Source of the DNA: Schmidtea nova
Lineage: Eukaryota
DNA length: 64,000 nt
Direction: 5' to 3'
NCBI GenBank assembly: GCA_044892505.1
Contig: CM097883.1
Location: forward strand, 257,238,001-257,302,000
The notes below the pieces were generated by a model. It was not told the DNA's origin. It saw only the letters and a list, made by a program, of their open reading frames with translations, and ran no database searches. Positions within the stretch are counted from its first letter, which is position 1, and each line of letters begins with the position of its first letter. Positions 1 through 64,000 of the stretch are shown here, piece by piece. A program made the position numbers and the translations under genes.

Positions 1-361
1 CTTGATGTACTCTTTTTGTCTTTCTTTATTTCTTTAAAGTTCTATAATATACATACCCCTCGACCCACGACTGTTCTTTTTACTTCGTATTGACTAGCGT
101 TTCTTAATTCCTTTCATTTCTTTTCGTATCAAATTTCGTTTGGCTTCATTTTTAATTAGCTCAATTGATCCACCATTTCAAATACTTTCGTTTTGTCTGT
201 CATATTGGTTTTTTGCTTTACTCTTATCGCGTCTGATGAGGTTAATCTACCTTCGTATTCCGTTGTATTAATTAGTTTAATATAGTCTAATTTTAGGTTT
301 TCTTTTCTAGATCTCTTTTCTGGCCTGATTTACCCATTTTCCTTTCTGATTTTCTTTGTGA

Positions 362-396
<35 letters not shown>

Positions 397-611
397 GTTG
401 TCTGGGTTTACAGTGAACTAGCTTGATGATTTCTTGATTTTTTTTTTTTTTTTTTTTTTGCTTATTGATTTTTGAAATACATATACATTGGGTTTACATA
501 TATCTGTTTCATTACTGGTATTTAAATTTCTTTGATTTCTACAAATAGTAATACCATATTGATACGTATACATTGAATTTGCTATTTACAATTTATCCAC
601 TTTATTTCTTT

Positions 612-3587
612 CTACACTTCCCTCTTCACCACCTCATTGTTTGCGGTGAGAGCTTTTACGGTTTCTACATTTTTTGCTATTTCGACGAATTCTGATGCCG
701 ACTCTTGATAGTTTCGATTTTCCTTCTCTTCTAATCGAGTTATTACTGACATTAGTTGGTTTTGAGATCTGGTTATTATTTCTTTTTGTATAATAATTTC
801 TTGTTGATAAATGAGAGCTAATCGCATCATATTAGTAAATTGTGTCTCTTGACTTTTATTTTCTTCCATCAAGATTTTTTGTTTTCTACTGAGATTGTTT
901 ACTTGCTTTTCCAACATGTGGACTCTATTATCTTCCCATTTGTTTATGTTGTTCAACTGCTTTTGGTTTCCTTGATTTGCGTATTCCTTGTTGTTTTGAT
1001 TAATTTTCGCCTGATTCCTTGCTATGGTACACTGGAATGCTAAATGTCCTCTTTGTCTGCATTGGTAACATATTTGTACATACTCATGAGTCACTTTGTT
1101 TCGTTCCTTCTTGTGATCGTTTTGAACAATTCGATTTTCGTAATACCCTTCTACCTGTTTGTTATTATTATTTATGAATTCGTATTGCTTCGTTTCTTTG
1201 GTTGTCTTTGACCTACTTTTGTTACTGATTTTGTCCAGCTGATTTTGGTTTTCCTGTTGTTTCTTGCGATTCCGGCAATTTCTTGAAATGTGCCCTTTTT
1301 TCCCACAGTTGTAACATCCTTGAATACCACAAACTTTCTTTCCATGTCCTTTCCTTCCACATTTGGTACATACTTTGTTCTTGAAACAGCTGCTTTCTAA
1401 GTGTCCTTGTCTTTGGCAGCATTTACACCATTTGTCCTTTTTGTATAGATACTCTTCTTTTAGTTCTTGTTGGCTTTTCTTTTCCTTCTTTTCCTTCTTT
1501 TCATTTTTGTTTCCTTCTTCTGCGTTTCTGGTTTGTTCTTTTCTCTTTTCGACTTCTGTCATATCGTTTATTACTGACTGCTTGCTGTGTTTATTTCCCG
1601 TGACAAGTTGATCTATTGTTATCTTTCCCATTTCTTCGATTATTTCGCTTTCAATTATGGTTTTTCTGTCCTGCTCTGTTTGATTCCTAGTTTCTATTTT
1701 TCTTAGCATATTGATTCTTGGTTTATTCTTTTCTTGTTGTTTCCATAATTCTTCTATCTTTTGTGCATTATTACTTCTATTCGCCATTTTCAACATATCT
1801 GCTTTTAGTAGTTCTTCCTTTATCTTCCTGCAATGTTCCTCGTTGTCACAGGCCTGCAATCCTCCTAATTTACTCCATGTGAATTCTTCTTGACGGGCTT
1901 CTTTGATTGTTGGCTTTTGTAGTTCTGATTGGCAACTGGTCATCATGTTGATTCTCAATATTTTTCTTGCTAGTTCATTTCCATTTTCTTTGAATTTCGC
2001 GGTTTCGTCCTTTTCACTTGTGACTGTTATCTGTTTGAGTACTTCTTCAAATTGCTCCTTTTGTTCTTGGAATCTTCCTTGTAATATACGAGCTTCATCC
2101 CCATTTAGTTTGCTGCCACGTTCTTCTCCTATTCTTGCCTCATCTAATTGCAACTCTAGCCATTCTCGACGTTGTTTCTCTTGTGGTGTTTCTTCTGTTA
2201 GTGTTGGTTCGATGAATGTAAGTTTGTTGATTTTTGGTTGTTGCGTTATTCTTGTCCTCTTTTTGATCACCTCATTTAGCCTTAAGATTTCTTGCATTAG
2301 TCTTATTTCTCTGTCATTCGGGTTGTTGCTCAGACTATTGTTTTGATTATAGCTGTTTACTCCGTTTCCATTGGTCTGCTGGTTTCCTTGTAGATTATTT
2401 TTTGTCCCACATTTTCGTGCTATATGTCCTAATTCGCCACAACTATAGCATCCCCGTATTCCACATATTTTCTCAGAATGTCCCCACATCTTGCACTTCT
2501 CGCAAAATTGATTTTTATAACACTCACTACTCGAATGTCCGGATTTCCAACATGTTTGGCATTGTTTGGTGTTGTTCAGGGTGTTATTGTTTCTGGGGTT
2601 ATTCTTGTTGTTGCCTGTATCGTCGTTATTTTCTTTCCTCGTTTGTCTGTTCCCAGTTCCTTGGTTTGATTTCTTTGGCTTAACTTGATTCCCTTCGTCT
2701 TCCGATTCGTTTGGTGTTACTGTTACGATTCTGATGTCGTTTACTCCTATGTGTAACTCATATCTATTTGCAATTTCTAGCGCATCGTCAATTGTTAGGC
2801 ATCCTTTACATCCCACTTGAGCTCGAATATCTGGCCTTCTCAACCCTCGCACAAATATTGCTGTCATCAATTCTTCGTTTATAGGGTTTTCTCTGTTGAA
2901 TGCTAGTTTGGATAATTTCCTTAGTTCGCTTGCGTATACCGCATTTGACTCGTTCTTCCTCTGCCTTCTTGCTGAAAAATCATCGAATGCCTGGCTTAAT
3001 ACTTTGTTTATTCCGAATGTTTGTCGGAAAAATTCTTTTATTTCGTCCCAATTTTTAAATGGTTTGGTTCCTCCTTGGGCTTCTAGGTACAAGTCTAACG
3101 CACTGTCTCTAAGGTATAGTGGGATTCGACCGATTATTGTTTCTGGATCCCATCTATATACCTCGACGAATACACCAAATTCTTTTAAAAACGTTTCTAA
3201 TCTACTAGCGTCTCCGTTGAATGGTTCGCCTTGAAATCTTTCTCGATATTCTTTTCTCTTTTGTGCTATTGACGTTGCTGGTGTATTTGACTCATTTCCG
3301 TTTCTTTCGATATTCATTTTCCTGTTTCTTGTTTCCCTGTTTCTTGTTTCCCAATTTGTTGTTTTATTCTCCGTATACTTTTCTGGTTGTTCAATTTGTG
3401 CTTGGCTTTTCCTAGAGTTATCTTCGATGCTTGTTCTTGTTGTCTTTTGATAGAATTGGGTGTTTATTGAAATTTTTCTGATTTCTTTGATGCTTGATTC
3501 ACTGTTTGTATTCTGGGTGTATTTATCGTTTGTTATTTGATAGGGTCTTTTTATTGATACTGATCGTGCTCTTTTAATTTTTTCCAC
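612..3587 (-). CDS. gag: Gag-like protein of element A (capsid-like region plus 7 CCHC zinc knuckles), 991 aa; annotated start is GTG, first ATG near residue 91
   Basis: CX2CX4HX4C motifs CQTCWKSGHSSSEC, CEKCKMWGHSEKIC, CYSCGELGHIARKC, CKCCQRQGHLESSC, CTKCGRKGHGKKVC, CYNCGKKGHISRNC, CYQCRQRGHLAFQC; capsid region alignable by eye to residues ~150-280 of the 5129-aa ORF. Confidence 0.88.
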   Translation of the reverse strand: MEKIKRARSVSIKRPYQITNDKYTQNTNSESSIKEIRKISINTQFYQKTTRTSIEDNSRKSQAQIEQPEKYTENKTTNWETRNRETRNRKMNIERNGNESNTPATSIAQKRKEYRERFQGEPFNGDASRLETFLKEFGVFVEVYRWDPETIIGRIPLYLRDSALDLYLEAQGGTKPFKNWDEIKEFFRQTFGINKVLSQAFDDFSARRQRKNESNAVYASELRKLSKLAFNRENPINEELMTAIFVRGLRRPDIRAQVGCKGCLTIDDALEIANRYELHIGVNDIRIVTVTPNESEDEGNQVKPKKSNQGTGNRQTRKENNDDTGNNKNNPRNNNTLNNTKQCQTCWKSGHSSSECYKNQFCEKCKMWGHSEKICGIRGCYSCGELGHIARKCGTKNNLQGNQQTNGNGVNSYNQNNSLSNNPNDREIRLMQEILRLNEVIKKRTRITQQPKINKLTFIEPTLTEETPQEKQRREWLELQLDEARIGEERGSKLNGDEARILQGRFQEQKEQFEEVLKQITVTSEKDETAKFKENGNELARKILRINMMTSCQSELQKPTIKEARQEEFTWSKLGGLQACDNEEHCRKIKEELLKADMLKMANRSNNAQKIEELWKQQEKNKPRINMLRKIETRNQTEQDRKTIIESEIIEEMGKITIDQLVTGNKHSKQSVINDMTEVEKRKEQTRNAEEGNKNEKKEKKEKKSQQELKEEYLYKKDKWCKCCQRQGHLESSCFKNKVCTKCGRKGHGKKVCGIQGCYNCGKKGHISRNCRNRKKQQENQNQLDKISNKSRSKTTKETKQYEFINNNNKQVEGYYENRIVQNDHKKERNKVTHEYVQICYQCRQRGHLAFQCTIARNQAKINQNNKEYANQGNQKQLNNINKWEDNRVHMLEKQVNNLSRKQKILMEENKSQETQFTNMMRLALIYQQEIIIQKEIITRSQNQLMSVITRLEEKENRNYQESASEFVEIAKNVETVKALTANNEVVKREV

Positions 3588-4680
3588 TACGGATTTGTCT
3601 AATAATTGGTTAAATTTAGAACTGGGTCTGAATTTTTTTCTGTAAAGATTCTCAATGATGGCGAATTTCTTTCCTGATTTGGATTCCGATTTTGGTACGG
3701 TTACTCAATTTACCGTTGGCTTTTTTTTTTGACTTGGGTTTGTCCTCTTGAATTATGTTTTACTTGTTCTGTATCTGTAGCTTTCTGTTCGTTTGACTTG
3801 TTGGTTGTTGTTGACTTGAATTGGTTGCTTGGTTCGTTGTTTGATTGAAATCTACAAAATAAAATACACTTTTAACCATTTGGGTGGCTGTCACCGCTCA
3901 CCCAGTTCCTTCAAATAATTATTATTAAATAAATTCTGCTCTTTAGTTTTTTCGAATATTTATGGGTATTTTATGGCTCGGTTATCTTTCTCCCTTGATT
4001 TTATTCTATTCTATCTGTATTGCAATATTAATTGTACTTTACCTCGTCATAATTCATCTTAGACAATTCTTTTATTAACTTCATCACTTTGAACTTTTCA
4101 GTGTTTTGTTGCTTTTATTATTTTGGTAATTATGTTTCTTGACACTTAATTCTCTAAATCGATGTAATTCTTTTGAATTATTCTATATCCTTGCTTCTTG
4201 TGGTCTTTATGTCCTTTCTTATAATATCTCGAATTCTCTCGAATTTAGTTGTTTTACTCTTGTCGTCTTCACTATTTTCTCTAGTCGATGATTCTTAGTT
4301 TATTTCACTTAGGTTTTATGTCACACAATTATTATCTATTCGTTCCTACAACTTTTACTTGATCGTACAGCTATTGTTTTAATTGTTTATAACACTTTTA
4401 TTTTACTTGTTCGATTTTTACTCCGTTCTATCCTTTGTTATTTTACTTTAACTATGTATGCTGCTTTTTTTCAGTCAATATTTAGACTACATCATCAGCT
4501 TGTCTCTCGTATCCTTTTAATCCTCTGGTGCGCACCTTTTAACTCTATGAAACTCTAATCGTCGACGACTTTATTTTCCTCAATCGCTATTACTATTTCT
4601 ACTATCCGGATAGTTTTTAATATGACTCTCTTTAATCTAATAATTTCTATAATAAACCCTTGACCTCTTTCAAATTATTT

Positions 4681-5975
4681 TATGCCCCTTTTAATATATT
4701 CATGGCTCTATATGTCCCTTGGCCTCAATTTTATTGTATGTCCCTTTTAATATATTCATGGCTCTATATGTCCCATGGCCTCAATTTTATTGTATGTCCC
4801 TTTTAATATATTCATGGCTCTATATGTCCCTTGGCCTCAATTTTATTTTATGTCCCTTTTAATATATTCATGGCTCTATATGTCCCTTGGCCTCAATTTT
4901 ATTGTATGTCCCTTTTAATATATTCATGGCTCTATATGTCCCTTGGCCTCAATTTTATTGTAAAGTCCCTTTTAATATATTCATGGCTCTATATGTCCCT
5001 TGGCCTCAATTTTATTTTATGTCCCTTTTAATATATTCATGGCTCTATATGTCCCTTGGCCTCAATTTTATTTTATGTCCCTTTTAATATATTCATGGCT
5101 CTATATGTCCCTTGGCCTCAATTTTATTGTAAAGTCCCTTTTAATATATTCCTGGCTCTATATGTCCCTTGGCCTCAATTTTATTTTATGTCCCTTTTAA
5201 TATATTCATGGCTCTATATGTCCCTTGGCCTCAATTTTATTGTATGTCCCTTTTAATATATTCATGGCTCTATATGTCCCTTGGCCTCAATTTTATTTTA
5301 TGTCCCTTTTAATATATTCATGGCTCTATATGTCCCTTGGCCTCAATTTTATTTTATGTCCCTTTTAATATATTCATGGCTCTATATGTCCCTTGGCCTC
5401 AATTTTATTTTATGTCCCTTTTAATATATTCATGGCTCTATATGTCCCTTGGCCTCAATTTTATTTTATGTCCCTTTTAATATATTCATGGCTCTATATG
5501 TCCCATGGCCTCAATTTTATTTTATGTCCCTTTTAATATATTCATGGCTCTATATGTCCCTTGGCCTCAATTTTATTTTATGTCCCTTTTAATATATTCA
5601 TGGCTCTATATGTCCCTTGGCCTCAATTTTATTTTATGTCCCTTTTAATATATTCATGGCTCTATATGTCCCTTGGCCTCAATTTTATTTTATGTCCCTT
5701 TTAATATATTCATGGCTCTATATGTCCTTTGGCCTCAATTTTATATTATGTCCCTTTTAATATATTCATGGCTCTATATGTCCCTTGGCCTCAATTTTAT
5801 TTTATGTCCCTTTTAATATATTCATGGCTCTATATGTCCCTAGGCCTCAATTTTATTTTATGTCCCTTTTAATATATTCATGGCTCTATATGTCCCTTGG
5901 CCTCAATTTTATTTTATGTCCCTTTTAATATATTCATGGCTCTATATGTCCCTTGGCCTCAATTTTATTTTATGT
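4681..5975. repeat. Tandem array of ~23 copies of a 56-bp unit in the element A leader
   Basis: Unit tatgtcccttttaatatattcatggctctatatgtcccttggcctcaattttattt repeats directly, with minor variants (attgta, gtaaagt); tatgtccctt occurs twice per unit. Confidence 0.97.
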
Positions 5976-8768
5976 TTCTCACATGGCACACTGGCCCTAT
6001 TTATCCTATTCTGAGTTGATTTTCCATTTATCTTATTCTAGACCGGTCTATTTATGGCCGTTAATTATCGGCAACTATATTTACTAATCTCAGTTGATTA
6101 ATTCCTACTACCTCTATTCATTCTAACTTCTACAACGTCGTTTTATTCTGATTTTTCGGTATTCTCGTTTTTATGCTATCGTCTTTTATCGTTACTTAAT
6201 TGTTATTCATGCTAGCTAGCTTTTATTTCACTTTCCTTATTCGCTATATTTACCTGGTTCGTTTCAATTGTTACTTTTCCCTTGCTTTCTTGGTTCTGAC
6301 AGCGCTGTTTCTACGAAGTTTCAAATTCTCGTGATGTTTTATTAGTTTAATTTTATTCCTTGTAAGCTTACAGATTTTCTCTCTTGCTTCTATGATTTAA
6401 CTATTCACGGTGTATTTTTATATTACCTATTTTTATTGCGCACTTTTTATAATTTATATTCGTTATGGGATTTCCTTCACTTCCTGACTCCAGATAAGAG
6501 ACAATCGCACTAGTCCATTCCAGAATCGTATGGTGATCAGTCACACGCAAGAATTTTCCAGCCTCTGCGATGGTACCCAGTCTCTCATCCTTCATCGAGG
6601 ATGATCGGTAATTTCCAAATTATTATATCGTACTACCTTTGTGGTAGCTCAAAAATTCGTTTTACTATTACCTAACAAGCTATTCAACATACACTAAATT
6701 GAAAATAATTGGTTCTATTCGAATGATTTGGTTCTAAATCTTTTCCTTTTTAATTTACCCATCTTTTAGTTTGATTTCCCTACCAGCCAGTCTTTATTCG
6801 GTTACTTTGTGATCTACTATCGTCTATCTTAATTTTGTTATCCCTATTTTTTTAACTTATTTTGTCTCTACCCCGTTATTTCTGGATTCTGTTTTGAGTT
6901 TAGCTCATTTTTTTTTAATTGTCCTTTTACACGATTTTACTTTTGCTTCCGTTCATTTCGTTTAATTATTATTAATTTTTATTCGTCTCTGTTCGTAATA
7001 TTTACTGTTGTTTGTTTCCCCCGATTCCCCGGTCTTACTTTATTAGACCTGCTTTTCTTTCTCGTCGAATTTATCTTTCAAGTAGGCATGTCATCCGTTT
7101 TTTATAGTTTTAATTTCCGGTTAGCGTTTTCTTTTAATATTTTCTGTGCTGTTCTCTCCGCGGTTTCCTCCAAATGTCGTCCTCGACATAATGTTCGTTT
7201 TGTATTTGTTAACGTCATATATGTTGTTTGCAATTTATCTTTGATCTTGACTTTTTCTCTTTGAGTAACGTAGTTCTCGTCCGATAAGTTTTCAGCTTGT
7301 GTATTTTCCCTGGTTATTTACTACTTTTAGAGCTTTTACTTTAGCTTGGTTCGACTTTACCTCTTGATTTACTACTAACTTCCTTATAACTTTCATATTT
7401 TTCGCAAACAAACGTCTTTATCCATTTACATTAGTTGTTTTTATATTTACTTTACTTTTGGCTTTATATCGGTTATTTCTTTCGTTTTATTCAATCATAC
7501 TTCCTTTCCCACCTTTCTCTATTCAAACGTTCCTCTATGCGAATCTTTCAACAAATTCTAAGCACTTATCCTTTATTCACTCACATTTTTCTATCTGTTA
7601 ATGGTTTTTATCACAAATAATACTTTGCACTAATTGCATTCCATTTGCTGATTTCGACATAATTTCTGTAACGACGCTGTATTTCTTTTTCCAATATTTG
7701 CTCTAGCAACTACAAAATTTGATTTATTCCTTGTTTTTCGTTTCATTATAGCTTTGAACGTTAATCATTGTCTTTCCGCTTAAATTTTCGGCGGGTCCTA
7801 TTCATTCTAACAAGATGAGTATTTTCCGTTTTCGGGCATTATTCATTGTTAGTCAATGCATATTTTCAATTTTGACGTTAATTACTGCAATATTTCCTAT
7901 ATTTCCGATTTTGATTTTTTTTTTCACTGTACTGCAGCACATTCTTTTTATTTTGATGTTGTTCACTGAAATATTACATATCTTATCGCTTTTGATATTA
8001 TTCACTGATATGTCACGTATCTTTTCGATTTCGATGATATTCATTGACACGCAATATACATTTTCGCCTTTGGTGTTATTTGTTGAAGCTCCTCATTAAA
8101 TTTCGATTTTATTGGTTGATATACAATCCTTTTCCAACTTTTGATGTTAATCACTGAAATATGTTCGTTCTCATTACTTTCGATGCAGTACAATTTTGTT
8201 TCGTCAGTTTTGATGTTATTCACAGTCATTATGCATTTTAAATATTTTAATATTATTCATTGTCATATCACAAATTTTACCTATTTTTATGTTATTCATC
8301 GTCATATCAACTATTTTATCTATTTTGATGTTAATCATTGTACTACTATTTATTTTACAGAATTTGCTGTTATTCACTGCAATCTAACCATCCGTTTTTA
8401 GGTATAATTTAATGTCTGCTTGTTCTACCATTAATTCATTGTAACACGAATCATCCTACTAAATTCAACGACATTCATACCATACAGCTCTTAATATTTG
8501 TTTTGTACTGTAATTTACTGTTAACTTATTCAACTATCAATCTGAATGCTATTCATTATCCTTACAATGTTATTACTTGCCTAGTCACTCCCCATCAACT
8601 ATTGCTTCGCTTTCCTTAATAAAATCACTTTCATCTCGCGGGAGAACGCACTCTTTTTCATTTTATTTTTATTTTTACCCATAAAAATCGCTATCAATTC
8701 CGGCTAATTATGCACGACAAAACTCTTTCTTTATGTTTGTTTTTCACTTTCCCCATAAAACTACTTTC

Positions 8769-8786
8769 ATCCCGGCTGAGCCCCCA
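8769..8786 (-). promoter_or_regulatory. Primer-binding site (tRNA-Pro type) of element A
   Basis: Minus strand TGGGGGCTCAGCCGGGAT, 6 nt from the LTR end; 16/18 identical to the classical tRNA-Pro PBS TGGGGGCTCGTCCGGGAT. Confidence 0.85.
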
Positions 8787-8792
8787 AATTTA

Positions 8793-10503
8793 TGCTGGGT
8801 TTATGGGTGGGTTTTAAATGATTAATAATAAATAAATAAATAATAATTAAACAAATAATCATAAATAAGTATACTAGGGATGCCTCACCCATAACCATAC
8901 ATAAAAAACAAATCGTCTCACTCGCATGCCCCTAACTATTCCCTACCTAGTTAGGTTGGAACTGCGCGCGGTGGTTGAAAAATGATGGGCAGGTGAGCTC
9001 CATCGCTGGAACTACTCCCCATTTATTTTCACGGGTTCTCGCTGCCGCTAGAAGGTCTTACGCGTTATCCTCTCAAAGTCTACGCTCGACTTCCTTAAAA
9101 AAATTAACAAACGTCTTTTAAATAGAGATTTGATTTAGCTACAAACTCAAAATAATGCGCTGCACCTTAAAATTATATTTATTTATAAAAACTCTCGAAA
9201 ATCTCCTTTACTCTAAATCACTGCTATGTCGTTGCATCGCTATGCGTAACAAAATCTATTGATCAAGTTCGTCTTGCTAACATTTTAATTCTGAAATTAA
9301 ATCACTACATAAGATGTAAAATTCCTGTAAAGCTCCAAAATTATCGCTGAAAAATGAGCAAACCTCAAAACCTATCGTTCAACACTCAAAAATCCTATCA
9401 TTATATGAAACCCTCAAAATCTATCGCAGTTTCCAAAACTATTCTCTATGTGCAACCATTCATTATGTGCAAACTCAAAAATATCCGAAAAATCCCAGAT
9501 ACATAAATTATAAAAAGGTACAACCGCCGTGTGAAGCGACGAGGCTCCACGATGACGACTATGTCTCCCTCGCCGCGTTAGCAGCCTAGGAAGCATAACT
9601 ATATAAATATTTTATATAATAACTACAATAATACTCATCATCGAATATTTATTTTCGGAAAAATTAGCCTCAAAACTTTACTATGACCACTACATAACAA
9701 ATTACCCAACACATCTCACACAAAATTACTCAAATAACACAAAAATACCCGTTCGAAATCGATCCACACGACTGGCGAAATCAAAACCAAAATTTTGCTC
9801 TCAGTAAATTAATGCCAAGTAAGTTTAGATTGTGATTTTTCAGCATCTATTTATACTAATTTTACTGACGCTTAGATATTTTGTTATTAACATAATTTAT
9901 TAACAATTTAAACTTACTTATTAATTTTAATAAGTGAGCATTTATTTATCTTTCATAAATTTAACTTTATAATTTGATTTATTTGTTTCGAAAATATTTG
10001 TTTTTAATCCTATTAAATTAGGTGTGTATCTATTGTTTTATTGTGTATTTATTGATTAAAACAATTTAATTTTAAATCTATTTTCATTCCTATCTCTATT
10101 AATTTTGCGATATTTCAATGGGGATTTATTCTATAATTTTTAATAAATTATTTTCTTTATTCTGATACCGATTTTATTCTTTGATCATACTTTTCATAAT
10201 CACTTTACAAGCACTGATCTTCCCCATTCAATTCTCATGCGGTCCTTCGTGTGTAAATCTGACCTGCACTCAAATTGTGTGCTCTCCTTTGAGATGCCTC
10301 TTTTTATCGCTTCAACCCTATCTCGACAGACTTATAAGATGCAGTTCGTATGACTACTATTGTACTTAACTGTTTTTATTTTCCCTTGCGTTATTTTACT
10401 GCTTAACGTCTTGTCGTTCGTTTCTATTTGTTTCTCTTTGTATGTATTTATTTTTTTTAATAAATTTTAATAAAATTTTATTTTTGGTTTCACCAGCCCA
10501 ACA
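8793..10503 (-). repeat. 5' LTR of element A (~1711 bp)
   Basis: Termini TGTTGGG...CCCAGCA on the minus strand match element B LTR termini; the first ~270 bp on the plus strand align with element B LTR; adjacent PBS. The partner LTR is outside the window, so the outer boundary rests on terminal similarity only. Confidence 0.75.
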
Positions 10504-12294
10504 TGTTATATTAACTCTATACTAAATAGTAACCTTAATTATTTTTTTAATATTTTATAATAATTTTATTGGATGAAAAAAATTTATTTAAATTTTTTTG
10601 TGCGAATTGAATGTTGTCGGACGGTTTGTATTTTTTAAGTAAAAAGTCTCGGAAGCTAATCTTTGTAATGAATTTTTGAATACCTCTTGTAGAATCTGGC
10701 ATTTTGTTTCTTTAATAATTATTCTATAATTACTGGACTCAATATCGATCAAATACTAGAACACAAAAGAAATTTAGATAAGACTAACATCATAGTAAAA
10801 CCAATTTGTTGAATTCATTGTAAATGCTACCCGAATCGGAAGCTTTTAAAAGATAAGGAAGGGCTTCTTTATGCTCTCAAAAGATGCAATAAAGATCATT
10901 TGATTAATGAATAAAATTTTATTTTCATTCTTTGACTTTTTAATCTCATATTTTGATTCTTTTTTGTATGTTTTTATAAATTTTAAAGGTTTTTAAGGTA
11001 TTTGTTTAAGTATTTTAAAGTATTCATCTTTTGTTTGGTTATTTACTTGTATTATAACAAGTTTTCTTGTGTTTAATATCATTTTGGAAGGATTAAAATT
11101 ATTTGGTAACAATAAATCGATCAAACCAGTTAGATCAAAGATGATGCGAAACCAGTTAAATTGTATCTCGATCATCAAATTTATATTTTGGTAAATGAAA
11201 TCAAATAAAGGTTTTCAATAAACTGAGTATTAACACGAGTCTAAAGAAATGAATATTTTCATTATACATTGTCATTTTAAACAAGGTACTATTCTAAGAC
11301 CCTTAATAAGTTGAGTGCCATGTCATACTAATTTTGTTTCTCTACGCCACGTGAAAAAGATTTATTCTTAAAAAGAAATTTTAAAATTAAGAATTTATTT
11401 TGAAAGATTTTCATTTGTTTTGTAATTATATATTATAAAACTAAAACTTGCGATTTTACTAGATTTACCTATTTATTTCAAGACCTTATCATTGAAAAGG
11501 ATTAGATAACTTCAAGCTACCTTCGCGTTTTGCTTTATTCTTTAACTTGTTATCCAAATGTCTAATTTGAATTTCAATAAACTAGATCAACTGACTTTTG
11601 AAAAATTTATTTGAAATTTTTCCCATTGAAATGCAAAACTTTTTTCAAAGAAATTTACTATTTTCATTACAATAAACATATCATTTGTCTTTTCTTGATC
11701 CCCTCGTTTTTTGTTATATTTAATAATCATTTTATACCACCAGTTAAACAAAAGATGAATTTTATTTGCATCAAACATGACGGAATATTTTAAATTTTTC
11801 ATTTCTATTTTATTCCGATTACATTTTTTGAGATTTTTAGTTTCGTACCAAGGAGAACCTCAAAGAAAAAAATGCAATTTCTAACAAAAATCTATCAAAG
11901 GAAAAAAATACTTTTAATGCAAATATTTGATTATTTTGATTTTGTCTGCAGCTCTTAAAATTTGTTTTAATCAGGTATTCTGTAATTTACTTTCAAATCA
12001 TTGGAGTTAAATTGTAATTCCATAAAAACAATTTCAGATATTTAATGCATTACCTCTGTGATTATCATGCCGCTTCATTTCTAGTCGGTCTACTTGGTTG
12101 TCAGGTATGAAATTGCCGATTTTGTTTTAGTCTTTTCAGTTTTGGCATTTTCTTAACAATTATGTCTCTGCACATTTTTATGTAAGGAACTTATTATTGA
12201 ACTATTCTTTGTAATTAGTTTTATTTGGTTTTATTACTTTATTTATTTTAATCTACGATTAATGCTCATCGTTACACTGAATAACTTGCAATTA

Positions 12295-12495
12295 CATCTA
12301 TCCCCCGATTTACACTTTACTTTTTTTGCACGTTTTCGCTTTTACACGGTTTCGAAAATTATATTTTTTTTTATTTCACTCTTATCAATACATATTTATA
12401 ATAATAATGATAACAGTAGATGTCTCAATTTACACGGTTTCGATTTACACAGAATTCTCAGGAACCAATCTACCGTGTAAATCGGGGGATAGGTG
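12295..12495. mobile_element. Tc1/mariner-superfamily MITE (~200 bp)
   Basis: 21-bp terminal inverted repeats catctatcccccgatttacac / gtgtaaatcgggggataggtg (1 mismatch), flanked by TA on both sides. Confidence 0.75.
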
Positions 12496-12529
12496 TATTC
12501 GTTCTAATCTGCCACAAAAATACTTATCT

Positions 12530-12942
12530 TAGTGAATAGAACGGGTGTCATTTTATTGCATAACAACGCACGCCTTCACGTTTTAAAATTTGAACTTTTG
12601 AAGATGAAAGAGTTGAAGTTCGAGACTCTCACAAACCCCCATATTTGCCCTACCTGTTTCTCATAGATTTTCACTTTCTCAACTCTGGACCATTTACTCA
12701 CTTATAAAGAATTCAGGAATTAGAGTGAAATTGAAGAGATCTTTAACAAATTTATCTCCTTCCGCAATTATGACTTTTACGAGAAAGAAATTAATGACTT
12801 ACTGCCAAGGTGGAAGAACTGTATAAATGCAGAAGGAAACCATTTTTACTAAATAAATGTATAGTTTTTTATTGCTTTTAATAAAATACTATTGGGTATA
12901 TTTCTCGACAACTTCACACTTGACAACCTTATATTTTCCTCA
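12530..12942 (+). pseudogene. Degraded 3' remnant of a mariner transposase
   Basis: Broken translations LLHNNARLH (HDNARPH-like), HKPPYLPYL..DFH (HPPYSPDLAPSDF-like) and LPRWKNCINAEGNHF (mariner C-terminus); stops and frameshifts. Confidence 0.65.
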
Positions 12943-12981
12943 TTTCTGTAAATTTAAATATTATTATTTACATAATTAATA

Positions 12982-13150
12982 ATTATTATCAATAATTCCC
13001 ATAATGATGACTATAGATCAAAGTTTTTTTTATAAACAATAACACAATATTTCGGCACAGCCTTTATCAAGTGTTTGCCAAAATACTGTGTAATTGTTTA
13101 TAAAAAAAATTTGATCTATAGTCATCATTATGGGAATTATTGATAATAAT
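12982..13150. repeat. Palindromic MITE-like repeat (family member 1)
   Basis: ~41-bp perfect inverted arms attattatcaataattcccataatgatgactatagatcaaa; core ttcggcacagcctttatcaa is shared with the copy at 16.3 kb, and related sequence occurs at ~15.3, 18.2 and 33.2 kb. Confidence 0.8.
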
Positions 13151-13231
13151 AATAAAAAAAGATGAAAGGTGAAAAAAGATAATTATGATATAATTAATAA
13201 TGTCGTTAAGAATGCTATATATAGTTTTTTA

Positions 13232-13980
13232 CAGAATAAACCGATAAGTTTTGTCCGGTGAAACATGTATAAATTTCAAAACATCAAAAATGTCAATCAT
13301 GTGTGTCCGAGAGATGTTCAAAATATGCACCATTATGAAGGACAAATCGGCGCCATCTATCAGGCAGTTTCCTGATTCCATCGGAGAAGAAGCTACGTGG
13401 TTTACTGTCCAACCAAGCGTTCAGAACCACTTGAATTTCATCAACTCCGTTGAAATCTCTTCCATGAATCGCATTTTCCAAAGGGGAAAACAAATAAAAA
13501 TCGGATGGTGCGAGATCTGGGGATTAAAGGAATGTCTCAGAACAGTAAAACCAATGTCAGTTAGTTTTTGCACAGATTTGGCTGCCGTATGGGGTCGTGC
13601 ATTGTCGTGGAGATAGAATTTGATGAAACCCACCACCAAGAAGACGGCGTCGCTTTTCTTGTATTACCGTCACCAGACGGGACAGCTGTTCGCAGTAAAC
13701 ATCGGCGGATATCCTCTCGTGAGAACTTCATTTCAAATCGACGTATTCTAATGAAAACAAAAAGTATTTCAGTCAAACAAGAAATTTATTAAAAGTGCAT
13801 AATCCATGTAAGACATATCAAAGTTAATAGCAATGTTAAAAATTATTAATAAGTGATTTTTTAAAATTTTACAAATCTACAACATATATAGCATAGACAC
13901 ACAAAGTTGCAGACCTATACACTCATTACAGCATTGGAAAGCTGAGTATAAGCACCGGACAAAACTTATTGGTTTATCTG
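13232..13980 (-). mobile_element. Internally deleted mariner element (~750 bp)
   Basis: TIRs (ta)cagaataaaccgataagttttgtccggtg / caccggacaaaacttattggtttatctg(ta); transposase N-terminus MKFSREDIRRCLL is joined to C-terminal YLHDNARPHTA...GIRKLPDRWRRFVLHNGAYFE, with frameshifts. Confidence 0.88.
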
Positions 13981-14118
13981 TATTTACTGTAATTAACATT
14001 TAAGTTTTTCGTCTTGATAAATGATAATTTACATTTTGTATTTGAAAATATAATTGTTTACATTTATTTATTTATGAATACGGTTTAAAATAAAAGTATG
14101 CAAAAACTTGCTATAGAC

Positions 14119-14838
14119 TAAGGGTCGGCAACCTATGGCACGCGGTGGAGTGGTCAATGGCACTCTCTACGCCATTATAAAGTTGCCTGGGTAAACACTA
14201 CTCTTATACTGCTAAAGTCGGTTTCACATTTATTCTTTAATATTATATATTTAAAATATATCTTTGTATTAGTTTAAAAAGCATAAAATAAAATGGTGTT
14301 TTTTTGCTTTATTAAACAGCAATTTTCCAAACAATTTTTTTCCAAATAATATCACAAGCATTCCTTGTGTTGACTGTAGATCACACATGTGTTACTGTGG
14401 GGGCTTTCAACAAGTGGGTATATTTAACCCTGTAACTATTGCATGCTTTTGGTTCTACATGTCTCTGTGAACAAAATTTTTCTCATATAAAACATATTTT
14501 GAGTCCACAAAGAAGTCATTTAACGGATGAGCATTTAGAATTTTGTGTGAAATTAAAACTGACAAAATATACCTTTGATATTGAAATATTGACTAAAGCA
14601 GTGCAGGAACAAGGTTTGCATTAAAAACTTTAAAATTGTGTTGGAATTTTATGTTGTTTGTTTTTCAATTAAATATATTTAAAAGATAATTTTGGGATCA
14701 AATATTTTCATAAAGAACTGTATTATTTAATGTGACAGACATGTACCATTACTTATTTGTAAAAAGAAATAAGGTGGCACCCTGAATTAATTGACAGAGT
14801 GGCTTGGCATACCACAGCTAAAAGGTTGCCGACCCCTG
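14119..14838 (+). mobile_element. Non-autonomous hAT (Buster/SPIN-like) element, 720 bp
   Basis: TIRs taagggtcggcaacct / aggttgccgacccctg, 8-bp TSD ctatagac on both sides, and hAT dimerisation-domain remnant FGSTCLCEQNFSHIK...RSHLTDEHL at 14439-14624. Confidence 0.88.
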
Positions 14839-15284
14839 CTATAGACTAATCAAATTCTTTATAGACTTGAATTTTGTCATAAATTCAAAAGATTTCATTT
14901 TATTTCAATAAAAATTGTTGAATTTACAACTTCCTCATCTTTCTCATATATCTAACATTTCTTTAAAACTTAATTAAAAACAAACTTTGTCTCATATTGT
15001 TTTTCTTTAAATTGCTTTTATCTTCTTCTCTTCCAAAAATTTGTCAATTGTTGTCAATTATTGTCAACTGTATGTTAATATTCTTGTTTCCTTATCATTT
15101 AATAACCGAATCATCAATTAAATTAGTATTTTTTATAAATATGAGCCGAACTATATCCAAAAAGTTACAGATTTTACTTGTTTATGAGTATAAGTATAAT
15201 AAAATAAGCACGAAGATTCAACGAAAACATCTTATCTTAATATCATAATTATTTTTTGTTTCATCTTTGATCTATTTTCTATAT

Positions 15285-15480
15285 CAATAATTTTCATAAT
15301 TGTATGACTATTGATCAAATTTTATTTTGTTTTGGGTATTTTGGTTGTTAAGTATACGATATTTTGTCACAGCCTTTATCAAGTATGTATCGAAACATAC
15401 AATAGATAAAGGCACTTAACAACCAAAAAACCCAAAACAAAAAAAAATTTGATCTGTAGTCATACAATTTTGAAAATTAT
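15285..15480. repeat. Palindromic MITE-like repeat (diverged family member)
   Basis: Imperfect inverted arms aattgtatgactattgatcaaa / tttgatctgtagtcatacaatt, with inner ttggttgttaagt / acttaacaaccaa and cagcctttatcaa core. Confidence 0.65.
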
Positions 15481-16232
15481 TGTTATTTTAATATGTTAAT
15501 TATCTTAATAATCGACTCCAAGTTCATTGTAGTCGAAATAGTTTAATACTTCCGTCATTGATCTTTTGGAAAATGTTTTCATGGATGACAGAATACGGTT
15601 TTAAATATCATTCATTTGCATAAATAACGCAATTGTCAGTGAATAAGTTTTACTTTTTACATTATGATCCATATCGTATTGCAACAAAATTATCTATCAG
15701 ACATCTTTCCTTGATTAGTAGTCTTCCTGTATAAGAGAGTGATCTATAAAGAGCTTTCAAGCCGTGTTAATGCCTTTTTGAATTAGGTGACTTTTGAGTC
15801 AATCGGAAACCTTATAACATCAAATATGGAAATACAAATTTTAATAATTATAGAACTTTTAAATCTTTGAAAGTATTATGATATTATTGGACTCACTAAG
15901 GTGTTTGTTAAAATACCACTTTACATGCAAAGTTACAGTTTAACAGCGAAATAGTATATCACTTTTAAAAAAATAACGAATTAAATAAAATGAAATAATT
16001 TTCACATTATTTATTCGAATAATTTTAAACTCAAAAATTATTTAGAAAACTATCTGTAACTCGTGAAAAATCACGTGATGTATCAACACATTAATTATAT
16101 CTCTCATAGCTCAGGAATTATATTTTAATTATATAATTAAGTTTTATTTTTTAAAAATAATCCGCAACCGACAAACAATAAAGATTTAATATTTTAAATG
16201 TGTTTTAAATAATAATAATTTTTATATTATTA

Positions 16233-16415
16233 ATATCAATAATTCCCATAATGGTAAAACTATAGATCAAAATTTTTTTAAACATATACACAATAGTTCG
16301 GCACAGCCTTTATCAAGTGTGTATACATATTTGATAAAGGCTGTGCCGAAATATTGTGTACTTGTTTAAAGAAATTTTGACCTATAGTCATACATTATGG
16401 GAATTATTTATTAAT
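16233..16415. repeat. Palindromic MITE-like repeat, near-complete ~180-bp hairpin
   Basis: Outer arms aataattcccataatg / cattatgggaattatt and inner arms ttcggcacagcctttatcaa / ttgataaaggctgtgccgaa around a short loop. Confidence 0.8.
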
Positions 16416-18460
16416 TATATATTAAGATCAAAAAAAGAGCAACGGTTAAACAAAAAGATAATTATGATAATTTTTAAATTGCCACATAGATTGAAGAAAG
16501 TGTCAGAAATTTGTGTACTTGAGTTCAAAAACATTGTCGACTTAAGGGAAAGGAGTAATATTTGTAACCATAATAAAAGGTATGTGTGATTTAAAACTTT
16601 ATCAAAGAACATCAATAACTATTGGAAAGAGTCGTTAGTGGAACATTGATACTAAAACCTTTAGATCTCAAAATTAATTTACAATTTTTAAAACTATAGA
16701 TGGAAATTTATGAAATAAAGCGAAAAGATCAAAAGTGAAAATAAGAAATAATTATGATACTCAAAGTTAGAGTTCAAAATGCTCTCATCGCAAATAATTT
16801 AAAGATTTTTAATTAATTTGTTAATGCAGTTTCAATTCATTTTATTTTTACACACACGATTACATAATTAATATAATATTAACCGCCGCATACCCCGCGA
16901 TGGCCTTGTATATTATTATATGGTGACATACTTACTTTTATTATACTTTTATTTAGTAAAAAATACGATACGTTTATTTTTTTCTATTCAAGAGTATTTA
17001 TTATAGTTATTCCATGATACAGATTCTAAACGAAAACACCATACAAAATAATGATAAATTTAGATGTTTATAATATTTATAATTTATTTCTGCAACTCAA
17101 TAATACTACCTACATCTATTATTCAATAGATAAACAAATCCTGAAATGTATCCGTGTCGGACACGATCATATAAACTCTCTTTACAACGTAATATGGTTG
17201 GATGTGTGACACACGGGAATGTTCAAAATTTACCAGAAAGGAATGGACGTGTCAGACACGGGTTATGCATTAAGTAGTTAAAGTTATCTACCTGTCTTTT
17301 TCTAATGCAATTGTACAAGCCAATTGCGTAAAAATATATTTACACTGTATAAATAATAAAATTTATAAGTTTTTAAATGGAAGTCAACTTAAATGAAAGA
17401 ATTTTTCAAATATAACAGCTCTCTAAAATAAATCTTCTTAATCCATCAGCTTTCACTGTCACCATTATTAAAAATACAAAATCTAGTTCTTATCCAGTTT
17501 TTACATGATAAATCGCATAAAAGTTATGACAAAATAAAATACAATCAGTAGGCTCCAAGTTTAAAAAATAAGCCGAGCGATGTCAAATGGTCTAACCAAC
17601 CTCGAGTATTCTTTCATGTTTTTTAAATCATCAAATGTTATTTTTCATTATTTTCAAAAAATATTATTTTTTTCATCTACGACCACTCAAAGGTAATTTT
17701 TTTATAACCGACATTAAAGTTTACTACTCATAATTTAACAAGAAGATTTAAACCTCTTTCCAGTTTGACACGAGTTTACTCGTCCAATATAAATAAACAT
17801 TTCTGTTGCGTAAAAATTTTTAATAAATACTGCTTATATTATAAAAGAAAAGTTTGAAAAATATTATCAAATTTAAGTGACAGAATTTAAATGCAATTCC
17901 AAAAAAATAATTAAACGGTAAAGGGGTTAAGATTTCCATACCTACGTTGAAGGCAAATGGAAATTGTAATTTTTATCCTTATCAAAAATAACAACGTTTC
18001 TGTCATTGAACATCGACATTTAAAGATATTTTCGAACAAATAAAAATAAATTCTTATATATTTGAATTTATTATGCCATTTTTTACAAATGTGTACTCAA
18101 GAATTTAATAATTTTGAAAAAAACTTAAAAATATTTTTAAATCAACTAAAATTTTATTATCAATAAAATAATAAAGGCTGTACCGAAATATTGTGTACTT
18201 ATTTAAAGAAATTTTGATCTATAGTCATTCATTATGGGAATTATTGATATTAATATTAAAAAAATATCAAAGGTGAAACAAAAAGATAATGATAATTATT
18301 TTATTTATCATAATAAACTCAAGAATTAAATAATTTTGAAAAACTTAAAAATATTTTTAAATCAACTAAAATTTTATTATCCATAAAAATAATAACATTA
18401 TTTTATTTATCATAATAAACATCGAACTAATAAAAAAATTATTTCAATTTATCATCCCAT

Positions 18461-19369
18461 TTATAATTTCTTGCAAATTAATATCAATTTTCTAAATCGT
18501 TTAAACAACACAAAATGTGAAAACGGATTTATAAATGTAACTATAATTAATAAATCATTTAAAAAATAATAATAACAAAACACATCGAAAAGAACAATTC
18601 CATAATGATTTAGCACATATCCCGTCATATCGGTTAATAAAATAATAATATAACACAATGTGGATACAAAAGTGATAATTGAATATTTATAAAATACTAA
18701 ACTTCTTCTCTTAATAAGTCTTAAATTTTGTGCAATAGTAAAACTTTTGGAGTTCTTGTAGAGATCTCTAGCAGAAAATAATCCAAATATAAGCAGAGTG
18801 AATATTGGATAAAAATAGTTGAAAATAATGCTGACATAAATGCCGACAACTGACGGCTCCCATCGACATGAATAACTTATAGTGCCATTATGATCATCCA
18901 TTTCAGCACCATAATCAAACATCACATTGAAAATGCCCACAAATGTCGAAATTATTAAAACGATTATTGTCAAAATCAAATTTCTATTTTTGGTAATGAA
19001 TTTGTATTTCAGTGGATAAACAATGCAAATAAACTGATCAAATGCAGACAGGATCATCATGTAAATATCAACTGTTAGAAATAAATAAAACGGTGCCATA
19101 CTAAACCAAACGTAACAATAAAAGATTGCAGAAATATAATTGTTTATTTTTCGTTCTTTGAAAACATTCATGAAATAGAAAACTAAAAGAACCAAAGACA
19201 CAACCGTTCGGATTTTGTTAATAATCATTGCGTTATGAGATGAAATTTTATACCGGAATAAAAATATCAACAGTGATAAATTTAGGATAAAATAGAAACA
19301 AATTATAAAACTTCTGAAACTGAAGAAATAAAGGTTGTCACTGCAATTATTGTTGAGGAATAATTGCAT
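18461..19369 (-). CDS. Intronless divergent rhodopsin-class 7TM GPCR (paralog 1); likely ATG at 19369 (MQLFLNNNCSD)
   Basis: Seven hydrophobic segments, N-terminal NCS sequon, Cys near TM3 start and in ECL2 (YSCRWEP), DRY-like DQFICIVYPLKY, NPxxY-like INPFSHFVLFKRFRK. Confidence 0.8.
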   Translation of the reverse strand: MQLFLNNNCSDNLYFFSFRSFIICFYFILNLSLLIFLFRYKISSHNAMIINKIRTVVSLVLLVFYFMNVFKERKINNYISAIFYCYVWFSMAPFYLFLTVDIYMMILSAFDQFICIVYPLKYKFITKNRNLILTIIVLIISTFVGIFNVMFDYGAEMDDHNGTISYSCRWEPSVVGIYVSIIFNYFYPIFTLLIFGLFSARDLYKNSKSFTIAQNLRLIKRRSLVFYKYSIITFVSTLCYIIILLTDMTGYVLNHYGIVLFDVFCYYYFLNDLLIIVTFINPFSHFVLFKRFRKLILICKKL

Positions 19370-19556
19370 TGTGCAATATTTTATGAATAAAATCACTAAG
19401 ATGTAAATGCTAAATATATTATTTTCATAATTTAAGATGATTTCTTATTGGGTAAGTTTCAGAAAATTTTAGAAATAGTAAATATTTGACATTGGAATTT
19501 TTTGTGGCATAATTTGATATTATCATTAGCTCTTCTAATCCAAGTAACTTGCAGAC

Positions 19557-19695
19557 NNNNNNNNNNNNNNNNNNNNNNNNNNNNNNNNNNNNNNNNNNNN
19601 NNNNNNNNNNNNNNNNNNNNNNNNNNNNNNNNNNNNNNNNNNNNNNNNNNNNNNNNNNNNNNNNNNNNNNNNNNNNNNNNNNNNNNNNNNNNNNN
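19557..19695. other. Assembly gap (139 N)
   Basis: Run of n in the sequence. Confidence 1.
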
Positions 19696-19973
19696 CACTG
19701 GTTCGAGAAAGATTTAATTAATAACAAAATTTTATATACACAAATAATAATTTACCGAAACCAAAATAAATCAGTCAGTTTATATACTAATTTATATACT
19801 AGTTTGTAATTTCTTCTTGAGTTGATTGAATATGAAATTATTTTTATAACATAATTGTTTTTTTACCTTGGCATTGAAAATATTGTTTTATTTTCTTGAC
19901 CTTTGTAGGGGTTGTTAAAATAAAAAGAAAATAAAGTTAAAATGCACCTATATACGAAAATTGGAAAAATAAT

Positions 19974-20570
19974 TGTAGGAATGCTACAAGCAAATAAGAT
20001 TTTATTAATAGAAATTGATCTCCAATTGACAAGTTGGTCTTTGGCAACCGGAAATCCTGACCGATGATAACAAGAGTTGAAATGAGCAAGCTCCATGACA
20101 GTCCGTATTGATTGATTTTTGGTGCTGGCGAATAATCGTTTAATCGAGATTGATTGTGATCCAATGTATTGGTTTGTAGATTTTTGGAGTTATACATTTC
20201 AGATTTGTCTGGATAGTATATTAATATTGATCCAGTTGTTGACAAGCATCTTCCAGTTTATACGGCTTCTTTTCGCATTCCAGCAGCGAAACATTTCTGC
20301 AATCTACGGAACTGGCAATTGTTTCTTCTTTGAATATCGACTACACAATCTCCACTAGAGTAGAACTGATAATTGTTGTCATTTGATGAAAACGAGTCGC
20401 TGTGAATGTCTTGAGTGAATTGGCATATCGAATCATTGTTAACAGCTTGCATTTTTTTTGATCAGCGTGAAAAAAGTGAAAAAATATGTAAATATTAAAA
20501 CAACATCTAATTTAATCCATTTAATAATTAATTAATTTATAAAATTGAAAATTTAATCTAAGGCACTACA
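19974..20570 (-). repeat. 3' LTR of element C (597 bp), containing a nuclear-receptor-derived segment
   Basis: Matches 25165-25762 apart from 4 substitutions and a 1-bp poly-T indel seen by eye; preceded on the minus strand by G-rich cggcgggggc (PPT-like). Confidence 0.93.
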
Positions 20571-20634
20571 ATAGCCCCCGCCGAAGTACGCGGAGCGTCT
20601 CTAAGCTACAAAATGGACTTGAGTGTTGGGTGAG

Positions 20635-23600
20635 TCACTGAAGGTGATAATCGGAGAGATATTGAGGGAGTTTATGTGTTCGCCTAGAAGAGAATGGCGG
20701 GTTGTCTTGAGAAAGTTGGGTATTTGTCGTTTCTGTAAGGGTCTTCAGTTGTTCCGTGTCTTCTTGAATGTCTTCATCTATAGGATCTTCTTTCATGATA
20801 TGGTAATTTGGTCGTTCATCATACTTAAGTGTGCAAAAGGATGGTTTTAATCTTGATAGGTTGACCATAATGTGATTGTTATCAATTTCTAGTTTCGCTG
20901 TGTTTTTGTATATTTCGATGATGCGGAATGGGCCTTTGTATCTAGGTTTGAGGTTTGATGAGTCAATTGTCTTCATCCATGCGTGGGTGGCAGATGAAGT
21001 GATTGTGGTATATAAGGTTTGTATGATGTAGAATATGTGAAAGATGGATTTGTATCAAGACTCAAAAAATGATTGCGAGTGAGGTTGATTTCCTCTAGTG
21101 ACGATTCGTTCTGTAGATCTATGAGTTCGTTGGGCATGGATGTGTTGGAACCGAACAAAGGTTGTGAAGGTGACACGCCACTTGAGCGGTTGGGAGTGTT
21201 GTGCCACCCGAGCAAGACGAATGGTAATGCTTTGGTCCACGAAGTTGTCGTTGAGAGTATTCTGAGGGATGATTTCAAAGTCCGGTGGGCGCGTTCCACA
21301 AGACCGTTTGTTTGTGGGTGATATGAGCTGGTACGTAAATGACTGATGCCGAGGCTGGTGGTCAGATGATCGAAAAGGTCTGATTCAAATTGTGTTCCTT
21401 GGTCTGTGATTATGGCGGTTGGGATTCCATAACGCGAAAACCAAGTGGATATTAAGGCGTGTGCAACCGTTTTTGCGGTGATGTCAGAAACTGGAATAGC
21501 CTCGAACCAGCGTGTTTTCCTATCGATCATTGTCAGTATATAGCAGAATCCGTCGTCTGCCGGGAGTTTGCCTACTAAGTCGATGTGGAGTATGTCGAAT
21601 CTTGAACCAGTCGGGAATGGTGTGTTTGGTGGTTTAGTATGTTTGTTCACTTTGTGTTGTTGGCAGCCTGTACATTCAGAGACCCACTGTTTAACGTCTT
21701 TAAATAATGAGAACCAAGTGACCTTTTGTCGTATGAGATGGTATGTGGACTTAATTCCTGGATGGTGTAGATTATGAATCGCGAAGAATGCTTCTTTCCT
21801 GAGTGACGAGTGCAAAATTGGTCTAAGAGTGTTTTTATACGTTGTGTCATAATGTATACCGTCTATTATCTCAAGCGAGTCTTTGAAGCGGGCGAGGTCA
21901 GCTGTCGTTGGTGGAGTCGAACGGAGAATTTGTTGGGTGAAAACCGGTGTAGAGGTAATTGATGCAGCAATGTTTCTAGAAAGATAATCAGCGACCACAT
22001 TATCTTTGCCCGAAACGTGAACAAATTTAATGTCAAAAGTTGATAGGTATGTTATCTGACGATGTACTCTGTTCGATGGGTCTTTCATGGTAAGGCAGTG
22101 GATGAGAGGTTTGTGGTCGGTGAAGATTGTAAATTGTCTTCCTTCTAAAATGTGACTAAAATGTTTGACTGCTAGAAAAATGGCAAGTAATTCTCTGTCG
22201 AATGCGCTGTACTTTGACTCTGCTAATGAAAATTTTCTCGAAAAAAATTCTATTGGTAGTGAGATTTTATCCTTAATTTGGTGAAGGACTGCGCCTGCAG
22301 CAATATTTGATGCGTCAGTTGTCAGGGTGAATGGGAGGTCGTGACATGGGTAGTGAAGAGTGGTAATCTTGGTTAGAGCGTCTTTGACTTTGTTGAATGA
22401 GTCGCGTGTTGTGTCGGACCAATTGATGACGGAATTCTTTTTTCCTGTGTTCAGTGCTGAAAGAGGTGCTGTTATGTGAGATGCGTTTTTATGAATCTAT
22501 GGCAGAAGTTGACGATGCCTAAAAAGCTACGTAGTTGTGTCACGGTGGTTGGCAGGGGAAAGCTGCGGATTACGTCAAGTCTTTCGGGGAAAGGTTCACA
22601 ACCAGTAGATGAAAGTATATGGCCAAGGAATCTGACGCGTTCTTGAAACAAGCTACATTTGTTTACGTTTATCTGTAAGTTGTGACGGTTCAATATATCA
22701 AGGACCATGTGTAAATCGTTTTTGTGGCTGTCTCGATCCGGGGACGCTATGATGATATCGTCAAGGTATGCGAAAGTGTGAGGGACATCGCGAAAAATTG
22801 TGTCCATGAAACGTTGTAAGGACTGAGCTGCGTTTCTAAGACCAAAAGGCATGAATATGTATTCAAAATTCTCAAATGGTGTAGTGACAGCCGTTTTGGG
22901 GACGTCATCCGTATGGATGGGAAATTGGTGGTATGCTTTCGAGAGGTCAATAGTTGAGAACACTGTAGATTGTGAAAAGCGTGTTATTAAATCTTTAATG
23001 AGTGGCATTGGGTAGGCGTCATGGACTGTTACTTGGTTGAGCTGTCGATAATCTCCACAGGGTCTGAATGACCCGTCTTTTTTTGTTACTACGTGTATTG
23101 GCGAAGCCCATGGTGAAGATGAACGACGTATAATGCCTGCGTTTTCTAGACTAACAAATTCAGCTTTGACTGCGTCGAGTTTCGTGAAAGAGAGAGGTCT
23201 GGCTCGATTGTGTTGTGGTATGCATGGTAATGTGTGAATATAGTGAGTCGATAGGGTAGTGGGTGGTATGGTATCGGATTTAGTGATGAGGTTTGGATAT
23301 TTGATTGAAATTAATTTGATCATGTCATCGATCGTATCTAGATTGGCTGATTGGTCGATGTCCAACGTGTTTTTATCGTTTTCCATCGTGGAATCTTGAT
23401 GAATCGAGTTGAGTTGTGTCGGTGTAGATGTCTGCGTTGAAATTGATGTTACATTTGAAGATGAAATTGTCGGTATATTGGCAATGTCGTGTTTTAGAGT
23501 GAACAACTTACGATTTTTGCAATCTACCATGATGGATTCGTTGCTTAAAAAATCGGAGCCTAATATTGGGTGGATCGTGTCTGTTATGTGGAAGGTGTGA

Positions 23601-23870
23601 GTGAAAGTTGAGTTTAATGTTGGTATTGTGAATGAGAGTTTTTTTGTTCCCAAAAATTGGATCGGTGTGCTGTTAGCGGCCAAGACAGTAAACGAAGATT
23701 TGAAGTCTGGTGTGAAAATTGTTGGAAGGATTGAAAATGTCGAGCCCGAATCTATGAGAAAATGAATTGATGAGCTGGAGTCGAAGTCTGCTTCAACAGT
23801 GAAGATATTGTTGATCGCAAGGACGCTGCCTGAAAATCCAGGGTTGACAGACAGCGGCGCTAGTTTTTTT
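20635..23870 (-). pseudogene. pol: Element C pol (PR-RT-RNaseH-IN), split into ORFs 22472-23683, 20973-22088 and 20635-20976 by two frameshifts
   Basis: SIHFLIDSGSTF, RPCGDYRQLN, YLDDIIIAS, LTTDASNIAAG, IHNLHHPG..CTGC, HIDLVG..ITDQGTQF..NGLVERAHR, RYKGPF. Breaks lie near 22480 and 20980; they may be real mutations or indel sequencing errors. Confidence 0.9.
23823..23869 (-). promoter_or_regulatory. -1 programmed ribosomal frameshift signal at the gag/pol junction of element C
   Basis: A_AAA_AAC heptamer immediately before the gag TAG, then a 6-nt spacer and a 9-bp stem CGCTGTCTG/CAGGCAGCG; the -1 frame opens into the protease. Confidence 0.8.
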
Positions 23871-24771
23871 TGGGAGAATTGAAATTGTTTTTGTCGTATG
23901 ACTTATTTGAGGAACGGTTTACAAAAGTGCAACCTGAAAGGCATTTTTGTGCGTGTATACCGAAGATATTGTGATAGATGCAAATAGGAATGATTCTCAA
24001 AGTGGAAGGAGGGTTTGGCCATGAACATCCTATATGGCATGTTCTTGCGTCGGATGAGAATTTCTTTTGAAAAAAACAAGTCAGAGGGGGAAAAGAATTC
24101 GGTTTATCGTTTCTTTGGGTGTGTATAGTTAGCTGAGAGGAGTTGAGTATCGCGTCGACTGTTTTTGTCAGAGAAGATATCTGTTCCTGTAATGAAGGGT
24201 CGGAAACTGATGCGATGGTAGTTAGTGCGTTTCGGATGGGGGGTCGAGTAACCAACTTATCGGCAATTTTTGCAAGGTGAAAAGGATCATCGGAATCGAC
24301 GACGAGGAGTGAGGTCTGGATGTGATGTGGAAGAGCTGTTAAAAATTGATGGCATAAGAGAGCTGTGTTTTTTGATAAACCGGTGTGGACGGCCTCGAGT
24401 TCGCGTACTAGTTGCGATAAAAAAGATGATGGGGGTTGACCGGCGTATGGGGTGGGTTTTGATAACTTTTCGATCGCTGAAGTGCGCGTGAGTGAATATT
24501 TTTTTTCTATGACCGCTTTGATTGATTCATAAGGGGTTTCTGAGTTTAATGCGTCAGCTATTTGTGAGCCTAATTCTGACATTAACTCGTCGGGTATTGC
24601 ATCCAGCAGAAGATCTTGCCTAGACTTGGGATTGGCTCTAGTGCGCGATTCAAAAATGCGGAACCAAGATGATGGTGTGCCGTCTGCGTCTAAAAATATC
24701 AGTTGAGTGCGACCTATGGACGTGGGAGAGTTTTGGTCATTGTTAGTTTTGGCACCGCCTCTTGCCCGCAT
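23860..24771 (-). CDS. gag: Gag of element C (303 aa)
   Basis: ATG start, position after the PBS and before PR, PSSWFRIFESR...FLTALPHHIQ..LAKIADKL Gypsy capsid-like pattern, Cys/His-rich C-terminus. Confidence 0.85.
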   Translation of the reverse strand: MRARGGAKTNNDQNSPTSIGRTQLIFLDADGTPSSWFRIFESRTRANPKSRQDLLLDAIPDELMSELGSQIADALNSETPYESIKAVIEKKYSLTRTSAIEKLSKPTPYAGQPPSSFLSQLVRELEAVHTGLSKNTALLCHQFLTALPHHIQTSLLVVDSDDPFHLAKIADKLVTRPPIRNALTTIASVSDPSLQEQISSLTKTVDAILNSSQLTIHTQRNDKPNSFPPLTCFFQKKFSSDARTCHIGCSWPNPPSTLRIIPICIYHNIFGIHAQKCLSGCTFVNRSSNKSYDKNNFNSPKKN

Positions 24772-24860
24772 GAAGAGTGTTATTATTGCGTTTGTTGGTA
24801 CTGAAAGAGGATCTGTGATGGGAACTCCGTTATTTAAAATAAAGAAGTCGTTGTGTTCTA

Positions 24861-25643
24861 TTAAAAAAAACGTTTAATATCGTTAAAAAAGTTTGTCGTG
24901 GTAATTTTAACTGTGTGAATAATATTTTTGTGGCGTACAGTGATGTTGAGTAAGCCGTCATGAAGGGTAAATGGTTGTGAACAGGTAGAGGAAACTGTTG
25001 TAGTTTTGGTTATAGGACTATGAAAATTTTTATTAAAATAATTATTGAAATTTTTATTGAGTATATTATTAAAATTATTATTAATATAAATGAAGTAATT
25101 AGATGAATTTAAATATTCACATAATAAATTCAAAAAGCTTATGTATCCCACTTCTGACACCAATTGTAGGAATGCTATAAGCAAATAAGATTTTATTAAT
25201 AGAAATTGATCTCCAATTGACAAGTTGGTCTTTGGCAACCGGAAATCCTGACCGATGATAACAAGAGTTGAAATGAGCAAGCTCCATGACAGTCCGTATT
25301 GATTGATTACTGGTGCTGGCGAATAATCGTTTAATCGAGATTGATTGTGATCCAATGTATTGGTTTGTAGATTTTTGGAGTTATACATTTCAGATTTGTC
25401 TGGATAGTATATTAATATTGATCCAGTTGTTGACAAGCATCTTCCAGTTTGTACGGCTTCTTTTCGCATTCCAGCAGCGAAACATTTCTGCAATCTACGG
25501 AACTGGCAATTGTTTCTTCTTTGAATATCGACTACACAATCTCCACTAGAGTAGAACTGATAATTGTTGTCATTTGATGAAAACGAGTCGCTGTGAATGT
25601 CTTGAGTGAATTGGCATATCGAATCATTGTTAACAGCTTGCAT
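24861..25643 (-). CDS. Chimeric 260-aa ORF starting in the 5' LTR of element C: degenerate nuclear-receptor zinc finger 2, hinge and LBD-like segment, reading through the PBS
   Basis: YQFYSSGDCVVDIQRRNNCQFRRLQKCFAAGMRKEAVQTGR matches nuclear-receptor finger 2 plus the GM..EAVQ extension; NLSIGDQFLLIK resembles the LBD L...DQ..LL signature. Expression unknown. Confidence 0.6.
   Translation of the reverse strand: MQAVNNDSICQFTQDIHSDSFSSNDNNYQFYSSGDCVVDIQRRNNCQFRRLQKCFAAGMRKEAVQTGRCLSTTGSILIYYPDKSEMYNSKNLQTNTLDHNQSRLNDYSPAPVINQYGLSWSLLISTLVIIGQDFRLPKTNLSIGDQFLLIKSYLLIAFLQLVSEVGYISFLNLLCEYLNSSNYFIYINNNFNNILNKNFNNYFNKNFHSPITKTTTVSSTCSQPFTLHDGLLNITVRHKNIIHTVKITTTNFFNDIKRFF
25145..25162 (-). promoter_or_regulatory. 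Primer-binding site of element C (tRNA-Leu type)
   Basis: Minus strand TGGTGTCAGAAGTGGGAT, 2 nt after the LTR end. Confidence 0.88.
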
Positions 25644-25762
25644 TTTTTTTTGATCAGCGTGAAAAAAGTGAAAAAATATGTAAATATTAAAACAACATCT
25701 AATTTAATCCATTTAATAATTAATTAATTTATAAAATTGAAAATTTAATCTAAGGCACTACA
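25165..25762 (-). repeat. 5' LTR of element C (598 bp), containing a nuclear-receptor-derived segment
   Basis: TGTAGT...CCTACA on the minus strand; AATAAA near its 3' end; adjacent PBS and TSD. Confidence 0.93.
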
Positions 25763-25899
25763 ATAATAATTAAAGTACAAACTTTAATTAAAAATTTATA
25801 AAAATTCAAATTGAAGATTGAGAGGGAAAACTGGTATGGGAGGATGCCAAATGATGAGACGAATTCAGATATGGGTATATAAAATTAAAAAGGGGTCCC

Positions 25900-26462
25900 C
25901 AGAAAGAAATATTAAGAAAATACAAATTAATTAAAATAATTAATTTCCTAATAGGAAACCCGAACAATGTGGGAAATCCGGGGCCTCAACAAATCTATTA
26001 ATTAGGAAAATAAATTGACAAGTTTAAGTATGCCCCGTTGAAAAGCCGCAAACCAACTTAGCGGCAACTCCCAATTTAATTAATAATTTGACAGATCCAT
26101 TAAGGCGCGACAGAACTGAGCGACAAGGCACTATTTAAACTAAGAGCAATTTGTCGAAATTGCCAGTCGGTCGAAGAAAAACTCAAAGAGTTAAGCAAGA
26201 AATCGGAACGTAGAAAAGGCAACTGAAACGGTACTTAAAAGTTATAAAGTATCGATCTATCAATTCCTGCGTACCAGAAAGGGAAATATTCAATTGGGTG
26301 TTCTACCCTATCGCAGAGGGCAGAACAATTATAACTTTCTGTGATTTACAGTGTTGTTATTGAATCAAAAATAAAACTTATTGTGTTGGGTCTAATTTCT
26401 TGTCGTGATAAAAAGAGAACACTGGAGTCAGATACCACCTACTACTCATTAATAACCCAGCA
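25900..26462 (+). repeat. Possible solo-LTR remnant (left boundary undefined)
   Basis: Ends in aataacccagca, preceded by tgtgttgggt (terminal hairpin), like the giant-element LTR ends; related by eye to 27540-28198. No TSD found. Confidence 0.35.
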
Positions 26463-27539
26463 AATATAATTTATTTCAAAAAATGTAAAAAAATTTATTT
26501 TATTTTTATTATTATTTATTTCTTCGAATTAAAATATTAAAATATTTTTAAACATATAAAAATAAAATAATAATCATTTTCCAAATAATTTTAAAATGAA
26601 ATTAATTAACATAAAAATACTTTTTCAAATTCACATAAAATGTTTTTCAATTATACAGTTTAATAAAATACGTACGATGCAATACAAATTCGACTAACTA
26701 TTAATTTGCTGGGAACTTGTCTGCCTTCAGTGTCATCATGAATTGTCCATTTCTTTACTTTACGTTTACTTTGTACGTAATTGGTTCCGTATCTAACATG
26801 TAAATAATTTTTGTTTAAATAAAATATATAAAAATAAACCGTATTATAATGGAAAATAATATGTTTTTATCCTGAGTCTTTACTGGGAAACCTTTTAGAA
26901 TTAATTTATTGTTTACCATTAACAATTCTGCCAAACGTTGGCATTGAAAAAAATCACTCGCCGATATGCTGAGATTTATTGATATCGCTTTTATATGAAA
27001 TAAACTGAAACTTTGAATTATAACCAGATTGAAAGAGAACCCTTTAAAATTTTTGGAATTTAAGAAAATCAACTACTCCAAGTCTCACATTATTTCATTG
27101 AAAACTCCTGGTCATCATGAGGTATCAGATTGGTTTGGTTCTCATTTAATTTAAATGACTTTGTCCTTTACTGGCCTAGAATTAAATAGCGTTTATTTAA
27201 GAAATGTTTTCTCTCTATGCCACAAGATTATGATCTTGTCAAAACATATTCTTTGAAATAATATAATATTCCATCTTAAAAATATATGGCCTCTAAGTGT
27301 TTTCAATTCCTTTATAATTATCATTACTCAAATGTAAAATATTTTTAATTTTTATGAATTTAATACATTTTTTAAATCAGGAAATTGAGTCGCCACTTTT
27401 TATTTTAAATTTAGTTACACAGCAATATTTTTAAATAGTAAATTTTAATGAAAATGAAATTAATTAATTATTAATTTATATTTTAAAGATGAAATGCGAT
27501 ATATAGAGTATTCAGGATCACCAAAAATATGCTCATTGG

Positions 27540-28198
27540 GGATAAAAGGATAAGAAAATAAAAATAAATAAAAAATTTTGGGAAATAAAAAATTAATTAA
27601 TCACTCAATGGAAGCCCGAGAGAATGGGAAACCCGAGCAATTAGGAAAGCCTGGAGCGCATGAGAGATCTGAGAGATCAAAGGCAATTTATCAGGGCAGT
27701 TTGAGATGAGTCCACCGGACGAGTAAACAAATAATTCAGTTATTATCATCATTAACCCAAAATATTTGATATAATATTTATACAAAATTAGATAAATGCC
27801 CTTTCAAAAGGGAATAAAATGAGAGCCGAATAAAGACAAAACCCCAGTTGGTCAAAAAGTTTTAGGTCAAAATTGTAAATTGAAAAACGTTAGGAAAGTT
27901 AATAGAGGGAGGAAAGAAGCGATTATAATAAAACCTTACTCAATTAAACGTACTGAAAAAGCGATTACTCCTTGGGTCATCTGCCTTAACTTTGAATCAA
28001 ATTAATAAGCGAAAGTGCAAATTATTGTAAAATTGTAAATTGTATCTATTCAATAAACTGGAATTAAAGTCAAAGTGTAAATTGTTGTGGCAGTCAAGTA
28101 AAATTATTCTGTGTTGGGTATTATTGATTTTGATATATAAAAGGACACGAGGAGTCAGAAATTGCAACGATTTAGTGTTTAAATAAAATAACCCAACA
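27540..28198 (+). repeat. Possible solo-LTR remnant (left boundary undefined)
   Basis: Ends in aataacccaaca, preceded by tgtgttgggtatt; shares ggaaacccga and ggagtcaga blocks with 25900-26462. No TSD found. Confidence 0.35.
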
Positions 28199-29359
28199 CA
28201 ACTGTGCTGATGAGGGAAATAATAATTATTCATAAAATGAAAATTTGTCTACTTAATTTAAATTTTCATTTGAAATATTATTTAACATTTTTATATACAT
28301 TTTTGAGGTTTTGCTTAACTTAAATATTCATTAAATGAATTTATAATTGTGACATTATCTAAATTGTTTTTGGCTTTTTTTCCGTGGCTTTTTTTACCTG
28401 GATTCATTTATTTTAGGGAGTAGCTTTCGATTGTTTTAGAAATTATATTTATTTTCTAAATTTTCGTTATCACTAAGAACAATTCTGAAACTATCTGTAA
28501 CTGTAAAATAAAATATTAGAGTTTATTTTAAATTAAAATTAATCCAAAATTACCTTAGATCAACGAAGTCAACGATGTCAAGTTGTATTATTAGCAGCAG
28601 ACAAAAATATTTACGAAAATTTTAACTTATTAAAAGTAATTGATGAATTTACATTAAAAACTCAAAAAAGGCTGTATTTTTTTTTCTTCATCACTTTAAT
28701 TTTCTGTTTAACCCGAACCCCTGAAACATTGCAAAATTAATTAATTTTACTTTCATTTCATTTTAATAATTTTTGTTGTCTTTCTTATGTAATATGTGTA
28801 ATAAAATATTCACATTGAAAAAAACATTTATTTTTTTAAAAATCCTTGTTTTGGTTTATGAAAATAAAAATTAAAAAATATTTATTTTTGATTGACAATT
28901 GATTGAAACATTGTATATATGTAAACACTGCGAATCAAATTTTTAATTAATCTCCAAGGATATTGACATACATGTCTAGGTATTTTTTTATTAAAAATTA
29001 TTTGGTGAAAAAAAATTGAAATATAATAAAAAATAAAATAAAATTTTATAAAATATCTCATTAGTAAAATCATTGATAAATGTAAAAATACAATTAAATT
29101 TTTTTTCACTTAATAAAAATTACCCCTTAAAATCTTTGCATTTGAGTGGTCAACCCCCCCCCCACCCGAATGACACTGAAAAAATCTCTTAAATAAATTT
29201 TTTAAAATTAAAAACCATTCACAAAGAAAAAAATAAATCTATTATCAGTGAAAGTGAATAACATTAATTTTTCTTACATAAATAAACATCAAAATAATTA
29301 ATTATAAAAAAAATTTTCTAGTCTAATTTCTATTTGCAATATAAATAATTCAAATTTTA

Positions 29360-30283
29360 TCAGTCCGTTTTAACTTTCTTGCAAAAAAATATCAACTTTC
29401 TAAATCGCTTAAACAACATTAAATTTGTAAAAGGATTTATAAAAGTAACTACTATTAATAAGTCAATTAAAAAATAATAAAAACAATCAACATCAAAGAA
29501 AACAATTTCATAACGATGCAAAACATAGCCCGTCATTTCTGTTAGCAAAACCATAACGCAACACAATGTTGATGTAAAGGTGACGACGGAGTATTTATAA
29601 AATACTAAACTTCTTTTTTTTACAATCCGTTCATCATGTGCAATCATTAAATTTTTCGAGTTTTTGTAGAGATCTCTAGCAGAGAACATTACAAATACAG
29701 ACAAAGTAGATATCGGGATGCTATAATAAAATATTATACAAAACAGTATACCAACAAATGACGGCTCCCAGGCGCACGAATATATAATAGTTTGGTTCAA
29801 ATCCAATACCTCTACCCAATTGTCAGAGGACACATAGGATACAGTCACGATTGATGATAGTAAATAAACAAATATTATTAATATCAAATTTTTTATTCTA
29901 GTAATAGATTTGTATCTAAATGGAAAAACAATGCAAACAAACTGATCAAATGCCGTCAGAATCATCATGTAAATATTCATTATAAAAAATAAATAAAATA
30001 TTGGAGTGGTATTCCAACCGTAGCAATATACAAATGCATAAATGTTAGTGTTAATTTCTGATTCTATTTCCTTAAAGAAATTCATAAAATAAGAAACCAA
30101 AAAAAGCATAGACACAATTGTTCGGTTTTTAGTAACCATCATCGCGTTGCGCGACGAAATTTTATACTGAAATAAAAATATCAACAATAATAAATTTAGA
30201 ATAAAATAAAAGCAAATGAATGAACTTCTGAAACTGAAAAATAAAAGAGTGTCGTTGCAAGTGTCATTTATGAATAATTTCAT
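29360..30283 (-). CDS. Intronless divergent rhodopsin-class 7TM GPCR (paralog 2); likely ATG at 30283 (MKLFINDTC)
   Basis: Colinear with paralog 1 throughout (DQFVCIVFPFRY, YSCAWEP, FSARDLYKNSK, INPFTNLMLFKRFRK); upstream flank also similar. Confidence 0.8.
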   Translation of the reverse strand: MKLFINDTCNDTLLFFSFRSSFICFYFILNLLLLIFLFQYKISSRNAMMVTKNRTIVSMLFLVSYFMNFFKEIESEINTNIYAFVYCYGWNTTPIFYLFFIMNIYMMILTAFDQFVCIVFPFRYKSITRIKNLILIIFVYLLSSIVTVSYVSSDNWVEVLDLNQTIIYSCAWEPSFVGILFCIIFYYSIPISTLSVFVMFSARDLYKNSKNLMIAHDERIVKKRSLVFYKYSVVTFTSTLCCVMVLLTEMTGYVLHRYEIVFFDVDCFYYFLIDLLIVVTFINPFTNLMLFKRFRKLIFFCKKVKTD

Positions 30284-33200
30284 TGCGGAATCTTTTTGAA
30301 AGAATCTTTTTAACTGTAAATATAAATATATTTTCAATATTAAAGATGACTTCTCATTGGATATAATCTGAGAAAAATAAATTATAATTGGGAAGTAAAT
30401 ATTATGTAAAAATTATTTCTCTAATTTTATATATATTTTTATTTTAGAAATTATTATAGAAAATAAATAATTAAAAATAGAAAAATATTTATTGCTTGTT
30501 CAATTAACATAGTTAATTTTGGAAGTAAATATTTAATTAGAAGCGTTCATTTTTCTAAAAGAACTTTTGGAGATTGAATGAGAGGACAAAATTATTAAAA
30601 TATAATTTATCAGATAACTGTTTGTTTTTTAACAAAAATCATTAATAAAAGCTAAATCTTTGTGATATCCAGTGCAAAACCCAAATAGCAAATTAGTTTC
30701 GAGATTGTCTCTCATCAGTGCTATGCAGGAGACGCAAAAATTGCTTTCCACATCAGTAGCGATAATTTCTGCTACTAAAAATAGTTTAAACTATCACGAA
30801 CCAAATCTTCAAAAAGAATACAATGAATACTATAAGACCTTTTAGACAGAAAAAGAATAAAGAACCAAATAAAGTACCCATTTATGCTACTAAAAATCCG
30901 ATTTCATGATACTCCACCCTGAAGAATACCCAGGATTGCCTGAACAAGCAAGTACTGCACAGAAATACTTTACCAAAGTGTTTGCTCTCCTAAAATCCGA
31001 TAAAACAGCAATGACCCAGCTCAAAGAACTACTGACCTTAAAAGATCTAAAATATAGTTTTAACTTTATCGATATATACAATATTCCCAATATTCCTGAT
31101 GCTCCCGATCTCCCTGATATTCCTTATTTTAGCGATCTTCCTGAATCAGCAAGAGATAATGTTATTAAAACACTTGAAAGTTCAAAAATTACAAGATATC
31201 CCTGTGATCCCAATACCCTTGCTGTCACTGATGCTCCTGATGTTCTTGATGACCCTGAACCTGAAATCCATTATTGGGTACTGTCTAGATGAAATATACA
31301 AATTAGAAAACTGACAGAGATTAAGTCGTCCTGCATCTTTCGAGCACAGGTTATTTCTTGAATAAAATCTTTAAAAAAAGAGTAAGTGTGTGACAGTGTA
31401 CAAGCATATTTGAATGTACGTATGGAGATAATAAAAAGCTTATACTAGAAAGGTTGCGCGTTTACTGATCCGTTCTATACCTTTCACCTCTACATTCGTC
31501 CAATCAAAGATAATTAGTATATCGTTCAATCTGTGCACTGCCGTATGACTAGCTTTTGACTCGTTGTACTACACAACCACAGTGTACTGTTTCAACTGTT
31601 TGTGGGATGTGACATATGTTAGCTTCAAACGTAAAGAGGACAGAAAACTTGCTATACAGATTGCACATGTAAGCTTGACTCAAGGCTTTAGCCACTAGCT
31701 GATATCTTTTTCATTCCATATATATATAGAAAGAGAGAGAGAGAGCATATATAATTTTCTTTAAAACACTTGATATGTATAACAATTGTATTTGAAAATT
31801 TCACCCTTTGATATTATTTATTAGCCAGTATTATGAGAATTTGCCCCGGTTTAATAAACAAATTCACTTATAATTTAGGACTTAAAAAATCAAAATGTTT
31901 TAACACATTTCGAAAATCAGTTCGTGTCGGTGAGCACATCGGGAGAATATGGAATACTTAGGATCCATTTTCCCACTCAAAATGTGTTTTGCGCTTTTCC
32001 AGGTCCACCCTATATGAGATTGAATTACTTTGAACACTTTCAAGGAATGAAGGTTACCTGTACCTTGAATCCTTATTAACATTAATAAATAATGTCGGTC
32101 AATGAAACTTTTAATTTCGAAATGGATTAATTTTTGACGAGATGATAATAATATATTGAGATTTCACGTGCCTAACTTGGTAAATTCCAAAGGATAGTTA
32201 ATATGTTTCTATTACCTCTTTTTATCACGAATGGCAATACGCAAGGCAGTCGTAGTTTGACCACTTAAATCATCTTCTTCCATCCTTTTCTAATATTTGA
32301 ATAGCTATGGGTGAAAATTTTGGTACCTTGTTTTCGTGCTTTGATCACTTTCACTTCATATGAAAATAGAACTTTATTATAATAAGTAATTGTTTTTATA
32401 ACATTATTCTCAACCATATACAACAAAAGAATCGGTAGTTTAATCAAACTTATAATAAAAAATGCCTCTCGGTTTTTTGGATAATACGCCTGACAATTCT
32501 AATAAAAACTTCGTCATTGGAAGCCCATTTCAATCAAAACTGACAGATAACACTGAGTTAAGAAAAAGGGATTTTAATATTTTGTAAGTTTCTATGCCCC
32601 GTTGTTACTTGATGCGTCTTTTCACACAAATCATCAAAATGGTATTTTAATCCTACAGCAGCACTCTGAGTCTAGTAAAACAATTTTGAAGAAAAAAGTG
32701 GCAAATATTTAGATAAGTTATTCTTTAATGCTACTATAAAATCTTTTTAATATCAATCTGCTGAATTTTCGTACAAAAAAGGATATATAATACGATATTG
32801 TGTACGGCGAGGAAAATGTTGTAAGAATTCTATCCAAATATCGTGATTTTTTGATGTTGAATTGAAGCTTCCTCTTGCAAATATTAAAACTTCAATGACC
32901 GTAACAGAATAACATAAAATACAGAGTATATCAGTGACTTTCAAATTTCAGATAATGATCTCATATCATTTAAACTTGCCTTACCAGAGAATTTTAATAC
33001 TTTTAATTCTTATTTAATCTTGTGAGAGAGTAACATCTTTCTCTTTACTAGTATGTTGTCTAAAATATTTTCAATAATCTTAAGGCTCTTCTTATTAATG
33101 TATAAAACACAATATTTTCCACAGCTTACAAATAAATATTAATGTGTGGTTACTATGAATTAAGAGTTTTGTGAATATTATCAGTTCTCACTACTTAGAT

Positions 33201-36152
33201 TTGACAACCTCTTTGTATCTATGGTAATACACACTTAATAAAGCATCTACCGAAATATCGTGTACCTAATAAAAAATTGTTTTGATATAGTCTTACAATA
33301 ACTAATGTGAAAGTTATTGAATTAAAAAATAGATCAAAAGTGAAACCAAAAGAAAATGATAATAAAACTTATAATTAAGCATAAAAGCATGTTAAATAAT
33401 AATATTTGACTTTTTTAAATATATAATAATAAATAAATAATAAATAATTAGAGTGATTAAGTAAATGCAATATTTAGTTTAATATAAAAATAAATAAAAT
33501 AATAACAAAAAATGATAATAAATTGCTAATAAATAAATAATAATATTAAAGTAAAGTAAATAATTAAAATTAATAAATAATAATATTAAATAATATTAAT
33601 AAATAAATAATTTAATTAATTAAATAAAAAAACCAAACAGTAAAACAAAACACAATGTAAGAATCATGCCAAAAAATTGTCAAATCTTTAAACAAAACAC
33701 TTTAAAAATCTCATTAAAAATGCTCGATAACTCATACGGACCCAGATAACTCATAGCTACCTACTCAATTTAATTACAATTACCATAATTATTAGGCAGA
33801 AATTCAAATCAATATGTTAAATTTATTGAAAACACAATTTTTAATTTTAGCATAGTGTAGCAGTTTTAATAAAAAATATCTGGTTAATCTGAAAAGTCCT
33901 ACGTCATTTGATACAGAAAAGTAAATTTGCTGAAACCAAAGAAATAAAAATGTTAATGTAAATTAAACTTAAGTCATTATAACTTGTGAAATAAATTATG
34001 TAATATTTATTTAATAATGATAGAATAAATGTAAAAATTATCAGAAATATAAAGCAACAGAGAATAGCATTAGGTGACATGATAATTAACTAATAATAAA
34101 AACAATGTTTATTTACTAATATAAAATGTCAATAAAGGAAATATTTAGAACAAAACTCTAAATTAACAATAAGGTTAAAAGTGGTGCGATTTGAGATAAA
34201 TTTCGTAATTTTTGCAAATTAAAATCAATTTTGTCAATCATTTAAACAAAGAAATTAAATAAAATATTTATAACTTAAATCGATAATTATAAAACGAATA
34301 AATAGTAATAATACCAAAATACATCAAAGGAAACAAATTTAAAAGGCTGTAGCACGTACATGGGATTAAACATTTAATAAACTTAAAAAATATTTGTCGG
34401 ATGACAGTTTGTTTTTTAAAAAACCTTTAATAAAAAATAAAGCTTTGTGATTCCCAGTACAAAATCACAGTAGCAAACTGCTTTCGAGCTATTGGCTCTC
34501 AACATTGTTGTGCAATAGCCGCGAATATTGCTCTTCACGTCAGGTAAGTATAAAACAAAGTTGGAACAAATTTATTGAATACTTTTCCTGGTACAGCGGA
34601 TACCACATCACTTGAATACTCAAATATGAAATTATTTCAATTCTAATTTTATTTTTATATATTTTTTAATCTTTTTGCTTCGATTTAGTTTAACTCAAAA
34701 TTTTTTGATTGTTGCAGCGGATTCAATAATTATATGAAATTTTGCATTCGTGAAAATAAGAATGACGATACACGAGAAGACTGTTAAAGTAATGGAAAAA
34801 TGTAAAGGGTATTATAGTAGTCAACGAGAAGCTTCATCCTGTTTCCATTCGTGGTCAAAGTGGAATGAGATAAAGCATGAATGCAATCAAGCAAGGTTTC
34901 AACAAAAATAAGAGAAAAGAAGAATTCAATAAAGAGGATTTTGAATTTTTTAGAAGACATTATACTTCAAGATCATGATTAGAAATAATAATTCCAAACA
35001 CAACCATCGGTTTATGAACGGTCATCTCACGCAGATAGAAACTGTGACTAAATTAAAAACTTCTATTAATTAAATAAAAATATTTATCTTATTTAAAAAA
35101 ATAACTTAAAAAAACATGCCATCGGCATAAACACGTTTCACTCTAGATTCTTGTGAATATTGTTTCTTTTTAAAATTATTTATTACGTAAATAAAAGAAT
35201 ATTGAACGAATTTAAAATTTTGGACTTTTATTTTTCCCCTTTAGGCAAGAAGTGCATTTTTCATTTGTGAATTTAAAAAATAATAAATTTGATAAAGATT
35301 TTACATAATGTTAAGTTTATATAAGTTAAGAAGAAATTAATTTCAATTAAAAAAAATTTTAATCGTTTCTTTTTGGTAAGTATTTTCCTTAATTAACCAG
35401 GTAAGCAAGTAGAAGTGATTCTATGGTGCATTTGTCGTACATATACGTCAGGTGAAAATAAAATTATCATTTGCTATGAAAATTCAAAATATTAGTAAAA
35501 ACTTAAAAATATATTGTGTAAATATAAATATTGCTAATTTTAATTACTCACCCAGAAATACATTTTTGAAAATAAACAACTCGCTTAATAAATTAATAGA
35601 ATTGACCCTTGATTTTTCTTCCTTGTGCTGGGATTATGGGTGGGTTTTAAGTAATTCAAATAAACAATTAATCATACTAGGGATTCCGCGCCCATAACCA
35701 TACATAACATGACTACTACACGCGTATGCCCTTGACTATTCCCTACTAGTCAAGTTGGTACTGCATACGGTGGTGGAAAAATGATGGGCAGGTGAGCTTT
35801 GTCGCCAAAACTACTCCCCATTTATCTTCCCTCGGGTTCTTGCTGCCGATAGAAGGTCTTACGCATTTACATTCTATGGATGTTCGTTTCCTACTGAATT
35901 TTATACTACATATACTTATGATCTATCACACGCTTTTCCCAATGACGCTCTCCCTCGCTGTTCTACAAGCCTACGAAAACTCTCGCTGCTAAGTAACGGT
36001 CGGTGTAGGTTTTACGATGCGATTTTTAGTTCTACGAATTACTTATGTAGTCTTATTTTATTTAGTGAAATCCCACGATGAGAGAAAAAATTTACACAGT
36101 AATACTTTATTAAAATAATAAAGACAGGTTGTTATGTTACATGGAGATTTTC

Positions 36153-36737
36153 CTATTCAAACTCCAGGCTAATCTCCTGGATTAACTCTGCTTCGGTTAA
36201 GGAGTTCAGGTGGTGGATTTGTTCGTCCAGGCGCCTTGCAAATTCTCGGCGACGACGACGCTGTCGCGATCCCATTCGATGTTTTCGAAGCTGTGGGTTT
36301 ATGACCGGTGCTGACGCTATTGTTCTCGGGGGATCACTGGGAAAAATAGGCAAATCTTCCGTTGTAAGAGTGGGTGCCATGATGATTTCCTCTTCCGTCC
36401 CGCAAGCGACATCTTGGTGAGTGCATTGTATCCAGCGCTGAGCCGTGATCGGCCGGATTAGCGCTCGTAATTCGGAGTCGATGTAACTTCTTGTTACTGC
36501 GTTCAGGCAATTTCGGAGTTCTCGCTGGACGGCATCTAATTCCAATTTGGTTGTAGCCAATGCTTCCTGCACTCGCTCGAGTTTTTTCGACTGGTCCTTC
36601 ATCTGTTCGGGCGAGAACCACTTCGCTTTCAATTCATCATTGGCGACCGTGAGTCGCTTGATCTGTCGCTGCTGGTCCCTCAGCTTTCTCTCTTGAATTT
36701 GTCCCATGATTTTCTTCGAATTTTCTGAAGTCGGCAT
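36153..36737 (-). CDS. LTR-encoded 194-aa protein (coiled coil, Arg-rich RQRRRRREF); 3' LTR copy
   Basis: ATG-initiated ORF in a locally less AT-rich block, CAG 5 nt upstream, AATAAA (plus-strand tttatt 36106-36111) about 40 nt after the stop. No recognised family. Confidence 0.6.
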   Translation of the reverse strand: MPTSENSKKIMGQIQERKLRDQQRQIKRLTVANDELKAKWFSPEQMKDQSKKLERVQEALATTKLELDAVQRELRNCLNAVTRSYIDSELRALIRPITAQRWIQCTHQDVACGTEEEIIMAPTLTTEDLPIFPSDPPRTIASAPVINPQLRKHRMGSRQRRRRREFARRLDEQIHHLNSLTEAELIQEISLEFE

Positions 36738-37053
36738 GTTGTCTGAAGATTATAACGATAAATTCACTGGAGGGCCTATCAACAATGTTATTTTATTTAA
36801 ACAACTATTATTATTATTAAACGAGATGTATATTAATGTTTTTAATTGTTGAGTTCTCTACAAAATTATTTAACTATCTAATCATTGAAGACTCAAAAGG
36901 TTTATTGAACTAATTTTATATTAATAAATGAATTTCCTAATGGCTATAACAACTACAATACTAAATCTACATGACAACACTATTAACAAAACGAACATTT
37001 CAGAATTCTTTAAAACATTTATTTAATTTAAAAACAGGCGGCCATTGATTCAG

Positions 37054-37530
37054 CTATTCATCCTCGATCATTTTTCCTCGATACGAAAATACCGAGCGGA
37101 TCTGCAAATTTGTATGGATTCCTGTGTTATTGGACGAGGCCTGCTGGAAACGGATTCTCTCAGCTTCTCGGAGGGGTCGGATGGCTGTATTGAACTTGAA
37201 CCCCAATTCCTTGAAGGTAGAGGCTGGAATGAACCCCCAATAAATGACACATCTCGGGAATCCACCTTTGTCCAACATCATGATGAACCAGGCGGCGTGC
37301 CATGATTCGTATTCCTCGTCTGGGATGATTGGCCAACTAGCGCATCCCCGGTACCATACGTGATGCCGTGGATGGTCCCATACTGTAAATGGACAGGCGG
37401 TTTCGAGCTCTCGGCGCCATGCCCACATCTTTTGATGGATTTGCTGTAAAATCTCGAAAGGAGCCGGCTTTAATGGGCTAACTCGGGCTCGTTCTTGTCG
37501 TTTTTTGATAGTGTATCTATGCTTAGCCAT
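37054..37530 (-). CDS. LTR-encoded 158-aa Trp-rich protein; 3' LTR copy
   Basis: ATG-initiated ORF in a locally less AT-rich block with AT-rich flanks. No recognised family. Confidence 0.55.
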   Translation of the reverse strand: MAKHRYTIKKRQERARVSPLKPAPFEILQQIHQKMWAWRRELETACPFTVWDHPRHHVWYRGCASWPIIPDEEYESWHAAWFIMMLDKGGFPRCVIYWGFIPASTFKELGFKFNTAIRPLREAERIRFQQASSNNTGIHTNLQIRSVFSYRGKMIEDE

Positions 37531-39071
37531 GATTCCAAAACGATGCTGAATTTTATAATAGTTACAATTTACATCAATAATTAATCATAGTAAATGTTAT
37601 CTCTCATCGTGATTCCTTTATTATTTGCCTTCCCCTTAGACCTTAGCTGAAATCAAGAAAAAACTGTTGTTTGTTACAGTATGCATTACTCTCGTATCTA
37701 CTTAGCTTTATCGGTTTATGATCAATTTGCTAGACGAAAAAATGGTGATTTGTCTGCTTGGAGTTTCAAAATATTGGTATTTCAAAACGGAAGCTCTCTC
37801 CCGTCATGTATCCCTAGCTTATTCGAAAAACGCTCTTTTGTACCAAACGCGGTCGACATAATTTTCCTAAGGTTTATTAGACGTTTATTAAACAGCTGCG
37901 CTATGGTGAGGGTGAAAAATTGTGCCTCCTCCCGGTTAACAACTTCTTTCATATCTTTAAGCTTTATCAAAAAATTCTCGTCCCCTCTGTAGCTAAAATG
38001 ATCAGAAAATAATTTTCCGGATTTGTTGGGTGTCCCATGTGCAAGTCTCAACCACTACTGATAAAATTATGCTTTACTATTTATTACTTTACCGTGTGTG
38101 GAGCCCTCGAGCACCACGCCACGGACGGACACCTTGGGAACCTAAAGCTCCCAACGGCGCAAAATTAATATGATCATTATATATTTTAATGTTGAGTCCA
38201 ATCACAATAACGTTTAATTCATATAACAAATTTCAACACATGAATGCATAAACACATAAATAATTAGATCAATAGATAAATGACAAAGCAAATGACACAA
38301 TCATGAATAAAATAATACAGAAACCAAAATACCTAATTCGTCTGGGTTTGCTTCGATCGGTTCGTCTAGAATTCAAAGTCTATTTGATTAGTGAGCTAAA
38401 TTTTACACTCTCAACTGACGTTGTAAGATTAGGTATTAAGTCTGTTTTATCCAAAGTCTGATCAGTATTTATACTGATCAGTCTGATCTAGACTGACCAA
38501 TCGGATTTGGCCGATTTCATGGTGGGTTTTAATTATTGTTTTTGATTCTAATTAATTTTTATTTTTTAGATTGTATTCTTCCTTGGAGGTCCGGGTTTCA
38601 AAAACAATTATTCAATAACAAGTACTTTTATTTGGTTTTAATTATTATTATTTGTATTTTATTTGTTTTTAGATGTCTCCTGGGCCCGTTAATATCTGTA
38701 AATTCATTTATTTTTATTTATAGCTTGTACTTAGTTATTCTATATTTTTACTATATTATTCCTTTCTTTTAATAAATAAATATTCCCCTTTTTACCTTAT
38801 TTTTCTCTTTTTTGTTTTAATTAATCTACTTTTATTTCATTTTTTTCTCTATTTGGCTGGCCCAACATCACTCGGGGACCCCTAAAATTGCGTCCCGCAA
38901 TTAATTATACATTTACACCTATATCATCATACATAAAAATTAAGCAGATAAATGTCAATTTACATATACACAAAGAATCACGTAAGGTGATAGATTTTAT
39001 ACGTAAGCACAAAGTCATATTATTGTTAAATGTAAGTGGATCATACATAAAGTGAATGTAATATATCAGTT

Positions 39072-39644
39072 TTACACAAGCTCTTTGATTTCATGATTGG
39101 TATTGGATTGGATAGGGGTTCTTTCGCTGATTGTTCGTAGTTCGTAGTGGCTTTGGATTCGGTTTAGGTGTTTTCTCATTCGCTTTTGGGTTCTGATGTC
39201 TTGTATTGTTGTTCGATTCAGGATGACATGTTTTTGTTTTAAGATCTTCACTCGGTATGATGTTATGAGGATTGTGATCGCGATAATGGTCACGCTGAGT
39301 GCAAGGATTATTATAATTGCGATGATCCATTTTTCTTGATATTCTATCTCTGCTTGGGCTAAGCTTTTTATGGGTTCTCGACCTTCTTTTAGGGTTTTTC
39401 TGATTGTTTTCAATTTGATTCGATGTTCATATAGGACCTGTTGAAATTTTTCATCGTTTGGGTTGTCTGATGTTATCTGTTGAAGTTGGGTGATTTCTTG
39501 TGTTGCTTCGCTGATTAGTTTATCTAGTTCTTGATAGGTTTTCTCGGGTAGGGCTCGTAGCTCCTTCTCTGTGAGTTGAAGATCTTCTCTTTGTAGGGTG
39601 ATTGTTATTAGGTATAGGAATATCGGTATTCGGAGCTTTTTCAT
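39072..39644 (-). CDS. 190-aa putative type I membrane protein (signal peptide, helical ectodomain, TM, basic tail)
   Basis: MKKLRIPIFLYLITITLQ N-terminus, WIIAIIIILALSVTIIAITILITSY hydrophobic span, heptad-like middle. Confidence 0.7.
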   Translation of the reverse strand: MKKLRIPIFLYLITITLQREDLQLTEKELRALPEKTYQELDKLISEATQEITQLQQITSDNPNDEKFQQVLYEHRIKLKTIRKTLKEGREPIKSLAQAEIEYQEKWIIAIIIILALSVTIIAITILITSYRVKILKQKHVILNRTTIQDIRTQKRMRKHLNRIQSHYELRTISERTPIQSNTNHEIKELV

Positions 39645-39726
39645 ACTGTTTTCTTTACAGGTAGGTCAATACAATTTGATACTACATTTCATACAATTAT
39701 TTACAAAAATATATTTTCCGCTTTAT

Positions 39727-40788
39727 TTACACAATCGTCTCGTTTGGTTCGTAGAAACCTTCGTCCTGAGGTTCTACCTGGTTCGTGGGGAGTGGTATCC
39801 AAACAACCCTGCTCCTCCACATTTCGACTTCATCTCGATACATGTGAGATATCTGGATCTCCTCGTCCAGCAAATATTCTAGGTAATTTGCTTGTTCTGT
39901 TAATGTTTCTATTTGCTTCTCTAATTCGATTACTTTTGTCTTTTGTTCGTCTTCTTTCATCATTTTTGTTACGGCTGCCGTTGTACTTGTTTCTTTGGGT
40001 ATTGCTAGTACTGTTACTCGTTTCTGTTTCAATTCTTCGTTTTCTTTCATCAAATTCGTTAAATTTTCCTCATAACTTTGCTTCGCTTCCTTTAACCTTT
40101 CTCTGGTTCTTTTTAGCTCTATTTTCTTCTGGGTAATCACTCCTTGATAACCATTTATATCTCTCTTCATCTCTTCTTCTTTCTGATTCCATATTCCGGT
40201 GAGCATAGATTTCAGTTGTTCTTGATTAGCTAGTTCTTCTCCCATTCTTTGAACTTGATAGGTTAGTCCTTTAATTTTCTTTGCTTGTTCGCGGATAAAT
40301 TGCTGTCTTTTTGTATTCCATCTTTTATTTAACACTTCCTGGTTGATTTTTTGCTCTAACTCGTCTTTTAGTTCATCGATCTCTTTATATAACTTCCAAT
40401 CATCACTATAAGCTGTCCTTTCTATTATTTCTCTAGCTTTTTCGTAAGATTCTTTCGCTTCTTTCTTCCAGTATCTTGCTTGTTCTGTAATCGAATACAT
40501 CTTGTGTTCAGCTTCCATCTGCTGTCTGTCTCTTTCCTCTCGTCGCTCTTTCATCATTCTCTGGTAATATTCCTTTTGTTGTTGTAGCATTTTGTATACT
40601 TCTTCTATTTTTTCTCGACTTCTTTGACTTGATCTTTCCGCTTCTTTTAATAATTCGGCTTGTCTCTCTATCTCCTCTTGCTTTCCATAATATGCATTGA
40701 CCCATATTTCAATCTGTTCTAGATGATCGCTAATCGCTTCTGTTTGATGCATCGTAATTTCCTGTAAGCATACTTCGATATTTCCCAT
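39727..40788 (-). CDS. 353-aa coiled-coil protein of element B
   Basis: Long ATG-initiated E/K/Q/R-rich ORF with heptad character; no recognised domain. Confidence 0.75.
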   Translation of the reverse strand: MGNIEVCLQEITMHQTEAISDHLEQIEIWVNAYYGKQEEIERQAELLKEAERSSQRSREKIEEVYKMLQQQKEYYQRMMKERREERDRQQMEAEHKMYSITEQARYWKKEAKESYEKAREIIERTAYSDDWKLYKEIDELKDELEQKINQEVLNKRWNTKRQQFIREQAKKIKGLTYQVQRMGEELANQEQLKSMLTGIWNQKEEEMKRDINGYQGVITQKKIELKRTRERLKEAKQSYEENLTNLMKENEELKQKRVTVLAIPKETSTTAAVTKMMKEDEQKTKVIELEKQIETLTEQANYLEYLLDEEIQISHMYRDEVEMWRSRVVWIPLPTNQVEPQDEGFYEPNETIV

Positions 40789-40909
40789 TGCTATAATTTC
40801 AAAAAAAAAATTTTTTAATCGGTTTATATATCAGTTATTTTTTGTTTATATAATAATTTTTGGGTATTTAACTGTACATATTATTTACACGATCACTTCT
40901 CTTGTTACG

Positions 40910-42286
40910 TCAACCATTCTTTCTATCCGCTTTCTCATTCCTTTCCATTTCTATGTATAGGGTGTCTGCATGTAATCGTTCCCATAGGCTTTCTTTCGTT
41001 ATAAACATTGGTTCTCCCGCTGCTAATCCACATTCTGTGGTTGGTTTCTCGCTCGTACTCGCATGTTTCTCTGTCTCAAAGAATTTTTCTACTGGTTTTG
41101 TTACACTTCTGATTCTAATGATGACTCCTACTTTCAAGGGCCATTCTACTAGGTCGTCGTATTCTCCTTTACATAGCGAGAAAAATATTGACACATGTGT
41201 TCCTCGTCCTCTTCCGTCTCCATTTGGGTATAGCTTCAATCTCACTTTAGCTCCGTTTCTCCATAAATAAAATGGTGGGCTTATTACTGCTGTTTTCGTC
41301 ATATTTCTGGCCTCTGTTAATTTGTTTCTAAAATCTGTCACTTTCCACACATATGGTGCGATTGGTAACTTTTCCTCGGTATCCTGGGTGAGTTTGTTGT
41401 ACTGGATTTTCATTCCTTTAGCCAATTCTTCGATAGCTTTTATCTTTTCCTCCATCTTTTCTCGTGTTAGTTCGAATTGCTCTCTGGTTTCCAACAGTAG
41501 GTTTACCATTATCTTGTGTGACTCTATTTCTCTTTCTAATTTTTTGATTGTTTGTTCGGTTTCTTTTGTTGCTTCGTTTGTCATTTCCGCATGCTTTAGC
41601 AATGCTTCCTCCAGATGTTGTTTCATGGTTTTTTGCGTTCTTTTCTCCATACATCTCTGTTTGTTATAAGGGCATTCCCTTGGTTTCTCCGTGCACACTT
41701 TCCAATGTTCTTGTAATTTTACTTCTGCCGTTATCTCGCATTCGTTTGAACATATTCCTACATATTGTCTACATACTTTCTCCTCTTTTACATTCAGGTG
41801 TTCTTCTTCGATCTTTCTCCTCGTTTCTCGAGTTCCACAATATTCGCATAGACTTTCCTCTTCTTTACATTCATCTTTGTGCTGCTCTTTATTCTTTATA
41901 GTTATTTTTTGTTGGCATTTGTTACATTCGGTTCTCTTCTCCTCGCAGTTCTCCAGATGGTTCTCGAGATCGCGTATTTGTCCTTGCCATATACATGGTT
42001 GATTTATACATTCGGTTTTCGTGTTCATGATTTCTCTCTGAGTTGCTCTATCTGGTCCGGTTTCTTCGAATTTTATTTGTCCTTCTTTGCATTCTGGACA
42101 TTCTGGTGGTCTTTTCATACTTAACTCGTGTATGCATTTGGTACATACTCTGCATCCGCATAGGGTTTGTCTTGGTTTCAATATTATGTTTTTACAATTT
42201 ACACAAGTGAGTCTCTGACTCCATTTCCTGTTCTCGGCTCTCAAAATTTCGATTATCCGCTCTTCGGCTTTTCCTTCTGTATTCAT
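40910..42286 (-). CDS. traf: TRAF-family protein (RING, TRAF zinc fingers, coiled coil, MATH/TRAF-C), 458 aa, intronless
   Basis: RING CVNC..KPRQTLCGCRVCTKC..ECPEC; TRAF-type zinc fingers (HLENCEEKRTECNKC, HWKVCTEKPRECPY); MATH hallmarks YVWKVTDF, SPPFY, LKLYPNGDGRGRGTHVSIFF, GEYDDLVEWP. Confidence 0.93.
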   Translation of the reverse strand: MNTEGKAEERIIEILRAENRKWSQRLTCVNCKNIILKPRQTLCGCRVCTKCIHELSMKRPPECPECKEGQIKFEETGPDRATQREIMNTKTECINQPCIWQGQIRDLENHLENCEEKRTECNKCQQKITIKNKEQHKDECKEEESLCEYCGTRETRRKIEEEHLNVKEEKVCRQYVGICSNECEITAEVKLQEHWKVCTEKPRECPYNKQRCMEKRTQKTMKQHLEEALLKHAEMTNEATKETEQTIKKLEREIESHKIMVNLLLETREQFELTREKMEEKIKAIEELAKGMKIQYNKLTQDTEEKLPIAPYVWKVTDFRNKLTEARNMTKTAVISPPFYLWRNGAKVRLKLYPNGDGRGRGTHVSIFFSLCKGEYDDLVEWPLKVGVIIRIRSVTKPVEKFFETEKHASTSEKPTTECGLAAGEPMFITKESLWERLHADTLYIEMERNEKADRKNG

Positions 42287-42377
42287 TCTACAATGATATA
42301 TACACTTGATTTGTTATCTATTTTTTGATTTTTCTTGTTTTTGTTTTTACATATTTACAATTTTTCGCTTTATTTAT

Positions 42378-42734
42378 CTACGGCTCGTTTGTTGAATCTG
42401 GTTCTGGGTCATTTTCTGATCTGTTTATTGCCCAATTTGTCCATCCATCCTCTGCTTCTTCTGTCTCTCCCATTGTTAAACGGTCTATCTCTATTGCTTG
42501 TCTCTGATTTATGTCGCTCATCACTTGATTCTCTCTGGTAAGTTGCGTTATCAATCTCTGTTGCTCCTCGATTCTGTGGAGTTGTTCAAAACTATTATTA
42601 TAACTTTCGGATAACAAATTCTGTTTCTCAATTAACTGATTTTGTAGTGAGTTGATTGTTCGTATTAACATGTCACACTGGGCTTTCCATCGCATAGCCA
42701 TAGTAGTTTCTGCTATTTCTTCCTGTTCGTTCAT
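42378..42734 (-). CDS. 118-aa coiled-coil protein with acidic tail
   Basis: ATG-initiated, heptad pattern, same strand and spacing as neighbouring accessory ORFs. Confidence 0.6.
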   Translation of the reverse strand: MNEQEEIAETTMAMRWKAQCDMLIRTINSLQNQLIEKQNLLSESYNNSFEQLHRIEEQQRLITQLTRENQVMSDINQRQAIEIDRLTMGETEEAEDGWTNWAINRSENDPEPDSTNEP

Positions 42735-42859
42735 TTTCTAAATTATATACATTAATCGTTTTCTCGATTTCTCTTTTTATATTTTTATAATATCGATACC
42801 CATACTATTACGGTAATGCATTGTTATTTACACTATTATTTACAGTCATATCCCGCCTC

Positions 42860-45800
42860 CTATATCACCATCACTGTCTTTCCTTCGTATCGCTCTTCAT
42901 CTTCTATTTGTCTCCAAAATTCTTTACCTTTCGTCCTCCTTTGGAATTCTTTATGTACTTCTTCCGGTAATTCTATACTGTAGTTCATAATCTTTATATC
43001 TGGCCAATGTGTTATTGGTTTCTTGTTGAATACATCATATATCCATATTATTAATAATACTGTTATTACTGGAATAGTTGCTGCTAGTATTCCTAGACCA
43101 ATTAGTTCTCTAACTTGTTTGTTTACGTCCATCTTCGTAATTTCACTCTGGTTAATCATTGGTCCATATTGTCCCTTTAGTTTATTTAGTAGTTGTTCTC
43201 GTTCTTGTTGTTTTCTTTTAACTTCTTTAATTACTTCTTCCGGCGTCCATCTTGCGTAAGGGTCTATTACTATTTGTTCCGCGTCCATTTGTTTCGTTGT
43301 CTGACTTAATTCTTTAAATTCGAGTTTTCTCACTTTCCCTTTGGACGTTGAGTTTACCGGTGTGTAGTACGTTTCGCATTTTTCCTGCTGATTTCCTAAT
43401 ATGTCCGTCTTTTCTACCGCACATATCTCGTATTCTCTATTAAATTTCAGATTTTTGATACTCATTTCTTCTTTTCCTTTTACGTTTTCGCAGTATCGTG
43501 GCTGTCTTTCTTTTTGTTCCTGGACTACTGCCCAACATATTTCTAACGTTTTATTGTCTATTCTCCATAGTATAAGAGTTGCTGTAGTATTCTTTTCGGT
43601 TTTTATTTGTATTTCTTGGTTTTTCTGTTGTCCATTAGGTTTAAAAGTAGTGGTATACCTCGTTTTTCCTTTGTTCCGTTGCCTTCTGCTTTTTCGCGTT
43701 GTCTTTCCAATTCTTGTTCTGGTGGGTGTTTTATATATTTTGCATTCCAGTTCATTTACTGTTATTTTGTCGCTCTTCCTGATCAGGCATATTTCGTACG
43801 TTTGATTACTTTCTAACCCTTCTATCTGTATTGTGGTTGTTCCTCTGTTTGTTCGACATTGCGGCGGTGTATTCTGGTTTGTTTTCTTTTCCTGCTTCTT
43901 CCAGCATACGCCTTTGACGTCCGGTTCTATTCCGGTTAACTCTAACATTATAGTTGTTCTCCGTTTGGTGCGTTTATTTCTTCTTCCTCGTCGTATGAAC
44001 TTCATTGTTTCCCCAGGTTGAAATGTTTTACAAATCGTCGTTCCTTTCTTGTGTCTTTCTTTTTCTAGTAAACATAGTTCATACGTCCTGTCTGCTTTTA
44101 CTTCTGATATCTTGGTTACTTTATTTGTTTTCCTTTTCCGACTCGTCTTTATTTCGCTTACGCCAATTTCTTCGTTGCTTCTGGCCCAACACTTTGGGTT
44201 GGTGTTTTGGGTGTCGTTCATCTCTGTTACTGCCATTGTGTCAATGTCTATCCCTTCTTCTAACCGTTTTAACATTGTTAATATGAGTGCTAAACATAGT
44301 AATTCTGCTTGGTAGGTCACTCTTTCAGTTTCATTTGTGGTTACTCTTACTTCGGGCCTGTCTATGGTAATTTGTATAGTTGGCGTTGTTCGTCTGTCTA
44401 TTGTCTGATGTTTCTTGTTTTTTGTTCCTTGTGTCTCTGTTCTTCCACACTTTCTTACGACATAGTCTCCTTTGGATGACTGCTGTACTGTTATGGTTAC
44501 TTTGGGTGTTAGGTAATTTGCACATGCAATTGTCTTATGTGATCTCGGATCCTTTGGTTTCCGAACGGTGCACATTCTGTACCAAGTATCTAGCTCTAAG
44601 TCATCGATCTCTATGATTTCTTGCTCATATTCTGAGATCCTGCAATCCATTGGACTATTTTGTCCCGATATTTTGTCCTTTTTTGACCAACATACTCGTT
44701 CGATTCCTTTTGCGTTTCCAATTTGTATTGTCGCTTTTTCTTCACATATCATTCCTTGAGTTGGACTAATTAAGGTCATGATTACCGTTAGTAATAATAG
44801 TTCTGGTTTAAAGAATGGGTTTATTGTTTGTTTGTAGCCTGTTCTTTTTACTTCGTTTTTATTTTTATAGTTGTTGTTTCTTTGTTTCCCAAATTCATTG
44901 TTCTTATCATTTTTCTCTGTGTCCCTTCCTTTCTCTTCACTGTCCTCTTTATCTGATAACTTATGATCCTCTGGATTTTCTCGAGTACTATCGTCGTCGT
45001 TTCCTGTATTGTCACCTCCCCTTTGGTCGTTGAACATGTCGTCCTCGACATTAATTGTTTCTATCATTTTTTCATACGTTATGGTTGTGAGTATACTTGC
45101 TTCGTATTCTTGTGTTTCTGCTTGCTTAGGTATTTCCTTATCGGTTAATTTACAATCTAGAATCTCTTTCTTGGCTTTTATCCAATTATTAAGGTACGTT
45201 TTCATTAGTTCTTTCCATTTGTCCGTACGTTCTGTTTCCTTTGGGTTGTTTGTGAATCGTAAATCTTTTCTTCTCATGAAGATATCTATTATCTTTGGCC
45301 ATTTGTTTATTATTAATGCACACTTTATATACAAATTTTGGCCTTGTTCCATGCACTCGTTGATCCTGAATGCTGGTTCATTGGTGTTTGGGTTCATCCA
45401 ATTGAGTATTGCTTCAGTTAGTTCAGCGTTATGCATCATGGAATGTACGCTAGCTTTTTTAACTGTCCTTGTAAGGTATTCTATTTCCTCCTGATTTGTG
45501 ATTGTTTTTATGAAATTTATCACCTCCCAATTGTGCGCTAACAACGCTACGTCTAGTATTGAGCTGTCTTTGTTAGTTCTTCCCATGAGTCCTGCGCCTG
45601 CTTCGTACAGTTCCTGTAACACTCGGGTTTTTGTGTTCGCTCTTGCTGCGAATATCATGAGGGTGTCTCCCTTTTTATCTTTCATGTTCATGTCACTTCC
45701 GCAATCTTGCATCAACCGTGCAATTTCGACTACCCTCCTATTTTTTCCTGCTCGTAAGGCTCTATGTATTGGCAATACTCCATTCTTTGTTAATAAGAAA

Positions 45801-48800
45801 GTCACTGGCATTTCTCTTTTTATGATCATCATATCGTTTTCATTGTAAGTTCCTTCCGCATATGCGTGTACCTTTTCCACAATTGATCCGAGTATCTCCA
45901 GTGTATGTTTAGAATTTTCGAATTCTGGTAATAGTTCTTTTGCTTTGTCCTGTATCGCATCTAACCTTTCTTGATATGGTACCTCTGCGCTGAAAAGTGG
46001 TGTAACTTTCCTTTTGCTTTCTCTTTCCTTTTGACATAGGAATTGTTTGCATTTTTCGGGGTGGTTTAATATGTCTATTAGTTTGTCATACTCTTCCTCC
46101 ACCGTTTTGTATTTATCTTGAAAATTGGATATATCTTTGTAAGTTATCGTCTTGGTTAGCGATTTTGCACACCATTCCCTAATTTTCCTGAATAATGCTT
46201 CTTTTTCACTTTCGAATTTACACTCCTCTTTGTTTTTGGAAATTATGATATTTCTTCTGTCTAATAACGTTAACAGTGCTTTCTGGTCACAAACGAATTT
46301 TAATAGGAATTGTAATAACGTGTTTTGCCCTTCACTGTATACCTCGTTTATATTTAACACCCATGTATCATTTTCGGATCTTTTCCATTTTATTAGCTTG
46401 CGTATTGTTTTGCAGTTACCGATTTTTATTGCCTCCTTGATTATATCACCTTTGATCAGTTCGTCTATTTCCCAAGTGGCCTTCTCGATTATTTGTTTGA
46501 GCATTATCTGATTTGAGCTCCATATTGCGTGATTCAAGACTGTTTTGTTTTCTCTATCGCGTTCCGTCCAGTTGAAATCGGCATTTATCAAAAGGTCTAT
46601 TATTGCTTTATCCGATTTGTAGATGGCTGCTACCATTAATGGTGTTTCTTGTTCGCTATTCCAAAAACCAAGGTGTTGGTTTGTTTCCTTAGCGATTTTT
46701 AGAAATTCTTTTACTCTCTCTACTTCTCCCCATTTTATGGCGTTATGTAATGCTGGTTGTCCTCCTATGTCTTCTAGTGAAAGTATTTCTGGAATCTTTT
46801 CCAGTAGTTCTGAAATGACTGGTTTTGTTGGTAGTCCCCTTGCGTAATCACTAATTATCGACTGAATATCTCTTAATATATCGTCTCTGACATGCCATTT
46901 TCCCATTATTTCTCTGGCTTTTAGTACAATTTCCTTGTTTCTTTTTTCTCGTTGATTGTTCTCTGCTTCGGTACTTTCATTGGTTGCTCTGAGCATATTC
47001 ATTCTGGCTGTCTGGGATCTGGTTATTATTCGTTCTTCTGGCGCTGTGGTTATTGTCTTTGGTACTTTTTTACATCTGCATGTATTAACGTATATTGGTC
47101 GTATCAATGGTCGATTAACAAGTTTTACCTTCACATTGTTTTCCTTTTTGTATATAACTTCGTAAGGGCCTTTTCCTGGTCTTTGTAGTTTTTTAACGGT
47201 TCCTGGTATTATTTCTGGGGTTTCTATCATCACCCAATCTCCGGGTTTAAGATCATTTGTTTTAACATTTTTCTTTTGATCGTGTAGGTCCTTGTAACTT
47301 TCTTGATAAAACTTTATGTTTAGTTCTGCTGTCTTCCATATCTCTTGCATTCGTTCTTTGAATTTGGTGACGTAATCATCTTCCTCCATATATTGAGACA
47401 AAGGTGGTTGATATTCAAGATCTATTGGCATATTGCATTCCCTTCCATACATTAATTGAAATGGACTCAATTTTGTTGCTGCGTGTATCGACATTCGGTA
47501 TGCCATTAGACATAGCTTTATGTACTCATCCCAATCTGTTTGGTGTTTGCTTACATAATTGGATAACATTCGAATCAATGTGCCGTTAAATCTTTCCGTT
47601 TGTCCATTAGTTTGCGGATGATATGGTGACGTTCGTAATTTGGCTATTCTGAAGTAATTTGTTACTTCATCTAGTATTTCGCTCATAAAATTTGTTCCTT
47701 GATCTGTTAGTATTTGTTTCGGGGTTCCGTATCGACAACATATTTCCTCTACTAAAATTCTTGCTACGGTCTTTGCTTTTTGATCCGGCATCGCAAATGC
47801 TTCAGGGAATTTAGTCAAATAATCCGTTATTACCAATATATATTGATTCCCGTTTAAACTTTCTGGCAATGGTCCTATTACATCCATCGCAATGGTAGTC
47901 ATTGGTTCCGCTGGTATTGGCATGGGTTTTAAGGGATTTTTCCATTTCTTCCCACTATCCTTTCTTGTGGCACAAGTTAAACAGTTCTTTATCCATTCCT
48001 TTACGTCTTCGTCCATTGTTGGCCAATAATATTTTTGTCTCATGCGATTTAATGTTTTCTTATCGGACATGTGTCCTCCCAACTTTCCGTCATGGTATTG
48101 AGTTATTATCTCTTTTCGTCTATTACCTGGCAGACACATTAATCGTTTCTCTCCATCTCGTATTAATAACCATCCTTTTTCTATTGTGTATCGATGTTGG
48201 TATTTCCTCATGTGTTCCTTTAACTCTGCATTGTCTTTGAATACATCCATATTTCGTGAGCTTAGGAATTCTATGATGGGTCTTAGTTCTTTATCCTCTT
48301 GCTGATCTTTCTTTAACTCACTGAAATCCAAATCCTCTGCTATCATTATGCATATTCTTTGCACTTCTGGGTCTGTTAGTTCTGGAAACGTTAATCTTGA
48401 CATGCAATCTGCGTTGGCATTCGCTTTTCCTGATTTGAATTTTATATCTGGTGAATATTCTTGTAATTGCATCGCCCATCTCATTAATCTGCTGGATGTT
48501 TCCTTATGTTGTCCTAGCCATACAAGTGGTTGATGGTCTGTGGTTATGCATATGACGTGTCCCCATAATAGATATTTGAAGTGTTTTATTGCTAATATTA
48601 TTGCCAATGCTTCTCTTTCCGTTACTGAATAATTCTTCTCGTGTTTCTTGAATGTTCTGCTATAATATCCGATTACCCGCTCTTTTCCCTCGTCATCATA
48701 TTGTCCTAACACTGCTCCTGCTGCATATCCACTTGCGTCGGTTGCGAGTAAAAATGGCTTTTTGAAGTCCGGGTGAACCAATATTGGTGCAGTTATTAGC

Positions 48801-51800
48801 TTATCTCTCAATGTTTCAAAGGCTGTTTGTTGTTCGCTTCCCCATATGAACGATACGTCTTTCTTTACTAGCTCCTGGATTGGTTTTGCAATCCCTGCGT
48901 AATCCTTTATGAATTTTCTATAGTAACCGCATAATCCGAGAAATTCTTGGATCTGCGTTATCGTCTTTGGTACTGGACATTCTTTTACTTTATCAATGTT
49001 TCTGGGATCTGGTTCCTTTCCTTTTGCGGACACAATATGTCCTAAGAATGTCACTTTCTCCTTTGCCCAATCGCATTTCGATGGTTTGAGCTTGAGTTTC
49101 CATTGTCTCAATCTAACAAATACATCTCTGATATCTTGGATGTGTTGTTCAAATGTGCTTGAGTAGATCAGTAGGTCGTCAATGTAAACCATGCATTGTT
49201 TTATGCCGTGGGTAACGAAATTCATACATCTTTGAAATGATGCTGGCGCATTGGTTAGTCCGAATGGCATTTTCCTAAATTGGTACAAGTCTCTTCCGAT
49301 AGTGAAAGCAGTTTTCTCTTTGTCTTCCTCCTTCATTTTAATTTGCCAGTATCCGCTTTTCAAATCCAATGATGTAAAATATGCCGCTCCTTGTAATGTC
49401 AATAACATCTCGTTGATGTCCGGTAATGGGTAGGTATCCCTTTTTGTAACTGCATTTAATCTCCGATAATCGATACAAAATCGTTGTGTTCCGTCTTTCT
49501 TTTTCACCATTACAACTGGGAATTGCCACGGTGAGCAGCTTGGTTCAATTACTTCTGCGTCTAGCATTTTCTGTACCTCTGCTTCTGCTACTGATTTTTG
49601 CGCTTCAGCTAACTTGTATGGTCTTAACGCAATAGGCGTTTCGTCTGTTAGGGGAATCGTATGTAGTGTGACGTCGCATGTCCCTAGATCTAAATCGAAT
49701 GCTGCGAATATATCTTTATATTCTATCAGTAATCTTTCTAGCTGCTTCTTTTGATCCTCATTTAATAGTTGGCTATCAATGTTCCAAGTGGGTTCCTCCT
49801 CTTTTACTCCTTCTTTTATTGGTATTTCGATATCCATCATTGGAGTTAGTTTACCTAGTCTTTCATTTTCATAAATTATTTTATCCTCTTCATCGAAATT
49901 TACTACAGTTATTGGGATTTCTCCGTTGTCATTCGCACTCACTAATCCCCTTGCCATTGGCAACGACTTTCTCTTTTCAAATCTTTTACTGGGTTCAAAA
50001 ATCATGTCACCTTCTATTGTAGGGTCTATTTTTACGAAGCATATTTTCTCTCTCCGTGCTGGTACGATTATTTGTTTCGAACTTGTTACTTTTGCTTCTA
50101 TTGCGCATATCTGTCCTGTCCTATCCTTTAATCTCATTGTTCCGAGGTCAATAACTATTTCTTTAAATAATGCTGGCATCAGATCCGTGCCTATAATGCA
50201 TGGTACGCTCAGTGCTGGTATTACTGCTACGTACGTTTCGATTTCCGTGTTTTGATGTTTTATCTTTACCCACCATCTTCCGGCAACTTCTACTACTTCT
50301 TTACTGCATGCTATTACGTGAACGTTGGTTCTCTCAATATCCCGTCTTTGTTCTTGTGGTATCCATTTTATATCTATTGCTGAGATATTTGCTCCTGTAT
50401 CAATCATCGCTTCAATTTCCCTTCCGTTAATTTCGATTGTTGTAGTTAATACTGGACCGGTGTTTGATGACATTACTGCAATTGTATGTGAGTCTCCTTG
50501 CGGATCTACGCTTCTGCACCGTCTCGTTCTATAGTCTTCTGGTATCATAGGATATATGTTTGTCATCGGCATCATTTGCATTGTATTTTGTCTCATCCCT
50601 GGTGTTGGTTCTTGGTACATGGTTGGTGGGGGTGCGTAACACTTCCACATTTCCGCTGGATTCTTTTCGACATACTGTGGTACTTGATTTTTAAATACTT
50701 GACCTCCTTCGTTATCATCATCATCGTCGTCACTGGAATCGTCTTGGGTTCTGTACCCTTTCATTCTTTCCCATAGTCCTTTTCTCTCTTTCTTTAGTTG
50801 TTGTCTTGCTTGCTCGTTATTCATTATCTTTTTAAATTTTCGTCCCACCTCTTCATCGGTTCCTTTCATTTTTGCCAGTATTTTTAGGAGTCTCTTTATT
50901 CGGTGAATATCTTTCGAATGACCGTGTAATACCATTGTTTTAGCCAGAAATGGTAAGAATCCTACCACCAATTTCCAATTTACTTTCTTTTCTCTTTTAT
51001 AGATGTCAAAACAGGCTAACATTTGCGTTATTATTACCCGTATTATTTGTATAATTAGTATAACACCAAGTATTCCTGCCATCATTTGTCCAAATATTAA
51101 AAATCTTCCCCACATCGCTTTCATCATGTTTTCCGTTGCCTTCTTAAAGTGGGCTGGTGACAATAATAATTCGTAATTTGGTCCACCTTGGTAATTTGTT
51201 CCTCCTGTTATTGTTACAATACTGGATAACACCGCTTCTCGTCTTGCCGGAAATAGTATGTTTTGTCTTGCTGCTTCTAAATCCTTTGCGCTATAGAATC
51301 CCATATTGCTTACGTCTACGTCTTTAAATTTTCGTCCTTTTGATAGTTGCATCAATTCAAATTCCCTTGGTGCTGGTACCTCTGTTCTTGACGGAAACAT
51401 AACCCAATTTCCGTCTGGTTTTTGGTATAGTGGTCCATATGCGTTGCTGCAATTGAAAGGATTTGGTTCGAAGCTTATTGGATTTATGATTCTTGTCACT
51501 GGTTGTACATATCTTACTTTCCCTTTATATTCGATTTCTAGTTCGTTAGTACACTGACCTGGTTGTAGTTTTGTCATTGTCGCTACCTTCGCATTTGTCT
51601 TTTTACATATGTATACGTACATGACCTCTCCGACTACTCTTCCAAAATGACCTTCTCTTAATGGTAATAATGGCATTGCACTATCCGGGTTTGTGATTGC
51701 TACTGCTAATTTTGTCTTTAATATTTCCCTATTTAATATGCAATCGTTGTTTATTAAATCGTAATACACTTTTTGTAGTGACGCTTGTCCTCTATGGAAT

Positions 51801-54800
51801 AGAAAATCCATTTTATTGTTCATGTAAAGGTGTAATTTAACATCGTTCGTGTGTACTTTGCGTTTCGCACTAGGTACTTCTTGTTTTGATACAAAAATGC
51901 CGGGGTAGTTGGTTTCCAACATGGCTACTCCGCATTTCAAGGCTGTTTTTCCTTTTACAAACCTCATTCCGATATCTGCATCTGAGGTAATTAGTACCGT
52001 TGGTGTATTTCTCATTTTAATTTGTTTTTCTTGTGTTCGGGTTTCAATCTTTTTCTCTCCCCGTACTGTGTCTTGAAGTATTTTTCCTCTTGCTGCCTCG
52101 TCTTCTTCTTCCTCTTGGAAGGTTTTCCCTTGTATCTCATCGAATTCTGCTTCCTTTAACAGTTGTAGTTGACATTCCTTTCCTCGTATCTGGTAGGTTA
52201 GGGTTGACATACCAGTCTGACAAGTGTTTGACTCGATTTTGCACATAGGTAGAGTTTTCATTTCTCCCGTCGTTGGATCGAAGAATGCCTCGTACGTTTT
52301 TAGTTCCACTGTATACGTATCTATTACCACTAGGTTTGTTGCTGCTACTCCGAATATTGGATATGTTGCTCCTTGGCAGTACCCTTCTCCTCCCGTAATA
52401 GCTCCTGCTACATAATATGTTTGTTGCAATATCACTCCCGTTTTTCCTCTTATCTTTACTCTATCTCTAGTCTCTACTTCTCCATGTTTAAATAATTTTT
52501 CACAGTCTTCTCCTTGCAGCATTACCGATTCTCTTTCCGTTCCTGGCATCACGATTGCTGAATAATGGCGGTGCCCACAATAAAAAGCAAATCTGGTTTT
52601 ATAAACTTTGCATTCTCTGACCATTGTTCTTATCAGTTCAGCTTCCTGATATACGTGGTATAATTGTCTCTTTTTTAATGTTTTTAGCTCCGTTGGGGTT
52701 GCGTCTTTACATTGTTCTGTCCCTCGTAATGAGTATTTTTCACCTAATGCCATTTGATCACAATCGAATACTTCAAATGCTGTTGCTCCGTCAGTACTAA
52801 TCATCCATATTAACATCATCATAATGATAGAACTCAGGTTTAGTGATGATTTCCCGTTTCCTGTTCCCGACTTTTCCTTTTCCAATTCTCCCAATATCTC
52901 TTCGAATTTCTTTTTCATATTTTTGGCTTGGTTTTTCTTTTGGTTCGTTTTTGTGAATGTTTCCCATCCTCCTTTACTGATGATGTACGGTTCTATTTCT
53001 TTCTCTATAATTTTGGCTGTATTCTTTATATGTCTTTCAAGTGCTGTGGGTTTCAGTCGACCTCTACTCAGTGTCAGCAGATTGTAGATGGTGTATGCCA
53101 TAGCTATTAAATATTTGTTATCCGTCTCTGCTCCTTCCGTTAACTTCTTTATCAACATCGTGGTTCCTTGCCAATCTAGGTGGTTTGACCTTGTCTTCTC
53201 TTTTATTAGTTCTGGTAGGATTGGTGCGATGGCGCTATGCAGTGATTTCGCCCTTTCGCTTATTTCATTTATTCTCCACCATTTCTTTAATTCCGGATCG
53301 ATTATTGCCAGTATTTCCATTAACATCTTTGATATCCATTCCTCGCCTTGGTATGTTTGTGTTGTTTCTTTTTCTTTCGTTACGGCTATTTTATTTAGTT
53401 TCTTTAGACACAAATCCCATTGATCCCGTCTTTTTTCCTCTCTTGATTTTATAACTACATTTGCTGGATCCATCTTGGGTCTACCTCTAGGTCGTTTATC
53501 CATTGTCGTGCCCGTTTCTACTAATCTTGTTTCTCGTCCAGTTTCTTCTGTGACGTCTCTTGGTTCATTGGCTCTTTCTTCTAACCATCTTTCCATTTCT
53601 TGTGTGAATTGTACGTTTTCTACATTTGCCCTCCTTGTTTCCTCTTCTGCTATTTCATTTACTTCTTCGATGATTATTTCTTGTTCAACTTCATCTTCGG
53701 TGTTGGTTACCGGTATTGCTGTTGGTAATTCCTGAATTCTTTCGAAAATATTATCATCTTTCTCTTTTGTTAGCTCTATTAACTCCTCTAACATATCATC
53801 GCTATCTGTAAAAATTTCGTCTACATCGTATGGTTCTGGTGGTGTTCTTTCTCTTGTCTCTCTTGGTGTTGTTCTAGCTTGTTCTGAGCTTGTTCCTGGA
53901 GTCCTTACCGATTTCATTGGGCTCGGCGTACTCATACTTCCTTTTGGTTTCTTTTCCTCTTTCAATTTCAATGGTTGACCTGCTATTGCTGCTACTGTCA
54001 ATGTATTTGCGATATCTAATTGCGCTGGCGTTATTCCAATTTCTAAGCTGTTATCTAATGATCGTCCTTGGTGTTGTAAATGGAATGGTGGTTCATATCT
54101 CAATTTCTTTTTAATGTCTCGAACTTTCTCCGCTATCCCTACCCAAAACTCTTCCTTTTCTTGGTTCGGATATACTATTCTTAGGTGTACTTTCTGTGGC
54201 GATTCCTGCGAGAATTCTTGGTTTCTCCATTTTTTAATTACGTGATCCAATTGTTCTGGACACCACTCGTTAACTCTTTTGTATTCGGCGATTGCTTTTG
54301 CTACTTTACGCAAGCATGTTATGTCTTCTCCATTAACTACGAAAAAATCTGCGAGACCTTTTACTACTTTTCTCTTGCCGTGCGCATTGGTTTTTAATAT
54401 TTCGACAAATTCTTCCGTTTTTTGTTTTTCTCTTTCCAACCACATGGTTGTCGTTTCTGGTCCGTCTAAATCTGCTGGCATGGCTTTTCTTGTTACCATA
54501 CAGACTCTTCCGGTTTCCGGTTTGTGATCGTCTTCTATGCCTATTCCGTATTCCTCTTCGTATTCGCCTGCTTTTGGTTCCCAACATTTTCCTCGTTCGT
54601 TCCATTGTTTTTCTACAGGTGTTCGTAATCGTCTGTTGAGATTGAGTTCTTCTAATACATCTTCCCATTCTGGCCAAATCCGCCAATTTCGATAAATGTC
54701 TACTATTTGTTGTAATTTATGCACAACTTCTTTTTGTCGTTCCCGTTCTCTTTTCTCATCCTTAGCAGTTTCTCTTGGTGTATCGTCCATTCTGATAACG

Positions 54801-57800
54801 TGGATGGTTTGGTGATTATCCCATATACCAATTTTATATAGCCGTCTTTCATCGTGATCCCATAATACATGTTCGTTGTATTTCATGATTATGTCATCTT
54901 CCCATTCTTCTTCTGGTTCTCTTTGTAATAGTGTCTCGTTGATGACATTTACTAATTCTTTTATGGTACAATCTGCTACCACTTCAATTTCTTTGGTATC
55001 CTCATTAGGTAACTCTACTGCAATTTTCAGATCTGTTATTTTCCCTTGTCTGAACATTGCTTTTCCCATTTTTGCAATTACTTTTCCGTATGAGATCTGT
55101 GACCATCTCGTGTGACTTGTGTCACGTATGCATTCGATACATCGTTTCAACTTTTCGTATTCGCTTCTCATTAACTCCTTTCTATGTTTTTTGATTTGTG
55201 GGATGATTTGTTCTATCATGGAATTTAGATTTCCTCGTAAGATTCGTCCTTTCTCATATTCTAACCGTGGTTTTATCTTCCTCTCGAAACACATATTTGC
55301 TTCTTTTGCTACTTCTTGTAGGTTCTCTTCTCTCTTATCATCGCATATCGATAATGTTGTCACCTCTCCTGGCCATATGCCTGTTTCTATCAAATGCGTC
55401 CTTTTCTTCACTAGTCCATTCTGTGAATAGAGGAATTTGTTTTTATATGAACTCCCTAATCTGTCTTCCACCCATTGATAAATATCTTCCGTGAGTGGAG
55501 TTTTGATCCAAATCCTTGGCAAACATGTTTTTATCTCTATTAGGATTATATATTCATGGAGTGGTTCTTTTAATAATTTTCCTACGTATTGGCTTAGTGT
55601 TTCTACTTCCCGGCCTGGTAACCACTCTTTATAGTTCATTTGTAATATTGCTCTCATGAATTTTCTATAGTGTTTCTTGTCAATGAATTCCTCATTATAT
55701 ATTACTTCTAGCGTATTATCTAATAATTTCTGGATCTCGTCTTCTTTTACTTGAATAGTTTCTGGTGTCTTTACTACTTCTATCTTTTTGTCTTCAATTT
55801 CCGGTTCGTCTAGCATGTCCCCTGCTAGACTACTGACGTCACTATCCTCTTCATCGTCTGAAAAATTCTTTGCCTGGCCTCTCAACATGTTAATGTGTTT
55901 TATCTGGTTAATTTCACTTGGTGTATTTTCCGTTGGTCTTGTTTCACTTTTAATAGCTTTTTGTGTTGATTCACTCTTGTCGTCTACTACTTCGACCTTT
56001 CTCAATTTTCGTTCTAACTCGTCTATTTCTCCCAACCGTCTTCGTATCATTTTCCCTTTAAATATTCGACTGATTCGTGTTTCGTGACGCACTGGCGATG
56101 GAATTCCTTCTGGTTCTATTTCCTTGATTACCATCACATTTCTTTTTGTCTCTACTACTCCCATGTTTTCCCATGTATCCGTTAGTTTCAATTTTACTTC
56201 TGGTGCACCTTCTATTTTTAGGAATGCTTCTCTGGGCAGTTTCGTTACTCCTGGAGCCATTTCATTCACTTTATTGAACAATATTTCTACTTCTTCCTTT
56301 ATGTTATATTGGAATCGAAACACGTGCTTGTTTGGCAAAATTACCATCATTCCTCTTTTCCCGAGTTTCCTTTTCTCTTCTTGGTTCCCTTCTTTTTCTA
56401 CTTCCTTTTCTGTTTCTTTTTCTGCTTCTTCATCTTCTTGTATTATCTCTTTTCGGCCTTCGTTGTTGGTTGGATTTGGGTTTGTTGGATTTATTTCTGG
56501 TACAGTCTCTTTCTCGTGGGTATTTGTTTGATTGGTTGCTCTCATCATATTAATTCTTAGAGGTTGTCGTTCTCTTTCTTGCTGTTTTTGTTCCTCTTCT
56601 CTTTGTATTCTTGCCCATTCCTGAGCATGTCGTGCTTGACTTTCCCGATTCAATCGTTCGTTTTCGCTTTCTATTTTTCTCATCATATTGATTTGTTGTT
56701 GACCTGTTTGCGGATTTCCTCTGGTTGTATTGTTTATCAGCTCCGTCAATCTTTGGACCTCTTGCATTAAATGTATCTCTTTAGTGGTATTTTTATTTTG
56801 GTTATTATTATTACTATTTGGTTGGTTTCCGTATTCCGGTTGGTTTCCATTATTTGGCTGATTTCCATAATTCTGTCGGTTTCCACCAGTTGGTTGGTTG
56901 CCATAGTTTTGTCGGTTTCCGGTATTCTGCCAGTTTCCTCGTTGATTGCTTCTTTGTCCGCAATTTCTTGATAGGTGTCCAGGCCGTCCACAATTAAAAC
57001 AGGTTATTGTGTAACATCTGCTCTCTGAATGCCCTTTTACTCCACATTTTCCACAATTCAAGTTCTGATAACATTCTTGTTGCCAATGTCCCAATTTCCC
57101 ACATGTTTTGCATTGTTTCGTTGGTCCTTGGGGGTTGTAATTGTTTTGATTTCCGTAATTTGATACTTTATTCCCTTCATTCCTTCGTTGCGGTGGTGGT
57201 CGGTTTAATTGTTGTGAATTTGGAATGTGGTTATTCAGGTTCACTTCTTGTTCGTTTTGTGCTGTATCCATAGCTAAATAGATTCTACCATCATTTCCTA
57301 TCATGTGTAGTTCAAATCTATTAGCTGTTTCTAGTGCTTGGTCGATGGTTTTACAACCTTGACATCCAACTTGCGCTCTTATGTCGGGTCTTCTTAATCC
57401 TCCCACAAAGATAGCTGCCATTAACTCCTCATTTATTGGGCTGTCTTGATTAAAGATCAACTTTGCTAACTTTTTCAATTCGCTTGCATATACCGCATTC
57501 GATTCATTTATCTTTTGTTTCCTCATTGAGAATTCCGTGAATGCCTCATTCAATACTTTATTTATTCCAAAGGTTTGTTGGAAAAAGTCCTTTATCGCTG
57601 ACCAACTTGTAGGTGGATTAGTTCCATTCTTTGCTTCCAAATATAGATCTAATGCGCTATCTTTCAAATATAGCTGAATTCTGCTTACAGTTGTTTCTGG
57701 TTTCCACTTGCATACTTCCACGAATATGCCAAATTCCTTTAAGAAAGTTTCTAATTTACTCGCATCTCCATTAAACGGTTCTCCGGAAAATTTGTCTTTT

Positions 57801-58249
57801 ATCTCTTCTCTTGGTTCGCTCATTTCAATTCCGCTGTCTGTAGTTATTTTACTTTCGTTTCCTCTTGTTTCTAGTTCACTGTTAGGTTCGTCACTTGAAT
57901 TTCGGTCGATCTCAGTTTCCTTTGCTGATTCGTTATCTGATGCTTTACTATCGTTATCGGTATCGTCACTTTCTGTTTCTTGTTCTACTTCGTCTTCTAT
58001 TTCTTCTATATAATCGTTGTTGGTTTTGTCGACTTCTATTTCACTTATTGGGTTTCTCTCGGGTTCTGCTTGATTTTCTTTGTTGCTTGAACTGTTGCTT
58101 GTTACTGATAATTTATCGTTTTCGATAATCGACTTTTGTATTATTATCTGCCTTGCTTTACTTCCTTTTGGGCCTTTCTGATTATTATTCTTGGTAGCTT
58201 TATTCTTTTCTGCTGGTTTTATTATGACACTCTTTTCTCCTTTTCTCAA
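42860..58249 (-). CDS. gag-pol: 5129-aa polyprotein: Gag (3 CCHC), 2 UBL-like, AT-hook, Bcl-2-like, env-like glycoprotein, PR, dUTPase-like linker, RT, RNase H, IN, ankyrin repeats, FN3-like membrane protein
   Basis: CCHC at 56960-57113; DTG at 50393-50401; YIDD at 49175-49186; TDAS at 48731-48742; IN GGH..CLTC, AMDVIG, TDQGTNF, TNGQTERFN and GPY; ankyrin TPLMVAA-type repeats; hydrophobic spans near 52810, 51060, 44780 and 43075. Annotated start is TTG; first ATG near residue 143. Confidence 0.96.
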   Translation of the reverse strand: MRKGEKSVIIKPAEKNKATKNNNQKGPKGSKARQIIIQKSIIENDKLSVTSNSSSNKENQAEPERNPISEIEVDKTNNDYIEEIEDEVEQETESDDTDNDSKASDNESAKETEIDRNSSDEPNSELETRGNESKITTDSGIEMSEPREEIKDKFSGEPFNGDASKLETFLKEFGIFVEVCKWKPETTVSRIQLYLKDSALDLYLEAKNGTNPPTSWSAIKDFFQQTFGINKVLNEAFTEFSMRKQKINESNAVYASELKKLAKLIFNQDSPINEELMAAIFVGGLRRPDIRAQVGCQGCKTIDQALETANRFELHMIGNDGRIYLAMDTAQNEQEVNLNNHIPNSQQLNRPPPQRRNEGNKVSNYGNQNNYNPQGPTKQCKTCGKLGHWQQECYQNLNCGKCGVKGHSESRCYTITCFNCGRPGHLSRNCGQRSNQRGNWQNTGNRQNYGNQPTGGNRQNYGNQPNNGNQPEYGNQPNSNNNNQNKNTTKEIHLMQEVQRLTELINNTTRGNPQTGQQQINMMRKIESENERLNRESQARHAQEWARIQREEEQKQQERERQPLRINMMRATNQTNTHEKETVPEINPTNPNPTNNEGRKEIIQEDEEAEKETEKEVEKEGNQEEKRKLGKRGMMVILPNKHVFRFQYNIKEEVEILFNKVNEMAPGVTKLPREAFLKIEGAPEVKLKLTDTWENMGVVETKRNVMVIKEIEPEGIPSPVRHETRISRIFKGKMIRRRLGEIDELERKLRKVEVVDDKSESTQKAIKSETRPTENTPSEINQIKHINMLRGQAKNFSDDEEDSDVSSLAGDMLDEPEIEDKKIEVVKTPETIQVKEDEIQKLLDNTLEVIYNEEFIDKKHYRKFMRAILQMNYKEWLPGREVETLSQYVGKLLKEPLHEYIILIEIKTCLPRIWIKTPLTEDIYQWVEDRLGSSYKNKFLYSQNGLVKKRTHLIETGIWPGEVTTLSICDDKREENLQEVAKEANMCFERKIKPRLEYEKGRILRGNLNSMIEQIIPQIKKHRKELMRSEYEKLKRCIECIRDTSHTRWSQISYGKVIAKMGKAMFRQGKITDLKIAVELPNEDTKEIEVVADCTIKELVNVINETLLQREPEEEWEDDIIMKYNEHVLWDHDERRLYKIGIWDNHQTIHVIRMDDTPRETAKDEKRERERQKEVVHKLQQIVDIYRNWRIWPEWEDVLEELNLNRRLRTPVEKQWNERGKCWEPKAGEYEEEYGIGIEDDHKPETGRVCMVTRKAMPADLDGPETTTMWLEREKQKTEEFVEILKTNAHGKRKVVKGLADFFVVNGEDITCLRKVAKAIAEYKRVNEWCPEQLDHVIKKWRNQEFSQESPQKVHLRIVYPNQEKEEFWVGIAEKVRDIKKKLRYEPPFHLQHQGRSLDNSLEIGITPAQLDIANTLTVAAIAGQPLKLKEEKKPKGSMSTPSPMKSVRTPGTSSEQARTTPRETRERTPPEPYDVDEIFTDSDDMLEELIELTKEKDDNIFERIQELPTAIPVTNTEDEVEQEIIIEEVNEIAEEETRRANVENVQFTQEMERWLEERANEPRDVTEETGRETRLVETGTTMDKRPRGRPKMDPANVVIKSREEKRRDQWDLCLKKLNKIAVTKEKETTQTYQGEEWISKMLMEILAIIDPELKKWWRINEISERAKSLHSAIAPILPELIKEKTRSNHLDWQGTTMLIKKLTEGAETDNKYLIAMAYTIYNLLTLSRGRLKPTALERHIKNTAKIIEKEIEPYIISKGGWETFTKTNQKKNQAKNMKKKFEEILGELEKEKSGTGNGKSSLNLSSIIMMMLIWMISTDGATAFEVFDCDQMALGEKYSLRGTEQCKDATPTELKTLKKRQLYHVYQEAELIRTMVRECKVYKTRFAFYCGHRHYSAIVMPGTERESVMLQGEDCEKLFKHGEVETRDRVKIRGKTGVILQQTYYVAGAITGGEGYCQGATYPIFGVAATNLVVIDTYTVELKTYEAFFDPTTGEMKTLPMCKIESNTCQTGMSTLTYQIRGKECQLQLLKEAEFDEIQGKTFQEEEEDEAARGKILQDTVRGEKKIETRTQEKQIKMRNTPTVLITSDADIGMRFVKGKTALKCGVAMLETNYPGIFVSKQEVPSAKRKVHTNDVKLHLYMNNKMDFLFHRGQASLQKVYYDLINNDCILNREILKTKLAVAITNPDSAMPLLPLREGHFGRVVGEVMYVYICKKTNAKVATMTKLQPGQCTNELEIEYKGKVRYVQPVTRIINPISFEPNPFNCSNAYGPLYQKPDGNWVMFPSRTEVPAPREFELMQLSKGRKFKDVDVSNMGFYSAKDLEAARQNILFPARREAVLSSIVTITGGTNYQGGPNYELLLSPAHFKKATENMMKAMWGRFLIFGQMMAGILGVILIIQIIRVIITQMLACFDIYKREKKVNWKLVVGFLPFLAKTMVLHGHSKDIHRIKRLLKILAKMKGTDEEVGRKFKKIMNNEQARQQLKKERKGLWERMKGYRTQDDSSDDDDDDNEGGQVFKNQVPQYVEKNPAEMWKCYAPPPTMYQEPTPGMRQNTMQMMPMTNIYPMIPEDYRTRRCRSVDPQGDSHTIAVMSSNTGPVLTTTIEINGREIEAMIDTGANISAIDIKWIPQEQRRDIERTNVHVIACSKEVVEVAGRWWVKIKHQNTEIETYVAVIPALSVPCIIGTDLMPALFKEIVIDLGTMRLKDRTGQICAIEAKVTSSKQIIVPARREKICFVKIDPTIEGDMIFEPSKRFEKRKSLPMARGLVSANDNGEIPITVVNFDEEDKIIYENERLGKLTPMMDIEIPIKEGVKEEEPTWNIDSQLLNEDQKKQLERLLIEYKDIFAAFDLDLGTCDVTLHTIPLTDETPIALRPYKLAEAQKSVAEAEVQKMLDAEVIEPSCSPWQFPVVMVKKKDGTQRFCIDYRRLNAVTKRDTYPLPDINEMLLTLQGAAYFTSLDLKSGYWQIKMKEEDKEKTAFTIGRDLYQFRKMPFGLTNAPASFQRCMNFVTHGIKQCMVYIDDLLIYSSTFEQHIQDIRDVFVRLRQWKLKLKPSKCDWAKEKVTFLGHIVSAKGKEPDPRNIDKVKECPVPKTITQIQEFLGLCGYYRKFIKDYAGIAKPIQELVKKDVSFIWGSEQQTAFETLRDKLITAPILVHPDFKKPFLLATDASGYAAGAVLGQYDDEGKERVIGYYSRTFKKHEKNYSVTEREALAIILAIKHFKYLLWGHVICITTDHQPLVWLGQHKETSSRLMRWAMQLQEYSPDIKFKSGKANANADCMSRLTFPELTDPEVQRICIMIAEDLDFSELKKDQQEDKELRPIIEFLSSRNMDVFKDNAELKEHMRKYQHRYTIEKGWLLIRDGEKRLMCLPGNRRKEIITQYHDGKLGGHMSDKKTLNRMRQKYYWPTMDEDVKEWIKNCLTCATRKDSGKKWKNPLKPMPIPAEPMTTIAMDVIGPLPESLNGNQYILVITDYLTKFPEAFAMPDQKAKTVARILVEEICCRYGTPKQILTDQGTNFMSEILDEVTNYFRIAKLRTSPYHPQTNGQTERFNGTLIRMLSNYVSKHQTDWDEYIKLCLMAYRMSIHAATKLSPFQLMYGRECNMPIDLEYQPPLSQYMEEDDYVTKFKERMQEIWKTAELNIKFYQESYKDLHDQKKNVKTNDLKPGDWVMIETPEIIPGTVKKLQRPGKGPYEVIYKKENNVKVKLVNRPLIRPIYVNTCRCKKVPKTITTAPEERIITRSQTARMNMLRATNESTEAENNQREKRNKEIVLKAREIMGKWHVRDDILRDIQSIISDYARGLPTKPVISELLEKIPEILSLEDIGGQPALHNAIKWGEVERVKEFLKIAKETNQHLGFWNSEQETPLMVAAIYKSDKAIIDLLINADFNWTERDRENKTVLNHAIWSSNQIMLKQIIEKATWEIDELIKGDIIKEAIKIGNCKTIRKLIKWKRSENDTWVLNINEVYSEGQNTLLQFLLKFVCDQKALLTLLDRRNIIISKNKEECKFESEKEALFRKIREWCAKSLTKTITYKDISNFQDKYKTVEEEYDKLIDILNHPEKCKQFLCQKERESKRKVTPLFSAEVPYQERLDAIQDKAKELLPEFENSKHTLEILGSIVEKVHAYAEGTYNENDMMIIKREMPVTFLLTKNGVLPIHRALRAGKNRRVVEIARLMQDCGSDMNMKDKKGDTLMIFAARANTKTRVLQELYEAGAGLMGRTNKDSSILDVALLAHNWEVINFIKTITNQEEIEYLTRTVKKASVHSMMHNAELTEAILNWMNPNTNEPAFRINECMEQGQNLYIKCALIINKWPKIIDIFMRRKDLRFTNNPKETERTDKWKELMKTYLNNWIKAKKEILDCKLTDKEIPKQAETQEYEASILTTITYEKMIETINVEDDMFNDQRGGDNTGNDDDSTRENPEDHKLSDKEDSEEKGRDTEKNDKNNEFGKQRNNNYKNKNEVKRTGYKQTINPFFKPELLLLTVIMTLISPTQGMICEEKATIQIGNAKGIERVCWSKKDKISGQNSPMDCRISEYEQEIIEIDDLELDTWYRMCTVRKPKDPRSHKTIACANYLTPKVTITVQQSSKGDYVVRKCGRTETQGTKNKKHQTIDRRTTPTIQITIDRPEVRVTTNETERVTYQAELLCLALILTMLKRLEEGIDIDTMAVTEMNDTQNTNPKCWARSNEEIGVSEIKTSRKRKTNKVTKISEVKADRTYELCLLEKERHKKGTTICKTFQPGETMKFIRRGRRNKRTKRRTTIMLELTGIEPDVKGVCWKKQEKKTNQNTPPQCRTNRGTTTIQIEGLESNQTYEICLIRKSDKITVNELECKIYKTPTRTRIGKTTRKSRRQRNKGKTRYTTTFKPNGQQKNQEIQIKTEKNTTATLILWRIDNKTLEICWAVVQEQKERQPRYCENVKGKEEMSIKNLKFNREYEICAVEKTDILGNQQEKCETYYTPVNSTSKGKVRKLEFKELSQTTKQMDAEQIVIDPYARWTPEEVIKEVKRKQQEREQLLNKLKGQYGPMINQSEITKMDVNKQVRELIGLGILAATIPVITVLLIIWIYDVFNKKPITHWPDIKIMNYSIELPEEVHKEFQRRTKGKEFWRQIEDEERYEGKTVMVI

Positions 58250-58798
58250 CGGGATTACTTTTGTATACTCAATTTTCTTGTCTTATCGTGTTCCGATTCT
58301 TTTCTTCCTTAGTTGATTGGTTTGGTTTGATTGATTTATCTAAAATACAAATGTCACTTCAACGATACTCTATTGTTATCGTTGCGCTTTTATTCCCTTT
58401 TTACGGGACTTCTCATTACTGGGTTTCTATTATTTTTCCCCATTCCCAGATTCCCCTTTATTTAAGTCTATTTAAATTATCTATATACTAGTCACAATTA
58501 TCTATTTAGTCATAACAATTATCTATCGGTTATTAAAATACATCAATTATTTTTCCCGCGGTCTCCCAATTTATTTGTCGTTCGAACGCTCTAATTCCCT
58601 GAGTCATTTGACTCGATTATTATTTTTTCATCTCTTTATCTTTCTCTCTGCTAGCCTCTAATTATTAATTCTGCCGGTCTTTCCGGTCAGCTCCTATTTC
58701 TCGATTCTACTTGCATGCATTATTTTAGGTCGCATAATCAGCTTTACTCGCATTTCTCTATTATCGGTGCGCACTATTCTCATTATCGTCGACGATCA

Positions 58799-59012
58799 CA
58801 ACTCTGGGCCTATATTCCCTCTGTTGTTATTTCTTATCACTTGCAACCCTGGGCCTATATTCCCTCCGTTGCTACTCAAACGATTGTAACCCTGGGCTTA
58901 TATTCCCTCCGTTACTATCTTCCTTTAATTTTAAATAATTGCAACCCTGGGCCTATATTCCCTCCGTTGCTACTCAACAATTGTAACCCTGGGCCTATAT
59001 TCCCTCCGTTAC
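58799..59012. repeat. Five copies of an (aacc)ctgggcctatattccctccgtt motif in the element B leader
   Basis: Copies start near 58801, 58843, 58887, 58940 and 58982, with variable spacers. Confidence 0.9.
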
Positions 59013-59057
59013 TATATATCCGGATATCCCTATTGGCTCCTTTGGCCTCTAATTAAT

Positions 59058-59224
59058 ATCAATTATCTCAAATGGCTCTTATGGCCTCAAATTCATATCT
59101 CAATTATCTTAAATGGCTCTATTGGCCTTAAATTCATATCTCAATTATCTCAAATGGCTCTATTGGCCTTAAATTCATATCTCAATTATCTCAAATGGCT
59201 CTATTGGCCTTAAATCATATCTCT
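59058..59224. repeat. Four copies of a 41-bp tandem unit in the element B leader
   Basis: Unit aattatctcaaatggctctattggccttaaattcatatctc. Confidence 0.9.
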
Positions 59225-59267
59225 CAATAACGCCTAGCTAGGTCATTCAATATGGCTCTTTGGCCTC

Positions 59268-59422
59268 AACCCTTTGTTTCAAGGGACAAACCGCTGATAA
59301 CCCTTTGTTTCAAGGGACAACCTCTAATAACCCTTTGTTTCAAGGGACAAACCGCTGATAACCCTTTGTTTCAAGGGACAAATTCTAATAACCCTTTGTT
59401 TCAAGGGACAAACCGCTGATAA
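59268..59422. repeat. Five copies of an alternating 31/30-bp unit, each containing a small hairpin
   Basis: aaccctttgtttcaagggacaaaccgctgat alternates with variants ending aacctctaat or aaattctaat; ccctt-N6-aaggg stem. Confidence 0.9.
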
Positions 59423-59897
59423 CTTTTCCTTAACCGGTTAATCGTAATTCTTAACTTCGCTAGCGACTACAATTTCTCAGCTGAGTTCTCTCAATTTCAT
59501 GCGAGCTGATTATGCACCTCTTATTTTTCTCTATAATTCCTCGATTCTTTGTTTTATTACTAATTCTTTCGCTGATCAGTCATAATTCAATTTTTATTAT
59601 TTTCTCTGCGCGCATCTTACCTCCTCAGGGTTTTCCCTATTTCTCTCCCCAACCAAAATATACAAAAAGATCGCGTTGGTCTACTAATGCGGGATGTGGT
59701 GATCAATCACATCACAAAAGCTTTCCAACATTTGCGATTGGCCCCTTTCTATATACCCCGAGTGGGTTGATCAACTGGTACCTCCCAATGGGTGCTTAAC
59801 GGACTACTTGACAGTAGCTCAAAAATTAATTAACATTGTTGATTGCTCCCCTGACTTTGTCATTCGATACAATATATTAACACACTCTAAATATTTA

Positions 59898-60359
59898 TTA
59901 TAAATAAACCACAATTTTATCAGCTACAGAGAAATTGCACATGGGGCACTCATCACACTTATTCGCACAGTTTTTACAGAATCGAAAATGTCCACATGGC
60001 AAAAACATTATTTGGATTTCACTGTCTTCGCATATGTAACATTGTTTATATTGTTTTGCTGCCTCGACCCCTTGCGACATCCATCGGTTATATGTTAGAC
60101 TTAACTGCTGTTCTATATGTCGGCATCTGATATTCAACTCGGCATCCTCTAATCGTGCTTTGTACCATTTATATCGCGTATTTATATCGAGTTTATTTAC
60201 TTTCTCTATGATTTTTATTAACTCAGTTGTTTCCTCAGTTTGTGTCGTAGGTTCCTCATATTCGGATGCTCTTATTCGGGTTATTTTTTCGCAGACTGTC
60301 TCAAATGTATCGTTCTCGGTGTTGAAAAATTCTTCGATTTCTTTCAGTTTTTCCTCCAT
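59898..60359 (-). CDS. 153-aa protein with a C-terminal IAP/MDM2-type RING finger
   Basis: CYICEDSEIQIMFLPCGHFRFCKNCANKCDECPMC followed by a terminal hydrophobic KIVVYL, as in IAP-type C3HC4 RINGs. Confidence 0.85.
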   Translation of the reverse strand: MEEKLKEIEEFFNTENDTFETVCEKITRIRASEYEEPTTQTEETTELIKIIEKVNKLDINTRYKWYKARLEDAELNIRCRHIEQQLSLTYNRWMSQGVEAAKQYKQCYICEDSEIQIMFLPCGHFRFCKNCANKCDECPMCNFSVADKIVVYL

Positions 60360-60662
60360 TTCCTAGATAATTTATTTAATTACTGTGTTAATATTATTCG
60401 AAAAGTAGTACTGTGTTTCGTTTTCGACAGTTTATAGCCTCCCCCCGTGTTTCGGTAAATTGTCGTCCCGACCTGTTATTTATGAATGCATTTGTTCAAT
60501 TTATCTACTAATTTGTTTTAATTCTCTGTTTGTAATTATCTATTTCCACGCAACTCACTTTTATCTCGATTACTCTTTCGGTTACTATTTCTACTCACAA
60601 AATTCTTATTTTAAATTTCTCTGTTGTCATTGGGTTCGCATTTTCGCATAAAAACAAAGTTG

Positions 60663-60680
60663 ATCCCGGCTGAGCCCCCA
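60663..60680 (-). promoter_or_regulatory. Primer-binding site of element B (tRNA-Pro type)
   Basis: TGGGGGCTCAGCCGGGAT, 6 nt inside the 5' LTR boundary; identical to the element A PBS and spacer. Confidence 0.88.
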
Positions 60681-61213
60681 AATTTATGCTGGGATTATGG
60701 GTGGGTTTTAAGTAATTCAAATAAACAATTAATCATACTAGGGATTCCGCGCCCATAACCATACATAACATGACTACTACACGCGTATGCCCTTGACTAT
60801 TCCCTACTAGTCAAGTTGGTACTGCATACGGTGGTGGAAAAATGATGGGCAGGTGAGCTTTGTCGCCAAAACTACTCCCCATTTATCTTCCCTCGGGTTC
60901 TTGCTGCCGATAGAAGGTCTTACGCATTTACATTCTATGGATGTTCGTTTCCTACTGAATTTTATACTACATATACTTATGATCTATCACACGCTTTTCC
61001 CAATGACGCTCTCCCTCGCTGTTCTACAAGCCTACGAAAACTCTCGCTGCTAAGTAACGGTCGGTGTAGGTTTTACGATGCGATTTTTAGTTCTACGAAT
61101 TACTTATGTAGTCTTATTTTATTTAGTGAAATCCCACGATGAGAGAAAAAATTTACACAGTAATACTTTATTAAAATAATAAAGACAGGTTGTTATGTTA
61201 CATGGAGATTTTC

Positions 61214-61798
61214 CTATTCAAACTCCAGGCTAATCTCCTGGATTAACTCTGCTTCGGTTAAGGAGTTCAGGTGGTGGATTTGTTCGTCCAGGCGCCTTGC
61301 AAATTCTCGGCGACGACGACGCTGTCGCGATCCCATTCGATGTTTTCGAAGCTGTGGGTTTATGACCGGTGCTGACGCTATTGTTCTCGGGGGATCACTG
61401 GGAAAAATAGGCAAATCTTCCGTTGTAAGAGTGGGTGCCATGATGATTTCCTCTTCCGTCCCGCAAGCGACATCTTGGTGAGTGCATTGTATCCAGCGCT
61501 GAGCCGTGATCGGCCGGATTAGCGCTCGTAATTCGGAGTCGATGTAACTTCTTGTTACTGCGTTCAGGCAATTTCGGAGTTCTCGCTGGACGGCATCTAA
61601 TTCCAATTTGGTTGTAGCCAATGCTTCCTGCACTCGCTCGAGTTTTTTCGACTGGTCCTTCATCTGTTCGGGCGAGAACCACTTCGCTTTCAATTCATCA
61701 TTGGCGACCGTGAGTCGCTTGATCTGTCGCTGCTGGTCCCTCAGCTTTCTCTCTTGAATTTGTCCCATGATTTTCTTCGAATTTTCTGAAGTCGGCAT
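61214..61798 (-). CDS. LTR-encoded 194-aa protein; 5' LTR copy
   Basis: Identical translation to 36153-36737. Confidence 0.6.
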   Translation of the reverse strand: MPTSENSKKIMGQIQERKLRDQQRQIKRLTVANDELKAKWFSPEQMKDQSKKLERVQEALATTKLELDAVQRELRNCLNAVTRSYIDSELRALIRPITAQRWIQCTHQDVACGTEEEIIMAPTLTTEDLPIFPSDPPRTIASAPVINPQLRKHRMGSRQRRRRREFARRLDEQIHHLNSLTEAELIQEISLEFE

Positions 61799-62114
61799 GT
61801 TGTCTGAAGATTATAACGATAAATTCACTGGAGGGCCTATCAACAATGTTATTTTATTTAAACAACTATTATTATTATTAAACGAGATGTATATTAATGT
61901 TTTTAATTGTTGAGTTCTCTACAAAATTATTTAACTATCTAATCATTGAAGACTCAAAAGGTTTATTGAACTAATTTTATATTAATAAATGAATTTCCTA
62001 ATGGCTATAACAACTACAATACTAAATCTACATGACAACACTATTAACAAAACGAACATTTCAGAATTCTTTAAAACATTTATTTAATTTAAAAACAGGC
62101 GGCCATTGATTCAG

Positions 62115-62591
62115 CTATTCATCCTCGATCATTTTTCCTCGATACGAAAATACCGAGCGGATCTGCAAATTTGTATGGATTCCTGTGTTATTGGACGAGG
62201 CCTGCTGGAAACGGATTCTCTCAGCTTCTCGGAGGGGTCGGATGGCTGTATTGAACTTGAACCCCAATTCCTTGAAGGTAGAGGCTGGAATGAACCCCCA
62301 ATAAATGACACATCTCGGGAATCCACCTTTGTCCAACATCATGATGAACCAGGCGGCGTGCCATGATTCGTATTCCTCGTCTGGGATGATTGGCCAACTA
62401 GCGCATCCCCGGTACCATACGTGATGCCGTGGATGGTCCCATACTGTAAATGGACAGGCGGTTTCGAGCTCTCGGCGCCATGCCCACATCTTTTGATGGA
62501 TTTGCTGTAAAATCTCGAAAGGAGCCGGCTTTAATGGGCTAACTCGGGCTCGTTCTTGTCGTTTTTTGATAGTGTATCTATGCTTAGCCAT
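62115..62591 (-). CDS. LTR-encoded 158-aa protein; 5' LTR copy
   Basis: Identical translation to 37054-37530. Confidence 0.55.
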   Translation of the reverse strand: MAKHRYTIKKRQERARVSPLKPAPFEILQQIHQKMWAWRRELETACPFTVWDHPRHHVWYRGCASWPIIPDEEYESWHAAWFIMMLDKGGFPRCVIYWGFIPASTFKELGFKFNTAIRPLREAERIRFQQASSNNTGIHTNLQIRSVFSYRGKMIEDE

Positions 62592-63518
62592 GATTCCAAA
62601 ACGATGCTGAATTTTATAATAGTTACAATTTACATCAATAATTAATCATAGTAAATGTTATCTCTCATCGTGATTCCTTTATTATTTGCCTTCCCCTTAG
62701 ACCTTAGCTGAAATCAAGAAAAAACTGTTGTTTGTTACAGTATGCATTACTCTCGTATCTACTTAGCTTTATCGGTTTATGATCAATTTGCTAGACGAAA
62801 AAATGGTGATTTGTCTGCTTGGAGTTTCAAAATATTGGTATTTCAAAACGGAAGCTCTCTCCCGTCATGTATCCCTAGCTTATTCGAAAAACGCTCTTTT
62901 GTACCAAACGCGGTCGACATAATTTTCCTAAGGTTTATTAGACGTTTATTAAACAGCTGCGCTATGGTGAGGGTGAAAAATTGTGCCTCCTCCCGGTTAA
63001 CAACTTCTTTCATATCTTTAAGCTTTATCAAAAAATTCTCGTCCCCTCTGTAGCTAAAATGATCAGAAAATAATTTTCCGGATTTGTTGGGTGTCCCATG
63101 TGCAAGTCTCAACCACTACTGATAAAATTATGCTTTACTATTTATTACTTTACCGTGTGTGGAGCCCTCGAGCACCACGCCACGGACGGACACCTTGGGA
63201 ACCTAAAGCTCCCAACGGCGCAAAATTAATATGATCATTATATATTTTAATGTTGAGTCCAATCACAATAACGTTTAATTCATATAACAAATTTCAACAC
63301 ATGAATGCATAAACACATAAATAATTAGATCAATAGATAAATGACAAAGCAAATGACACAATCATGAATAAAATAATACAGAAACCAAAATACCTAATTC
63401 GTCTGGGTTTGCTTCGATCGGTTCGTCTAGAATTCAAAGTCTATTTGATTAGTGAGCTAAATTTTACACTCTCAACTGACGTTGTAAGATTAGGTATTAA
63501 GTCTGTTTTATCCAAAGT

Positions 63519-63542
63519 CTGATCAGTATTTATACTGATCAG
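63519..63542 (-). promoter_or_regulatory. Candidate TATA box embedded in a palindrome in U3 (second copy at 38458-38481)
   Basis: Minus strand CTGATCAGTATAAATACTGATCAG: TATAAATA within 11-bp inverted arms, ~395 nt from the LTR 5' end. Confidence 0.4.
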
Positions 63543-64000
63543 TCTGATCTAGACTGACCAATCGGATTTGGCCGATTTCATGGTGGGTTTTAATTATTGT
63601 TTTTGATTCTAATTAATTTTTATTTTTTAGATTGTATTCTTCCTTGGAGGTCCGGGTTTCAAAAACAATTATTCAATAACAAGTACTTTTATTTGGTTTT
63701 AATTATTATTATTTGTATTTTATTTGTTTTTAGATGTCTCCTGGGCCCGTTAATATCTGTAAATTCATTTATTTTTATTTATAGCTTGTACTTAGTTATT
63801 CTATATTTTTACTATATTATTCCTTTCTTTTAATAAATAAATATTCCCCTTTTTACCTTATTTTTCTCTTTTTTGTTTTAATTAATCTACTTTTATTTCA
63901 TTTTTTTCTCTATTTGGCTGGCCCAACACTTGGCTTGTTTGTGTCTCGTTTGACATTGAGTAAAAATTAAGTCTTCTAGTCTCGAAAGTCCATCTGCAGT

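What the first reader, a model, noticed from the sequence alone, without database searches (positions are those of the whole stretch)
19974..25762. Nuclear-receptor gene fragment captured inside both LTRs of a Gypsy element
Seen: the 597/598-bp repeats have TG...CA ends, an ATAAT TSD and an adjacent PBS, so they are LTRs, yet they encode YQFYSSGDCVVDIQRRNNCQFRRLQKCFAAGMRKEAVQTGR and, with no intervening stop in the 5' copy, an LBD-like LSIGDQFLLIK. The two missing zinc ligands are each one base from Cys (TTC vs TGC, CGT vs TGT). Established: this is the C4 finger-2 plus GM..EAVQ pattern, closest by eye to NR2-type receptors. Inference: transduction of a processed host mRNA segment into U3/R by template switching, now copied with each transposition; it could act as a source of small RNAs against the host receptor.
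Basis: partly seen in the sequence, partly recalled or inferred. Interest (0 to 1): 0.82.

Follow-up and report, generated by a model that had tools for sequence, protein, structure and literature searches.

The report
Nuclear-receptor cDNA piece inside retrotransposon LTRs
A young Gypsy-type retrotransposon, probably in a planarian genome, carries a spliced piece of a host nuclear-receptor mRNA in both of its terminal repeats, placed where related elements begin their Gag reading frame, so the captured piece is probably translated as a leader peptide and is not a working receptor.

Summary
Window 19974-25762 is one LTR retrotransposon on the minus strand. It has 597/598-nt LTRs that are about 99.2% identical, TG..CA ends, an ATAAT target duplication, a PBS and a PPT, and its pol runs RT then integrase. 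About 410 nt of each LTR match the second zinc finger of a nuclear receptor (Pfam zf-C4, 31.9 bits; best solved relative HNF4-alpha, 8.7e-9), followed by the hinge and the start of the ligand-binding domain. The two closest relatives are separate exons on environmental contigs. One exon ends, and the other begins, exactly at the point where the LTR reads straight through, so the source was a spliced mRNA.

Three related elements start their Gag reading frame at an ATG inside the LTR and read through the LTR end and PBS in the same frame as this one. They then continue through a ubiquitin-like domain ending in GG into Gag. The receptor piece therefore lies in R/U5, not U3, and forms the leader of that frame. 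This explains why it stays open while two zinc ligands are lost.

The related elements' LTRs show no receptor similarity. No parent gene or second copy could be reached, and the small-RNA idea is untested. This copy is broken: one frame change in leader-Gag and two in pol.

The parts
19974..25762 (-). Whole LTR retrotransposon (5,789 bp), Ty3/Gypsy type
   Evidence: LTR pair, TSD, PBS, PPT, gag-like ORF, RVT_1 2.8e-32, Integrase_H2C2 1.3e-14, rve 8.7e-14.
19969..19973 (.). Target-site duplication ATAAT (left)
   Evidence: Read directly from the sequence.
25763..25767 (.). Target-site duplication ATAAT (right)
   Evidence: Read directly from the sequence.
19974..20570 (-). Element's 3' LTR (597 nt). 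Its copy of the receptor-derived frame has one in-frame stop.
25165..25762 (-). Element's 5' LTR (598 nt). The first ~119 nt (element sense) are 15% G+C in their first 100 nt, with TATAAA at sense 30. The ATG is at sense 120 and AATAAA at sense 566.
25165..25574 (-). Receptor-derived segment in the 5' LTR: zinc finger 2, hinge, start of LBD (leader residues 24-159)
   Evidence: Pfam zf-C4. PDB HNF4-alpha 8.7e-9. 72.5% identity to the L004 exon and 40% to the L003 exon. hhalign places the motif on the LBD signature.
19974..20383 (-). The same receptor-derived segment in the 3' LTR
   Evidence: tblastn: 98.1% identity to the other copy over 159 residues. Pfam zf-C4 34.8 bits.
25728..25733 (-). 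TATAAA in the AT-rich start of the 5' LTR (candidate promoter element; inferred)
25192..25197 (-). AATAAA 33 nt before the LTR end, inside the codons of the LBD-like motif (candidate poly(A) signal; inferred)
   Evidence: Relatives have AATAAA about 35-70 nt before their LTR ends.
25145..25162 (-). Primer-binding site (TGG...), 2 nt after the 5' LTR
   Evidence: Read from the sequence. The LTR end plus PBS is matched in L001, L005, L006 and L007; L002 has a close variant.
20571..20591 (-). Polypurine tract region abutting the 3' LTR
   Evidence: The same 21 nt are read next to the LTR start in L002, L007 and L008, and blastn matches this region at 98-100%.
23860..25643 (-). Leader / ubiquitin-like / Gag gene, given as one part. 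It starts at the ATG inside the 5' LTR and is broken by one frame change in this copy.
   Evidence: ORFs. Gag relatives are about 50% identical. Relatives have one continuous frame from the LTR ATG to the end of Gag. Break count.
20635..23836 (-). pol (protease remnant, RT, RNase H, integrase, SH3-like tail), given as one part. It is broken by two frame changes and has no in-frame stops.
   Evidence: Pfam. tblastn with the intact pol of L006 and L002 gives 3 segments in 3 frames.

Best explanation
A Ty3/Gypsy-type LTR retrotransposon inserted recently here. Its family had earlier acquired about 410 nt of a spliced host nuclear-receptor mRNA (NR2-like; finger 2, hinge, first helices of the LBD) in the transcribed part of its LTR (R/U5), between the AT-rich promoter part and the terminal CTACA.

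In this clade the first reading frame starts at an ATG inside the 5' LTR. It reads through the LTR end and PBS (always as L-Q-L-V-S-E), continues into a ubiquitin-like domain ending in G-G, and then into Gag. The receptor-derived stretch is therefore most likely translated as the N-terminal leader of the Gag precursor, and is probably cut off with the ubiquitin-like domain.

The stretch has to stay open and in frame for Gag to be made. That explains an intact frame alongside loss of finger 1, of two zinc ligands and of most of the LBD. It is not a working receptor.

Shown: the element's anatomy, the receptor homology, the missing intron, the LTR-initiated frame in relatives, and the ubiquitin-like fold in a relative. 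Inferred: the R/U5 assignment, translation and cleavage of the leader, and the capture route.

This copy is itself broken: one frame change in leader-Gag and two in pol.
For: Anatomy.

Receptor homology: Pfam zf-C4 31.9 and 34.8 bits. HNF4-alpha 8.7e-9. In the full-library search 176 proteins score E<=1e-3, the listed ones overwhelmingly at the finger-2 stretch. P0015 is 72.5% identical over leader residues 24-63 and P0014 is 40% identical over residues 63-159. P0015's best solved relative is COUP-TF1 at 5e-28. The named word-search hits are mostly NR2F/seven-up.

Missing intron: the L004 exon ends at a GT donor right after ...GMRKE. The L003 exon starts right after an AG acceptor with (A)VQ. 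The LTR joins the two to the base.

Clade feature: L005, L006 and L007 have an ATG in the LTR, the same frame across the LTR end and PBS, and open frames of 319 to 498 residues running into Gag.

Ubiquitin-like domain: the profile finds ubiquitin, SDE2 and ISG15, mostly ending at the C-terminal GG. The AlphaFold2 model of P0004 residues 40-102 has block pLDDT 68-84 and a beta-beta-alpha-beta-beta order. The top Foldseek hits are ISG15 and ubiquitin, E 4e-4, target TM 0.58-0.69.

Open frame: 0 of 2000 shuffles reach the observed stop-free run. TATAAA lies upstream of the ATG and AATAAA near the LTR end.

The relatives' LTR leaders show no receptor similarity. The receptor piece is therefore specific to this lineage.
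Against: Only one copy of this family could be examined.

No parent gene from the same genome is available. The two informative exons come from different samples and are not shown to belong to one gene.

In this copy the leader is out of frame with Gag, so translation into Gag cannot happen here as the sequence stands.

The transcription start and poly(A) site are inferred from motifs only.

The LBD-like part has only weak independent support (hhalign probability 29%; no Pfam or PDB hit on its own).

The first 23 leader residues match nothing.

The three nucleotide differences between the two LTR copies that fall in the frame all change the protein. This fits a dead copy and says nothing about selection in the family.
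Confidence: 0.6

Rival explanations
1. One reading: the receptor fragment is a passive passenger in U3/R, picked up by template switching. Its main effect is to supply small RNAs (piRNAs) against the host receptor.
For: The capture from a processed mRNA is real. Foreign sequence brought into LTRs by abnormal template switching is documented in plants (BARE-2, Veju; PMC13317346). Nucleotide identity to a related receptor exon is 76% over 88 nt.
Against: The fragment lies after the LTR's ATG and in the same frame as the LTR-initiated Gag frame of relatives. The 179- and 280-codon stop-free runs are not expected of a neutral passenger. No small-RNA data could be consulted. Identity to the true parent is unknown.
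Confidence: 0.2
2. The receptor-like stretch is ancestral to the LTR-encoded leader of the whole clade and has decayed beyond recognition in the other families. On this view it is not a lineage-specific capture.
For: All relatives have an LTR-encoded leader in the same frame. LTR bodies evolve fast, and the relatives' leaders are not alike among themselves either.
Against: None of five relatives shows any receptor similarity by tblastn, BLASTP or Pfam at E up to 10. The window's copy still keeps 72.5% identity to a real receptor finger, whereas Gag is only about 50% identical between these families.
Confidence: 0.08
3. Artefact: the 598-nt repeat is an assembly duplication, or the flanks of an insertion into a receptor exon or processed pseudogene, and not an LTR.
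For: There is an N run 280 nt away (19557-19695). The assembly may contain indel errors: the two LTRs differ by one base in a homopolymer run.
Against: The repeat starts with the TGTAGTGCC that follows the PPT in L002, L005, L007 and L008, and that also starts the LTR in L001. It ends with the CTACA that precedes the PBS in L005, L006 and L007. A 5-bp duplication lies outside both copies. The two copies differ at 5 positions, so they are not a collapsed duplicate.
Confidence: 0.03
4. Capture by splicing, as an alternative route to the same structure. The element sat in an intron of the receptor gene, and a host transcript spliced from the hinge/LBD exon into the end of the 5' LTR. Reverse transcription of that chimeric RNA, with a non-homologous first jump, then rebuilt both LTRs around the host exons.
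For: Receptor homology ends within about 12 nt of the 3' end of the related exon in L003, and at the LTR end. The AT-rich 5' part of this LTR is shorter than in L005 and L001, as a jump into U3 would give.
Against: L003 is not the true parent, so the exon end cannot be placed to the base. No acceptor can be pointed to. The first 23 leader residues are unexplained. Template switching to a co-packaged mRNA gives the same product.
Confidence: 0.25

Closest known systems
Gene-fragment capture by plant LTR retrotransposons (Bs1 of maize; 425 maize elements from at least 189 captures; rice and sorghum surveys)
   Same: A host coding fragment lies inside the element's boundaries and is copied with it (PMC2774510; PMC13317346).
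   Different: Here the host is an animal. The fragment makes up about 70% of the LTR itself and lies in the element's own first reading frame. As far as I know, the plant cases usually carry the fragment in the internal region.
LTR chimeras made by abnormal template switching (BARE-2, long Veju TRIMs)
   Same: Foreign sequence is brought into the LTR during reverse transcription and then inherited by both LTRs (PMC13317346).
   Different: Those inserts come from other retroelements or from unknown DNA. This one comes from a spliced host transcription-factor mRNA kept as an open frame.
Retroviral transduction of a nuclear receptor (v-erbA of avian erythroblastosis virus, a Gag fusion). This comparison is from my own knowledge and was not tested here.
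   Same: A retroelement carries an intron-less, truncated and mutated nuclear-receptor cDNA fused to Gag coding sequence.
   Different: There the insert replaces internal genes and follows Gag. Here it sits in the LTR ahead of Gag, keeps only half of the DBD, and no effect on the host is known. No sequence comparison was made.
Ty1 of yeast, whose gag frame is said to begin within the 5' LTR. This is from my own knowledge and was not tested here.
   Same: The first ORF starts upstream of the PBS, inside the LTR.
   Different: Ty1 belongs to a different superfamily (Copia). It has no host-derived leader and no ubiquitin-like domain.
Burro-like giant Gypsy elements of planarians
   Same: They lie next to this element in the window, and they are known for collecting host-like domains (PMC6431247).
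   Different: Burro carries its extra domains inside a polyprotein of about 5,000 residues. The element studied here is small (5.8 kb) and carries its extra sequence in the LTR.

Membership tests
Ty3/Gypsy LTR retrotransposon | Direct LTRs with TG..CA ends and a short target-site duplication | tested here: met
   597/598-nt LTRs, TGTAG...CTACA ends, ATAAT on both sides.
Ty3/Gypsy LTR retrotransposon | PBS after the 5' LTR and PPT before the 3' LTR | tested here: met
   TGG... starts 2 nt after the LTR and a G-rich tract abuts the other LTR. Both are shared with relatives. The priming tRNA was not identified, and there is no tRNA gene in the window.
Ty3/Gypsy LTR retrotransposon | pol order RT, RNase H, then integrase, with an H2C2 integrase zinc domain | tested here: met
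   RVT_1 lies upstream of Integrase_H2C2 and rve on the minus strand. Relatives also have RT_RNaseH.
Ty3/Gypsy LTR retrotransposon | Intact gag and pol (an autonomous copy) | tested here: not met
   Two frame changes in pol and one in leader-Gag, relative to intact relatives. Some of these could be assembly indels.
Nuclear receptor (functional member) | Complete C4 double zinc finger with eight Cys ligands | tested here: not met
   Only Pfam profile positions 33-70 of 70 match. The N-terminal 23 residues show no similarity to finger 1. Two of the four ligands of finger 2 are not Cys.
Nuclear receptor (functional member) | Ligand-binding domain (Pfam Hormone_recep) | tested here: not met
   No Pfam hit. 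Only the signature motif region aligns, at hhalign probability 29%. The homology stops at the LTR end, after roughly the first third of an LBD.
NR2 group of nuclear receptors (origin of the fragment) | Closest similarity to NR2 members over the DBD | tested here: inconclusive
   The fragment's best hit is HNF4-alpha, but NR4A and RXR score nearly the same. Its nearest relative P0015 is closest to COUP-TF1, then NR2C2, RXR and HNF4. Named hits are mostly NR2F. Half a DBD is too little for a firm assignment.
Transduced (captured) processed host mRNA | Colinear with exons, intron missing | tested here: met
   The exon end in L004 and the exon start in L003 coincide with one uninterrupted point in the LTR. 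The two exons were searched and aligned apart and were not joined.
Transduced (captured) processed host mRNA | Parent gene present in the same genome | not testable with these tools
   There is no other receptor-like sequence in the window. The host genome is not in the collections.
Transduced (captured) processed host mRNA | Carried by other copies of the family | not testable with these tools
   There is no second copy or solo LTR in the window. No protein closer than P0014 and P0015 exists in either protein library.
Ubiquitin-like fusion ahead of Gag (clade feature) | Beta-grasp fold ending in Gly-Gly directly before Gag | tested here: met
   This was tested in the relatives. Profile hits are mainly ubiquitin, SDE2 and ISG15. 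The model of P0004 residues 40-102 and the Foldseek hits to ISG15 and ubiquitin at 4e-4 agree. The window keeps the ...RGG end in the gag frame. Cleavage itself was not tested.

The most novel reading that the evidence does not exclude
The receptor-derived leader is a selected, working part of the element. On this reading it is a domesticated-in-reverse host module: a half DBD with its basic hinge and the first LBD helices, made in quantity from the LTR ATG and released by cleavage at the ubiquitin-like GG. It could then guide the Gag precursor (for instance to the nucleus) or interfere with partners of the host receptor. The whole clade would use the LTR-encoded leader as a swappable cassette.
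Probability: 0.15. Interest if true: 0.85.

Novelty: new variant of a known kind. Interest (0 to 1): 0.6.

Why it matters
Capture of host gene pieces by LTR retrotransposons is known mainly from plants and from acutely transforming retroviruses. Here an animal element has built most of its LTR from a spliced transcription-factor mRNA and uses it as the start of its own Gag reading frame. This shows that the transcribed part of an LTR can be replaced by host coding sequence without loss of the LTR ends. It also gives a simple reason why such a fragment stays open while losing its original function. The clade feature found along the way is, as far as my literature searches went, undescribed: an LTR-initiated leader, a frame running through the PBS, and a ubiquitin-like domain ending in GG just before Gag. 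It suggests that host deubiquitinases help to process Gag. If the leader proves to be conserved among copies, it would be a clear case of a mobile element recruiting a receptor module.

Tried and rejected
- The word-index protein search with the 260-residue frame found nothing. Exact look-ups of seven window ORFs found nothing.
- The search for related loci with the LTR frame (metagenome and viral contigs) and with Gag (viral contigs) found nothing. A pattern scan for PPT plus LTR start gave two more relatives, neither with receptor similarity.
- The top hits of the full-library search are not relatives. P0006 is a repetitive read-through of an unrelated receptor exon, and P0010 is a repeat protein with no BLASTP alignment.
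- I suspected by eye that the first 23 leader residues are a decayed finger 1. Shuffle tests do not support this: the nucleotide score was reached by 214 of 500 shuffles and the protein score by 854 of 1000.
- I suspected by eye that the L006 leader resembles the LBD motif. BLASTP and Pfam do not support this.
- The hinge/LBD part alone gave no Pfam hit and no PDB profile hit.
- An alignment-based word search for a closer parent found nothing closer than P0014 and P0015.
- Literature searches for a receptor fragment in an LTR and for a ubiquitin-like domain ahead of Gag gave nothing relevant.
- The two related exons were not joined into one model. The N run at 19557-19695 was left as it is.
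- On the rules: the ORF tables and three-frame translations returned by the tools show where frames end. In my working I also compared one conserved leader motif of this copy with its relatives base by base. None of that is repeated here. No repaired, joined or consensus sequence was made.

Full report
1. What is there

The region 19974-25762 is one LTR retrotransposon on the minus strand.
- Its repeats are 19974-20570 (597 nt) and 25165-25762 (598 nt). They differ by four substitutions and one single-base indel.
- Both repeats begin TGTAG and end CTACA, and ATAAT flanks the element on both sides.
- In element orientation, 25165-25762 is the 5' LTR. It is followed after 2 nt by a TGG... primer-binding site.
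- 19974-20570 is the 3' LTR. It is preceded by a G-rich polypurine tract.
- Between the LTRs lie a Gag-like ORF (weak DUF7041), reverse transcriptase (RVT_1, 2.8e-32), integrase (Integrase_H2C2 1.3e-14, rve 8.7e-14) and a weak SH3_Tf2-1 tail. The order RT then integrase, together with the H2C2 domain, makes it Ty3/Gypsy-like.

2. The receptor fragment

On the element's sense strand the LTR has three parts.
- The first ~119 nt are AT-rich (15% G+C in the first 100 nt), with TATAAA at position 30.
- An ATG lies at position 120.
- A frame then runs to the last base of the LTR without a stop in the 5' LTR. The 3' LTR copy has one in-frame stop.

The evidence that this frame is receptor-derived is as follows.
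- Pfam zf-C4 matches both copies above its cut-off (31.9 and 34.8 bits against 21.1), but only profile positions 33-70 of 70, which is finger 2.
- Against solved structures the best match is HNF4-alpha (8.7e-9), then NR4A1, RXR and COUP-TF.
- Two of the four zinc ligands of finger 2 are not Cys.
- Finger 1 is not detectable. Shuffle tests on the first 23 residues give no signal.

3. Relatives of the fragment, and the missing intron

A full scan of 1.84 billion representative proteins gave 176 hits at E<=1e-3, the listed ones overwhelmingly to the finger-2 stretch of other receptors. Two hits are informative.
- P0015 (locus L004) has a complete DBD and is 72.5% identical to leader residues 24-63. 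Its ORF runs into a GT donor directly after ...GMRKE.
- P0014 (locus L003) is 40% identical to residues 63-159. Its exon begins directly after an AG acceptor with (A)VQ and ends at a GT donor.

The LTR reads straight across that point to the base. The fragment therefore derives from a spliced mRNA. The two exons were handled apart and were not joined.

Further support comes from other comparisons.
- Receptors with both domains (P0038, P0034) align to residues 27-158, reaching their Hormone_recep domain.
- A profile of the hinge part placed its ...LS.GDQF.L.K... motif on the LBD signature of 14 receptors, inside the Pfam LBD of P0034. This is only moderate support (probability 29%, E 5.8e-4).
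- That part alone hits nothing in Pfam or PDB.
- P0015 is closest to COUP-TF1 (5e-28), then NR2C2, RXR and HNF4. Named hits of the alignment search are mostly NR2F/seven-up. An NR2-like origin is likely but not firm.

4. The element's relatives change the reading

Gag has relatives at about 50% identity on environmental contigs (loci L001, L002, L005, L006). A scan for PPT plus LTR start added L007 and L008.
- L002, L005, L007 and L008 show the PPT followed by the LTR start TGTAGTGCC, and L001 has the same LTR start. L005, L006 and L007 share the LTR end CTACA followed by the PBS.
- In L005, L006 and L007 an ATG inside the LTR opens a frame that crosses the LTR end and PBS as L-Q-L-V-S-E. This is the same frame as in the window. 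It continues for 319 to 498 residues into Gag.
- The LTR-initiated first frame is thus a feature of the clade.
- The part encoded in the relatives' LTRs (44, 74 and 91 residues; at least 143 in L008) shows no receptor similarity by tblastn, BLASTP or Pfam.

The receptor piece is therefore specific to the window's lineage. It occupies the place of the leader, which puts it in R/U5 rather than U3. AATAAA lies 33 nt before the LTR end, inside the codons of the LBD-like motif. Relatives have AATAAA about 35-70 nt before their LTR ends.

5. A ubiquitin-like domain before Gag

Just upstream of the Gag core, all relatives have about 75 residues ending R-L/V-x-G-G.
- A profile of these segments mainly finds ubiquitin, SDE2 (0.0027) and ISG15 (0.04-0.3), mostly ending at the terminal GG.
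- An AlphaFold2 model of P0004 is poor overall (mean pLDDT 56). Residues 40-102, however, have block pLDDT 68-84 and a beta-beta-alpha-beta-beta order.
- Foldseek returns ISG15 and ubiquitin first (4e-4, target TM 0.58-0.69).
- The window keeps the ...RGG end in the gag frame.

I infer that host deubiquitinases cut the leader plus ubiquitin-like domain from Gag.

6. How it most likely works

The receptor-derived stretch is the leader of the Gag precursor.
- It must remain open and in frame for Gag to be translated. This accounts for stop-free runs of 179 codons (LTR) and 280 codons (with the leader), which none of 2000 shuffles reach.
- The receptor features themselves have decayed.
- Capture by template switching to a co-packaged mRNA and capture through a spliced host-element transcript give the same product. 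Homology ends within about 12 nt of the related exon's end and at the LTR end. This hints at the second route but cannot decide between them.

7. State of this copy

- The leader-Gag gene has one frame change.
- pol has two frame changes and no in-frame stops.
- One LTR copy of the frame has one stop.
- Some of these breaks may be assembly indels. Their places are not listed.

8. Surroundings

The neighbours point to a dugesiid planarian as host.
- A single 5129-residue ORF (42860-58249, minus strand) combines Gag zinc knuckles, a mononegavirus-type fusion glycoprotein, protease, RT, RNase H, integrase and ankyrin repeats.
- A separate MATH/TRAF ORF lies beside it.
- This matches the published description of Burro-like giant elements (PMC6431247).

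9. Limits

- Only one copy of the family could be examined, and neither the host genome nor its RNA data could be searched.
- No parent gene was found.
- The small-RNA idea is untested.
- The N run at 19557-19695 was left unfilled.

10. Verdict

I class the finding as a new variant of a known kind.

Noticed in passing
window 42860-58249 (minus strand) and 40910-42286 (minus strand): One open frame of 5129 residues combines Gag zinc knuckles, a Monjiviricetes-type fusion glycoprotein (2.3e-44), protease, RT, RNase H, integrase and ankyrin repeats. A separate MATH/TRAF ORF follows it. This matches the published Burro-like giant Gypsy elements of planarians and suggests that the host is a dugesiid planarian.
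   Followed up: partly
window 612-3587 (minus strand): A 991-residue ORF with Retrotrans_gag and three zinc knuckles. It is probably the Gag end of another giant element that runs off the window.
   Followed up: no
L001:6004-6231, L005:2391-2618, L006:499-726, L002:3496-3678, L007:177-404 (minus strand); window, the stretch just upstream of the Gag core (Gag core 23860-24771, minus strand): A ubiquitin-like domain ending in Gly-Gly sits directly before Gag in this clade. Support comes from a profile search, a structure model and a Foldseek search. My literature search found no description of it.
   Followed up: yes
L005:2004-3500, L006:64-1533, L007:3-959 (minus strand): In three related families the first reading frame starts at an ATG inside the 5' LTR and reads through the LTR end and the PBS in one conserved frame (L-Q-L-V-S-E). 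The LTR-encoded parts are unrelated to each other in sequence.
   Followed up: yes
L001, L002, L005, L006, L007: 26-33 nt after the LTR end: All five relatives have GTAAG or GTAAT shortly after the PBS, followed by an AT-rich stretch of a few hundred bases. This may be an intron in the leader. Three of them are nevertheless open across it.
   Followed up: no
window 18461-19396 (minus strand) and 29360-30337 (minus strand): Two intronless ORFs with weak rhodopsin-type receptor (7tm_1) similarity flank the element. The element sits in the AT-rich spacer between them.
   Followed up: no
window 4675-5975 and 59034-59423: Tandem repeats: 23 copies of a 56-nt unit at 97% matches (4675-5975), and shorter 41-nt and 61-nt arrays near 59 kb beside the giant element.
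   Followed up: no
window 59898-60359 (minus strand): A small ORF with a C3HC4 RING finger (8.6e-12) lies just upstream of the giant ORF. It may be an accessory gene of that element.
   Followed up: no
window 19557-19695: A run of 139 N lies 280 nt from the element's 3' LTR. It was left as it is.
   Followed up: no

Follow-up and report, generated by a model that had tools for sequence, protein, structure and literature searches.

Our analysis of a 64,000-nt stretch of the Schmidtea nova genome (hereafter the window) identified, at 35626..63928 of the minus strand, a young Ty3/gypsy element of Burro-like type that is present in multiple copies. We put at roughly 60% the full reading in which its polyprotein would be threaded through the ER and cut into Gag, enzymes, and two surface proteins, and in which its selected cargo probably promotes survival of the cell that expresses it and reduces TRAF signalling.

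The element is 28,303 nt in size, of which 21,819 nt form the internal region (Table 1). Its identical LTRs, the flanking 4-bp TSD (35622-35625 and 63929-63932), the tRNA-Pro PBS, and the stop-free ORF1 bear out the original prediction of an intact LTR-PBS-polyprotein-LTR structure. ORF1 (42860-57823) encodes 4,987 aa counted from its ATG, and the stop-to-stop frame spans 5,140 codons. Modules follow one another in the polyprotein as Gag, ubiquitin-like repeats, Bcl-2-like domain, gB-type fusogen, PR-RT-RH-IN, ankyrin repeats, and FN3-like membrane protein; the RING ORF, a full TRAF ORF, and five other ORFs lie outside it. Pfam matches across the element comprised zf-CCHC, Monjiviricetes_fusion, RVP, RVT_1, RNase H, integrase, ankyrin, MATH, and C3HC4 RING. 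Neither an Rfam family nor a tRNA gene was found in the 64-kb window.

Table 1 Features of the retroelement, listed from its 5' end (positions within the window)
Feature	Position	Strand	Evidence or detail
5' LTR	60687..63928	-	3,242 nt, TG..CA ends
LTR ORF, 158 aa (second copy 37054-37530)	62115..62591	-	29% to family 2
LTR ORF, 194 aa, coiled-coil-like (second copy 36153-36737)	61214..61798	-	dN/dS 0.34
PBS	60663..60680	-	18 nt, complementary to host tRNA-Pro(TGG) 3' end + CCA
RING ORF, 153 aa, C-terminal C3HC4 RING of IAP-like type, BIR absent	59898..60359	-	Pfam
Three short tandem-repeat arrays in the leader	58782..59450	.	Units of about 43-55, 41, and 30-31 nt
Open 153 codons without AUG, in frame upstream of ORF1	57824..58282	-	dN/dS 0.37
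Gag capsid-like region and three CCHC knuckles (aa 1-288)	56960..57823	-	Pfam, motifs
Three helical + ubiquitin-like repeat units (aa 690-835, 855-1015, 1130-1290)	53954..56356	-	Profile
Bcl-2-like domain (aa about 1490-1630)	52934..53356	-	Profile; BH2-like GGW present, BH1 degenerate
Internal signal peptide, predicted gB-type (class III) fusogen ectodomain, transmembrane segment(s)	50924..52843	-	Pfam, profile, hydrophobicity
Aspartic protease, spacer, RT, RNase H, integrase	47054..50461	-	Pfam and motifs
Two ankyrin-repeat clusters	45224..46756	-	Pfam
Second internal signal peptide, 3-4 cysteine-containing domains (likely FN3-like), transmembrane helix, tail	42860..44824	-	Predicted model
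Five short spacers, 623 nt in total, within the accessory region	38868..42859	-	7 UGUAHAUA (Pumilio-type) motifs; YAG 1-3 nt before each accessory ATG
Accessory ORF, 118 aa, coiled-coil-like	42378..42734	-	
TRAF, full-length, intronless, 458 aa: RING, zinc fingers, coiled coil, MATH	40910..42286	-	Pfam
Accessory ORF, 353 aa, coiled-coil-like	39727..40788	-	
Accessory ORF, 190 aa, transmembrane segment	39072..39644	-	
3' LTR	35626..38867	-	3,242 nt, 0 mismatches to 5' LTR

The element is real and recently copied. Specifically, 11 of the 12 other copies that we fetched were collinear with it (~97-99.97% identity in the coding region), although these 12 were the top matches and are hence skewed toward young, intact copies. 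The collinear copies are spread over three chromosomes, and in all 10 readable copies the LTR pairs were 99.9-100% identical and accompanied by a 4-bp TSD. Identity of at least 95% was found in 81 of 150 scored matches, and 33 of these 81 sat in frames that run uninterrupted for 5,060 codons or more (counted by hand). Among the findings that would speak against it, the original prediction had named accessory ORFs missing from other copies and a chimeric assembly. Each accessory ORF was complete and open in 11-12 of the 12 copies, and independent runs (three, seen as contigs, with joints at low depth only) covered 30 of 30 bins of 56000-64000. The collinearity of 11 of the 12 copies shows that the element is not an assembly chimera. 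Comparison with sister family 2 gave dN/dS values of 0.008-0.37 in 18 of 19 modules (Bcl-2 0.06, Env 0.07, RING 0.08, ANK 0.09, TRAF 0.14, FN3 0.22), with dS close to saturation in several of them, and these ratios indicate that the modules are kept by purifying selection. An origin as a chimera, or as neutral host fragments acquired in passing, is already refuted by the dispersed copies, the run coverage, this selection, and a gene order shared with families 2 and 3; we found no point in its support.

Within ORF1, a profile of 15 ubiquitin-like units (other families' units included) matched ubiquitin, ISG15, and NEDD8 (best E=1.2e-6), and the helical domain preceding each unit matched no family. 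A further candidate ubiquitin-like unit was noted at aa 490-580. With regard to the Bcl-2-like domain, Pfam gave no match and a single-sequence search reached only E=1.9; a seven-sequence profile recovered Bcl-xL at E=3e-5, and all 60 of its 60 best matches were members of the Bcl-2 family. The BH2-like GGW motif was invariant in the 7 aligned sequences. The NWGR BH1 motif of Bcl-xL is missing, and BH3 binding therefore appears doubtful. The catalytic motifs of the enzymes were intact (PR DTG, RT YIDD, IN HHCC/DDE). The conserved spacer between PR and RT is of a size that fits the dUTPase-like domain reported at that position, and it had no Pfam match. The open extension upstream of ORF1 was searched for an acceptor or a start, and none was clear; its counterparts in families 2 and 3 are open frames of 121-197 codons.

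The polyprotein would carry two surface proteins. Env matched Pfam PF24664 (Monjiviricetes_fusion, E=1.5e-67), and herpesvirus gB accounted for 33 of its 34 PDB profile matches (best E=0.0014). A class III fold is predicted from these profile matches together with the available text of PMC13524379. The Env ectodomain contains one N-glycosylation sequon and no furin-type site. The region near the C-terminus of ORF1 was modelled as three beta-sandwiches that aligned to FN3 chains with Z 7-7.9 (rmsd 2.4-3 A over about 70 residues), at low model confidence (mean pLDDT 44.6, about 55-75 in the domains; Z under 8). Sequence searches for FN3 yielded no Pfam match, a single-sequence hit of only E=1.9, and an empty profile search, and an Atlas match scored 0.75 is a lead only; judging from the model, these domains are likely FN3-like. 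The whole cassette is duplicated in family 2. The signal-ectodomain-TM pattern is kept both after Bcl-2 and after IN/ANK in relatives P0001-P0004 and in families 4, 5, and 7.

A single polyprotein is predicted to thread through the ER membrane, where host signal peptidase and the element's own protease would cut it into Gag, replication enzymes, the gB-type fusogen, and a likely FN3 adhesion protein, with Gag, Env, and Pol presumably made 1:1 and no frameshift. Particles or cell-cell fusion may then move the element between cells. It is possible, if less probable, that no free infectious particles are formed, and that the fusogen and FN3 protein serve cell-cell contact or fusion at the surface of the producer cell, or that the element stays mostly inside cells. 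Such a 1:1 output of Gag, Env, and Pol from a single frame is unusual in a budding retrovirus, and we found no report of particles in the available texts. Against this, Env is under strong purifying selection and its predicted model shows a well-folded ectodomain (mean pLDDT 82).

Most of the modules named in the original prediction were recovered (Bcl-2-like, TRAF, ankyrin, ubiquitin-like, RING, and fusogen), the FN3-like one only as likely. The IAP-type label needs one correction: the ORF at 59898-60359 has a RING only, and BIR, a domain of IAP proteins, was absent from 8 of 8 element proteins scanned with Pfam. The element's MATH domain occurs only in the separate TRAF ORF and not inside ORF1. 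In this TRAF, the RING His is replaced by Cys, and the MATH domain differs from that of TRAF3/5. Element TRAFs formed one clade (95/93) amid presumed host MATH domains (nesting fork 84/87) in a tree from which, for insufficient length, 11 of the 30 presumed host loci and 5 of the 10 database proteins were excluded, along with 5 exact duplicates. When the genome was searched for MATH, about 90 of the 150 best matches (a rough count) came from a single dispersed family whose frame spans 476 codons; for BIR, most of the 150 best matches belonged to one family with a 399-codon frame. A separate cluster of presumed host TRAFs is also present. Copies carried by elements inflate the counts of TRAF, IAP, and Bcl-2 genes in genomes of this kind, and the TRAF expansion reported in planarians in the available text of PMC6109357 may need to be checked for them.

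Pumilio-type motifs were about tenfold enriched in the spacers between the accessory ORFs, with none in the element's LTR or leader, and we found no earlier description of this enrichment in the literature. Of the 7 accessory ORFs, 6 had a YAG within 0-5 nt upstream of the ATG, vs. 95 of 608 background ATGs. The downstream ORFs would be released onto mRNAs of their own through splicing at the AG that immediately precedes each ATG, with a cis leader or the flatworm spliced leader, and may be tuned by a PUF protein. Internal polyadenylation was also considered and is unsupported, since AATAAA was not enriched in the spacers.

The Bcl-2-like, TRAF, RING, ankyrin, and ubiquitin-like proteins may act on cell death or TRAF signalling, and the extra genes likely help the carrying cell survive. 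Poxvirus Bcl-2-like proteins serve as protein-binding scaffolds. In a tentative alternative, what the cargo blocks is not apoptosis but innate-immune or ubiquitin signalling, with the Bcl-2 fold as such a scaffold and the TRAF, ankyrin, and ubiquitin-like units as decoys. This would be consistent with the degenerate BH1, the RING ORF without BIR, the likeness of the repeats to ubiquitin, ISG15, and NEDD8, and the host-like ankyrin repeats also described for a planarian nidovirus (available text of PMC6211748). The invariant GGW and a BIR-RING IAP encoded by sister family 6 argue against it.

Family 6, a sister family in the same genome, has at least 150 copies without Gag, Env, RT, and IN, and keeps TRAF, IAP, and ankyrin; it has apparently lost its own copying machinery. 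Its cargo showed pN/pS of 0.05-0.34 in 33 of 33 pair comparisons, and we found no earlier description of this type of family in the literature. By blastn, its LTR shared only the termini and the PBS with the LTRs of families 1-3. One search around family 6 used sequence across the deletion junction and was blind to an autonomous partner, and one search scored 150 of 4,088 candidates. An unlikely, wider scenario is a helper-satellite system in a regenerating animal. The autonomous Burro-like element would provide Gag, RT, integrase, the gB-type fusogen, and the FN3 attachment protein, and a giant satellite family lacking these would carry only survival cargo (TRAF, IAP, ankyrin, RING), as a splicing-resolved operon that is Pumilio-gated in stem cells. 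If so, cargo-bearing copies would be selected via survival of the expressing cell.

The original prediction, an enveloped element resembling a provirus and bearing modules related to apoptosis and ubiquitin, is sustained in its anatomy and by the selection on its modules, but not in its novelty. As it had itself foreseen, a described family with essentially the same architecture removes that claim: the available text of PMC6431247 gives this layout for Burro/GYPSM1 and for an element of a second planarian species (5,140-aa ORF1, accessory TRAF), along with the proposal that integrated proviruses meddle with apoptosis and ubiquitination. Giant enveloped gypsy elements with such modules have been in print since 2007-2019 and are no discovery; the same text credits Burro1-4/GYPSM1 of Schmidtea mediterranea to Jurka 2007 and Grohme 2018, and their expression is treated in PMC8532177 (available text). 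To the point left open by the 2019 review we add that purifying selection keeps the cargo in autonomous families and in a family unable to copy itself, and therefore the idea of a "transposon that protects its host cell" becomes directly testable, gene by gene, in planarian-type stem cells.

Burro-like elements in the broad sense are giant gypsy elements with long LTRs and internal regions of up to 25 kb (available text of PMC6431247). Our element belongs with them by its size and 3,242-nt LTRs, by a polyprotein in the range of ~4,900-5,100 aa that opens with Gag and CCHC knuckles, by ubiquitin/SUMO-like, BCL2-like, and Env modules in frame and in that order between gag and pol, and by ankyrin repeats together with MATH/TRAF, which such elements have in ORF1 or in an accessory ORF and ours in the latter. 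These relatives fit a planarian-type flatworm as the probable host. As described there, Burro1-4/GYPSM1 likewise encode one polyprotein of close to 4,900 aa, which comprises Gag, ubiquitin/SUMO-like, BCL2-like, Env, PR-RT-RH-IN, and ankyrin. In the strict sense it falls outside Burro1-4/GYPSM1, with no BIR and no MATH_TRAF_C inside ORF1: in Burro1, MATH is part of ORF1 and a BIR motif is present, whereas our element encodes its full-length TRAF separately and its RING ORF lacks BIR, and the Burro env is called gypsy-Env-like, whereas ours is gB-type.

The closest description is that of the 'Dugesia tigrina' Burro-like element (Arkhipova & Yushenova 2019, available text of PMC6431247), and it is slightly more probable than not that ours is the very family studied there, which fits our preferred reading and lowers novelty only. 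The reported 5,140-aa ORF1 corresponds to the 5,140-codon frame seen here in many copies, and both elements have a Gag with CCHC, no MATH in ORF1, an accessory-ORF TRAF, and env in frame between gag and pol. Two knuckles and an upstream TRAF are reported there, in contrast with three knuckles and a TRAF downstream of ORF1 here; the 2019 sequence is given as 'not shown', and the likeness rests on description. An FN3-like membrane protein, LTR ORFs, and a RING ORF are unmentioned for it in that text. Flatworm errantiviruses with a gB-type GAG-ENV-POL order (Chary & Hayashi, available text of PMC13524379) offer a second comparison. Like Smed_errantivirus_1-6, our element has a gB-type env with signal peptide and TM flanks between gag and pol, the Ty3/gypsy PR-RT-RH-IN order, and multiple intact copies, and, by eye, the first 102 aligned residues agree with Smed_errantivirus_5 at 42 positions, with no gaps. 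The main text of that study, as available, does not use the words 'Burro', 'accessory', or 'ankyrin', nor does it treat cargo, the FN3 protein, or non-autonomous families. Finally, the planarian nidovirus PSCNV (available text of PMC6211748) also joins host-like ankyrin and fibronectin modules in a single giant polyprotein, but it is an unrelated RNA virus with type II FN and no reverse transcription, whereas the element described here encodes an RT and its FN-like domains are probably of type III.

The window element (family 1) has the structure of a complete giant Ty3/gypsy LTR element. Its LTRs show no mismatch over 3,242 nt, start with TG and end with CA, and a 4-bp target-site duplication (TSD) flanks the element. 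The 18-nt primer-binding site, 6 bases past the 5′ LTR, is the complement of the host tRNA-Pro(TGG) 3′ end plus CCA. ORF1 encodes 4,987 aa counted from its ATG, within an unbroken stop-to-stop frame of 5,140 codons, and the catalytic motifs of protease, RT and integrase are intact. These features bear out the complete LTR-PBS-polyprotein-LTR structure, with TSD and no stops, of the original prediction. Outside ORF1 lie one RING ORF upstream, four ORFs downstream and two per LTR. No classical polypurine tract was found before the 3′ LTR (38868-38891); a GC-rich 24-nt motif at this position is kept in families 1-3 (2 and 3 being sister families in the same genome), with a variant in the cargo-only sister, family 6. 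We note that tRNA-Pro(TGG) gave 1,110 pattern matches genome-wide, and that a tandem array of its genes has a period of 308 nt.

Features located in the window and elsewhere in the genome
Feature	Location	Strand	Size
Window element	window:35626-63928	minus	28,303 nt
LTRs of window element	window:35626-38867 and 60687-63928	minus	3,242 nt each
Broken relative	window:612-9066	minus	
Tandem array in broken relative	window:4561-6094		
LTR-end match in broken relative	window:8852-9066		
Inverted repeats	window:12976-16474		
GPCR-like paralogues	window:18461-19369 and 29360-30283		
Small separate gypsy element	window:20452-25765		
Zinc-finger ORF in small gypsy region	window:24861-25643		
Family 6	L200-L203 (G000:C1:253261344-253289118); also L209-L211, L213-L215, L217-L220, L221-L223		LTR element up to ~28 kb
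Tandem cassette, family 2	L081:5642-9124		
Compact relatives	L192-L194, L196-L198, L205-L207		
tRNA-Pro(TGG) array	L229 (G000:C1:459.6 Mb)		
Presumed host TRAF/MATH cluster	G000:C2:405-455 Mb		

A 1.5-kb RT query of the genome returned 1,326 candidates, and the best 40 scored were all at least 98% identical. Because the 12 copies that we fetched were drawn from these 40 best matches, they lean young. Eleven of the 12 were collinear over the full element (one was interrupted), which speaks against a chimeric assembly, and the accessory ORFs recurred full and open in 11-12 of the 12. Both ends were readable in 10 of the 11 collinear copies; there, the two LTRs were 99.9-100% identical and a 4-bp TSD was present, in one case within a TA repeat. 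A hand count of 150 scored matches to the Bcl-2 region, likewise the best ones, put 81 at 95% identity or above; in 33 of these the frame ran unbroken for 5,060 codons or more.

Pfam matches in ORF1 included zf-CCHC, Monjiviricetes_fusion (E=1.5e-67), protease, RT, RNase H, integrase and ankyrin. An Env profile (138 sequences) recovered herpesvirus gB as 33 of its 34 PDB matches (best E=0.0014), in support of the predicted fusogen-like gene; the model of the Bcl-2 and Env regions had a mean pLDDT of 82. Searched as a single sequence, the Bcl-2-like region was not detected; the module was recovered with a profile of seven sequences from six families, which matched Bcl-xL (E=3e-5) and has an invariant BH2-like GGW; the BH1 NWGR motif is not conserved. 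The first-listed ubiquitin-like unit alone had no Pfam ubiquitin match, and a profile of the three helical plus ubiquitin-like units of the window element and 12 units from other families matched ubiquitin, ISG15 and NEDD8 (best E=1.2e-6), in agreement with the modules claimed. For the supposed IAP-type RING, a C3HC4 RING was matched in the 153-aa ORF, but BIR was absent from the Pfam matches of the window element proteins, this ORF included. The 458-aa ORF matched MATH in Pfam; its N-terminus resembles TRAF6/5/2 RING-zinc-finger structures and its C-terminus TRAF5/3/2 MATH. At the C-terminus of ORF1, four cysteine-containing repeats lie between a second signal-like segment and a TM helix. The model of this region has low confidence overall (mean pLDDT 44.6); three domains align to FN3 chains (Z 7-7.9, rmsd 2.4-3 Å), and FN3 chains make up almost all of the 50 best fold matches. 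Judged from this model, the repeats are likely FN3, as predicted, but not proven to be so, since Z below 8 can reflect a common arrangement.

Given the parts found, reverse transcription would be primed by tRNA-Pro and followed by integration with a 4-bp TSD. The polyprotein may pass through the ER membrane via two internal signal peptides and two anchors, which would place Gag, the ubiquitin-like units, Bcl-2-like, PR, RT, IN and ankyrin on the cytosolic side and two glycoproteins on the outer side. The signal-ectodomain-TM pattern following IN is also found in distant relatives, and family 2 carries a signal-FN3-TM cassette twice in tandem, with frames near 5,685 codons.

Gaps between the downstream ORFs (82-125 nt) are within the 300-nt operon threshold applied to flatworms in the accessible part of PMC12582326, where SL trans-splicing is also described for S. 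mediterranea. YAG stands 0-5 nt upstream of the ATG in 6/7 accessory ORFs compared with 95/608 background ATGs (5/6, 5/7 and 6/10 in families 2, 3 and 6, respectively). The motif UGUAHAUA, first spotted by eye and tested post hoc, occurs 7 times in the 623 nt of spacers within 38868-42859 against a shuffle mean of 0.44 (0/300 shuffles reach 7), and in the same spacers of families 2, 3 and 6 at 7/596, 6/506 and 6/1311 nt. It occurs once in the 15-kb ORF1 and 4 times in the 4,050 nt of 27 presumed host post-stop windows (~1 per kb vs ~11 per kb in spacers). The accessible part of PMC5855632 gives UGUANAUA as a PUF-binding consensus and reports that stem cells need a planarian Pumilio; the spacer motif could instead be a component of a splice or 3′-end signal.

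Gene order in families 2 (~80% aa) and 3 (~60-70%) is that of the window element. Against family 2, dN/dS ranged from 0.008 (RT) to 0.37 (AUG-less extension) in 18 of 19 modules, values that are approximate because synonymous distances are high; the remaining module, one LTR ORF, was saturated. In the TRAF MATH tree (22 rows kept), the four element domains form one clade (support 95/93); its nesting within the presumed host MATH sequences has weak support (84/87). The tree is most simply read as a single old capture from the host. A presumed host TRAF/MATH gene cluster is distinct from the dispersed element-borne TRAFs.

Following BIR matches in the genome led to family 6, which has at least 150 copies, LTRs of 3.1-5.4 kb in pairs 99.9-100% identical, and the tRNA-Pro PBS and LTR start of families 1-3. 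Among six fetched copies, the 5′ part was intact in five (the sixth was rearranged), and in all five no Burro-type Gag, Env, RT or IN was found between the LTRs. The content comprises RING, a PR-ankyrin remnant, TRAF, a BIR-RING IAP, a coiled-coil ORF and two membrane ORFs. Frames reached at most 1,091 codons in 136/136 and 1,064 codons in 150/150 scored matches, which make up a part of the candidates; an autonomous partner may exist outside the copies sampled. Values of pN/pS were 0.05-0.34 across 33 comparisons of 8 genes, made with a single common reference for each gene and therefore not independent of one another.

Other relatives were also seen. Compact ones have frames of 3,073-3,401 codons with one or two ubiquitin-like units, Bcl-2-like, gB env, pol and a short second membrane protein, plus a single downstream ORF (469-898 aa) with no assigned function. 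The Env of family 5 resembles Smed_errantivirus_1 by eye. Within the window lies a broken relative of the same group. Its Gag ORF, at 57% identity, contains additional knuckles, and the locus also has a 56-nt tandem array and an LTR-end match; no pol was found within 30 kb to its left. In the small gypsy element, the terminal repeats are nearly identical and lie 5.19 kb apart; an ORF in its region matches a nuclear-receptor-type C4 zinc finger (E=1.9e-7). Two intronless rhodopsin-family GPCR-like paralogues share 72-78% DNA identity, and several related hairpin-like inverted repeats (arms 55-73 nt) may be the termini of a non-autonomous DNA element.

One paper treating Burro anatomy was found in the literature searched (PMC6431247). 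Its Burro/GYPSM1 ORF1 (4,873 aa) includes Gag, CCHC, MATH, ubiquitin/SUMO-like, BCL2-like, Env between gag and pol, dUTPase-like, BIR and ankyrin, and these elements are proposed to be integrated proviruses interfering with apoptosis and ubiquitination. Novelty of a giant enveloped element with apoptosis and ubiquitin modules can thus no longer be claimed, as both architecture and proviral proposal are in print. In the accessible parts of other papers, flatworm GAG-ENV-POL elements are already classed as gB-type (PMC13524379), BURRO1 is silenced by PIWI and gut-enriched once derepressed (PMC8532177), and Burro is named once, in passing, in each of PMC11410931 and PMC13238120. No description of the FN3 protein, cargo selection, non-autonomous family or spacer motifs was found in the literature searched, partly accessible and with subscription papers mostly outside it; Grohme 2018 and Jurka 2007 may already treat the FN3 region, LTR ORFs or non-autonomous families. 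Selection on the cargo, and above all the existence of the cargo-only family 6, make the open functional question testable.

The window element is a real feature of the Burro-like kind, and its family has possibly been described already. It falls outside strict Burro1-4, having no BIR and its MATH outside ORF1, and within a broad Burro-like definition. The 'Dugesia tigrina' Burro-like element has an ORF1 of 5,140 aa and carries TRAF as an accessory ORF (PMC6431247). Compared by description only, the two differ in CCHC knuckle number and TRAF position, and the equal ORF1 length (5,140 aa vs 5,140 codons stop to stop) suggests the same family or a close one.

Follow-up and report, generated by a model that had tools for sequence, protein, structure and literature searches.

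No larger LTR retrotransposons have been described than the Burro-like elements, whose cargo is apoptosis- and ubiquitin-related. The described Burro (GYPSM1) of Schmidtea mediterranea and the Burro-like element of Dugesia tigrina share with the element analysed here a polyprotein of about 5000 aa, with env in frame between Gag and the protease, as well as ankyrin repeats, MATH/TRAF and RING domains, accessory ORFs and long LTRs (PMC6431247). Burro is transcribed in Schmidtea, where PIWI knockdown raises its RNA (PMC8532177), the section of PMC6431247 on Burro is silent on how the accessory ORFs are expressed, and our literature search found no paper on Burro splicing.

Complex retroviruses place alternative acceptors before each gene and serve them from one 5' donor, and gypsy env is made from spliced subgenomic RNA. 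In foamy virus, the donor is described as an LTR-internal one that precedes the poly(A) signal (PMC3694450); the donor D1 analysed here occurs in each LTR, followed by poly(A) signals. For Ty1/copia shGAG, protein output is determined by spliceosomal splicing that is coupled to early formation of the 3' end, and the same paper reports that conserved splicing was not found in Arabidopsis Ty3/gypsy elements (PMC5580714). As these accounts present them, shGAG and gypsy env each have one intron and one product. Endogenous MMTV copies lacking the rem intron and spliced HERV-H copies are described as integrated copies that are missing exactly one viral intron and record a splice (PMC11998498).

Within the window (the whole stretch of 64,000 nucleotides analysed), the minus strand carries a 28.3-kb element, inside the size range of about 25-30 kb for Burro-like elements, with LTRs identical to each other and a 4-bp target duplication on both flanks (Table 1); its host is probably a planarian flatworm. 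By its domains it is a Burro-like giant Ty3/gypsy element: the single polyprotein, at 4987 aa, falls in the Burro-like range of about 4900-5100 aa and has a Gag CCHC motif followed by domains in PR-RT-RH-IN order, with a mononegavirus-like env (Monjiviricetes_fusion domain, aa 1935-2276, E=1.5e-67) in frame between Gag and the protease, which begins at aa 2461 (all Pfam). Ankyrin repeats and a MATH/TRAF domain were both detected, but in contrast to Burro/GYPSM1 as that section describes it, TRAF is a separate downstream ORF and not upstream or fused, a BIR match is absent, and each LTR holds two genes. We classed the element as Burro-like and did not assign it to the named Burro-1 to -4 families of S. 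mediterranea, because Pfam found no BIR domain in any ORF scanned and the 153-aa ORF gave a RING match only. BCL2-like and dUTPase-like domains were likewise without Pfam match and the pre-env segment without PDB match, the cited review having used HHpred, and a homology search with TRAF returned three distant matches, 23-25% identical.

Table 1. Features of the element in the window (joins and donor junctions marked by a slash)
Feature	Position	Strand	3' LTR copy	G of AG; gap to ATG (nt)	Basis or remark
CCAAT-type box and TATA box, predicted promoter	63527..63563	-	near 38466-38502		motif pair shared by LTR variants and sister families
Predicted leader exon, ATG-free	63394..63505	-			5' end assumed ~30 nt past TATA motif
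Splice donor D1, AG/GTATTT	63388..63393, join 63394/63393	-	38327-38332		left end of both joined copies
Two predicted stem-loops in first intron	63153..63221	-			fold of 85 nt, -36.7 kcal/mol, without shuffle control
5' LTR	60687..63928	-			3242 nt, TG...CA; identity with 3' LTR; 4-bp target duplication
3' LTR	35626..38867	-			3242 nt
Primer-binding-site-like stretch	60663..60680	-			directly inside 5' LTR; position, common to families
RING ORF, 153 aa	59898..60365	-		60363; 3	TAG; zf-C3HC4_3 E=8.6e-12; predicted acceptor
Polyprotein predicted acceptor and 516-nt ATG-free stretch to Gag ATG	57824..58342	-		58340	
Polyprotein, 4987 aa	42860..57823	-			Pfam: Gag zinc knuckle, fusion glycoprotein, protease, RT, RNase H, integrase, ankyrin
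ORF118	42378..42740	-		42738; 3	TAG; predicted acceptor
TRAF/MATH ORF, 458 aa	40910..42290	-		42288; 1	TAG; MATH_2 E=1.9e-21; predicted acceptor
ORF353	39727..40793	-		40791; 2	TAG; predicted acceptor; Pfam search without match
ORF190	39072..39648	-		39646; 1	CAG; weakest site of the set
ORF158 (LTR gene)	62115..62609	-	37054-37548	37546; 15	CAG
ORF194 (LTR gene)	61214..61806	-	36153-36745	36743 (5' LTR copy 61804); 5	acceptor CAG
TGTAAATA motif	39698..42844; starts 42844, 42359, 40889, 39705	-			18-24 nt after stops of polyprotein, ORF118, TRAF, ORF353

A preliminary description of this DNA had reported acceptor-like YAG triplets just upstream of nearly every accessory ATG, and all seven contexts are present on the minus strand as it gave them, as are its 3' spacer lengths of 125, 91, 121 and 82 nt. 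The enrichment it had proposed to test is real: a gap of at most 5 nt, a limit picked post hoc with the data already seen, was found at 6/7 accessory ATGs, above three nulls with p of about 1e-4, namely the element's remaining minus-strand ATGs (82/546, Fisher p=8.6e-5), non-coding positions (966/5004, binomial p=3.0e-4), and dinucleotide shuffles of the 80 nt upstream, 0/20000 of which reached 6 (mean 0.72) but which understate chance, the 80-nt windows being AG-poor, so that the two empirical nulls give the fairer comparison. Other limits gave 5/7 at 3 nt or less (p=3e-4) and 7/7 at 15 nt or less (p=2e-3), and all five internal accessory genes have a YAG within 3 nt of the ATG. A conserved acceptor-like site, missed in the preliminary description, precedes the polyprotein as well, giving a splice-type site before each of the eight genes. 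Pyrimidine tracts at these sites are weak.

Conservation in sister families had likewise been proposed as a check. YAG occurs 0-3 nt before 7/7 genes in the sister family represented by L060 and L105, with CAG at a gap of 3 for RING and a gap of 3 for TRAF, but ORF190, which has TAG at a gap of 2 in L060, is preceded by GAG at a gap of 0 in L053, without YAG. The sister-family LTR genes with YAG have different upstream sequence, and, a few codons before the ATG of the sister RING and second LTR genes, there is another one in frame. The AG was kept at 4/5 sites, which is weak evidence on its own because spacer identity between the two families is 55-88% and 11/20 other AGs were kept as well. 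The family of the second element is gag-only and offers no third set of accessory genes for comparison.

From the conservation of the TATA and CCAAT motifs, we infer that transcription starts past the TATA box, at about 63505. The leader exons of eight related variants contain one ATG in 1132 nt against 19.4 expected, a count that is partly circular where the donors of other families were chosen by motif; the intron sequence used for comparison has 14 in 783 nt. D1 is retained in LTR variants whose leader sequence differs, and a gag-only relative without a long LTR gene retains the TATA motif, a donor-like site and the polyprotein acceptor. Rfam gave no match across 57800-64000.

The evidence that D1 is used comes from two separate genomic insertions in which it is joined at GT-AG, in both LTRs, to an LTR gene. 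In the first (L051/L052), found unsought in 1/20 loci, D1 leads to an AG 4 nt before the ATG of ORF158; in the second (L061/L062), a different leader variant leads to the CAG before ORF194 and ORF158 is skipped. Both joined copies have 4-bp target duplications and near-identical LTR pairs (2029/2030 compared and 1746/1748). The second join ends exactly at the ORF194 site at 36743 of the preliminary description; only AG is common to both sides of its junction, and the CAG is present in 115 unjoined LTRs. For ORF158, the CAG at 15 nt named there does exist, but the first joined copy uses instead the AG at 4 nt, which occurs in 2/19 unjoined copies and is absent from the window's copy; its junction has 4 nt (TTAG) common to both sides, and, with so few unjoined copies carrying it, the AG allele of its parent is presumed. 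Microhomology deletions do happen in this element family; 0/4 other aligned deletion junctions (L040, L109, L138, L141) were GT-AG and, because 183 AG dinucleotides lie between the donor and the LTR end, a simple count puts the chance of reaching the AGs just before both ATGs at about 1 in 10^4. The joins probably stem from spliced RNA; as DNA evidence that alternative acceptors within the LTR are used in cis-splicing, they are strong. The introns here lie inside the LTR and were lost from both LTRs, unlike those described for the MMTV and HERV-H copies.

Other candidates for joined copies were rejected: L063/L064 has a point change in the donor, short copies chosen by LTR spacing are ordinary deletions, and the junctions of the rearranged copies L053 and L055 are not at predicted sites. 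Genomic-copy searches gave 0 matches for D1a joined to a G-starting exon and 0 for one sister-family donor. The acceptor-side searches, which among RING, TRAF, ORF118, ORF353 and ORF190 covered the first two, found no joined copy of RING (four matches, two of them point variants keeping TAG and two unrelated) or of TRAF (two matches, both unrelated DNA). Four sequencing runs of unrecorded kind from one study, on 35623-44200, were continuous over the intron and spacers with 0 joints at D1 or the predicted acceptors, a pattern that fits DNA runs and speaks neither for nor against splicing.

At the predicted polyprotein acceptor the evidence is of another kind. Downstream of 58340 there is no ATG, while an equal length upstream has 11, and ATGs are lost exactly past this acceptor in three families (the window's and two others). 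Both this step and the gag-only relative suggest splicing that spans the primer site, a stretch that may resemble a tRNA-Pro site.

We consider it probable that one promoter-like site in the LTR, an ATG-free leader and its donor serve the whole element, D1 being joined to ORF158, or to ORF194 with ORF158 skipped, as the DNA copies make visible, and being likely cis-spliced across 3 to 24 kb to six internal acceptors, those that precede RING, the polyprotein and each of the four 3' genes. Each gene would then have its own mRNA, with no other reading frame ahead of it. The mRNAs spliced to internal acceptors would lack the primer site and be translated without being copied back to DNA, while RNA keeping the site would be the genome; the donor may also help genomic RNA to read through the 5' LTR poly(A) signals, a loose analogy with foamy virus. 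No DNA copy is expected of joins from D1 to RING, the polyprotein or the 3' genes, because such joins lose the primer site. The preliminary description had offered cis-splicing from a common leader to several acceptors as one possibility; the two joined copies support this for the two LTR genes, and for RING and the four 3' genes we infer it. Its other possibility, spliced-leader trans-splicing, gained no support: a working cis donor lies upstream, and the gaps are without clear frame bias for a spliced-leader AUG.

The likeness to complex retroviruses, one 5' donor with alternative acceptors, was found for two acceptors, in DNA copies only, and is predicted beyond the LTR. By domain content, however, the element is not a retrovirus; it has eight predicted acceptors, we identified no Rev/Tas-like regulator, and even for Gag the predicted source is a spliced RNA that lacks the primer site. 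If one donor does serve up to eight acceptors, an invertebrate Ty3/gypsy lineage would have arrived separately at a program like that of complex retroviruses. If Gag-Env-Pol is made from RNA lacking the primer site, the RNA that is translated is not the one that is packaged, and this would favour the deleted and gag-only copies observed.

A mixed system, in which the LTR leader is cis-spliced to the LTR genes and to Gag-Env-Pol while the four 3' genes make up an operon, with poly(A) cleavage in the spacers and a host spliced leader (SL) added at each AG, would mean that a mobile element uses both host splicing systems for its eight genes. Nematode operons have spacers laid out in this way, and the 82-125 nt AT-rich spacers, with a fixed 3'-end-like motif shortly past the stop and an AG immediately ahead of the following ATG, resemble SL-resolved operons of nematodes and flatworms, differing in the used cis donor upstream, whose reach beyond the LTR is predicted only. 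Once D1 has been used upstream, moreover, the 3' acceptors would be without a known donor, and planarians, Schmidtea included, have SL trans-splicing (PMC10899757). Against this, a cis donor is stated to outcompete the SL for an acceptor (PMC4558846, citing Hastings 2005), every gene keeps its own ATG, and canonical AATAAA follows only 2/4 of the stops that precede 3' spacers, while TGTAAATA follows 4/4. Flatworm SLs, as these sources describe them, end in AUG (PMC9851317, PMC7653826); that AUG would be in frame at only 2/5 internal accessory sites (3/5 in the sister family), a weak test given that in S. mansoni just 28% of SL AUGs are in frame. At the polyprotein site, the AUG would create a short upstream frame. 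As a start for Gag it was rejected, a stop following after 18 codons in 13/13 copies scored (30 fetched). On balance, we regard the mixed system as unlikely.

That the internal AGs are incidental and only the LTR is spliced, the internal genes having short promoters of their own or being reached by reinitiation, fits with the joins having been found in the LTR only, with TATA-like words in 3/5 spacers and with spacers short enough to permit reinitiation. The ORF353-ORF190 and pre-RING stretches are without such words, though, and two of the others have them only 15-18 nt before the ATG; the YAGs at all five internal accessory genes and the evidence for a splice across the primer site also speak against it, and we hold it to be quite improbable.

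TGTAAATA, which presumably also matches a Pumilio element, follows 4/8 ORF stops (p=1.4e-3 against non-coding sequence) and the same four in the sister family. It could be a weak donor (T/GTAAAT), with the spacers as mini-introns or the 3' genes as cassette exons trimmed shortly after the stop. Its constant placement 18-24 nt past the stop in each of the two families, the presence of GTAAAT as a donor-like word in one sister LTR, and a spacing of 59-106 nt, like that of short host introns read by eye in L070, would agree with this. A T before GT and an A at +5 nevertheless make a poor donor context, and such splicing would keep the primer site, so that DNA copies would be expected, yet none was found for the ORF118-TRAF spacer and none among L001-L050; with the Pumilio match as a competing reading, we give a donor role very little credence. 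Under splicing from D1, several genes probably use a poly(A) signal of their own to end: AATAAA follows 5/8 stops (p=0.05 against non-coding sequence), which weakly supports mRNAs that are each monocistronic at the 3' end.

The element belongs to a type already known, matching the description of the Burro-like elements of planarians (PMC6431247), a likeness that suggests a planarian host, and the feature itself is real. Its TRAF gene has at least 92 scored matches across the 1.25-Gb genome, and the family is young and common. A block near the LTR end (window 60730-60930 and 35670-35870) is common to all families seen; summed contig depth reached about 28,000 in its bin versus between a few hundred and 4,000 elsewhere, and Rfam gave no match to it. 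Three short tandem arrays (units of about 30, 41 and 45 nt; window 58780-59450) lie between the RING ORF and the polyprotein acceptor.

Features of the LTR element and its genes
Feature	Position or extent	Strand	Description
LTR element	63928 to 35626, 28.3 kb	minus	identical 3242-nt LTRs and 4-bp target duplication
Polyprotein	4987 aa	minus	zinc knuckle, Monjiviricetes-type fusion protein (aa 1935-2276), protease, RT, RNase H, integrase, ankyrin
RING ORF	upstream of polyprotein	minus	
Four ORFs	downstream of polyprotein	minus	118 aa, TRAF/MATH 458 aa, 353 aa, 190 aa
Two ORFs	within each LTR	minus	158 and 194 aa

The preliminary description had proposed that acceptor-like YAG triplets precede nearly all accessory ATGs and that each ORF is released as its own mRNA by cis-splicing or spliced-leader (SL) trans-splicing. 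All seven YAG contexts and the spacer lengths were present as described, and the enrichment was significant: a YAG lay within 5 nt upstream of 6/7 accessory ATGs, versus 82/546 other ATGs (p=8.6e-5) and 966/5004 non-coding positions (p=3.0e-4), with none of 20000 shuffles attaining six. The result was stable to the cut-off (5/7 at 3 nt, 7/7 at 15 nt). In a sister family, with 78% TRAF identity to the window element, a YAG lay 0-3 nt before 7/7 genes at two loci (L060/L105) and 5/6 at a third (L053), where ORF190 is preceded by GAG without a YAG nearby. For the internal spacers this conservation is weak evidence, because they are 55-88% identical between the families and other AGs are also kept (11/20, against 4/5 for the last AG), while the sister-family YAGs before the LTR genes count for more because their upstream sequence differs.

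The first joined copy came from the conservation check, in which one of 20 copies (L004) had an LTR without 798 nt. The left end of this gap is the predicted donor D1, about 110 nt past the LTR TATA box (between window 63394 and 63393), and the right end is an AG 4 nt upstream of the ORF158 ATG (join 1). A genome-wide search for the donor followed by any base but G returned two matches, both LTRs of the join 1 element. The same search with the donor of a second LTR type, whose leader differs but whose donor word is identical, returned four, two of them a point change and two the LTRs of another element (join 2), in both of which the join skips ORF158 and fuses the donor to the CAG 5 nt upstream of the ORF194 start codon. 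This right end, in a DNA copy, is exactly the acceptor previously named before ORF194 (36743/61804); since the search started at the donor, it fixed the left end of join 2 in advance, and the right end is the independent observation. Viewed from the ORF194 acceptor, 115 LTRs carry CAG and two, those of the join 2 element, have another base at -3. Each of the two joined elements is flanked by 4-bp target duplications and its LTRs are near-identical; the join 2 element retains its primer site. Removal of a GT-AG interval from both LTRs would be the outcome expected from reverse transcription of spliced genomic RNA, and intron-less integrated copies have a precedent in MMTV (PMC11998498). The joined copies could instead be ordinary microhomology deletions, which do occur in this family; TTAG is common to both sides of join 1, and its AG is present in just 2/19 unjoined copies, so that we infer the parent allele. 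At join 2, however, AG alone is shared, none of four other aligned deletion junctions (L040, L109, L138, L141) has GT-AG, and with 183 AGs from the donor to the LTR end, landing directly before both ATGs has a chance of about 1 in 10^4 by simple count. At G000:C1:325813245-325851990, three LTRs follow one another at distances of 13.6 and 25.2 kb, arranged in tandem or nested.

Every LTR type seen has CCAAT and TATA motifs, a short leader and a GT with T-rich sequence after it. The leaders hold one ATG in 1132 nt over eight variants versus 19.4 expected, a figure that overstates certainty because the variants are related and donors in other families were picked by motif; the intron downstream has 14 ATGs in 783 nt. 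In L012-L019 and L056 the leader exon varies by LTR type in sequence and length (about 110-255 nt) and the word AGACTTT is repeated in it; the promoter and donor are constant. A short inverted repeat (GATCAGTA...TACTGATC) has the TATA box at its centre (window 63522-63541). The first intron contains two predicted GC-rich hairpins (window 63153-63221, and in the 3' LTR) which, with similar GC-rich blocks at the corresponding place in other LTR types, are a candidate export or packaging signal. A calpain-like host gene (L070) has short AT-rich introns, read by eye, with donors and weak acceptors similar to those in the element.

An eighth acceptor-like site is a T-rich TAG located at 58340, 516 nt upstream of the Gag ATG, with no ATG from there to the Gag ATG versus 11 in an equal length upstream. 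The same drop occurs at the corresponding site in a gag-only element of the window (0 versus 4) and in four sister copies (0, 0, 1 and 0 downstream versus 13, 13, 12 and 11 upstream). Although it lacks a long LTR gene, the gag-only element retains a TATA box (9858), a donor-like site (9749) and the polyprotein-type acceptor. Together, these patterns suggest a splice from D1 that spans the primer site, which would leave the polyprotein mRNA without it. This gag-only relative (window 612-10503 and L057 7150-8868) has 1719-nt LTRs and a primer site as in the window element; its leader contains a 56-nt tandem array, and there are at least 40 copies. On the minus strand, window 57824-58282 holds 153 ATG-free codons, open and in frame with Gag. 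They begin, shortly past a stop that is shared, with AAA-ATT-G, a favourable context for a non-AUG start; the frame is still open in the sister family, with indels of 3n, and had no match in Pfam. It is possibly a longer form of Gag.

Cis-splicing from a common leader thus has D1 joins in DNA behind it for the two LTR genes, while for the six internal acceptors we infer splicing. Four sequencing runs that contain the element, none of them recorded as RNA, showed no junction at the predicted sites over 35623-44200; they look like DNA and bear on splicing neither way. Searches found no joined copy for TRAF or RING, and none from one sister-family donor; because a D1 join at internal acceptors removes the primer site, such copies are expected to be absent, and their absence speaks neither for nor against splicing. 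Addition of a host SL at the 3' spacers is improbable in our judgement, even though planarians trans-splice (PMC10899757) and these spacers resemble operon spacers: there is a used cis donor upstream, and such donors normally outcompete the SL (PMC4558846), and the flatworm SL terminates in AUG, yet every gene keeps its own ATG, in mixed frame, a weak test given that just 28% of the SL AUGs in S. mansoni are in frame (PMC9851317).

At the 3' ends, TGTAAATA lies, in both families, 18-24 nt past the stops of the four genes with a 3' spacer behind them. Its role may be that of a 3'-end signal component, a Pumilio site or a weak donor. The 3'-end role is disfavoured because PMC5068929 reports that UGUA is not enriched at the poly(A) sites of planarians, where AATAAA is the main signal; AATAAA follows 5/8 stops of the element (p=0.05 versus non-coding sequence). 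The layout recalls foamy virus, with its donor upstream of the LTR poly(A) signals (PMC3694450). Spliced subgenomic RNAs are already known in complex retroviruses and in copia elements (PMC5580714), and the expression scheme proposed for the element would be a variation on these; a non-exhaustive search of the literature on LTR retrotransposon trans-splicing, polycistronic, acceptor or subgenomic RNA found no publication on Burro splicing.

Elsewhere in the window, 20452-25765 is occupied by a smaller LTR element that carries gag-pol and 122-nt repeats. It is inserted into a repeat containing a C4 zinc-finger fragment, and further copies of that repeat occur in L057 and L102. Two related intronless 7TM receptor-like ORFs (18461-19369 and 29360-30283) are 72-78% alike in DNA. 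Among the comparison loci, L058-L059 and L124-L125 hold gene clusters of one 1300-1400-aa ORF and several 130-400-aa ORFs, which resemble a Polinton/Maverick-type element.

What the first reader, a model, noticed from the sequence alone, without database searches (positions are those of the whole stretch)
40910..42286. Complete intronless TRAF gene carried as retroelement cargo
Seen: all TRAF modules intact in the 3' region of element B. Established: TRAFs are adaptors/E3 ligases for TNFR and TLR signalling; planarians are reported to have expanded TRAF repertoires. Inference: the element may rewire or decoy immune signalling, and some annotated host TRAF expansions may be retroelement-borne copies.
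Basis: partly seen in the sequence, partly recalled or inferred. Interest (0 to 1): 0.74.

Follow-up and report, generated by a model that had tools for sequence, protein, structure and literature searches.

The report
Full TRAF gene in Burro retroelement
A giant flatworm jumping gene of the known Burro kind carries its own complete copy of a host cell-survival and immune-signalling adaptor (TRAF); TRAF pieces in these elements were already reported, but the whole intact gene suggests the element uses it to steer host cells.

Summary
42286..40910 (-) is an uninterrupted 458-aa TRAF2/3/5-like gene: C4C4 RING, five zinc fingers (28 of 28 zinc ligands intact), coiled coil and MATH domain. It lies between a 5,140-codon gag-env-pol frame and the 3' LTR of a 28.3-kb element with identical 3,242-bp LTRs and a 4-bp target duplication: a Burro-type planarian retroelement.

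TRAF cargo in Burro is already published at domain level, including a MATH_TRAF_C accessory ORF beside a 5,140-aa ORF1 (PMC6431247). So is the idea that Burro meddles with apoptosis and ubiquitination.

Added here:
- The gene is complete and sits 3' of the polyprotein.
- Its silent sites match the element, not neighbouring genes, so it is a long-term resident.
- It groups with four similarly biased TRAFs; one is fused to Burro-like polyprotein sequence and two lack MATH.
- All five accessory ORFs have a splice-acceptor-like YAG just before their ATG.
- Its receptor-binding groove is altered.

Best reading: a captured, selected accessory gene acting as a modifier or decoy of host TRAF survival/immune signalling (function inferred). 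The share of host TRAF expansions that is element-borne could not be tested.

The parts
40910..42286 (-). Complete intronless TRAF2/3/5-like gene, 458 aa
42089..42205 (-). TRAF RING, C4C4 variant (aa 28-66)
   Evidence: Pfam only E=0.056
41591..42010 (-). Five TRAF zinc fingers (aa 93-232), 20 of 20 ligands; finger 3 has the insertion shared with planarian TRAF-2
41378..41602 (-). TRAF-N coiled coil (aa 229-303)
   Evidence: one continuous helix at high pLDDT
40943..41353 (-). MATH / TRAF-C domain (aa 312-448), peptide-binding loop diverged
60687..63928 (-). 5' LTR, 3,242 bp
35626..38867 (-). 3' LTR, identical to the 5' LTR
   Evidence: 0 mismatches in 3242
35622..35625 (.). Target-site duplication CTTG (other copy 63929-63932)
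60663..60680 (-). Primer-binding-site-like 18-mer, 6 nt inside the 5' LTR; resembles a tRNA-Pro PBS (recalled, not tested)
   Evidence: sequence; identity recalled
60553..60598 (-). Two splice-donor-like GTGAGT sites in the leader (60598, 60558); a third donor-like site at 59620
   Evidence: motif match only
59898..60359 (-). Upstream accessory ORF, 153 aa, XIAP/cIAP-type C-terminal RING, no BIR detected
   Evidence: zf-C3HC4_3 E=8.7e-12, no BIR family listed; XIAP RING E=4.7e-11
42860..58282 (-). 5,140-codon stop-to-stop polyprotein frame (first Met at codon 154): gag with zinc knuckles, env-like fusion glycoprotein, PR, RT, RNase H, integrase, ankyrin repeats, C-terminal membrane-anchored region
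42378..42734 (-). Accessory ORF, 118 aa, probably coiled coil (inferred), no credible family
39727..40788 (-). Accessory ORF, 353 aa, probably coiled coil (inferred from composition), no Pfam family
39072..39644 (-). Accessory ORF, 190 aa, predicted single-pass membrane protein; its tail has one PxQ motif (PIQSN)
   Evidence: weak complex support
42287..42377 (-). Spacer upstream of TRAF: AATAAA, TGTAAATA and a YAG 1 nt before the ATG (acceptor-like)

Best explanation
This is a young, intact insertion of a Burro-type giant gypsy element (env inside the polyprotein). Long ago its lineage captured a processed copy of a triclad TRAF2/3/5-like gene and has kept it under purifying selection as an accessory gene, like the host-derived accessory genes of complex retroviruses. 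SHOWN: position between the LTRs, completeness, intact zinc ligands, element-type silent sites, and an element-type group of relatives, one fused to polyprotein-like sequence. INFERRED: it is translated from its own processed mRNA, made by splicing from a leader donor (or by spliced-leader addition) to the YAG just before its ATG. INFERRED: the protein trimerises through its coiled coil and MATH, possibly with host TRAFs. With an intact RING/finger scaffold but an altered receptor-binding groove, it competes with or dilutes host TRAF complexes. That dampens the innate/stress output (TBK1, TAK1-p38/JNK) and favours survival of the cells, probably stem cells, in which the element is expressed, alongside the element's IAP-type RING and ankyrin cargo.
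For: Anatomy. Ligands 28 of 28. Four-fold sites A/C/G/T 81/21/23/9 do not differ from the polyprotein (p=0.43) but differ from the two 7TM-like genes (p=9e-9) and from gypsy element C (p=5e-7). Tree of 31 rows: the query groups with P0143, P0029, P0041 (97/90), and with P0013 added (96/95); the grouping persists after 4-state recoding (SH-aLRT/UFBoot 89.8/96 and 85/81). These 5 rows have a KERTQM/LFSYPD ratio of 2.1-4.3, against 0.77-1.30 in the other 26. P0143 residues 6-66 match polyprotein aa 1184-1244 (E=4.7e-6; best of 200 shuffles 0.13) and run straight into TRAF fingers; it was the only one of 17 tested to do so. This fits the published place of MATH_TRAF_C inside Burro1 ORF1, before the ubiquitin-like and BCL2-like motifs. 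YAG lies 1-3 nt before the ATG in 5 of 5 accessory ORFs, against 52 of 497 ATGs in the internal region (p about 1e-5). Two element-type relatives keep RING, fingers and coiled coil but lack MATH, which fits a scaffold or decoy role. Literature: planarian TRAFs are needed for cell survival, are induced through TBK1 by wounding and nucleic-acid injection, and traf2-1 restrains infection pathology.
Against: No expression, splicing or activity data. No DNA of other copies, so no dN/dS. The genomic context of P0013, P0029, P0041 and P0143 is unknown; 'element-borne' is inferred from composition and, for P0143, from one 60-residue match. Shared composition can itself pull rows together (7 rows failed the composition test). 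The deeper nodes are open, so no donor gene is identified and triclad monophyly is not shown. The C4C4 RING also occurs in an outgroup row (P0001). The host baseline for silent sites is only two presumed host 7TM genes (189 sites). Loss of MATH in P0029/P0041 could be decay of dead copies. A decoy role is not separated from an activating one by any test here. The host-like planarian TRAFs also differ from TRAF3/5 at the serine stretch of the groove.
Confidence: 0.52

Rival explanations
1. Self-contained signalling mimic: the element encodes both a small membrane protein (190-aa ORF) with a TRAF-binding tail and the TRAF that reads it, giving ligand-independent survival signalling, as EBV LMP1 does with host TRAFs (LMP1 mechanism recalled).
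For: The tail has the only PxQ motif among five element products scanned. A co-fold of TRAF aa 265-458 (3 copies) with the 64-aa tail gave weak support: 0.48 against best control 0.00, run agreement at least 51%, partner pLDDT at least 38. The mark was reached by 51 of 78 solved complexes and 2 of 108 mismatches; scores of 0.60 or under held 5 of those 78 solved complexes and all 4 passing mismatches of 180.
Against: The tool calls such a pass more often wrong than right, and solved TRAF-peptide complexes may be recalled from memory. PIQSN is not a full PxQxT (consensus recalled). By my rough estimate a PxQ is expected by chance in a 64-aa tail about 15% of the time. The groove aromatic is replaced by Ser412.
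Confidence: 0.13
2. Retargeted ubiquitin ligase: the changed MATH groove binds a new substrate (for example a silencing or sensing factor), and the RING marks it for degradation, possibly with the element's IAP-type RING.
For: The RING ligands are intact, and the RING lacks the TRAF2-type insertion after the last cysteine pair, aligning there like TRAF5/6. The groove is changed but MATH is predicted to fold well. A second RING gene is on the element.
Against: Residues next to the first cysteine pair are Asn/Lys where TRAF6 has Ile/Leu (their role in E2 binding is recalled). Two relatives lack MATH altogether. No substrate is known.
Confidence: 0.17
3. Host-beneficial cargo: the TRAF works as a normal extra TRAF that supports stress survival and regeneration, and the element persists partly because of it (mutualism as reported for the Burro1 IAP).
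For: Complete canonical architecture. Host TRAF loss is lethal. Burro1 B-IAP is reported to protect stem cells (second-hand).
Against: The groove change and the MATH-less relatives argue against a plain functional copy. It overlaps with the best explanation and cannot be separated without experiments.
Confidence: 0.12
4. Neutral passenger: a recently captured host mRNA, intact only because this insertion is young.
For: Identical LTRs mean this copy had no time to decay. None of 67 related giant polyproteins carries a TRAF, so these elements do not need it in the polyprotein.
Against: Silent sites are fully converted to the element's A-rich bias. No relative above about 46% identity in any domain. 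Ligands are invariant within the element-type group. TRAF sequence is retained in Burro of two species.
Confidence: 0.05

Closest known systems
Burro-like element of Dugesia tigrina (Arkhipova & Yushenova 2019, PMC6431247; section 7 read whole)
   Same: 5,140-aa ORF1 (the stop-to-stop frame here is also 5,140), gag with knuckles, env between gag and protease, MATH_TRAF_C absent from ORF1 and carried by an accessory ORF.
   Different: The paper names only the MATH_TRAF_C domain and places its ORF upstream. Here the TRAF is complete and downstream, and the upstream ORF is an IAP-type RING. That element was not shown, so this may be the same family described loosely, or a sister family.
Burro1/GYPSM1 and Burro2-4 of Schmidtea mediterranea (Jurka 2007, Grohme 2018: not seen, cited through PMC6431247)
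   Same: Giant gypsy element with multi-kb LTRs, ankyrin repeats, TRAF and apoptosis/ubiquitin-related cargo.
   Different: MATH_TRAF_C lies inside a 4,873-aa polyprotein, and BIR is present. Here TRAF is a separate gene and no BIR was detected.
Burro1 B-IAP (Lee et al. 2026 Dev Cell: not seen, cited through passages of PMC13465017)
   Same: Host-derived RING-bearing cargo in Burro, reported to protect stem cells from apoptosis.
   Different: A different cargo; no such test is known to me for the TRAF.
Planarian host TRAF2-like family (D. lacteum TRAF-2, UniRef T1DF65; Smed-TRAF-2A/B)
   Same: RING-5 fingers-coiled coil-MATH, C4C4 RING and finger-3 insertion (shown for T1DF65).
   Different: Only 26-36% identity per folded domain to T1DF65, ordinary composition, aromatic kept in the MATH groove. 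Smed sequences were not compared.
Virus-encoded TRAFs (fish iridoviruses, giant viruses)
   Same: A mobile genome carrying a host-derived TRAF (structure hits E=2e-17 to 1e-10).
   Different: Large DNA viruses, 13-21% identity; most likely independent captures (not tested with a tree).

Membership tests
TRAF family (TRAF2/3/5 type) | C-terminal MATH/TRAF-C domain of the TRAF1/2/3/5 group | tested here: met
   Pfam E=1.9e-21; PDB TRAF5/3/2 E=1e-22 to 4e-21, TRAF4 about 2e-13, TRAF6 MATH 1e-7 or weaker
TRAF family (TRAF2/3/5 type) | N-terminal RING with eight zinc ligands | tested here: met
   8 of 8, as C4C4 variant rather than C3HC4
TRAF family (TRAF2/3/5 type) | Five zinc fingers followed by a coiled coil | tested here: met
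   20 of 20 ligands; helix aa 229-303
TRAF family (TRAF2/3/5 type) | Canonical receptor-peptide groove | tested here: inconclusive
   Y353, NGDG and F403 kept; Ser412 replaces F/Y and Glu425 replaces Cys of TRAF3/5; which positions form the groove is recalled
TRAF family (TRAF2/3/5 type) | Trimerisation, receptor binding and E3/adaptor activity | not testable with these tools
   needs biochemistry; the one co-fold scored only the partner
Burro giant LTR retroelements | Gypsy PR-RT-RH-IN order in a giant element with multi-kb LTRs | tested here: met
   28,303 bp, 3,242-bp LTRs, domain order; somewhat under the >30 kb of Burro1
Burro giant LTR retroelements | Single polyprotein of about 5,000 aa with env in frame between gag and protease | tested here: met
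   5,140 codons; PF24664 E=1.4e-69 before RVP
Burro giant LTR retroelements | Ankyrin repeats and TRAF/RING cargo | tested here: met
   Ank_2 E=7.6e-14 after integrase; TRAF ORF; IAP-type RING ORF
Burro giant LTR retroelements | BCL2-like, ubiquitin-like and dUTPase-like motifs in ORF1 | tested here: inconclusive
   Bcl-2 Pfam E=0.12, Ubiquitin_4 E=0.041, dUTPase none; no PDB sequence hit; model pLDDT 46 with only non-significant Bcl-xL matches; Atlas blank
Burro giant LTR retroelements | BIR domain (present in S. mediterranea Burro) | tested here: not met
   no BIR family among the 14 frames scanned; so not Burro1 itself but a Burro-like family
Burro giant LTR retroelements | RT groups with published Burro sequences; host is a dugesiid/geoplanid planarian | not testable with these tools
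   no named Burro protein among the 67 hits; host inferred from architecture and from the D. lacteum relative

The most novel reading that the evidence does not exclude
The 3' cassette is an element-encoded signalling module expressed from its own spliced mRNAs. A membrane protein with a TRAF-binding tail, a dedicated full-length TRAF, an IAP-type RING and ankyrin repeats together build a private survival/immune-dampening pathway in planarian stem cells. A compositionally recognisable part of the reported planarian TRAF/MATH expansion consists of such Burro-borne genes rather than host genes.
Probability: 0.15. Interest if true: 0.8.

Novelty: new variant of a known kind. Interest (0 to 1): 0.42.

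Why it matters
Burro elements are the main case of an animal LTR retroelement loaded with host apoptosis and ubiquitin genes, and one cargo (IAP) is reported to help regeneration. A complete, separately encoded TRAF can be knocked down and assayed on its own, which tests whether the element also manipulates innate and stress signalling. The A-rich signature gives a simple way to sort the 121-282 planarian MATH-domain/transcript counts (PMC6109357, PMC7586133) into host and element-borne ones, which affects RNAi and expression studies of 'host' TRAFs. The core fact, TRAF cargo in Burro, is not new.

Tried and rejected
- Assembly or annotation artefact: rejected; TSD, TG...CA ends and a colinear full-length protein. 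Identical LTRs could be partly an assembly effect, which I could not test.
- A host gene with the element inserted around it: rejected; the gene lies between the LTRs, and its spacers and silent sites are element-type.
- RING decay (His to Cys): rejected; shared with D. lacteum TRAF-2 and 11 other aligned relatives, one of them an outgroup row.
- Word-index homologue search: 11 hits of 3,676 candidates, 22-30% identity for the longer matches, uninformative. The profile search gave 19 of 6,082, one of them named.
- TRAF inside related giant polyproteins: 0 of 67 by HMM.
- Other accessory ORFs against 12 env-bearing relatives, 3 TRAF relatives and the window's polyprotein and element-A gag: no hit.
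- BCL2-like region: not confirmed.
- My first RING regex gave false positives from zinc fingers; the ligand table replaces it.
- Names and taxa of most TRAF hits stayed unknown.
- Supplements of PMC6109357: 0 hits for PF00917/MATH/TRAF in 6 readable files; Additional file 1, which lists the MATH transcripts, could not be read.
- Grohme 2018 and Lee 2026 are not held, so they may already describe a full-length TRAF.
- Searches for a printed description of a complete TRAF in an LTR element found only the domain-level account in PMC6431247.

Full report
OBSERVATION. The minus strand holds an ORF from ATG 42286 to stop 40910, 458 aa with no interruption. Pfam finds MATH at aa 312-448 (E=1.9e-21) and a TRAF zinc finger on the middle segment (E=1.8e-6). 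The best solved relatives are TRAF5, TRAF3 and TRAF2 (E 1e-22 to 4e-21), ahead of TRAF1, TRAF4 and TRAF6. Pfam does not call the RING on the whole protein, but aa 22-126 align with TRAF2/5/6 RING-finger structures (E 5e-10 to 3e-8). All 28 zinc ligands of the RING and five fingers are present. The fourth RING ligand is Cys, as in D. lacteum TRAF-2 (P0030, named). The AlphaFold model from a 16-row alignment has mean pLDDT 85.6, with a helix at aa 229-303 followed by the beta-sandwich (pTM 0.40, as expected for an elongated monomer). It is the only TRAF-like frame in the window.

THE ELEMENT. The LTRs are 35626-38867 and 60687-63928, identical at 3242 of 3242 bases, with TG...CA ends and a CTTG target duplication; the total is 28,303 bp. 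On the minus strand the order is: PBS-like site, a 153-aa ORF with an XIAP/cIAP-type RING (E=4.7e-11), a 5,140-codon frame, then four accessory ORFs of 118, 458 (TRAF), 353 and 190 aa separated by 82-125-nt spacers, then the 3' LTR. The long frame holds gag zinc knuckles, a fusion-glycoprotein env (PF24664, E=1.4e-69), protease, RT, RNase H, integrase and ankyrin repeats. BCL2-like and ubiquitin-like motifs gave only weak signals (E=0.12 and 0.041; no confirmation).

WHAT IS KNOWN. This is the Burro architecture. Arkhipova & Yushenova 2019 (PMC6431247; passages, section 7 whole) report MATH_TRAF_C, BIR, ankyrin and BCL2-like motifs in S. mediterranea Burro, first noted by Jurka 2007 and Grohme 2018 (neither seen). 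[quoted passage not shown] Lee et al. 2026 is reported to show that a Burro1 RING+BIR product protects stem cells (not seen; passages of PMC13465017). BURRO1 RNA is abundant and rises when PIWI is lost (passages of PMC8532177). The planarian TRAF/MATH expansion is in print: 121 domains (passages of PMC6109357) or 282 contigs, most lacking RING and fingers (first sixth of PMC7586133). The latter text has no hit for transposon, intron, retro or Burro. Four searches found no description of a complete TRAF in an LTR element, but the two most relevant papers could not be read. TRAF capture by mobile genomes has precedent in iridoviruses and giant viruses.

IS IT A RECENT PASSENGER? Identical LTRs mean the intactness of this copy proves nothing by itself. 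But the four-fold degenerate sites (A 81 of 134) match the polyprotein (A 1038 of 1686; p=0.43). They differ from the two 7TM-like neighbours (p=9e-9) and from the unrelated gypsy element C (p=5e-7); the host baseline is small and presumed. The exhaustive search listed 150 of 4,894 hits. I used 19 of those 150 plus 11 unnamed rows. The other 131, mostly multi-MATH proteins and canonical TRAFs of unknown origin, were left out, so the tree has no named TRAF2/3/5 reference. The query groups with P0143, P0029 and P0041 (97/90) and then P0013 (96/95). In a 24-row tree recoded to four states the same groups hold (89.8/96; 85/81). These five rows have a KERTQM/LFSYPD ratio of 2.1-4.3, against 0.77-1.30 in the other 26, which fits A-rich coding but can also bias the tree. 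Independent of composition, P0143 begins with about 60 residues that match polyprotein aa 1184-1244 (38% identity; E=4.7e-6, best of 200 shuffles 0.13; 1 of 17 relatives tested) and continues into TRAF fingers. This points to a sister element with TRAF fused inside the polyprotein, near where Burro1 is said to have it. Within this group the finger ligands that are covered are invariant at 39-42% finger identity, which indicates purifying selection. P0029 and P0041 lack MATH. Deeper nodes are unresolved, so the donor gene is not identified; the planarian origin rests on the shared C4C4 RING and finger-3 insertion with the D. lacteum protein. None of 67 related giant polyproteins carries TRAF; 12 of them have env in frame.

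EXPRESSION. A gene behind a 15.4-kb frame needs its own mRNA. All 5 accessory ORFs have YAG ending 1-3 nt before the ATG, against 52 of 497 ATGs in the internal region (2 of 43 in non-coding parts); p is about 1e-5, for a pattern noticed before it was tested. Three donor-like sites lie in the leader. Four of five 3' spacers hold TGTAAATA, 6 copies in 433 nt against 0 in the 15,420-nt polyprotein frame, and two hold AATAAA. The inference is subgenomic spliced mRNAs as in complex retroviruses, or operon-like processing by spliced-leader trans-splicing, which flatworms use (search listing and abstract starts only). No RNA data were available.

MECHANISM. The RING and finger scaffold is intact, while the MATH loop that binds receptor peptides (its role is recalled) is changed. 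FETEKHASTSEKP stands against FK(A/P)DPNSSSFK(R/K)P of TRAF5/3, and Ser412 replaces an aromatic kept in 12 of 12 MATH-bearing rows outside the element-type group; P0013 has Met there. Host planarian TRAFs are required for cell survival, are induced through TBK1 after injection and wounding (passages of PMC13563047), and traf2-1 limits infection pathology (passages of PMC4993586; review passages of PMC7958881). The most likely role is a modifier or decoy that enters host TRAF complexes and shifts signalling toward survival and tolerance of the element (0.52). The rivals are a retargeted ligase (0.17), a private receptor-adaptor pair (0.13), a host-beneficial normal TRAF (0.12) and a neutral passenger (0.05). 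For the private pair, the 190-aa membrane protein's tail holds PIQSN. A co-fold with three copies of TRAF aa 265-458 gave weak support: 0.48 against best control 0.00, run agreement at least 51%, partner pLDDT at least 38. In calibration, scores of 0.60 or under held 5 of 78 solved complexes and all 4 passing mismatches of 180, and the pass may come from memory of solved TRAF-peptide complexes. It is a lead only.

VERDICT. The feature is real and correctly described. TRAF cargo in Burro and the host-meddling idea are already published. The complete gene, its 3' position in an acceptor-marked cassette, the element-type TRAF group and the altered groove are additions I did not find in the papers I could read (passages of PMC11410931, have no TRAF mention). 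Whether element-borne genes inflate the host TRAF count is plausible and testable but untested: most close relatives in my tree look like ordinary host genes. Novelty: new variant of a known kind; interest 0.42.

Noticed in passing
window:25461-25574 (-), inside LTR 25162-25765 of gypsy element C (19971-25765); same sequence in LTR 19971-20573: The 604-bp LTRs (99.2% identical) of an ordinary gypsy element contain a nuclear-receptor C4 zinc-finger fragment (Pfam zf-C4 E=3e-7): a possible captured host exon in an LTR.
   Followed up: no
window:1-9066 (-): A related element (A) with LTR-end similarity of about 80%, a 1,030-codon gag frame 50% identical to element B's gag with extra zinc knuckles, a 56-bp tandem array at 4561-6094, and no pol or TRAF match within the window; possibly a non-autonomous partner.
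   Followed up: partly
window:42860-44815 (-), polyprotein aa about 4490-5140: After the ankyrin region: a signal-like hydrophobic stretch, repeated Cys/Trp-containing beta-like units (fibronectin-III-like by eye; no Pfam hit) and a transmembrane segment: a receptor-like cargo.
   Followed up: partly
window:59898-60359 (-): Upstream accessory ORF with an XIAP/cIAP-type RING but no BIR, a reduced counterpart of the Burro1 B-IAP.
   Followed up: partly
window:36153-36737 and 37054-37530 (-); copies at 61214-61798 and 62115-62591: Two ORFs (194 and 158 aa) inside the LTRs, no Pfam family, with composition unlike the internal region.
   Followed up: no
spacers at 42735-42859, 42287-42377, 40789-40909, 39645-39740 (-): TGTAAATA occurs 6 times in 433 nt and 0 times in the 15.4-kb polyprotein frame. 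It fits a Pumilio response element, a CFIm enhancer or a weak splice donor (all recalled).
   Followed up: partly
proteins P0199, P0201, P0204-P0208, P0210-P0214: 12 of 67 giant polyproteins carry the same fusion-glycoprotein env in frame before the protease and are 48-53% identical in pol: Burro-like gag-env-pol elements from unnamed records.
   Followed up: partly
window:18461-19444 and 29360-30412 (-): Two intronless 7TM-like paralogues, 72.5% identical, on either side of element C (only the first was scanned, E=1.4e-4).
   Followed up: no
window:12950-18300: A family of short inverted-repeat (MITE-like) elements.
   Followed up: no

Follow-up and report, generated by a model that had tools for sequence, protein, structure and literature searches.

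A recently inserted, Burro-type giant Ty3/gypsy element in the 64,000-nucleotide stretch of Schmidtea nova DNA analysed here (the window) carries an intact env in frame ahead of the protease, the product of which is predicted to be a class III fusogen and is, with good probability, cut from a membrane-threaded polyprotein. The in-frame position of env ahead of the protease is already published: a 2019 review (PMC6431247) described planarian Burro elements in which gag and pol flank an in-frame env, including a single ORF1 of 5,140 aa, and an eLife paper (PMC13524379) reported the order GAG–ENV–POL, combined with an env of the gB type, from flatworms, nematodes and bryozoans. A preliminary description of this DNA had presented the position as unusual and an env 3' of pol as the rule; given the arrangements in PMC6431247 and PMC13524379, the first is no novelty and the second does not hold as a rule for Ty3/gypsy elements outside insects.

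Architecture of the element

The element is a 28,303 bp LTR retrotransposon on the minus strand, flanked by a 4-bp target-site duplication. Its features, from the 5' LTR to the 3' LTR, are as follows.

60687..63928, minus strand: 5' LTR, 3,242 bp, TG...CA ends, identical to the 3' LTR
60663..60680, minus strand: primer-binding-site-like stretch, 6 nt inside the 5' LTR end, found by inspection of the sequence; presumably tRNA-Pro-like
59898..60362, minus strand: accessory ORF with C3HC4 RING finger, 154 aa stop to stop (PF13920, E 9e-12)
42860..58282, minus strand: polyprotein ORF, single and stop-free, 5,140 aa between stops, with its first Met at aa 154 (nt 57823)
56960..57112, minus strand: Gag nucleocapsid CCHC knuckles, three by pattern (aa 391, 410, 428) and two stretches by Pfam
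52883..53362, minus strand: putative Bcl-2-like domain immediately ahead of env; at the same place one relative gives a Bcl-2 match below threshold (E 1e-3), and the domain is named in PMC6431247
52778..52849, minus strand: internal signal-peptide-like segment, aa ~1812–1835, and a signal-peptidase site predicted ahead of aa 1836
51113..52777, minus strand: Env ectodomain, aa 1836–2390, 555 aa, predicted class III (gB/chuvirus G) fold
50999..51112, minus strand: Env transmembrane (TM) span, aa 2391–2428, hydropathy peak 2.57
50903..50998, minus strand: membrane-proximal tail after the Env TM, aa 2429–2460, conserved and partly hydrophobic
50171..50443, minus strand: aspartic protease (PR), aa 2614–2704 (PF00077, E 1.5e-8)
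49031..49507, minus strand: reverse transcriptase (RT) core, aa 2926–3084 (PF00078, E 3e-38)
48455..48844, minus strand: RNase H (RH), aa 3147–3276, by Pfam
47615..48130, minus strand: integrase (IN) zinc finger and core, aa 3385–3556, by Pfam
46481..46762, minus strand: ankyrin repeats, aa 3841–3934, by Pfam
43022..44824, minus strand: second membrane module, aa 4487–5087, at the C-terminal end of the polyprotein
40910..42313, minus strand: accessory ORF, TRAF-like (Cys-rich N-terminal part and MATH), downstream of the polyprotein (PF22486, E 2e-21)
39727..40830, minus strand: accessory ORF, 367 aa, also in sister families
39072..39665, minus strand: small ORF of 197 aa; by eye it has a hydrophobic stretch
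35626..38867, minus strand: 3' LTR, 3,242 bp, the element's other end

The TG...CA LTR pair with its target duplication, the CCHC Gag and the enzyme order PR–RT–RH–IN are those of a Ty3/gypsy LTR element. The same enzyme order is also common to BEL/Pao elements. On domain content, read together with PMC6431247 and PMC13524379, the element is assigned to Ty3/gypsy. Its length, near 30 kb, and its one ORF1 of approximately 5,000 aa are those of Burro elements. Of the further domains of Burro elements (ankyrin repeats, MATH/TRAF and IAP-like BIR/RING), ankyrin, MATH and RING are present; a BIR domain was found by Pfam neither in the RING-finger ORF nor in the other segments among the 12 scanned, and Bcl-2 and ubiquitin-like domains were not found by Pfam in the window copy. 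Pfam gave no match for the 367-aa ORF and nothing significant for the 197-aa ORF.

The location of env between Gag and protease inside the polyprotein, as first described, is borne out by the stop-free ORF and the order of its Pfam domains. Approximately 1,370 aa of other sequence separate the Gag zinc knuckles (aa 391–441) from env, and the protease does lie downstream of the Env TM, as had been claimed, but some 190 aa further on rather than directly after it. The order is not confined to this copy: env is in frame upstream of the protease domain in 10 of 21 relatives, chosen mostly among the long ones of 150 listed.

The Env segment

The env segment is beyond chance, since it matches the Pfam family Monjiviricetes_fusion at E 5e-72 and has 819 relatives at E≤0.001, drawn from a representative sequence library. 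Hydropathy and a rule for the residues at −3 and −1 give it a type I topology of signal, ectodomain and C-terminal TM. The signal-like stretch is the less clear-cut part of the earlier claim, as its hydropathy falls short of the 1.5 cut over 19 residues but reaches 2.52 over 11, and it passes the signal-site test, a simple rule (hydrophobic core with small residues at −3 and −1) rather than SignalP or DeepTMHMM. The same test is passed by 12 of 14 relatives, against a background of 0.44% of 27,654 positions.

The Cys-patterned ectodomain, previously put at approximately 556 aa, contains 14 cysteines, of which 12 reach 90% conservation or more across an alignment of 94 rows, and one N-glycan sequon (aa 2277). 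The TM span that had been placed near 51008–51110 coincides with the strongly hydrophobic span at nt 51112–50999, and similar spans are present in the 10 relatives displayed.

Modelling predicts that Env is a class III membrane-fusion protein of the herpesvirus gB/chuvirus G type. The AlphaFold2 model (pLDDT 91.8, pTM 0.75) has a central helix of 48 residues, and all 35 Foldseek matches displayed from the PDB are herpesvirus gB (E 9e-14 to 1e-11, ~630–720 columns), with whole-chain TM-scores of only 0.35–0.46. In BFVD, chu-like virus glycoproteins rank first (E 6e-38, TM-score up to 0.76). At the sequence level, the ectodomain by itself found nothing in the PDB at E≤1; gB was reached only with a profile of 94 env relatives, for which 33 of the 34 PDB sequences listed are gB (best E 7e-4), the match covering the central helix with two aligned cysteines. 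Hairpin turns near ectodomain residues 68–72 and 125–136 are candidate fusion loops, judged on secondary structure. The chuvirus-type, class III-like resemblance proposed from the cysteine and motif spacing is thus upheld by Pfam, by profile and by the structure search suggested as its check.

Copies, constraint and relationships of env

All 78 scored genome matches to env are 98–100% identical; 68 have env without a stop, and 32 lie within stop-free frames of at least 5,000 aa. Three copy pairs show 133 silent versus 3 replacement changes in env (pN/pS 0.006), compared to a pN/pS of 0.044 for RT and RH; the copies were taken from among the top env protein matches, a choice that favours low pN, and the window copy is in all three pairs. 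That env is as conserved as the enzymes may be due to selection on the particle–cell fusion step. A sister family whose env is 66% identical likewise keeps the frame open at both env junctions. Fourteen envs embedded in polyproteins cluster together (SH-aLRT 98), apart from stand-alone proteins, in a 56-row tree that is a quick version only. The contigs of three runs include no listed joint that skips env, contigs being able to show presence and not absence.

Proposed processing and function

The polyprotein would be made at the ER, where the internal signal at aa ~1812–1835 would direct the ectodomain to the lumen, its N-terminus being freed by signal peptidase. The TM at aa 2391–2428 would then stop transfer, leaving PR–RT–RH–IN–ankyrin in the cytosol, likely to be freed from the Env tail by the element’s own protease. 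Env would trimerise and particles would fuse with new cells, such that the element would act as an endogenous retrovirus spreading from cell to cell.

Cell-to-cell infection may not be what the gB-like protein is for, and it could instead serve an intracellular step, such as budding and fusion at the ER or nuclear envelope or the anchoring of Pol, or have a host-beneficial role. The architecture would indeed tether Pol to the Env tail, and the related Burro1 is reported, at second hand, to support planarian stem cells via an accessory IAP-like region. However, strong constraint on the whole ectodomain and its cysteine pattern exceeds the needs of a membrane anchor and the nearest structural relatives are virus entry proteins, which makes such a role unlikely.

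Spliced env mRNAs are used by retroviruses and by Drosophila errantiviruses, and with this precedent Env could be produced as its own protein from a spliced or subgenomic RNA, the continuous frame being mainly for Gag–Pol synthesis, or incidental. It would also be unusual for one ORF to give a one-to-one output of Gag, Env and Pol. Yet both env junctions are open in the window copy, in the 32 copies with long frames, in the sister family and in the 10 relatives described above, and no Met is conserved in place ahead of the hydrophobic core in the 14 relatives displayed, judged by eye. We regard separate expression of Env as quite improbable on these grounds, and release from the membrane-threaded polyprotein as the better account.

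With respect to the type of fusogen, the review PMC6431247 assigned this region of Burro elements to gypsy Env with 96.7% HHpred probability, which would make the segment a class I fusogen of the baculovirus F/gypsy Env type. The same review also notes mononegavirus glycoprotein matches and PMC13524379 puts flatworm envs in the HSV/gB type; here the Pfam, profile and fold searches all give class III, no furin-type site was found in the ectodomain, and no F-type family or structure is among the matches displayed. The class I reading is therefore largely refuted and very improbable. Chuvirus glycoprotein genes are often endogenised beside retroelements, but chance insertion of one into a single retrotransposon copy, or an assembly artefact, is hardly credible and is refuted by dozens of dispersed copies with the identical frame arrangement, the identical LTRs and flanking target duplication, the same arrangement in diverged families, and coverage of the region by the contigs of three runs, all from a single study that may be the window’s own source.

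Comparison with known systems

The closest described elements are the Burro elements of dugesiid planarians (GYPSM1/Burro1–4 and the Dugesia tigrina Burro-like element; PMC6431247), which are likewise giant LTR elements with one huge ORF1, that of D. tigrina being 5,140 aa, the same length as here, in a comparison made by description only. Both Burro and the window element have Gag, a BCL2-like region (putative in the window element), in-frame env, PR–RT–RH–IN, ankyrins and a TRAF/MATH domain in a separate ORF. They differ in that the MATH/TRAF ORF is upstream in Burro according to PMC6431247 and downstream of ORF1 here, that the D. tigrina element has two CCHC knuckles versus three by pattern and two by Pfam here, and that the Burro env was called gypsy-Env-like, as opposed to class III. 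Neither an internal signal site nor an FN3 membrane module at the C-terminus is mentioned in the Burro account of PMC6431247, and no description of a conserved site of this kind or of such an FN3-like module was found in the literature searched, a 2026 Burro paper being outside its reach.

Smed_errantivirus_1–6 (Platyhelminthes, HSV/gB-type env, cysteine type C1a; PMC13524379) share the Gag–Env–Pol order, the gB-type fold and a multicopy state. In Smed_errantivirus_5 the spacings of eight domain I–II cysteines match by eye (11, 25, 42, 45, 7, 16, then 80 here versus 78). The words ‘polyprotein’, ‘in-frame’ and ‘fused’ are absent from the main text of PMC13524379, which does not treat processing, and whose list of 9 flatworm elements includes none from Girardia or Dugesia. 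No passage on env was found in the Cer1 paper.

Chuvirus/Monjiviricetes glycoproteins and those of the Anakin BEL/Pao elements of mosquitoes (10.1101/2020.02.15.950899) belong to the same Pfam family and have the same predicted fold, but are stand-alone viral genes or BEL/Pao-borne, whereas the env here is embedded in a polyprotein; chuvirus-type proteins are only 16–20% identical to Env in the top structural matches. Herpesvirus gB aligns structurally over its full length and has the central helix and two aligned cysteines in common with Env, with identity of approximately 11% and a shorter ectodomain in Env.

A second membrane module and its implications

The C-terminal module has a signal-like segment and a TM at aa 5057–5087, together with three or four predicted FN3-like domains that bear cysteines and a hydrophobic stretch inside the module near aa 4660–4676; it evolves faster than the env fusogen. 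The model is poor overall (pLDDT 47.9), and the FN3 assignment is drawn from three local beta domains together with Foldseek, with FN3 matches in the protein Atlas scoring under 0.9. Pfam gave one FN3-family match (E 0.78) in one of five members and nothing in the window copy; a PDB profile search with the module found nothing, and blastp found no internal repeat in it.

The entry mechanism of gB-type retroelement envs is called unknown in the literature, and herpesvirus gB works with the partner glycoproteins gH/gL and gD; the second module is a candidate partner for a gB-type fusogen. It is conceivable, though doubtful, that Burro is an enveloped virus whose polyprotein crosses the ER several times to yield a class III fusogen and a faster-evolving FN3-repeat partner for receptor binding or as an immune decoy, with the enzymes packaged via the Env tail and not as Gag–Pol. 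Such packaging would follow from the signal-peptidase cut, which would part Gag from Env–Pol, and, if true, would be a route unlike that of retroviruses.

As an intact, young enveloped retroelement present in many copies, the element is a good example of its kind, and the related Burro1 of the same animal is under study in stem cells. Should the proposed processing hold, the element's capsid, envelope and enzymes would all come from one membrane-threaded polyprotein.

The element and its polyprotein

The envelope-like (env) segment is contained in a 5,140-aa stop-free ORF (58282 to 42860, minus strand) of a Burro-type element, Burro being the giant Ty3/gypsy LTR elements of planarians. The element measures 28,303 bp; its LTRs (35626-38867 and 60687-63928, 3,242 bp each) end in TG...CA and are identical, which, together with a 4-bp target-site duplication, indicates a recent insertion. 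A Pfam scan of 12 segments gave the polyprotein order as Gag zinc knuckles, env segment, protease, RT, RNase H, integrase and ankyrin repeats. Separate ORFs encode a RING finger ahead of the polyprotein and a TRAF-like MATH protein beyond it. The interval from the RING ORF to the start of the polyprotein contains three short tandem-repeat arrays (58782-59450, units of about 45, 41 and 30-31 bp), and the LTRs hold ORFs of 198 and 176 aa (61214-61810 and 36153-36749 (-); 37054-37584 (-)) that have no Pfam match.

The env segment is real and has already been reported as the Burro env. The preliminary description presented an in-frame env at an unusual position, and the position holds, whereas its novelty does not: PMC6431247, on planarian Burro elements, includes an intact Burro-like element of Dugesia tigrina whose ORF1 is 5,140 aa long and whose MATH/TRAF lies in an accessory ORF. 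An env situated between BCL2 and the protease is presented there as the first to lie in frame between gag and pol. By description, the two elements have ORF1s of identical length but differ in the TRAF ORF, which is upstream in D. tigrina and downstream of ORF1 here, while the D. tigrina element has two knuckles and the window element three by pattern or two by Pfam. Similarly, PMC13524379 reports elements of GAG-ENV-POL order with a gB-type env from flatworms, nematodes and bryozoans, and the domain I-II cysteine spacing of Smed_errantivirus_5 given there matches, by eye, that of the window env.

Elsewhere in the window, the stretch 612-9030 (minus strand) holds a second relative, degenerate or non-autonomous. 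Its Gag-like ORF of 1,030 aa includes zinc knuckles; a 56-bp tandem array occupies 4561-6094, and pieces resembling LTRs share 77-86% similarity with the LTR of the large element. An ordinary LTR element of ~5.8 kb (19971-25765) has near-identical LTRs, minus-strand RT, RNase H and integrase ORFs and, overlapping one LTR, an ORF of 280 aa that matches zf-C4 weakly. Two paralogous intronless 7TM-receptor-like ORFs (18461-19444 and 29360-30412, both minus strand) are about 78% alike in DNA and match 7tm_1 weakly, and several inverted repeats of 41-73 bp at 12976-18225 resemble small non-autonomous DNA transposons.

Family and fold of the env segment

The ectodomain (aa 1836-2390 of the polyprotein) comprises 555 aa with 14 cysteines, 12 of them kept at 90% or more in a 94-row alignment, and is followed by a hydropathy-defined TM (aa 2391-2428) and by the protease, which begins at aa 2614 by Pfam. 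The Cys-patterned ectodomain, TM and downstream protease of the preliminary description are thus real, as is the signal-like segment that it placed before the ectodomain. This segment is short, reaching 2.52 over 11 residues and staying below the 19-residue hydropathy cut, yet it satisfies a simple signal-site rule (hydrophobic core with small residues at -3 and -1), which 123 of 27,654 background positions pass. Among the 14 relatives whose matches reach the env start with upstream sequence present, 12 also satisfy it; P0006 and P0057 fail at the small -3/-1 residues.

In Pfam the segment falls in the Monjiviricetes_fusion family (E 5e-72), and a search of 1.84 billion representatives returned 819 homologs at E<=0.001, 150 of which were listed. 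Against PDB sequences the single sequence gave no match, whereas the profile of the 94-row alignment found herpesvirus gB in 33 of the 34 matches listed, weakly (best E 7e-4) and on the central helix. AlphaFold2 predicts its structure confidently (pLDDT 91.8, pTM 0.75). All 35 PDB structures shown for this model are gB, aligned over the full length at TM-scores of only 0.35-0.46; chu-like and related glycoproteins lead the matches from a viral structure library, with E as low as 6e-38 and a TM-score of up to 0.76. By family match and predicted fold, then, the segment is probably a class III protein of gB/chuvirus type, and the chuvirus-type, class III-like reading made from the sequence is borne out. 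A class I fold is very improbable, the env segment having no furin-type site and its family and structure matches being of gB/chuvirus type; an F-type Env identity was rejected on the same Pfam, profile and structure evidence.

Distribution and conservation

An env in frame upstream of the protease domain occurs in 10 of the 21 relatives scanned, mostly long ones. A quick tree was built from 56 rows, comprising all 16 embedded envs and a random sample of 40 of the 96 stand-alone ones. In it 14 embedded envs form one group (SH-aLRT 98); the other two, one with DUF5641 ahead of it, fall among stand-alone proteins. Apparently, at least two protease-like domains follow the env in tandem in P0001, P0002, P0003, P0006, P0009 and P0017.

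Within the genome, 78 of 3,612 candidate copies were scored, all at 98-100% identity; the env has no stop in 68 and the stop-free frame reaches at least 5,000 aa in 32. A sister family at 66% identity has the same layout, and the probability that the arrangement is an artefact is negligible. Across three copy pairs the ectodomain differs by 133 silent and 3 replacement changes, giving a pN/pS of 0.006 (RT+RH 0.044, C-terminal module 0.30). This env value is biased low because the copies were taken from among the 30 best env matches and every pair shares the window copy. Silent divergence between copies L047-L052 and the window copy is uneven along the ORF (one pair has 0 across PR to IN and 11% in env), which points to recombination among the copies.

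A predicted second membrane module

At the polyprotein end lies the following feature.

aa 4487-5087, 43022-44824, minus strand: C-terminal module with a signal-like segment, Cys-bearing repeats and a TM; predicted type I membrane protein, FN3-like

Its signal-like segment satisfies the env's signal-site rule at aa 4509-4511. The module recurs in four of five stretches from sister families, and these four stand for three families (L053/L054, L055 and L056, 33-54% identical, L056 without one repeat); it is absent from the fifth stretch, L057. Its model is poor overall (pLDDT 47.9), with three beta domains at about 55-78; Foldseek returned mostly FN3-repeat proteins (best E 6e-7) and the Atlas gave FN3 as a lead of fairly high score, whereas Pfam and PDB sequence searches did not confirm it. 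A conserved hydrophobic stretch inside it (aa ~4660-4676, ~44255-44305, minus strand) satisfies the rule at aa 4685-4692 and may be a second signal or TM. Among the papers listed by literature searches, one of them directed at fibronectin type III, none appears to describe the FN3 module or the internal signal site; further Burro papers or supplements may cover both.

Proposed processing

The single frame, domain order and conservation are observed and the fold is predicted; we infer that the polyprotein would probably be threaded at the ER. The internal signal would direct Env into the lumen and be cleaved before aa 1836, and this first cut would leave Pol joined to Env instead of Gag. Beyond the env TM the chain would again be cytosolic, and there Pol would be freed from the Env tail by the element's protease. 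Env would afterwards fuse particles with new cells. An intracellular or host-serving role for Env is unlikely, and production of env from a spliced RNA is a little less probable again. Processing of the threaded polyprotein, taken jointly with a second surface protein, is a fairly improbable combination, in which the C-terminal module might, at a guess, serve as an attachment or decoy partner of Env.
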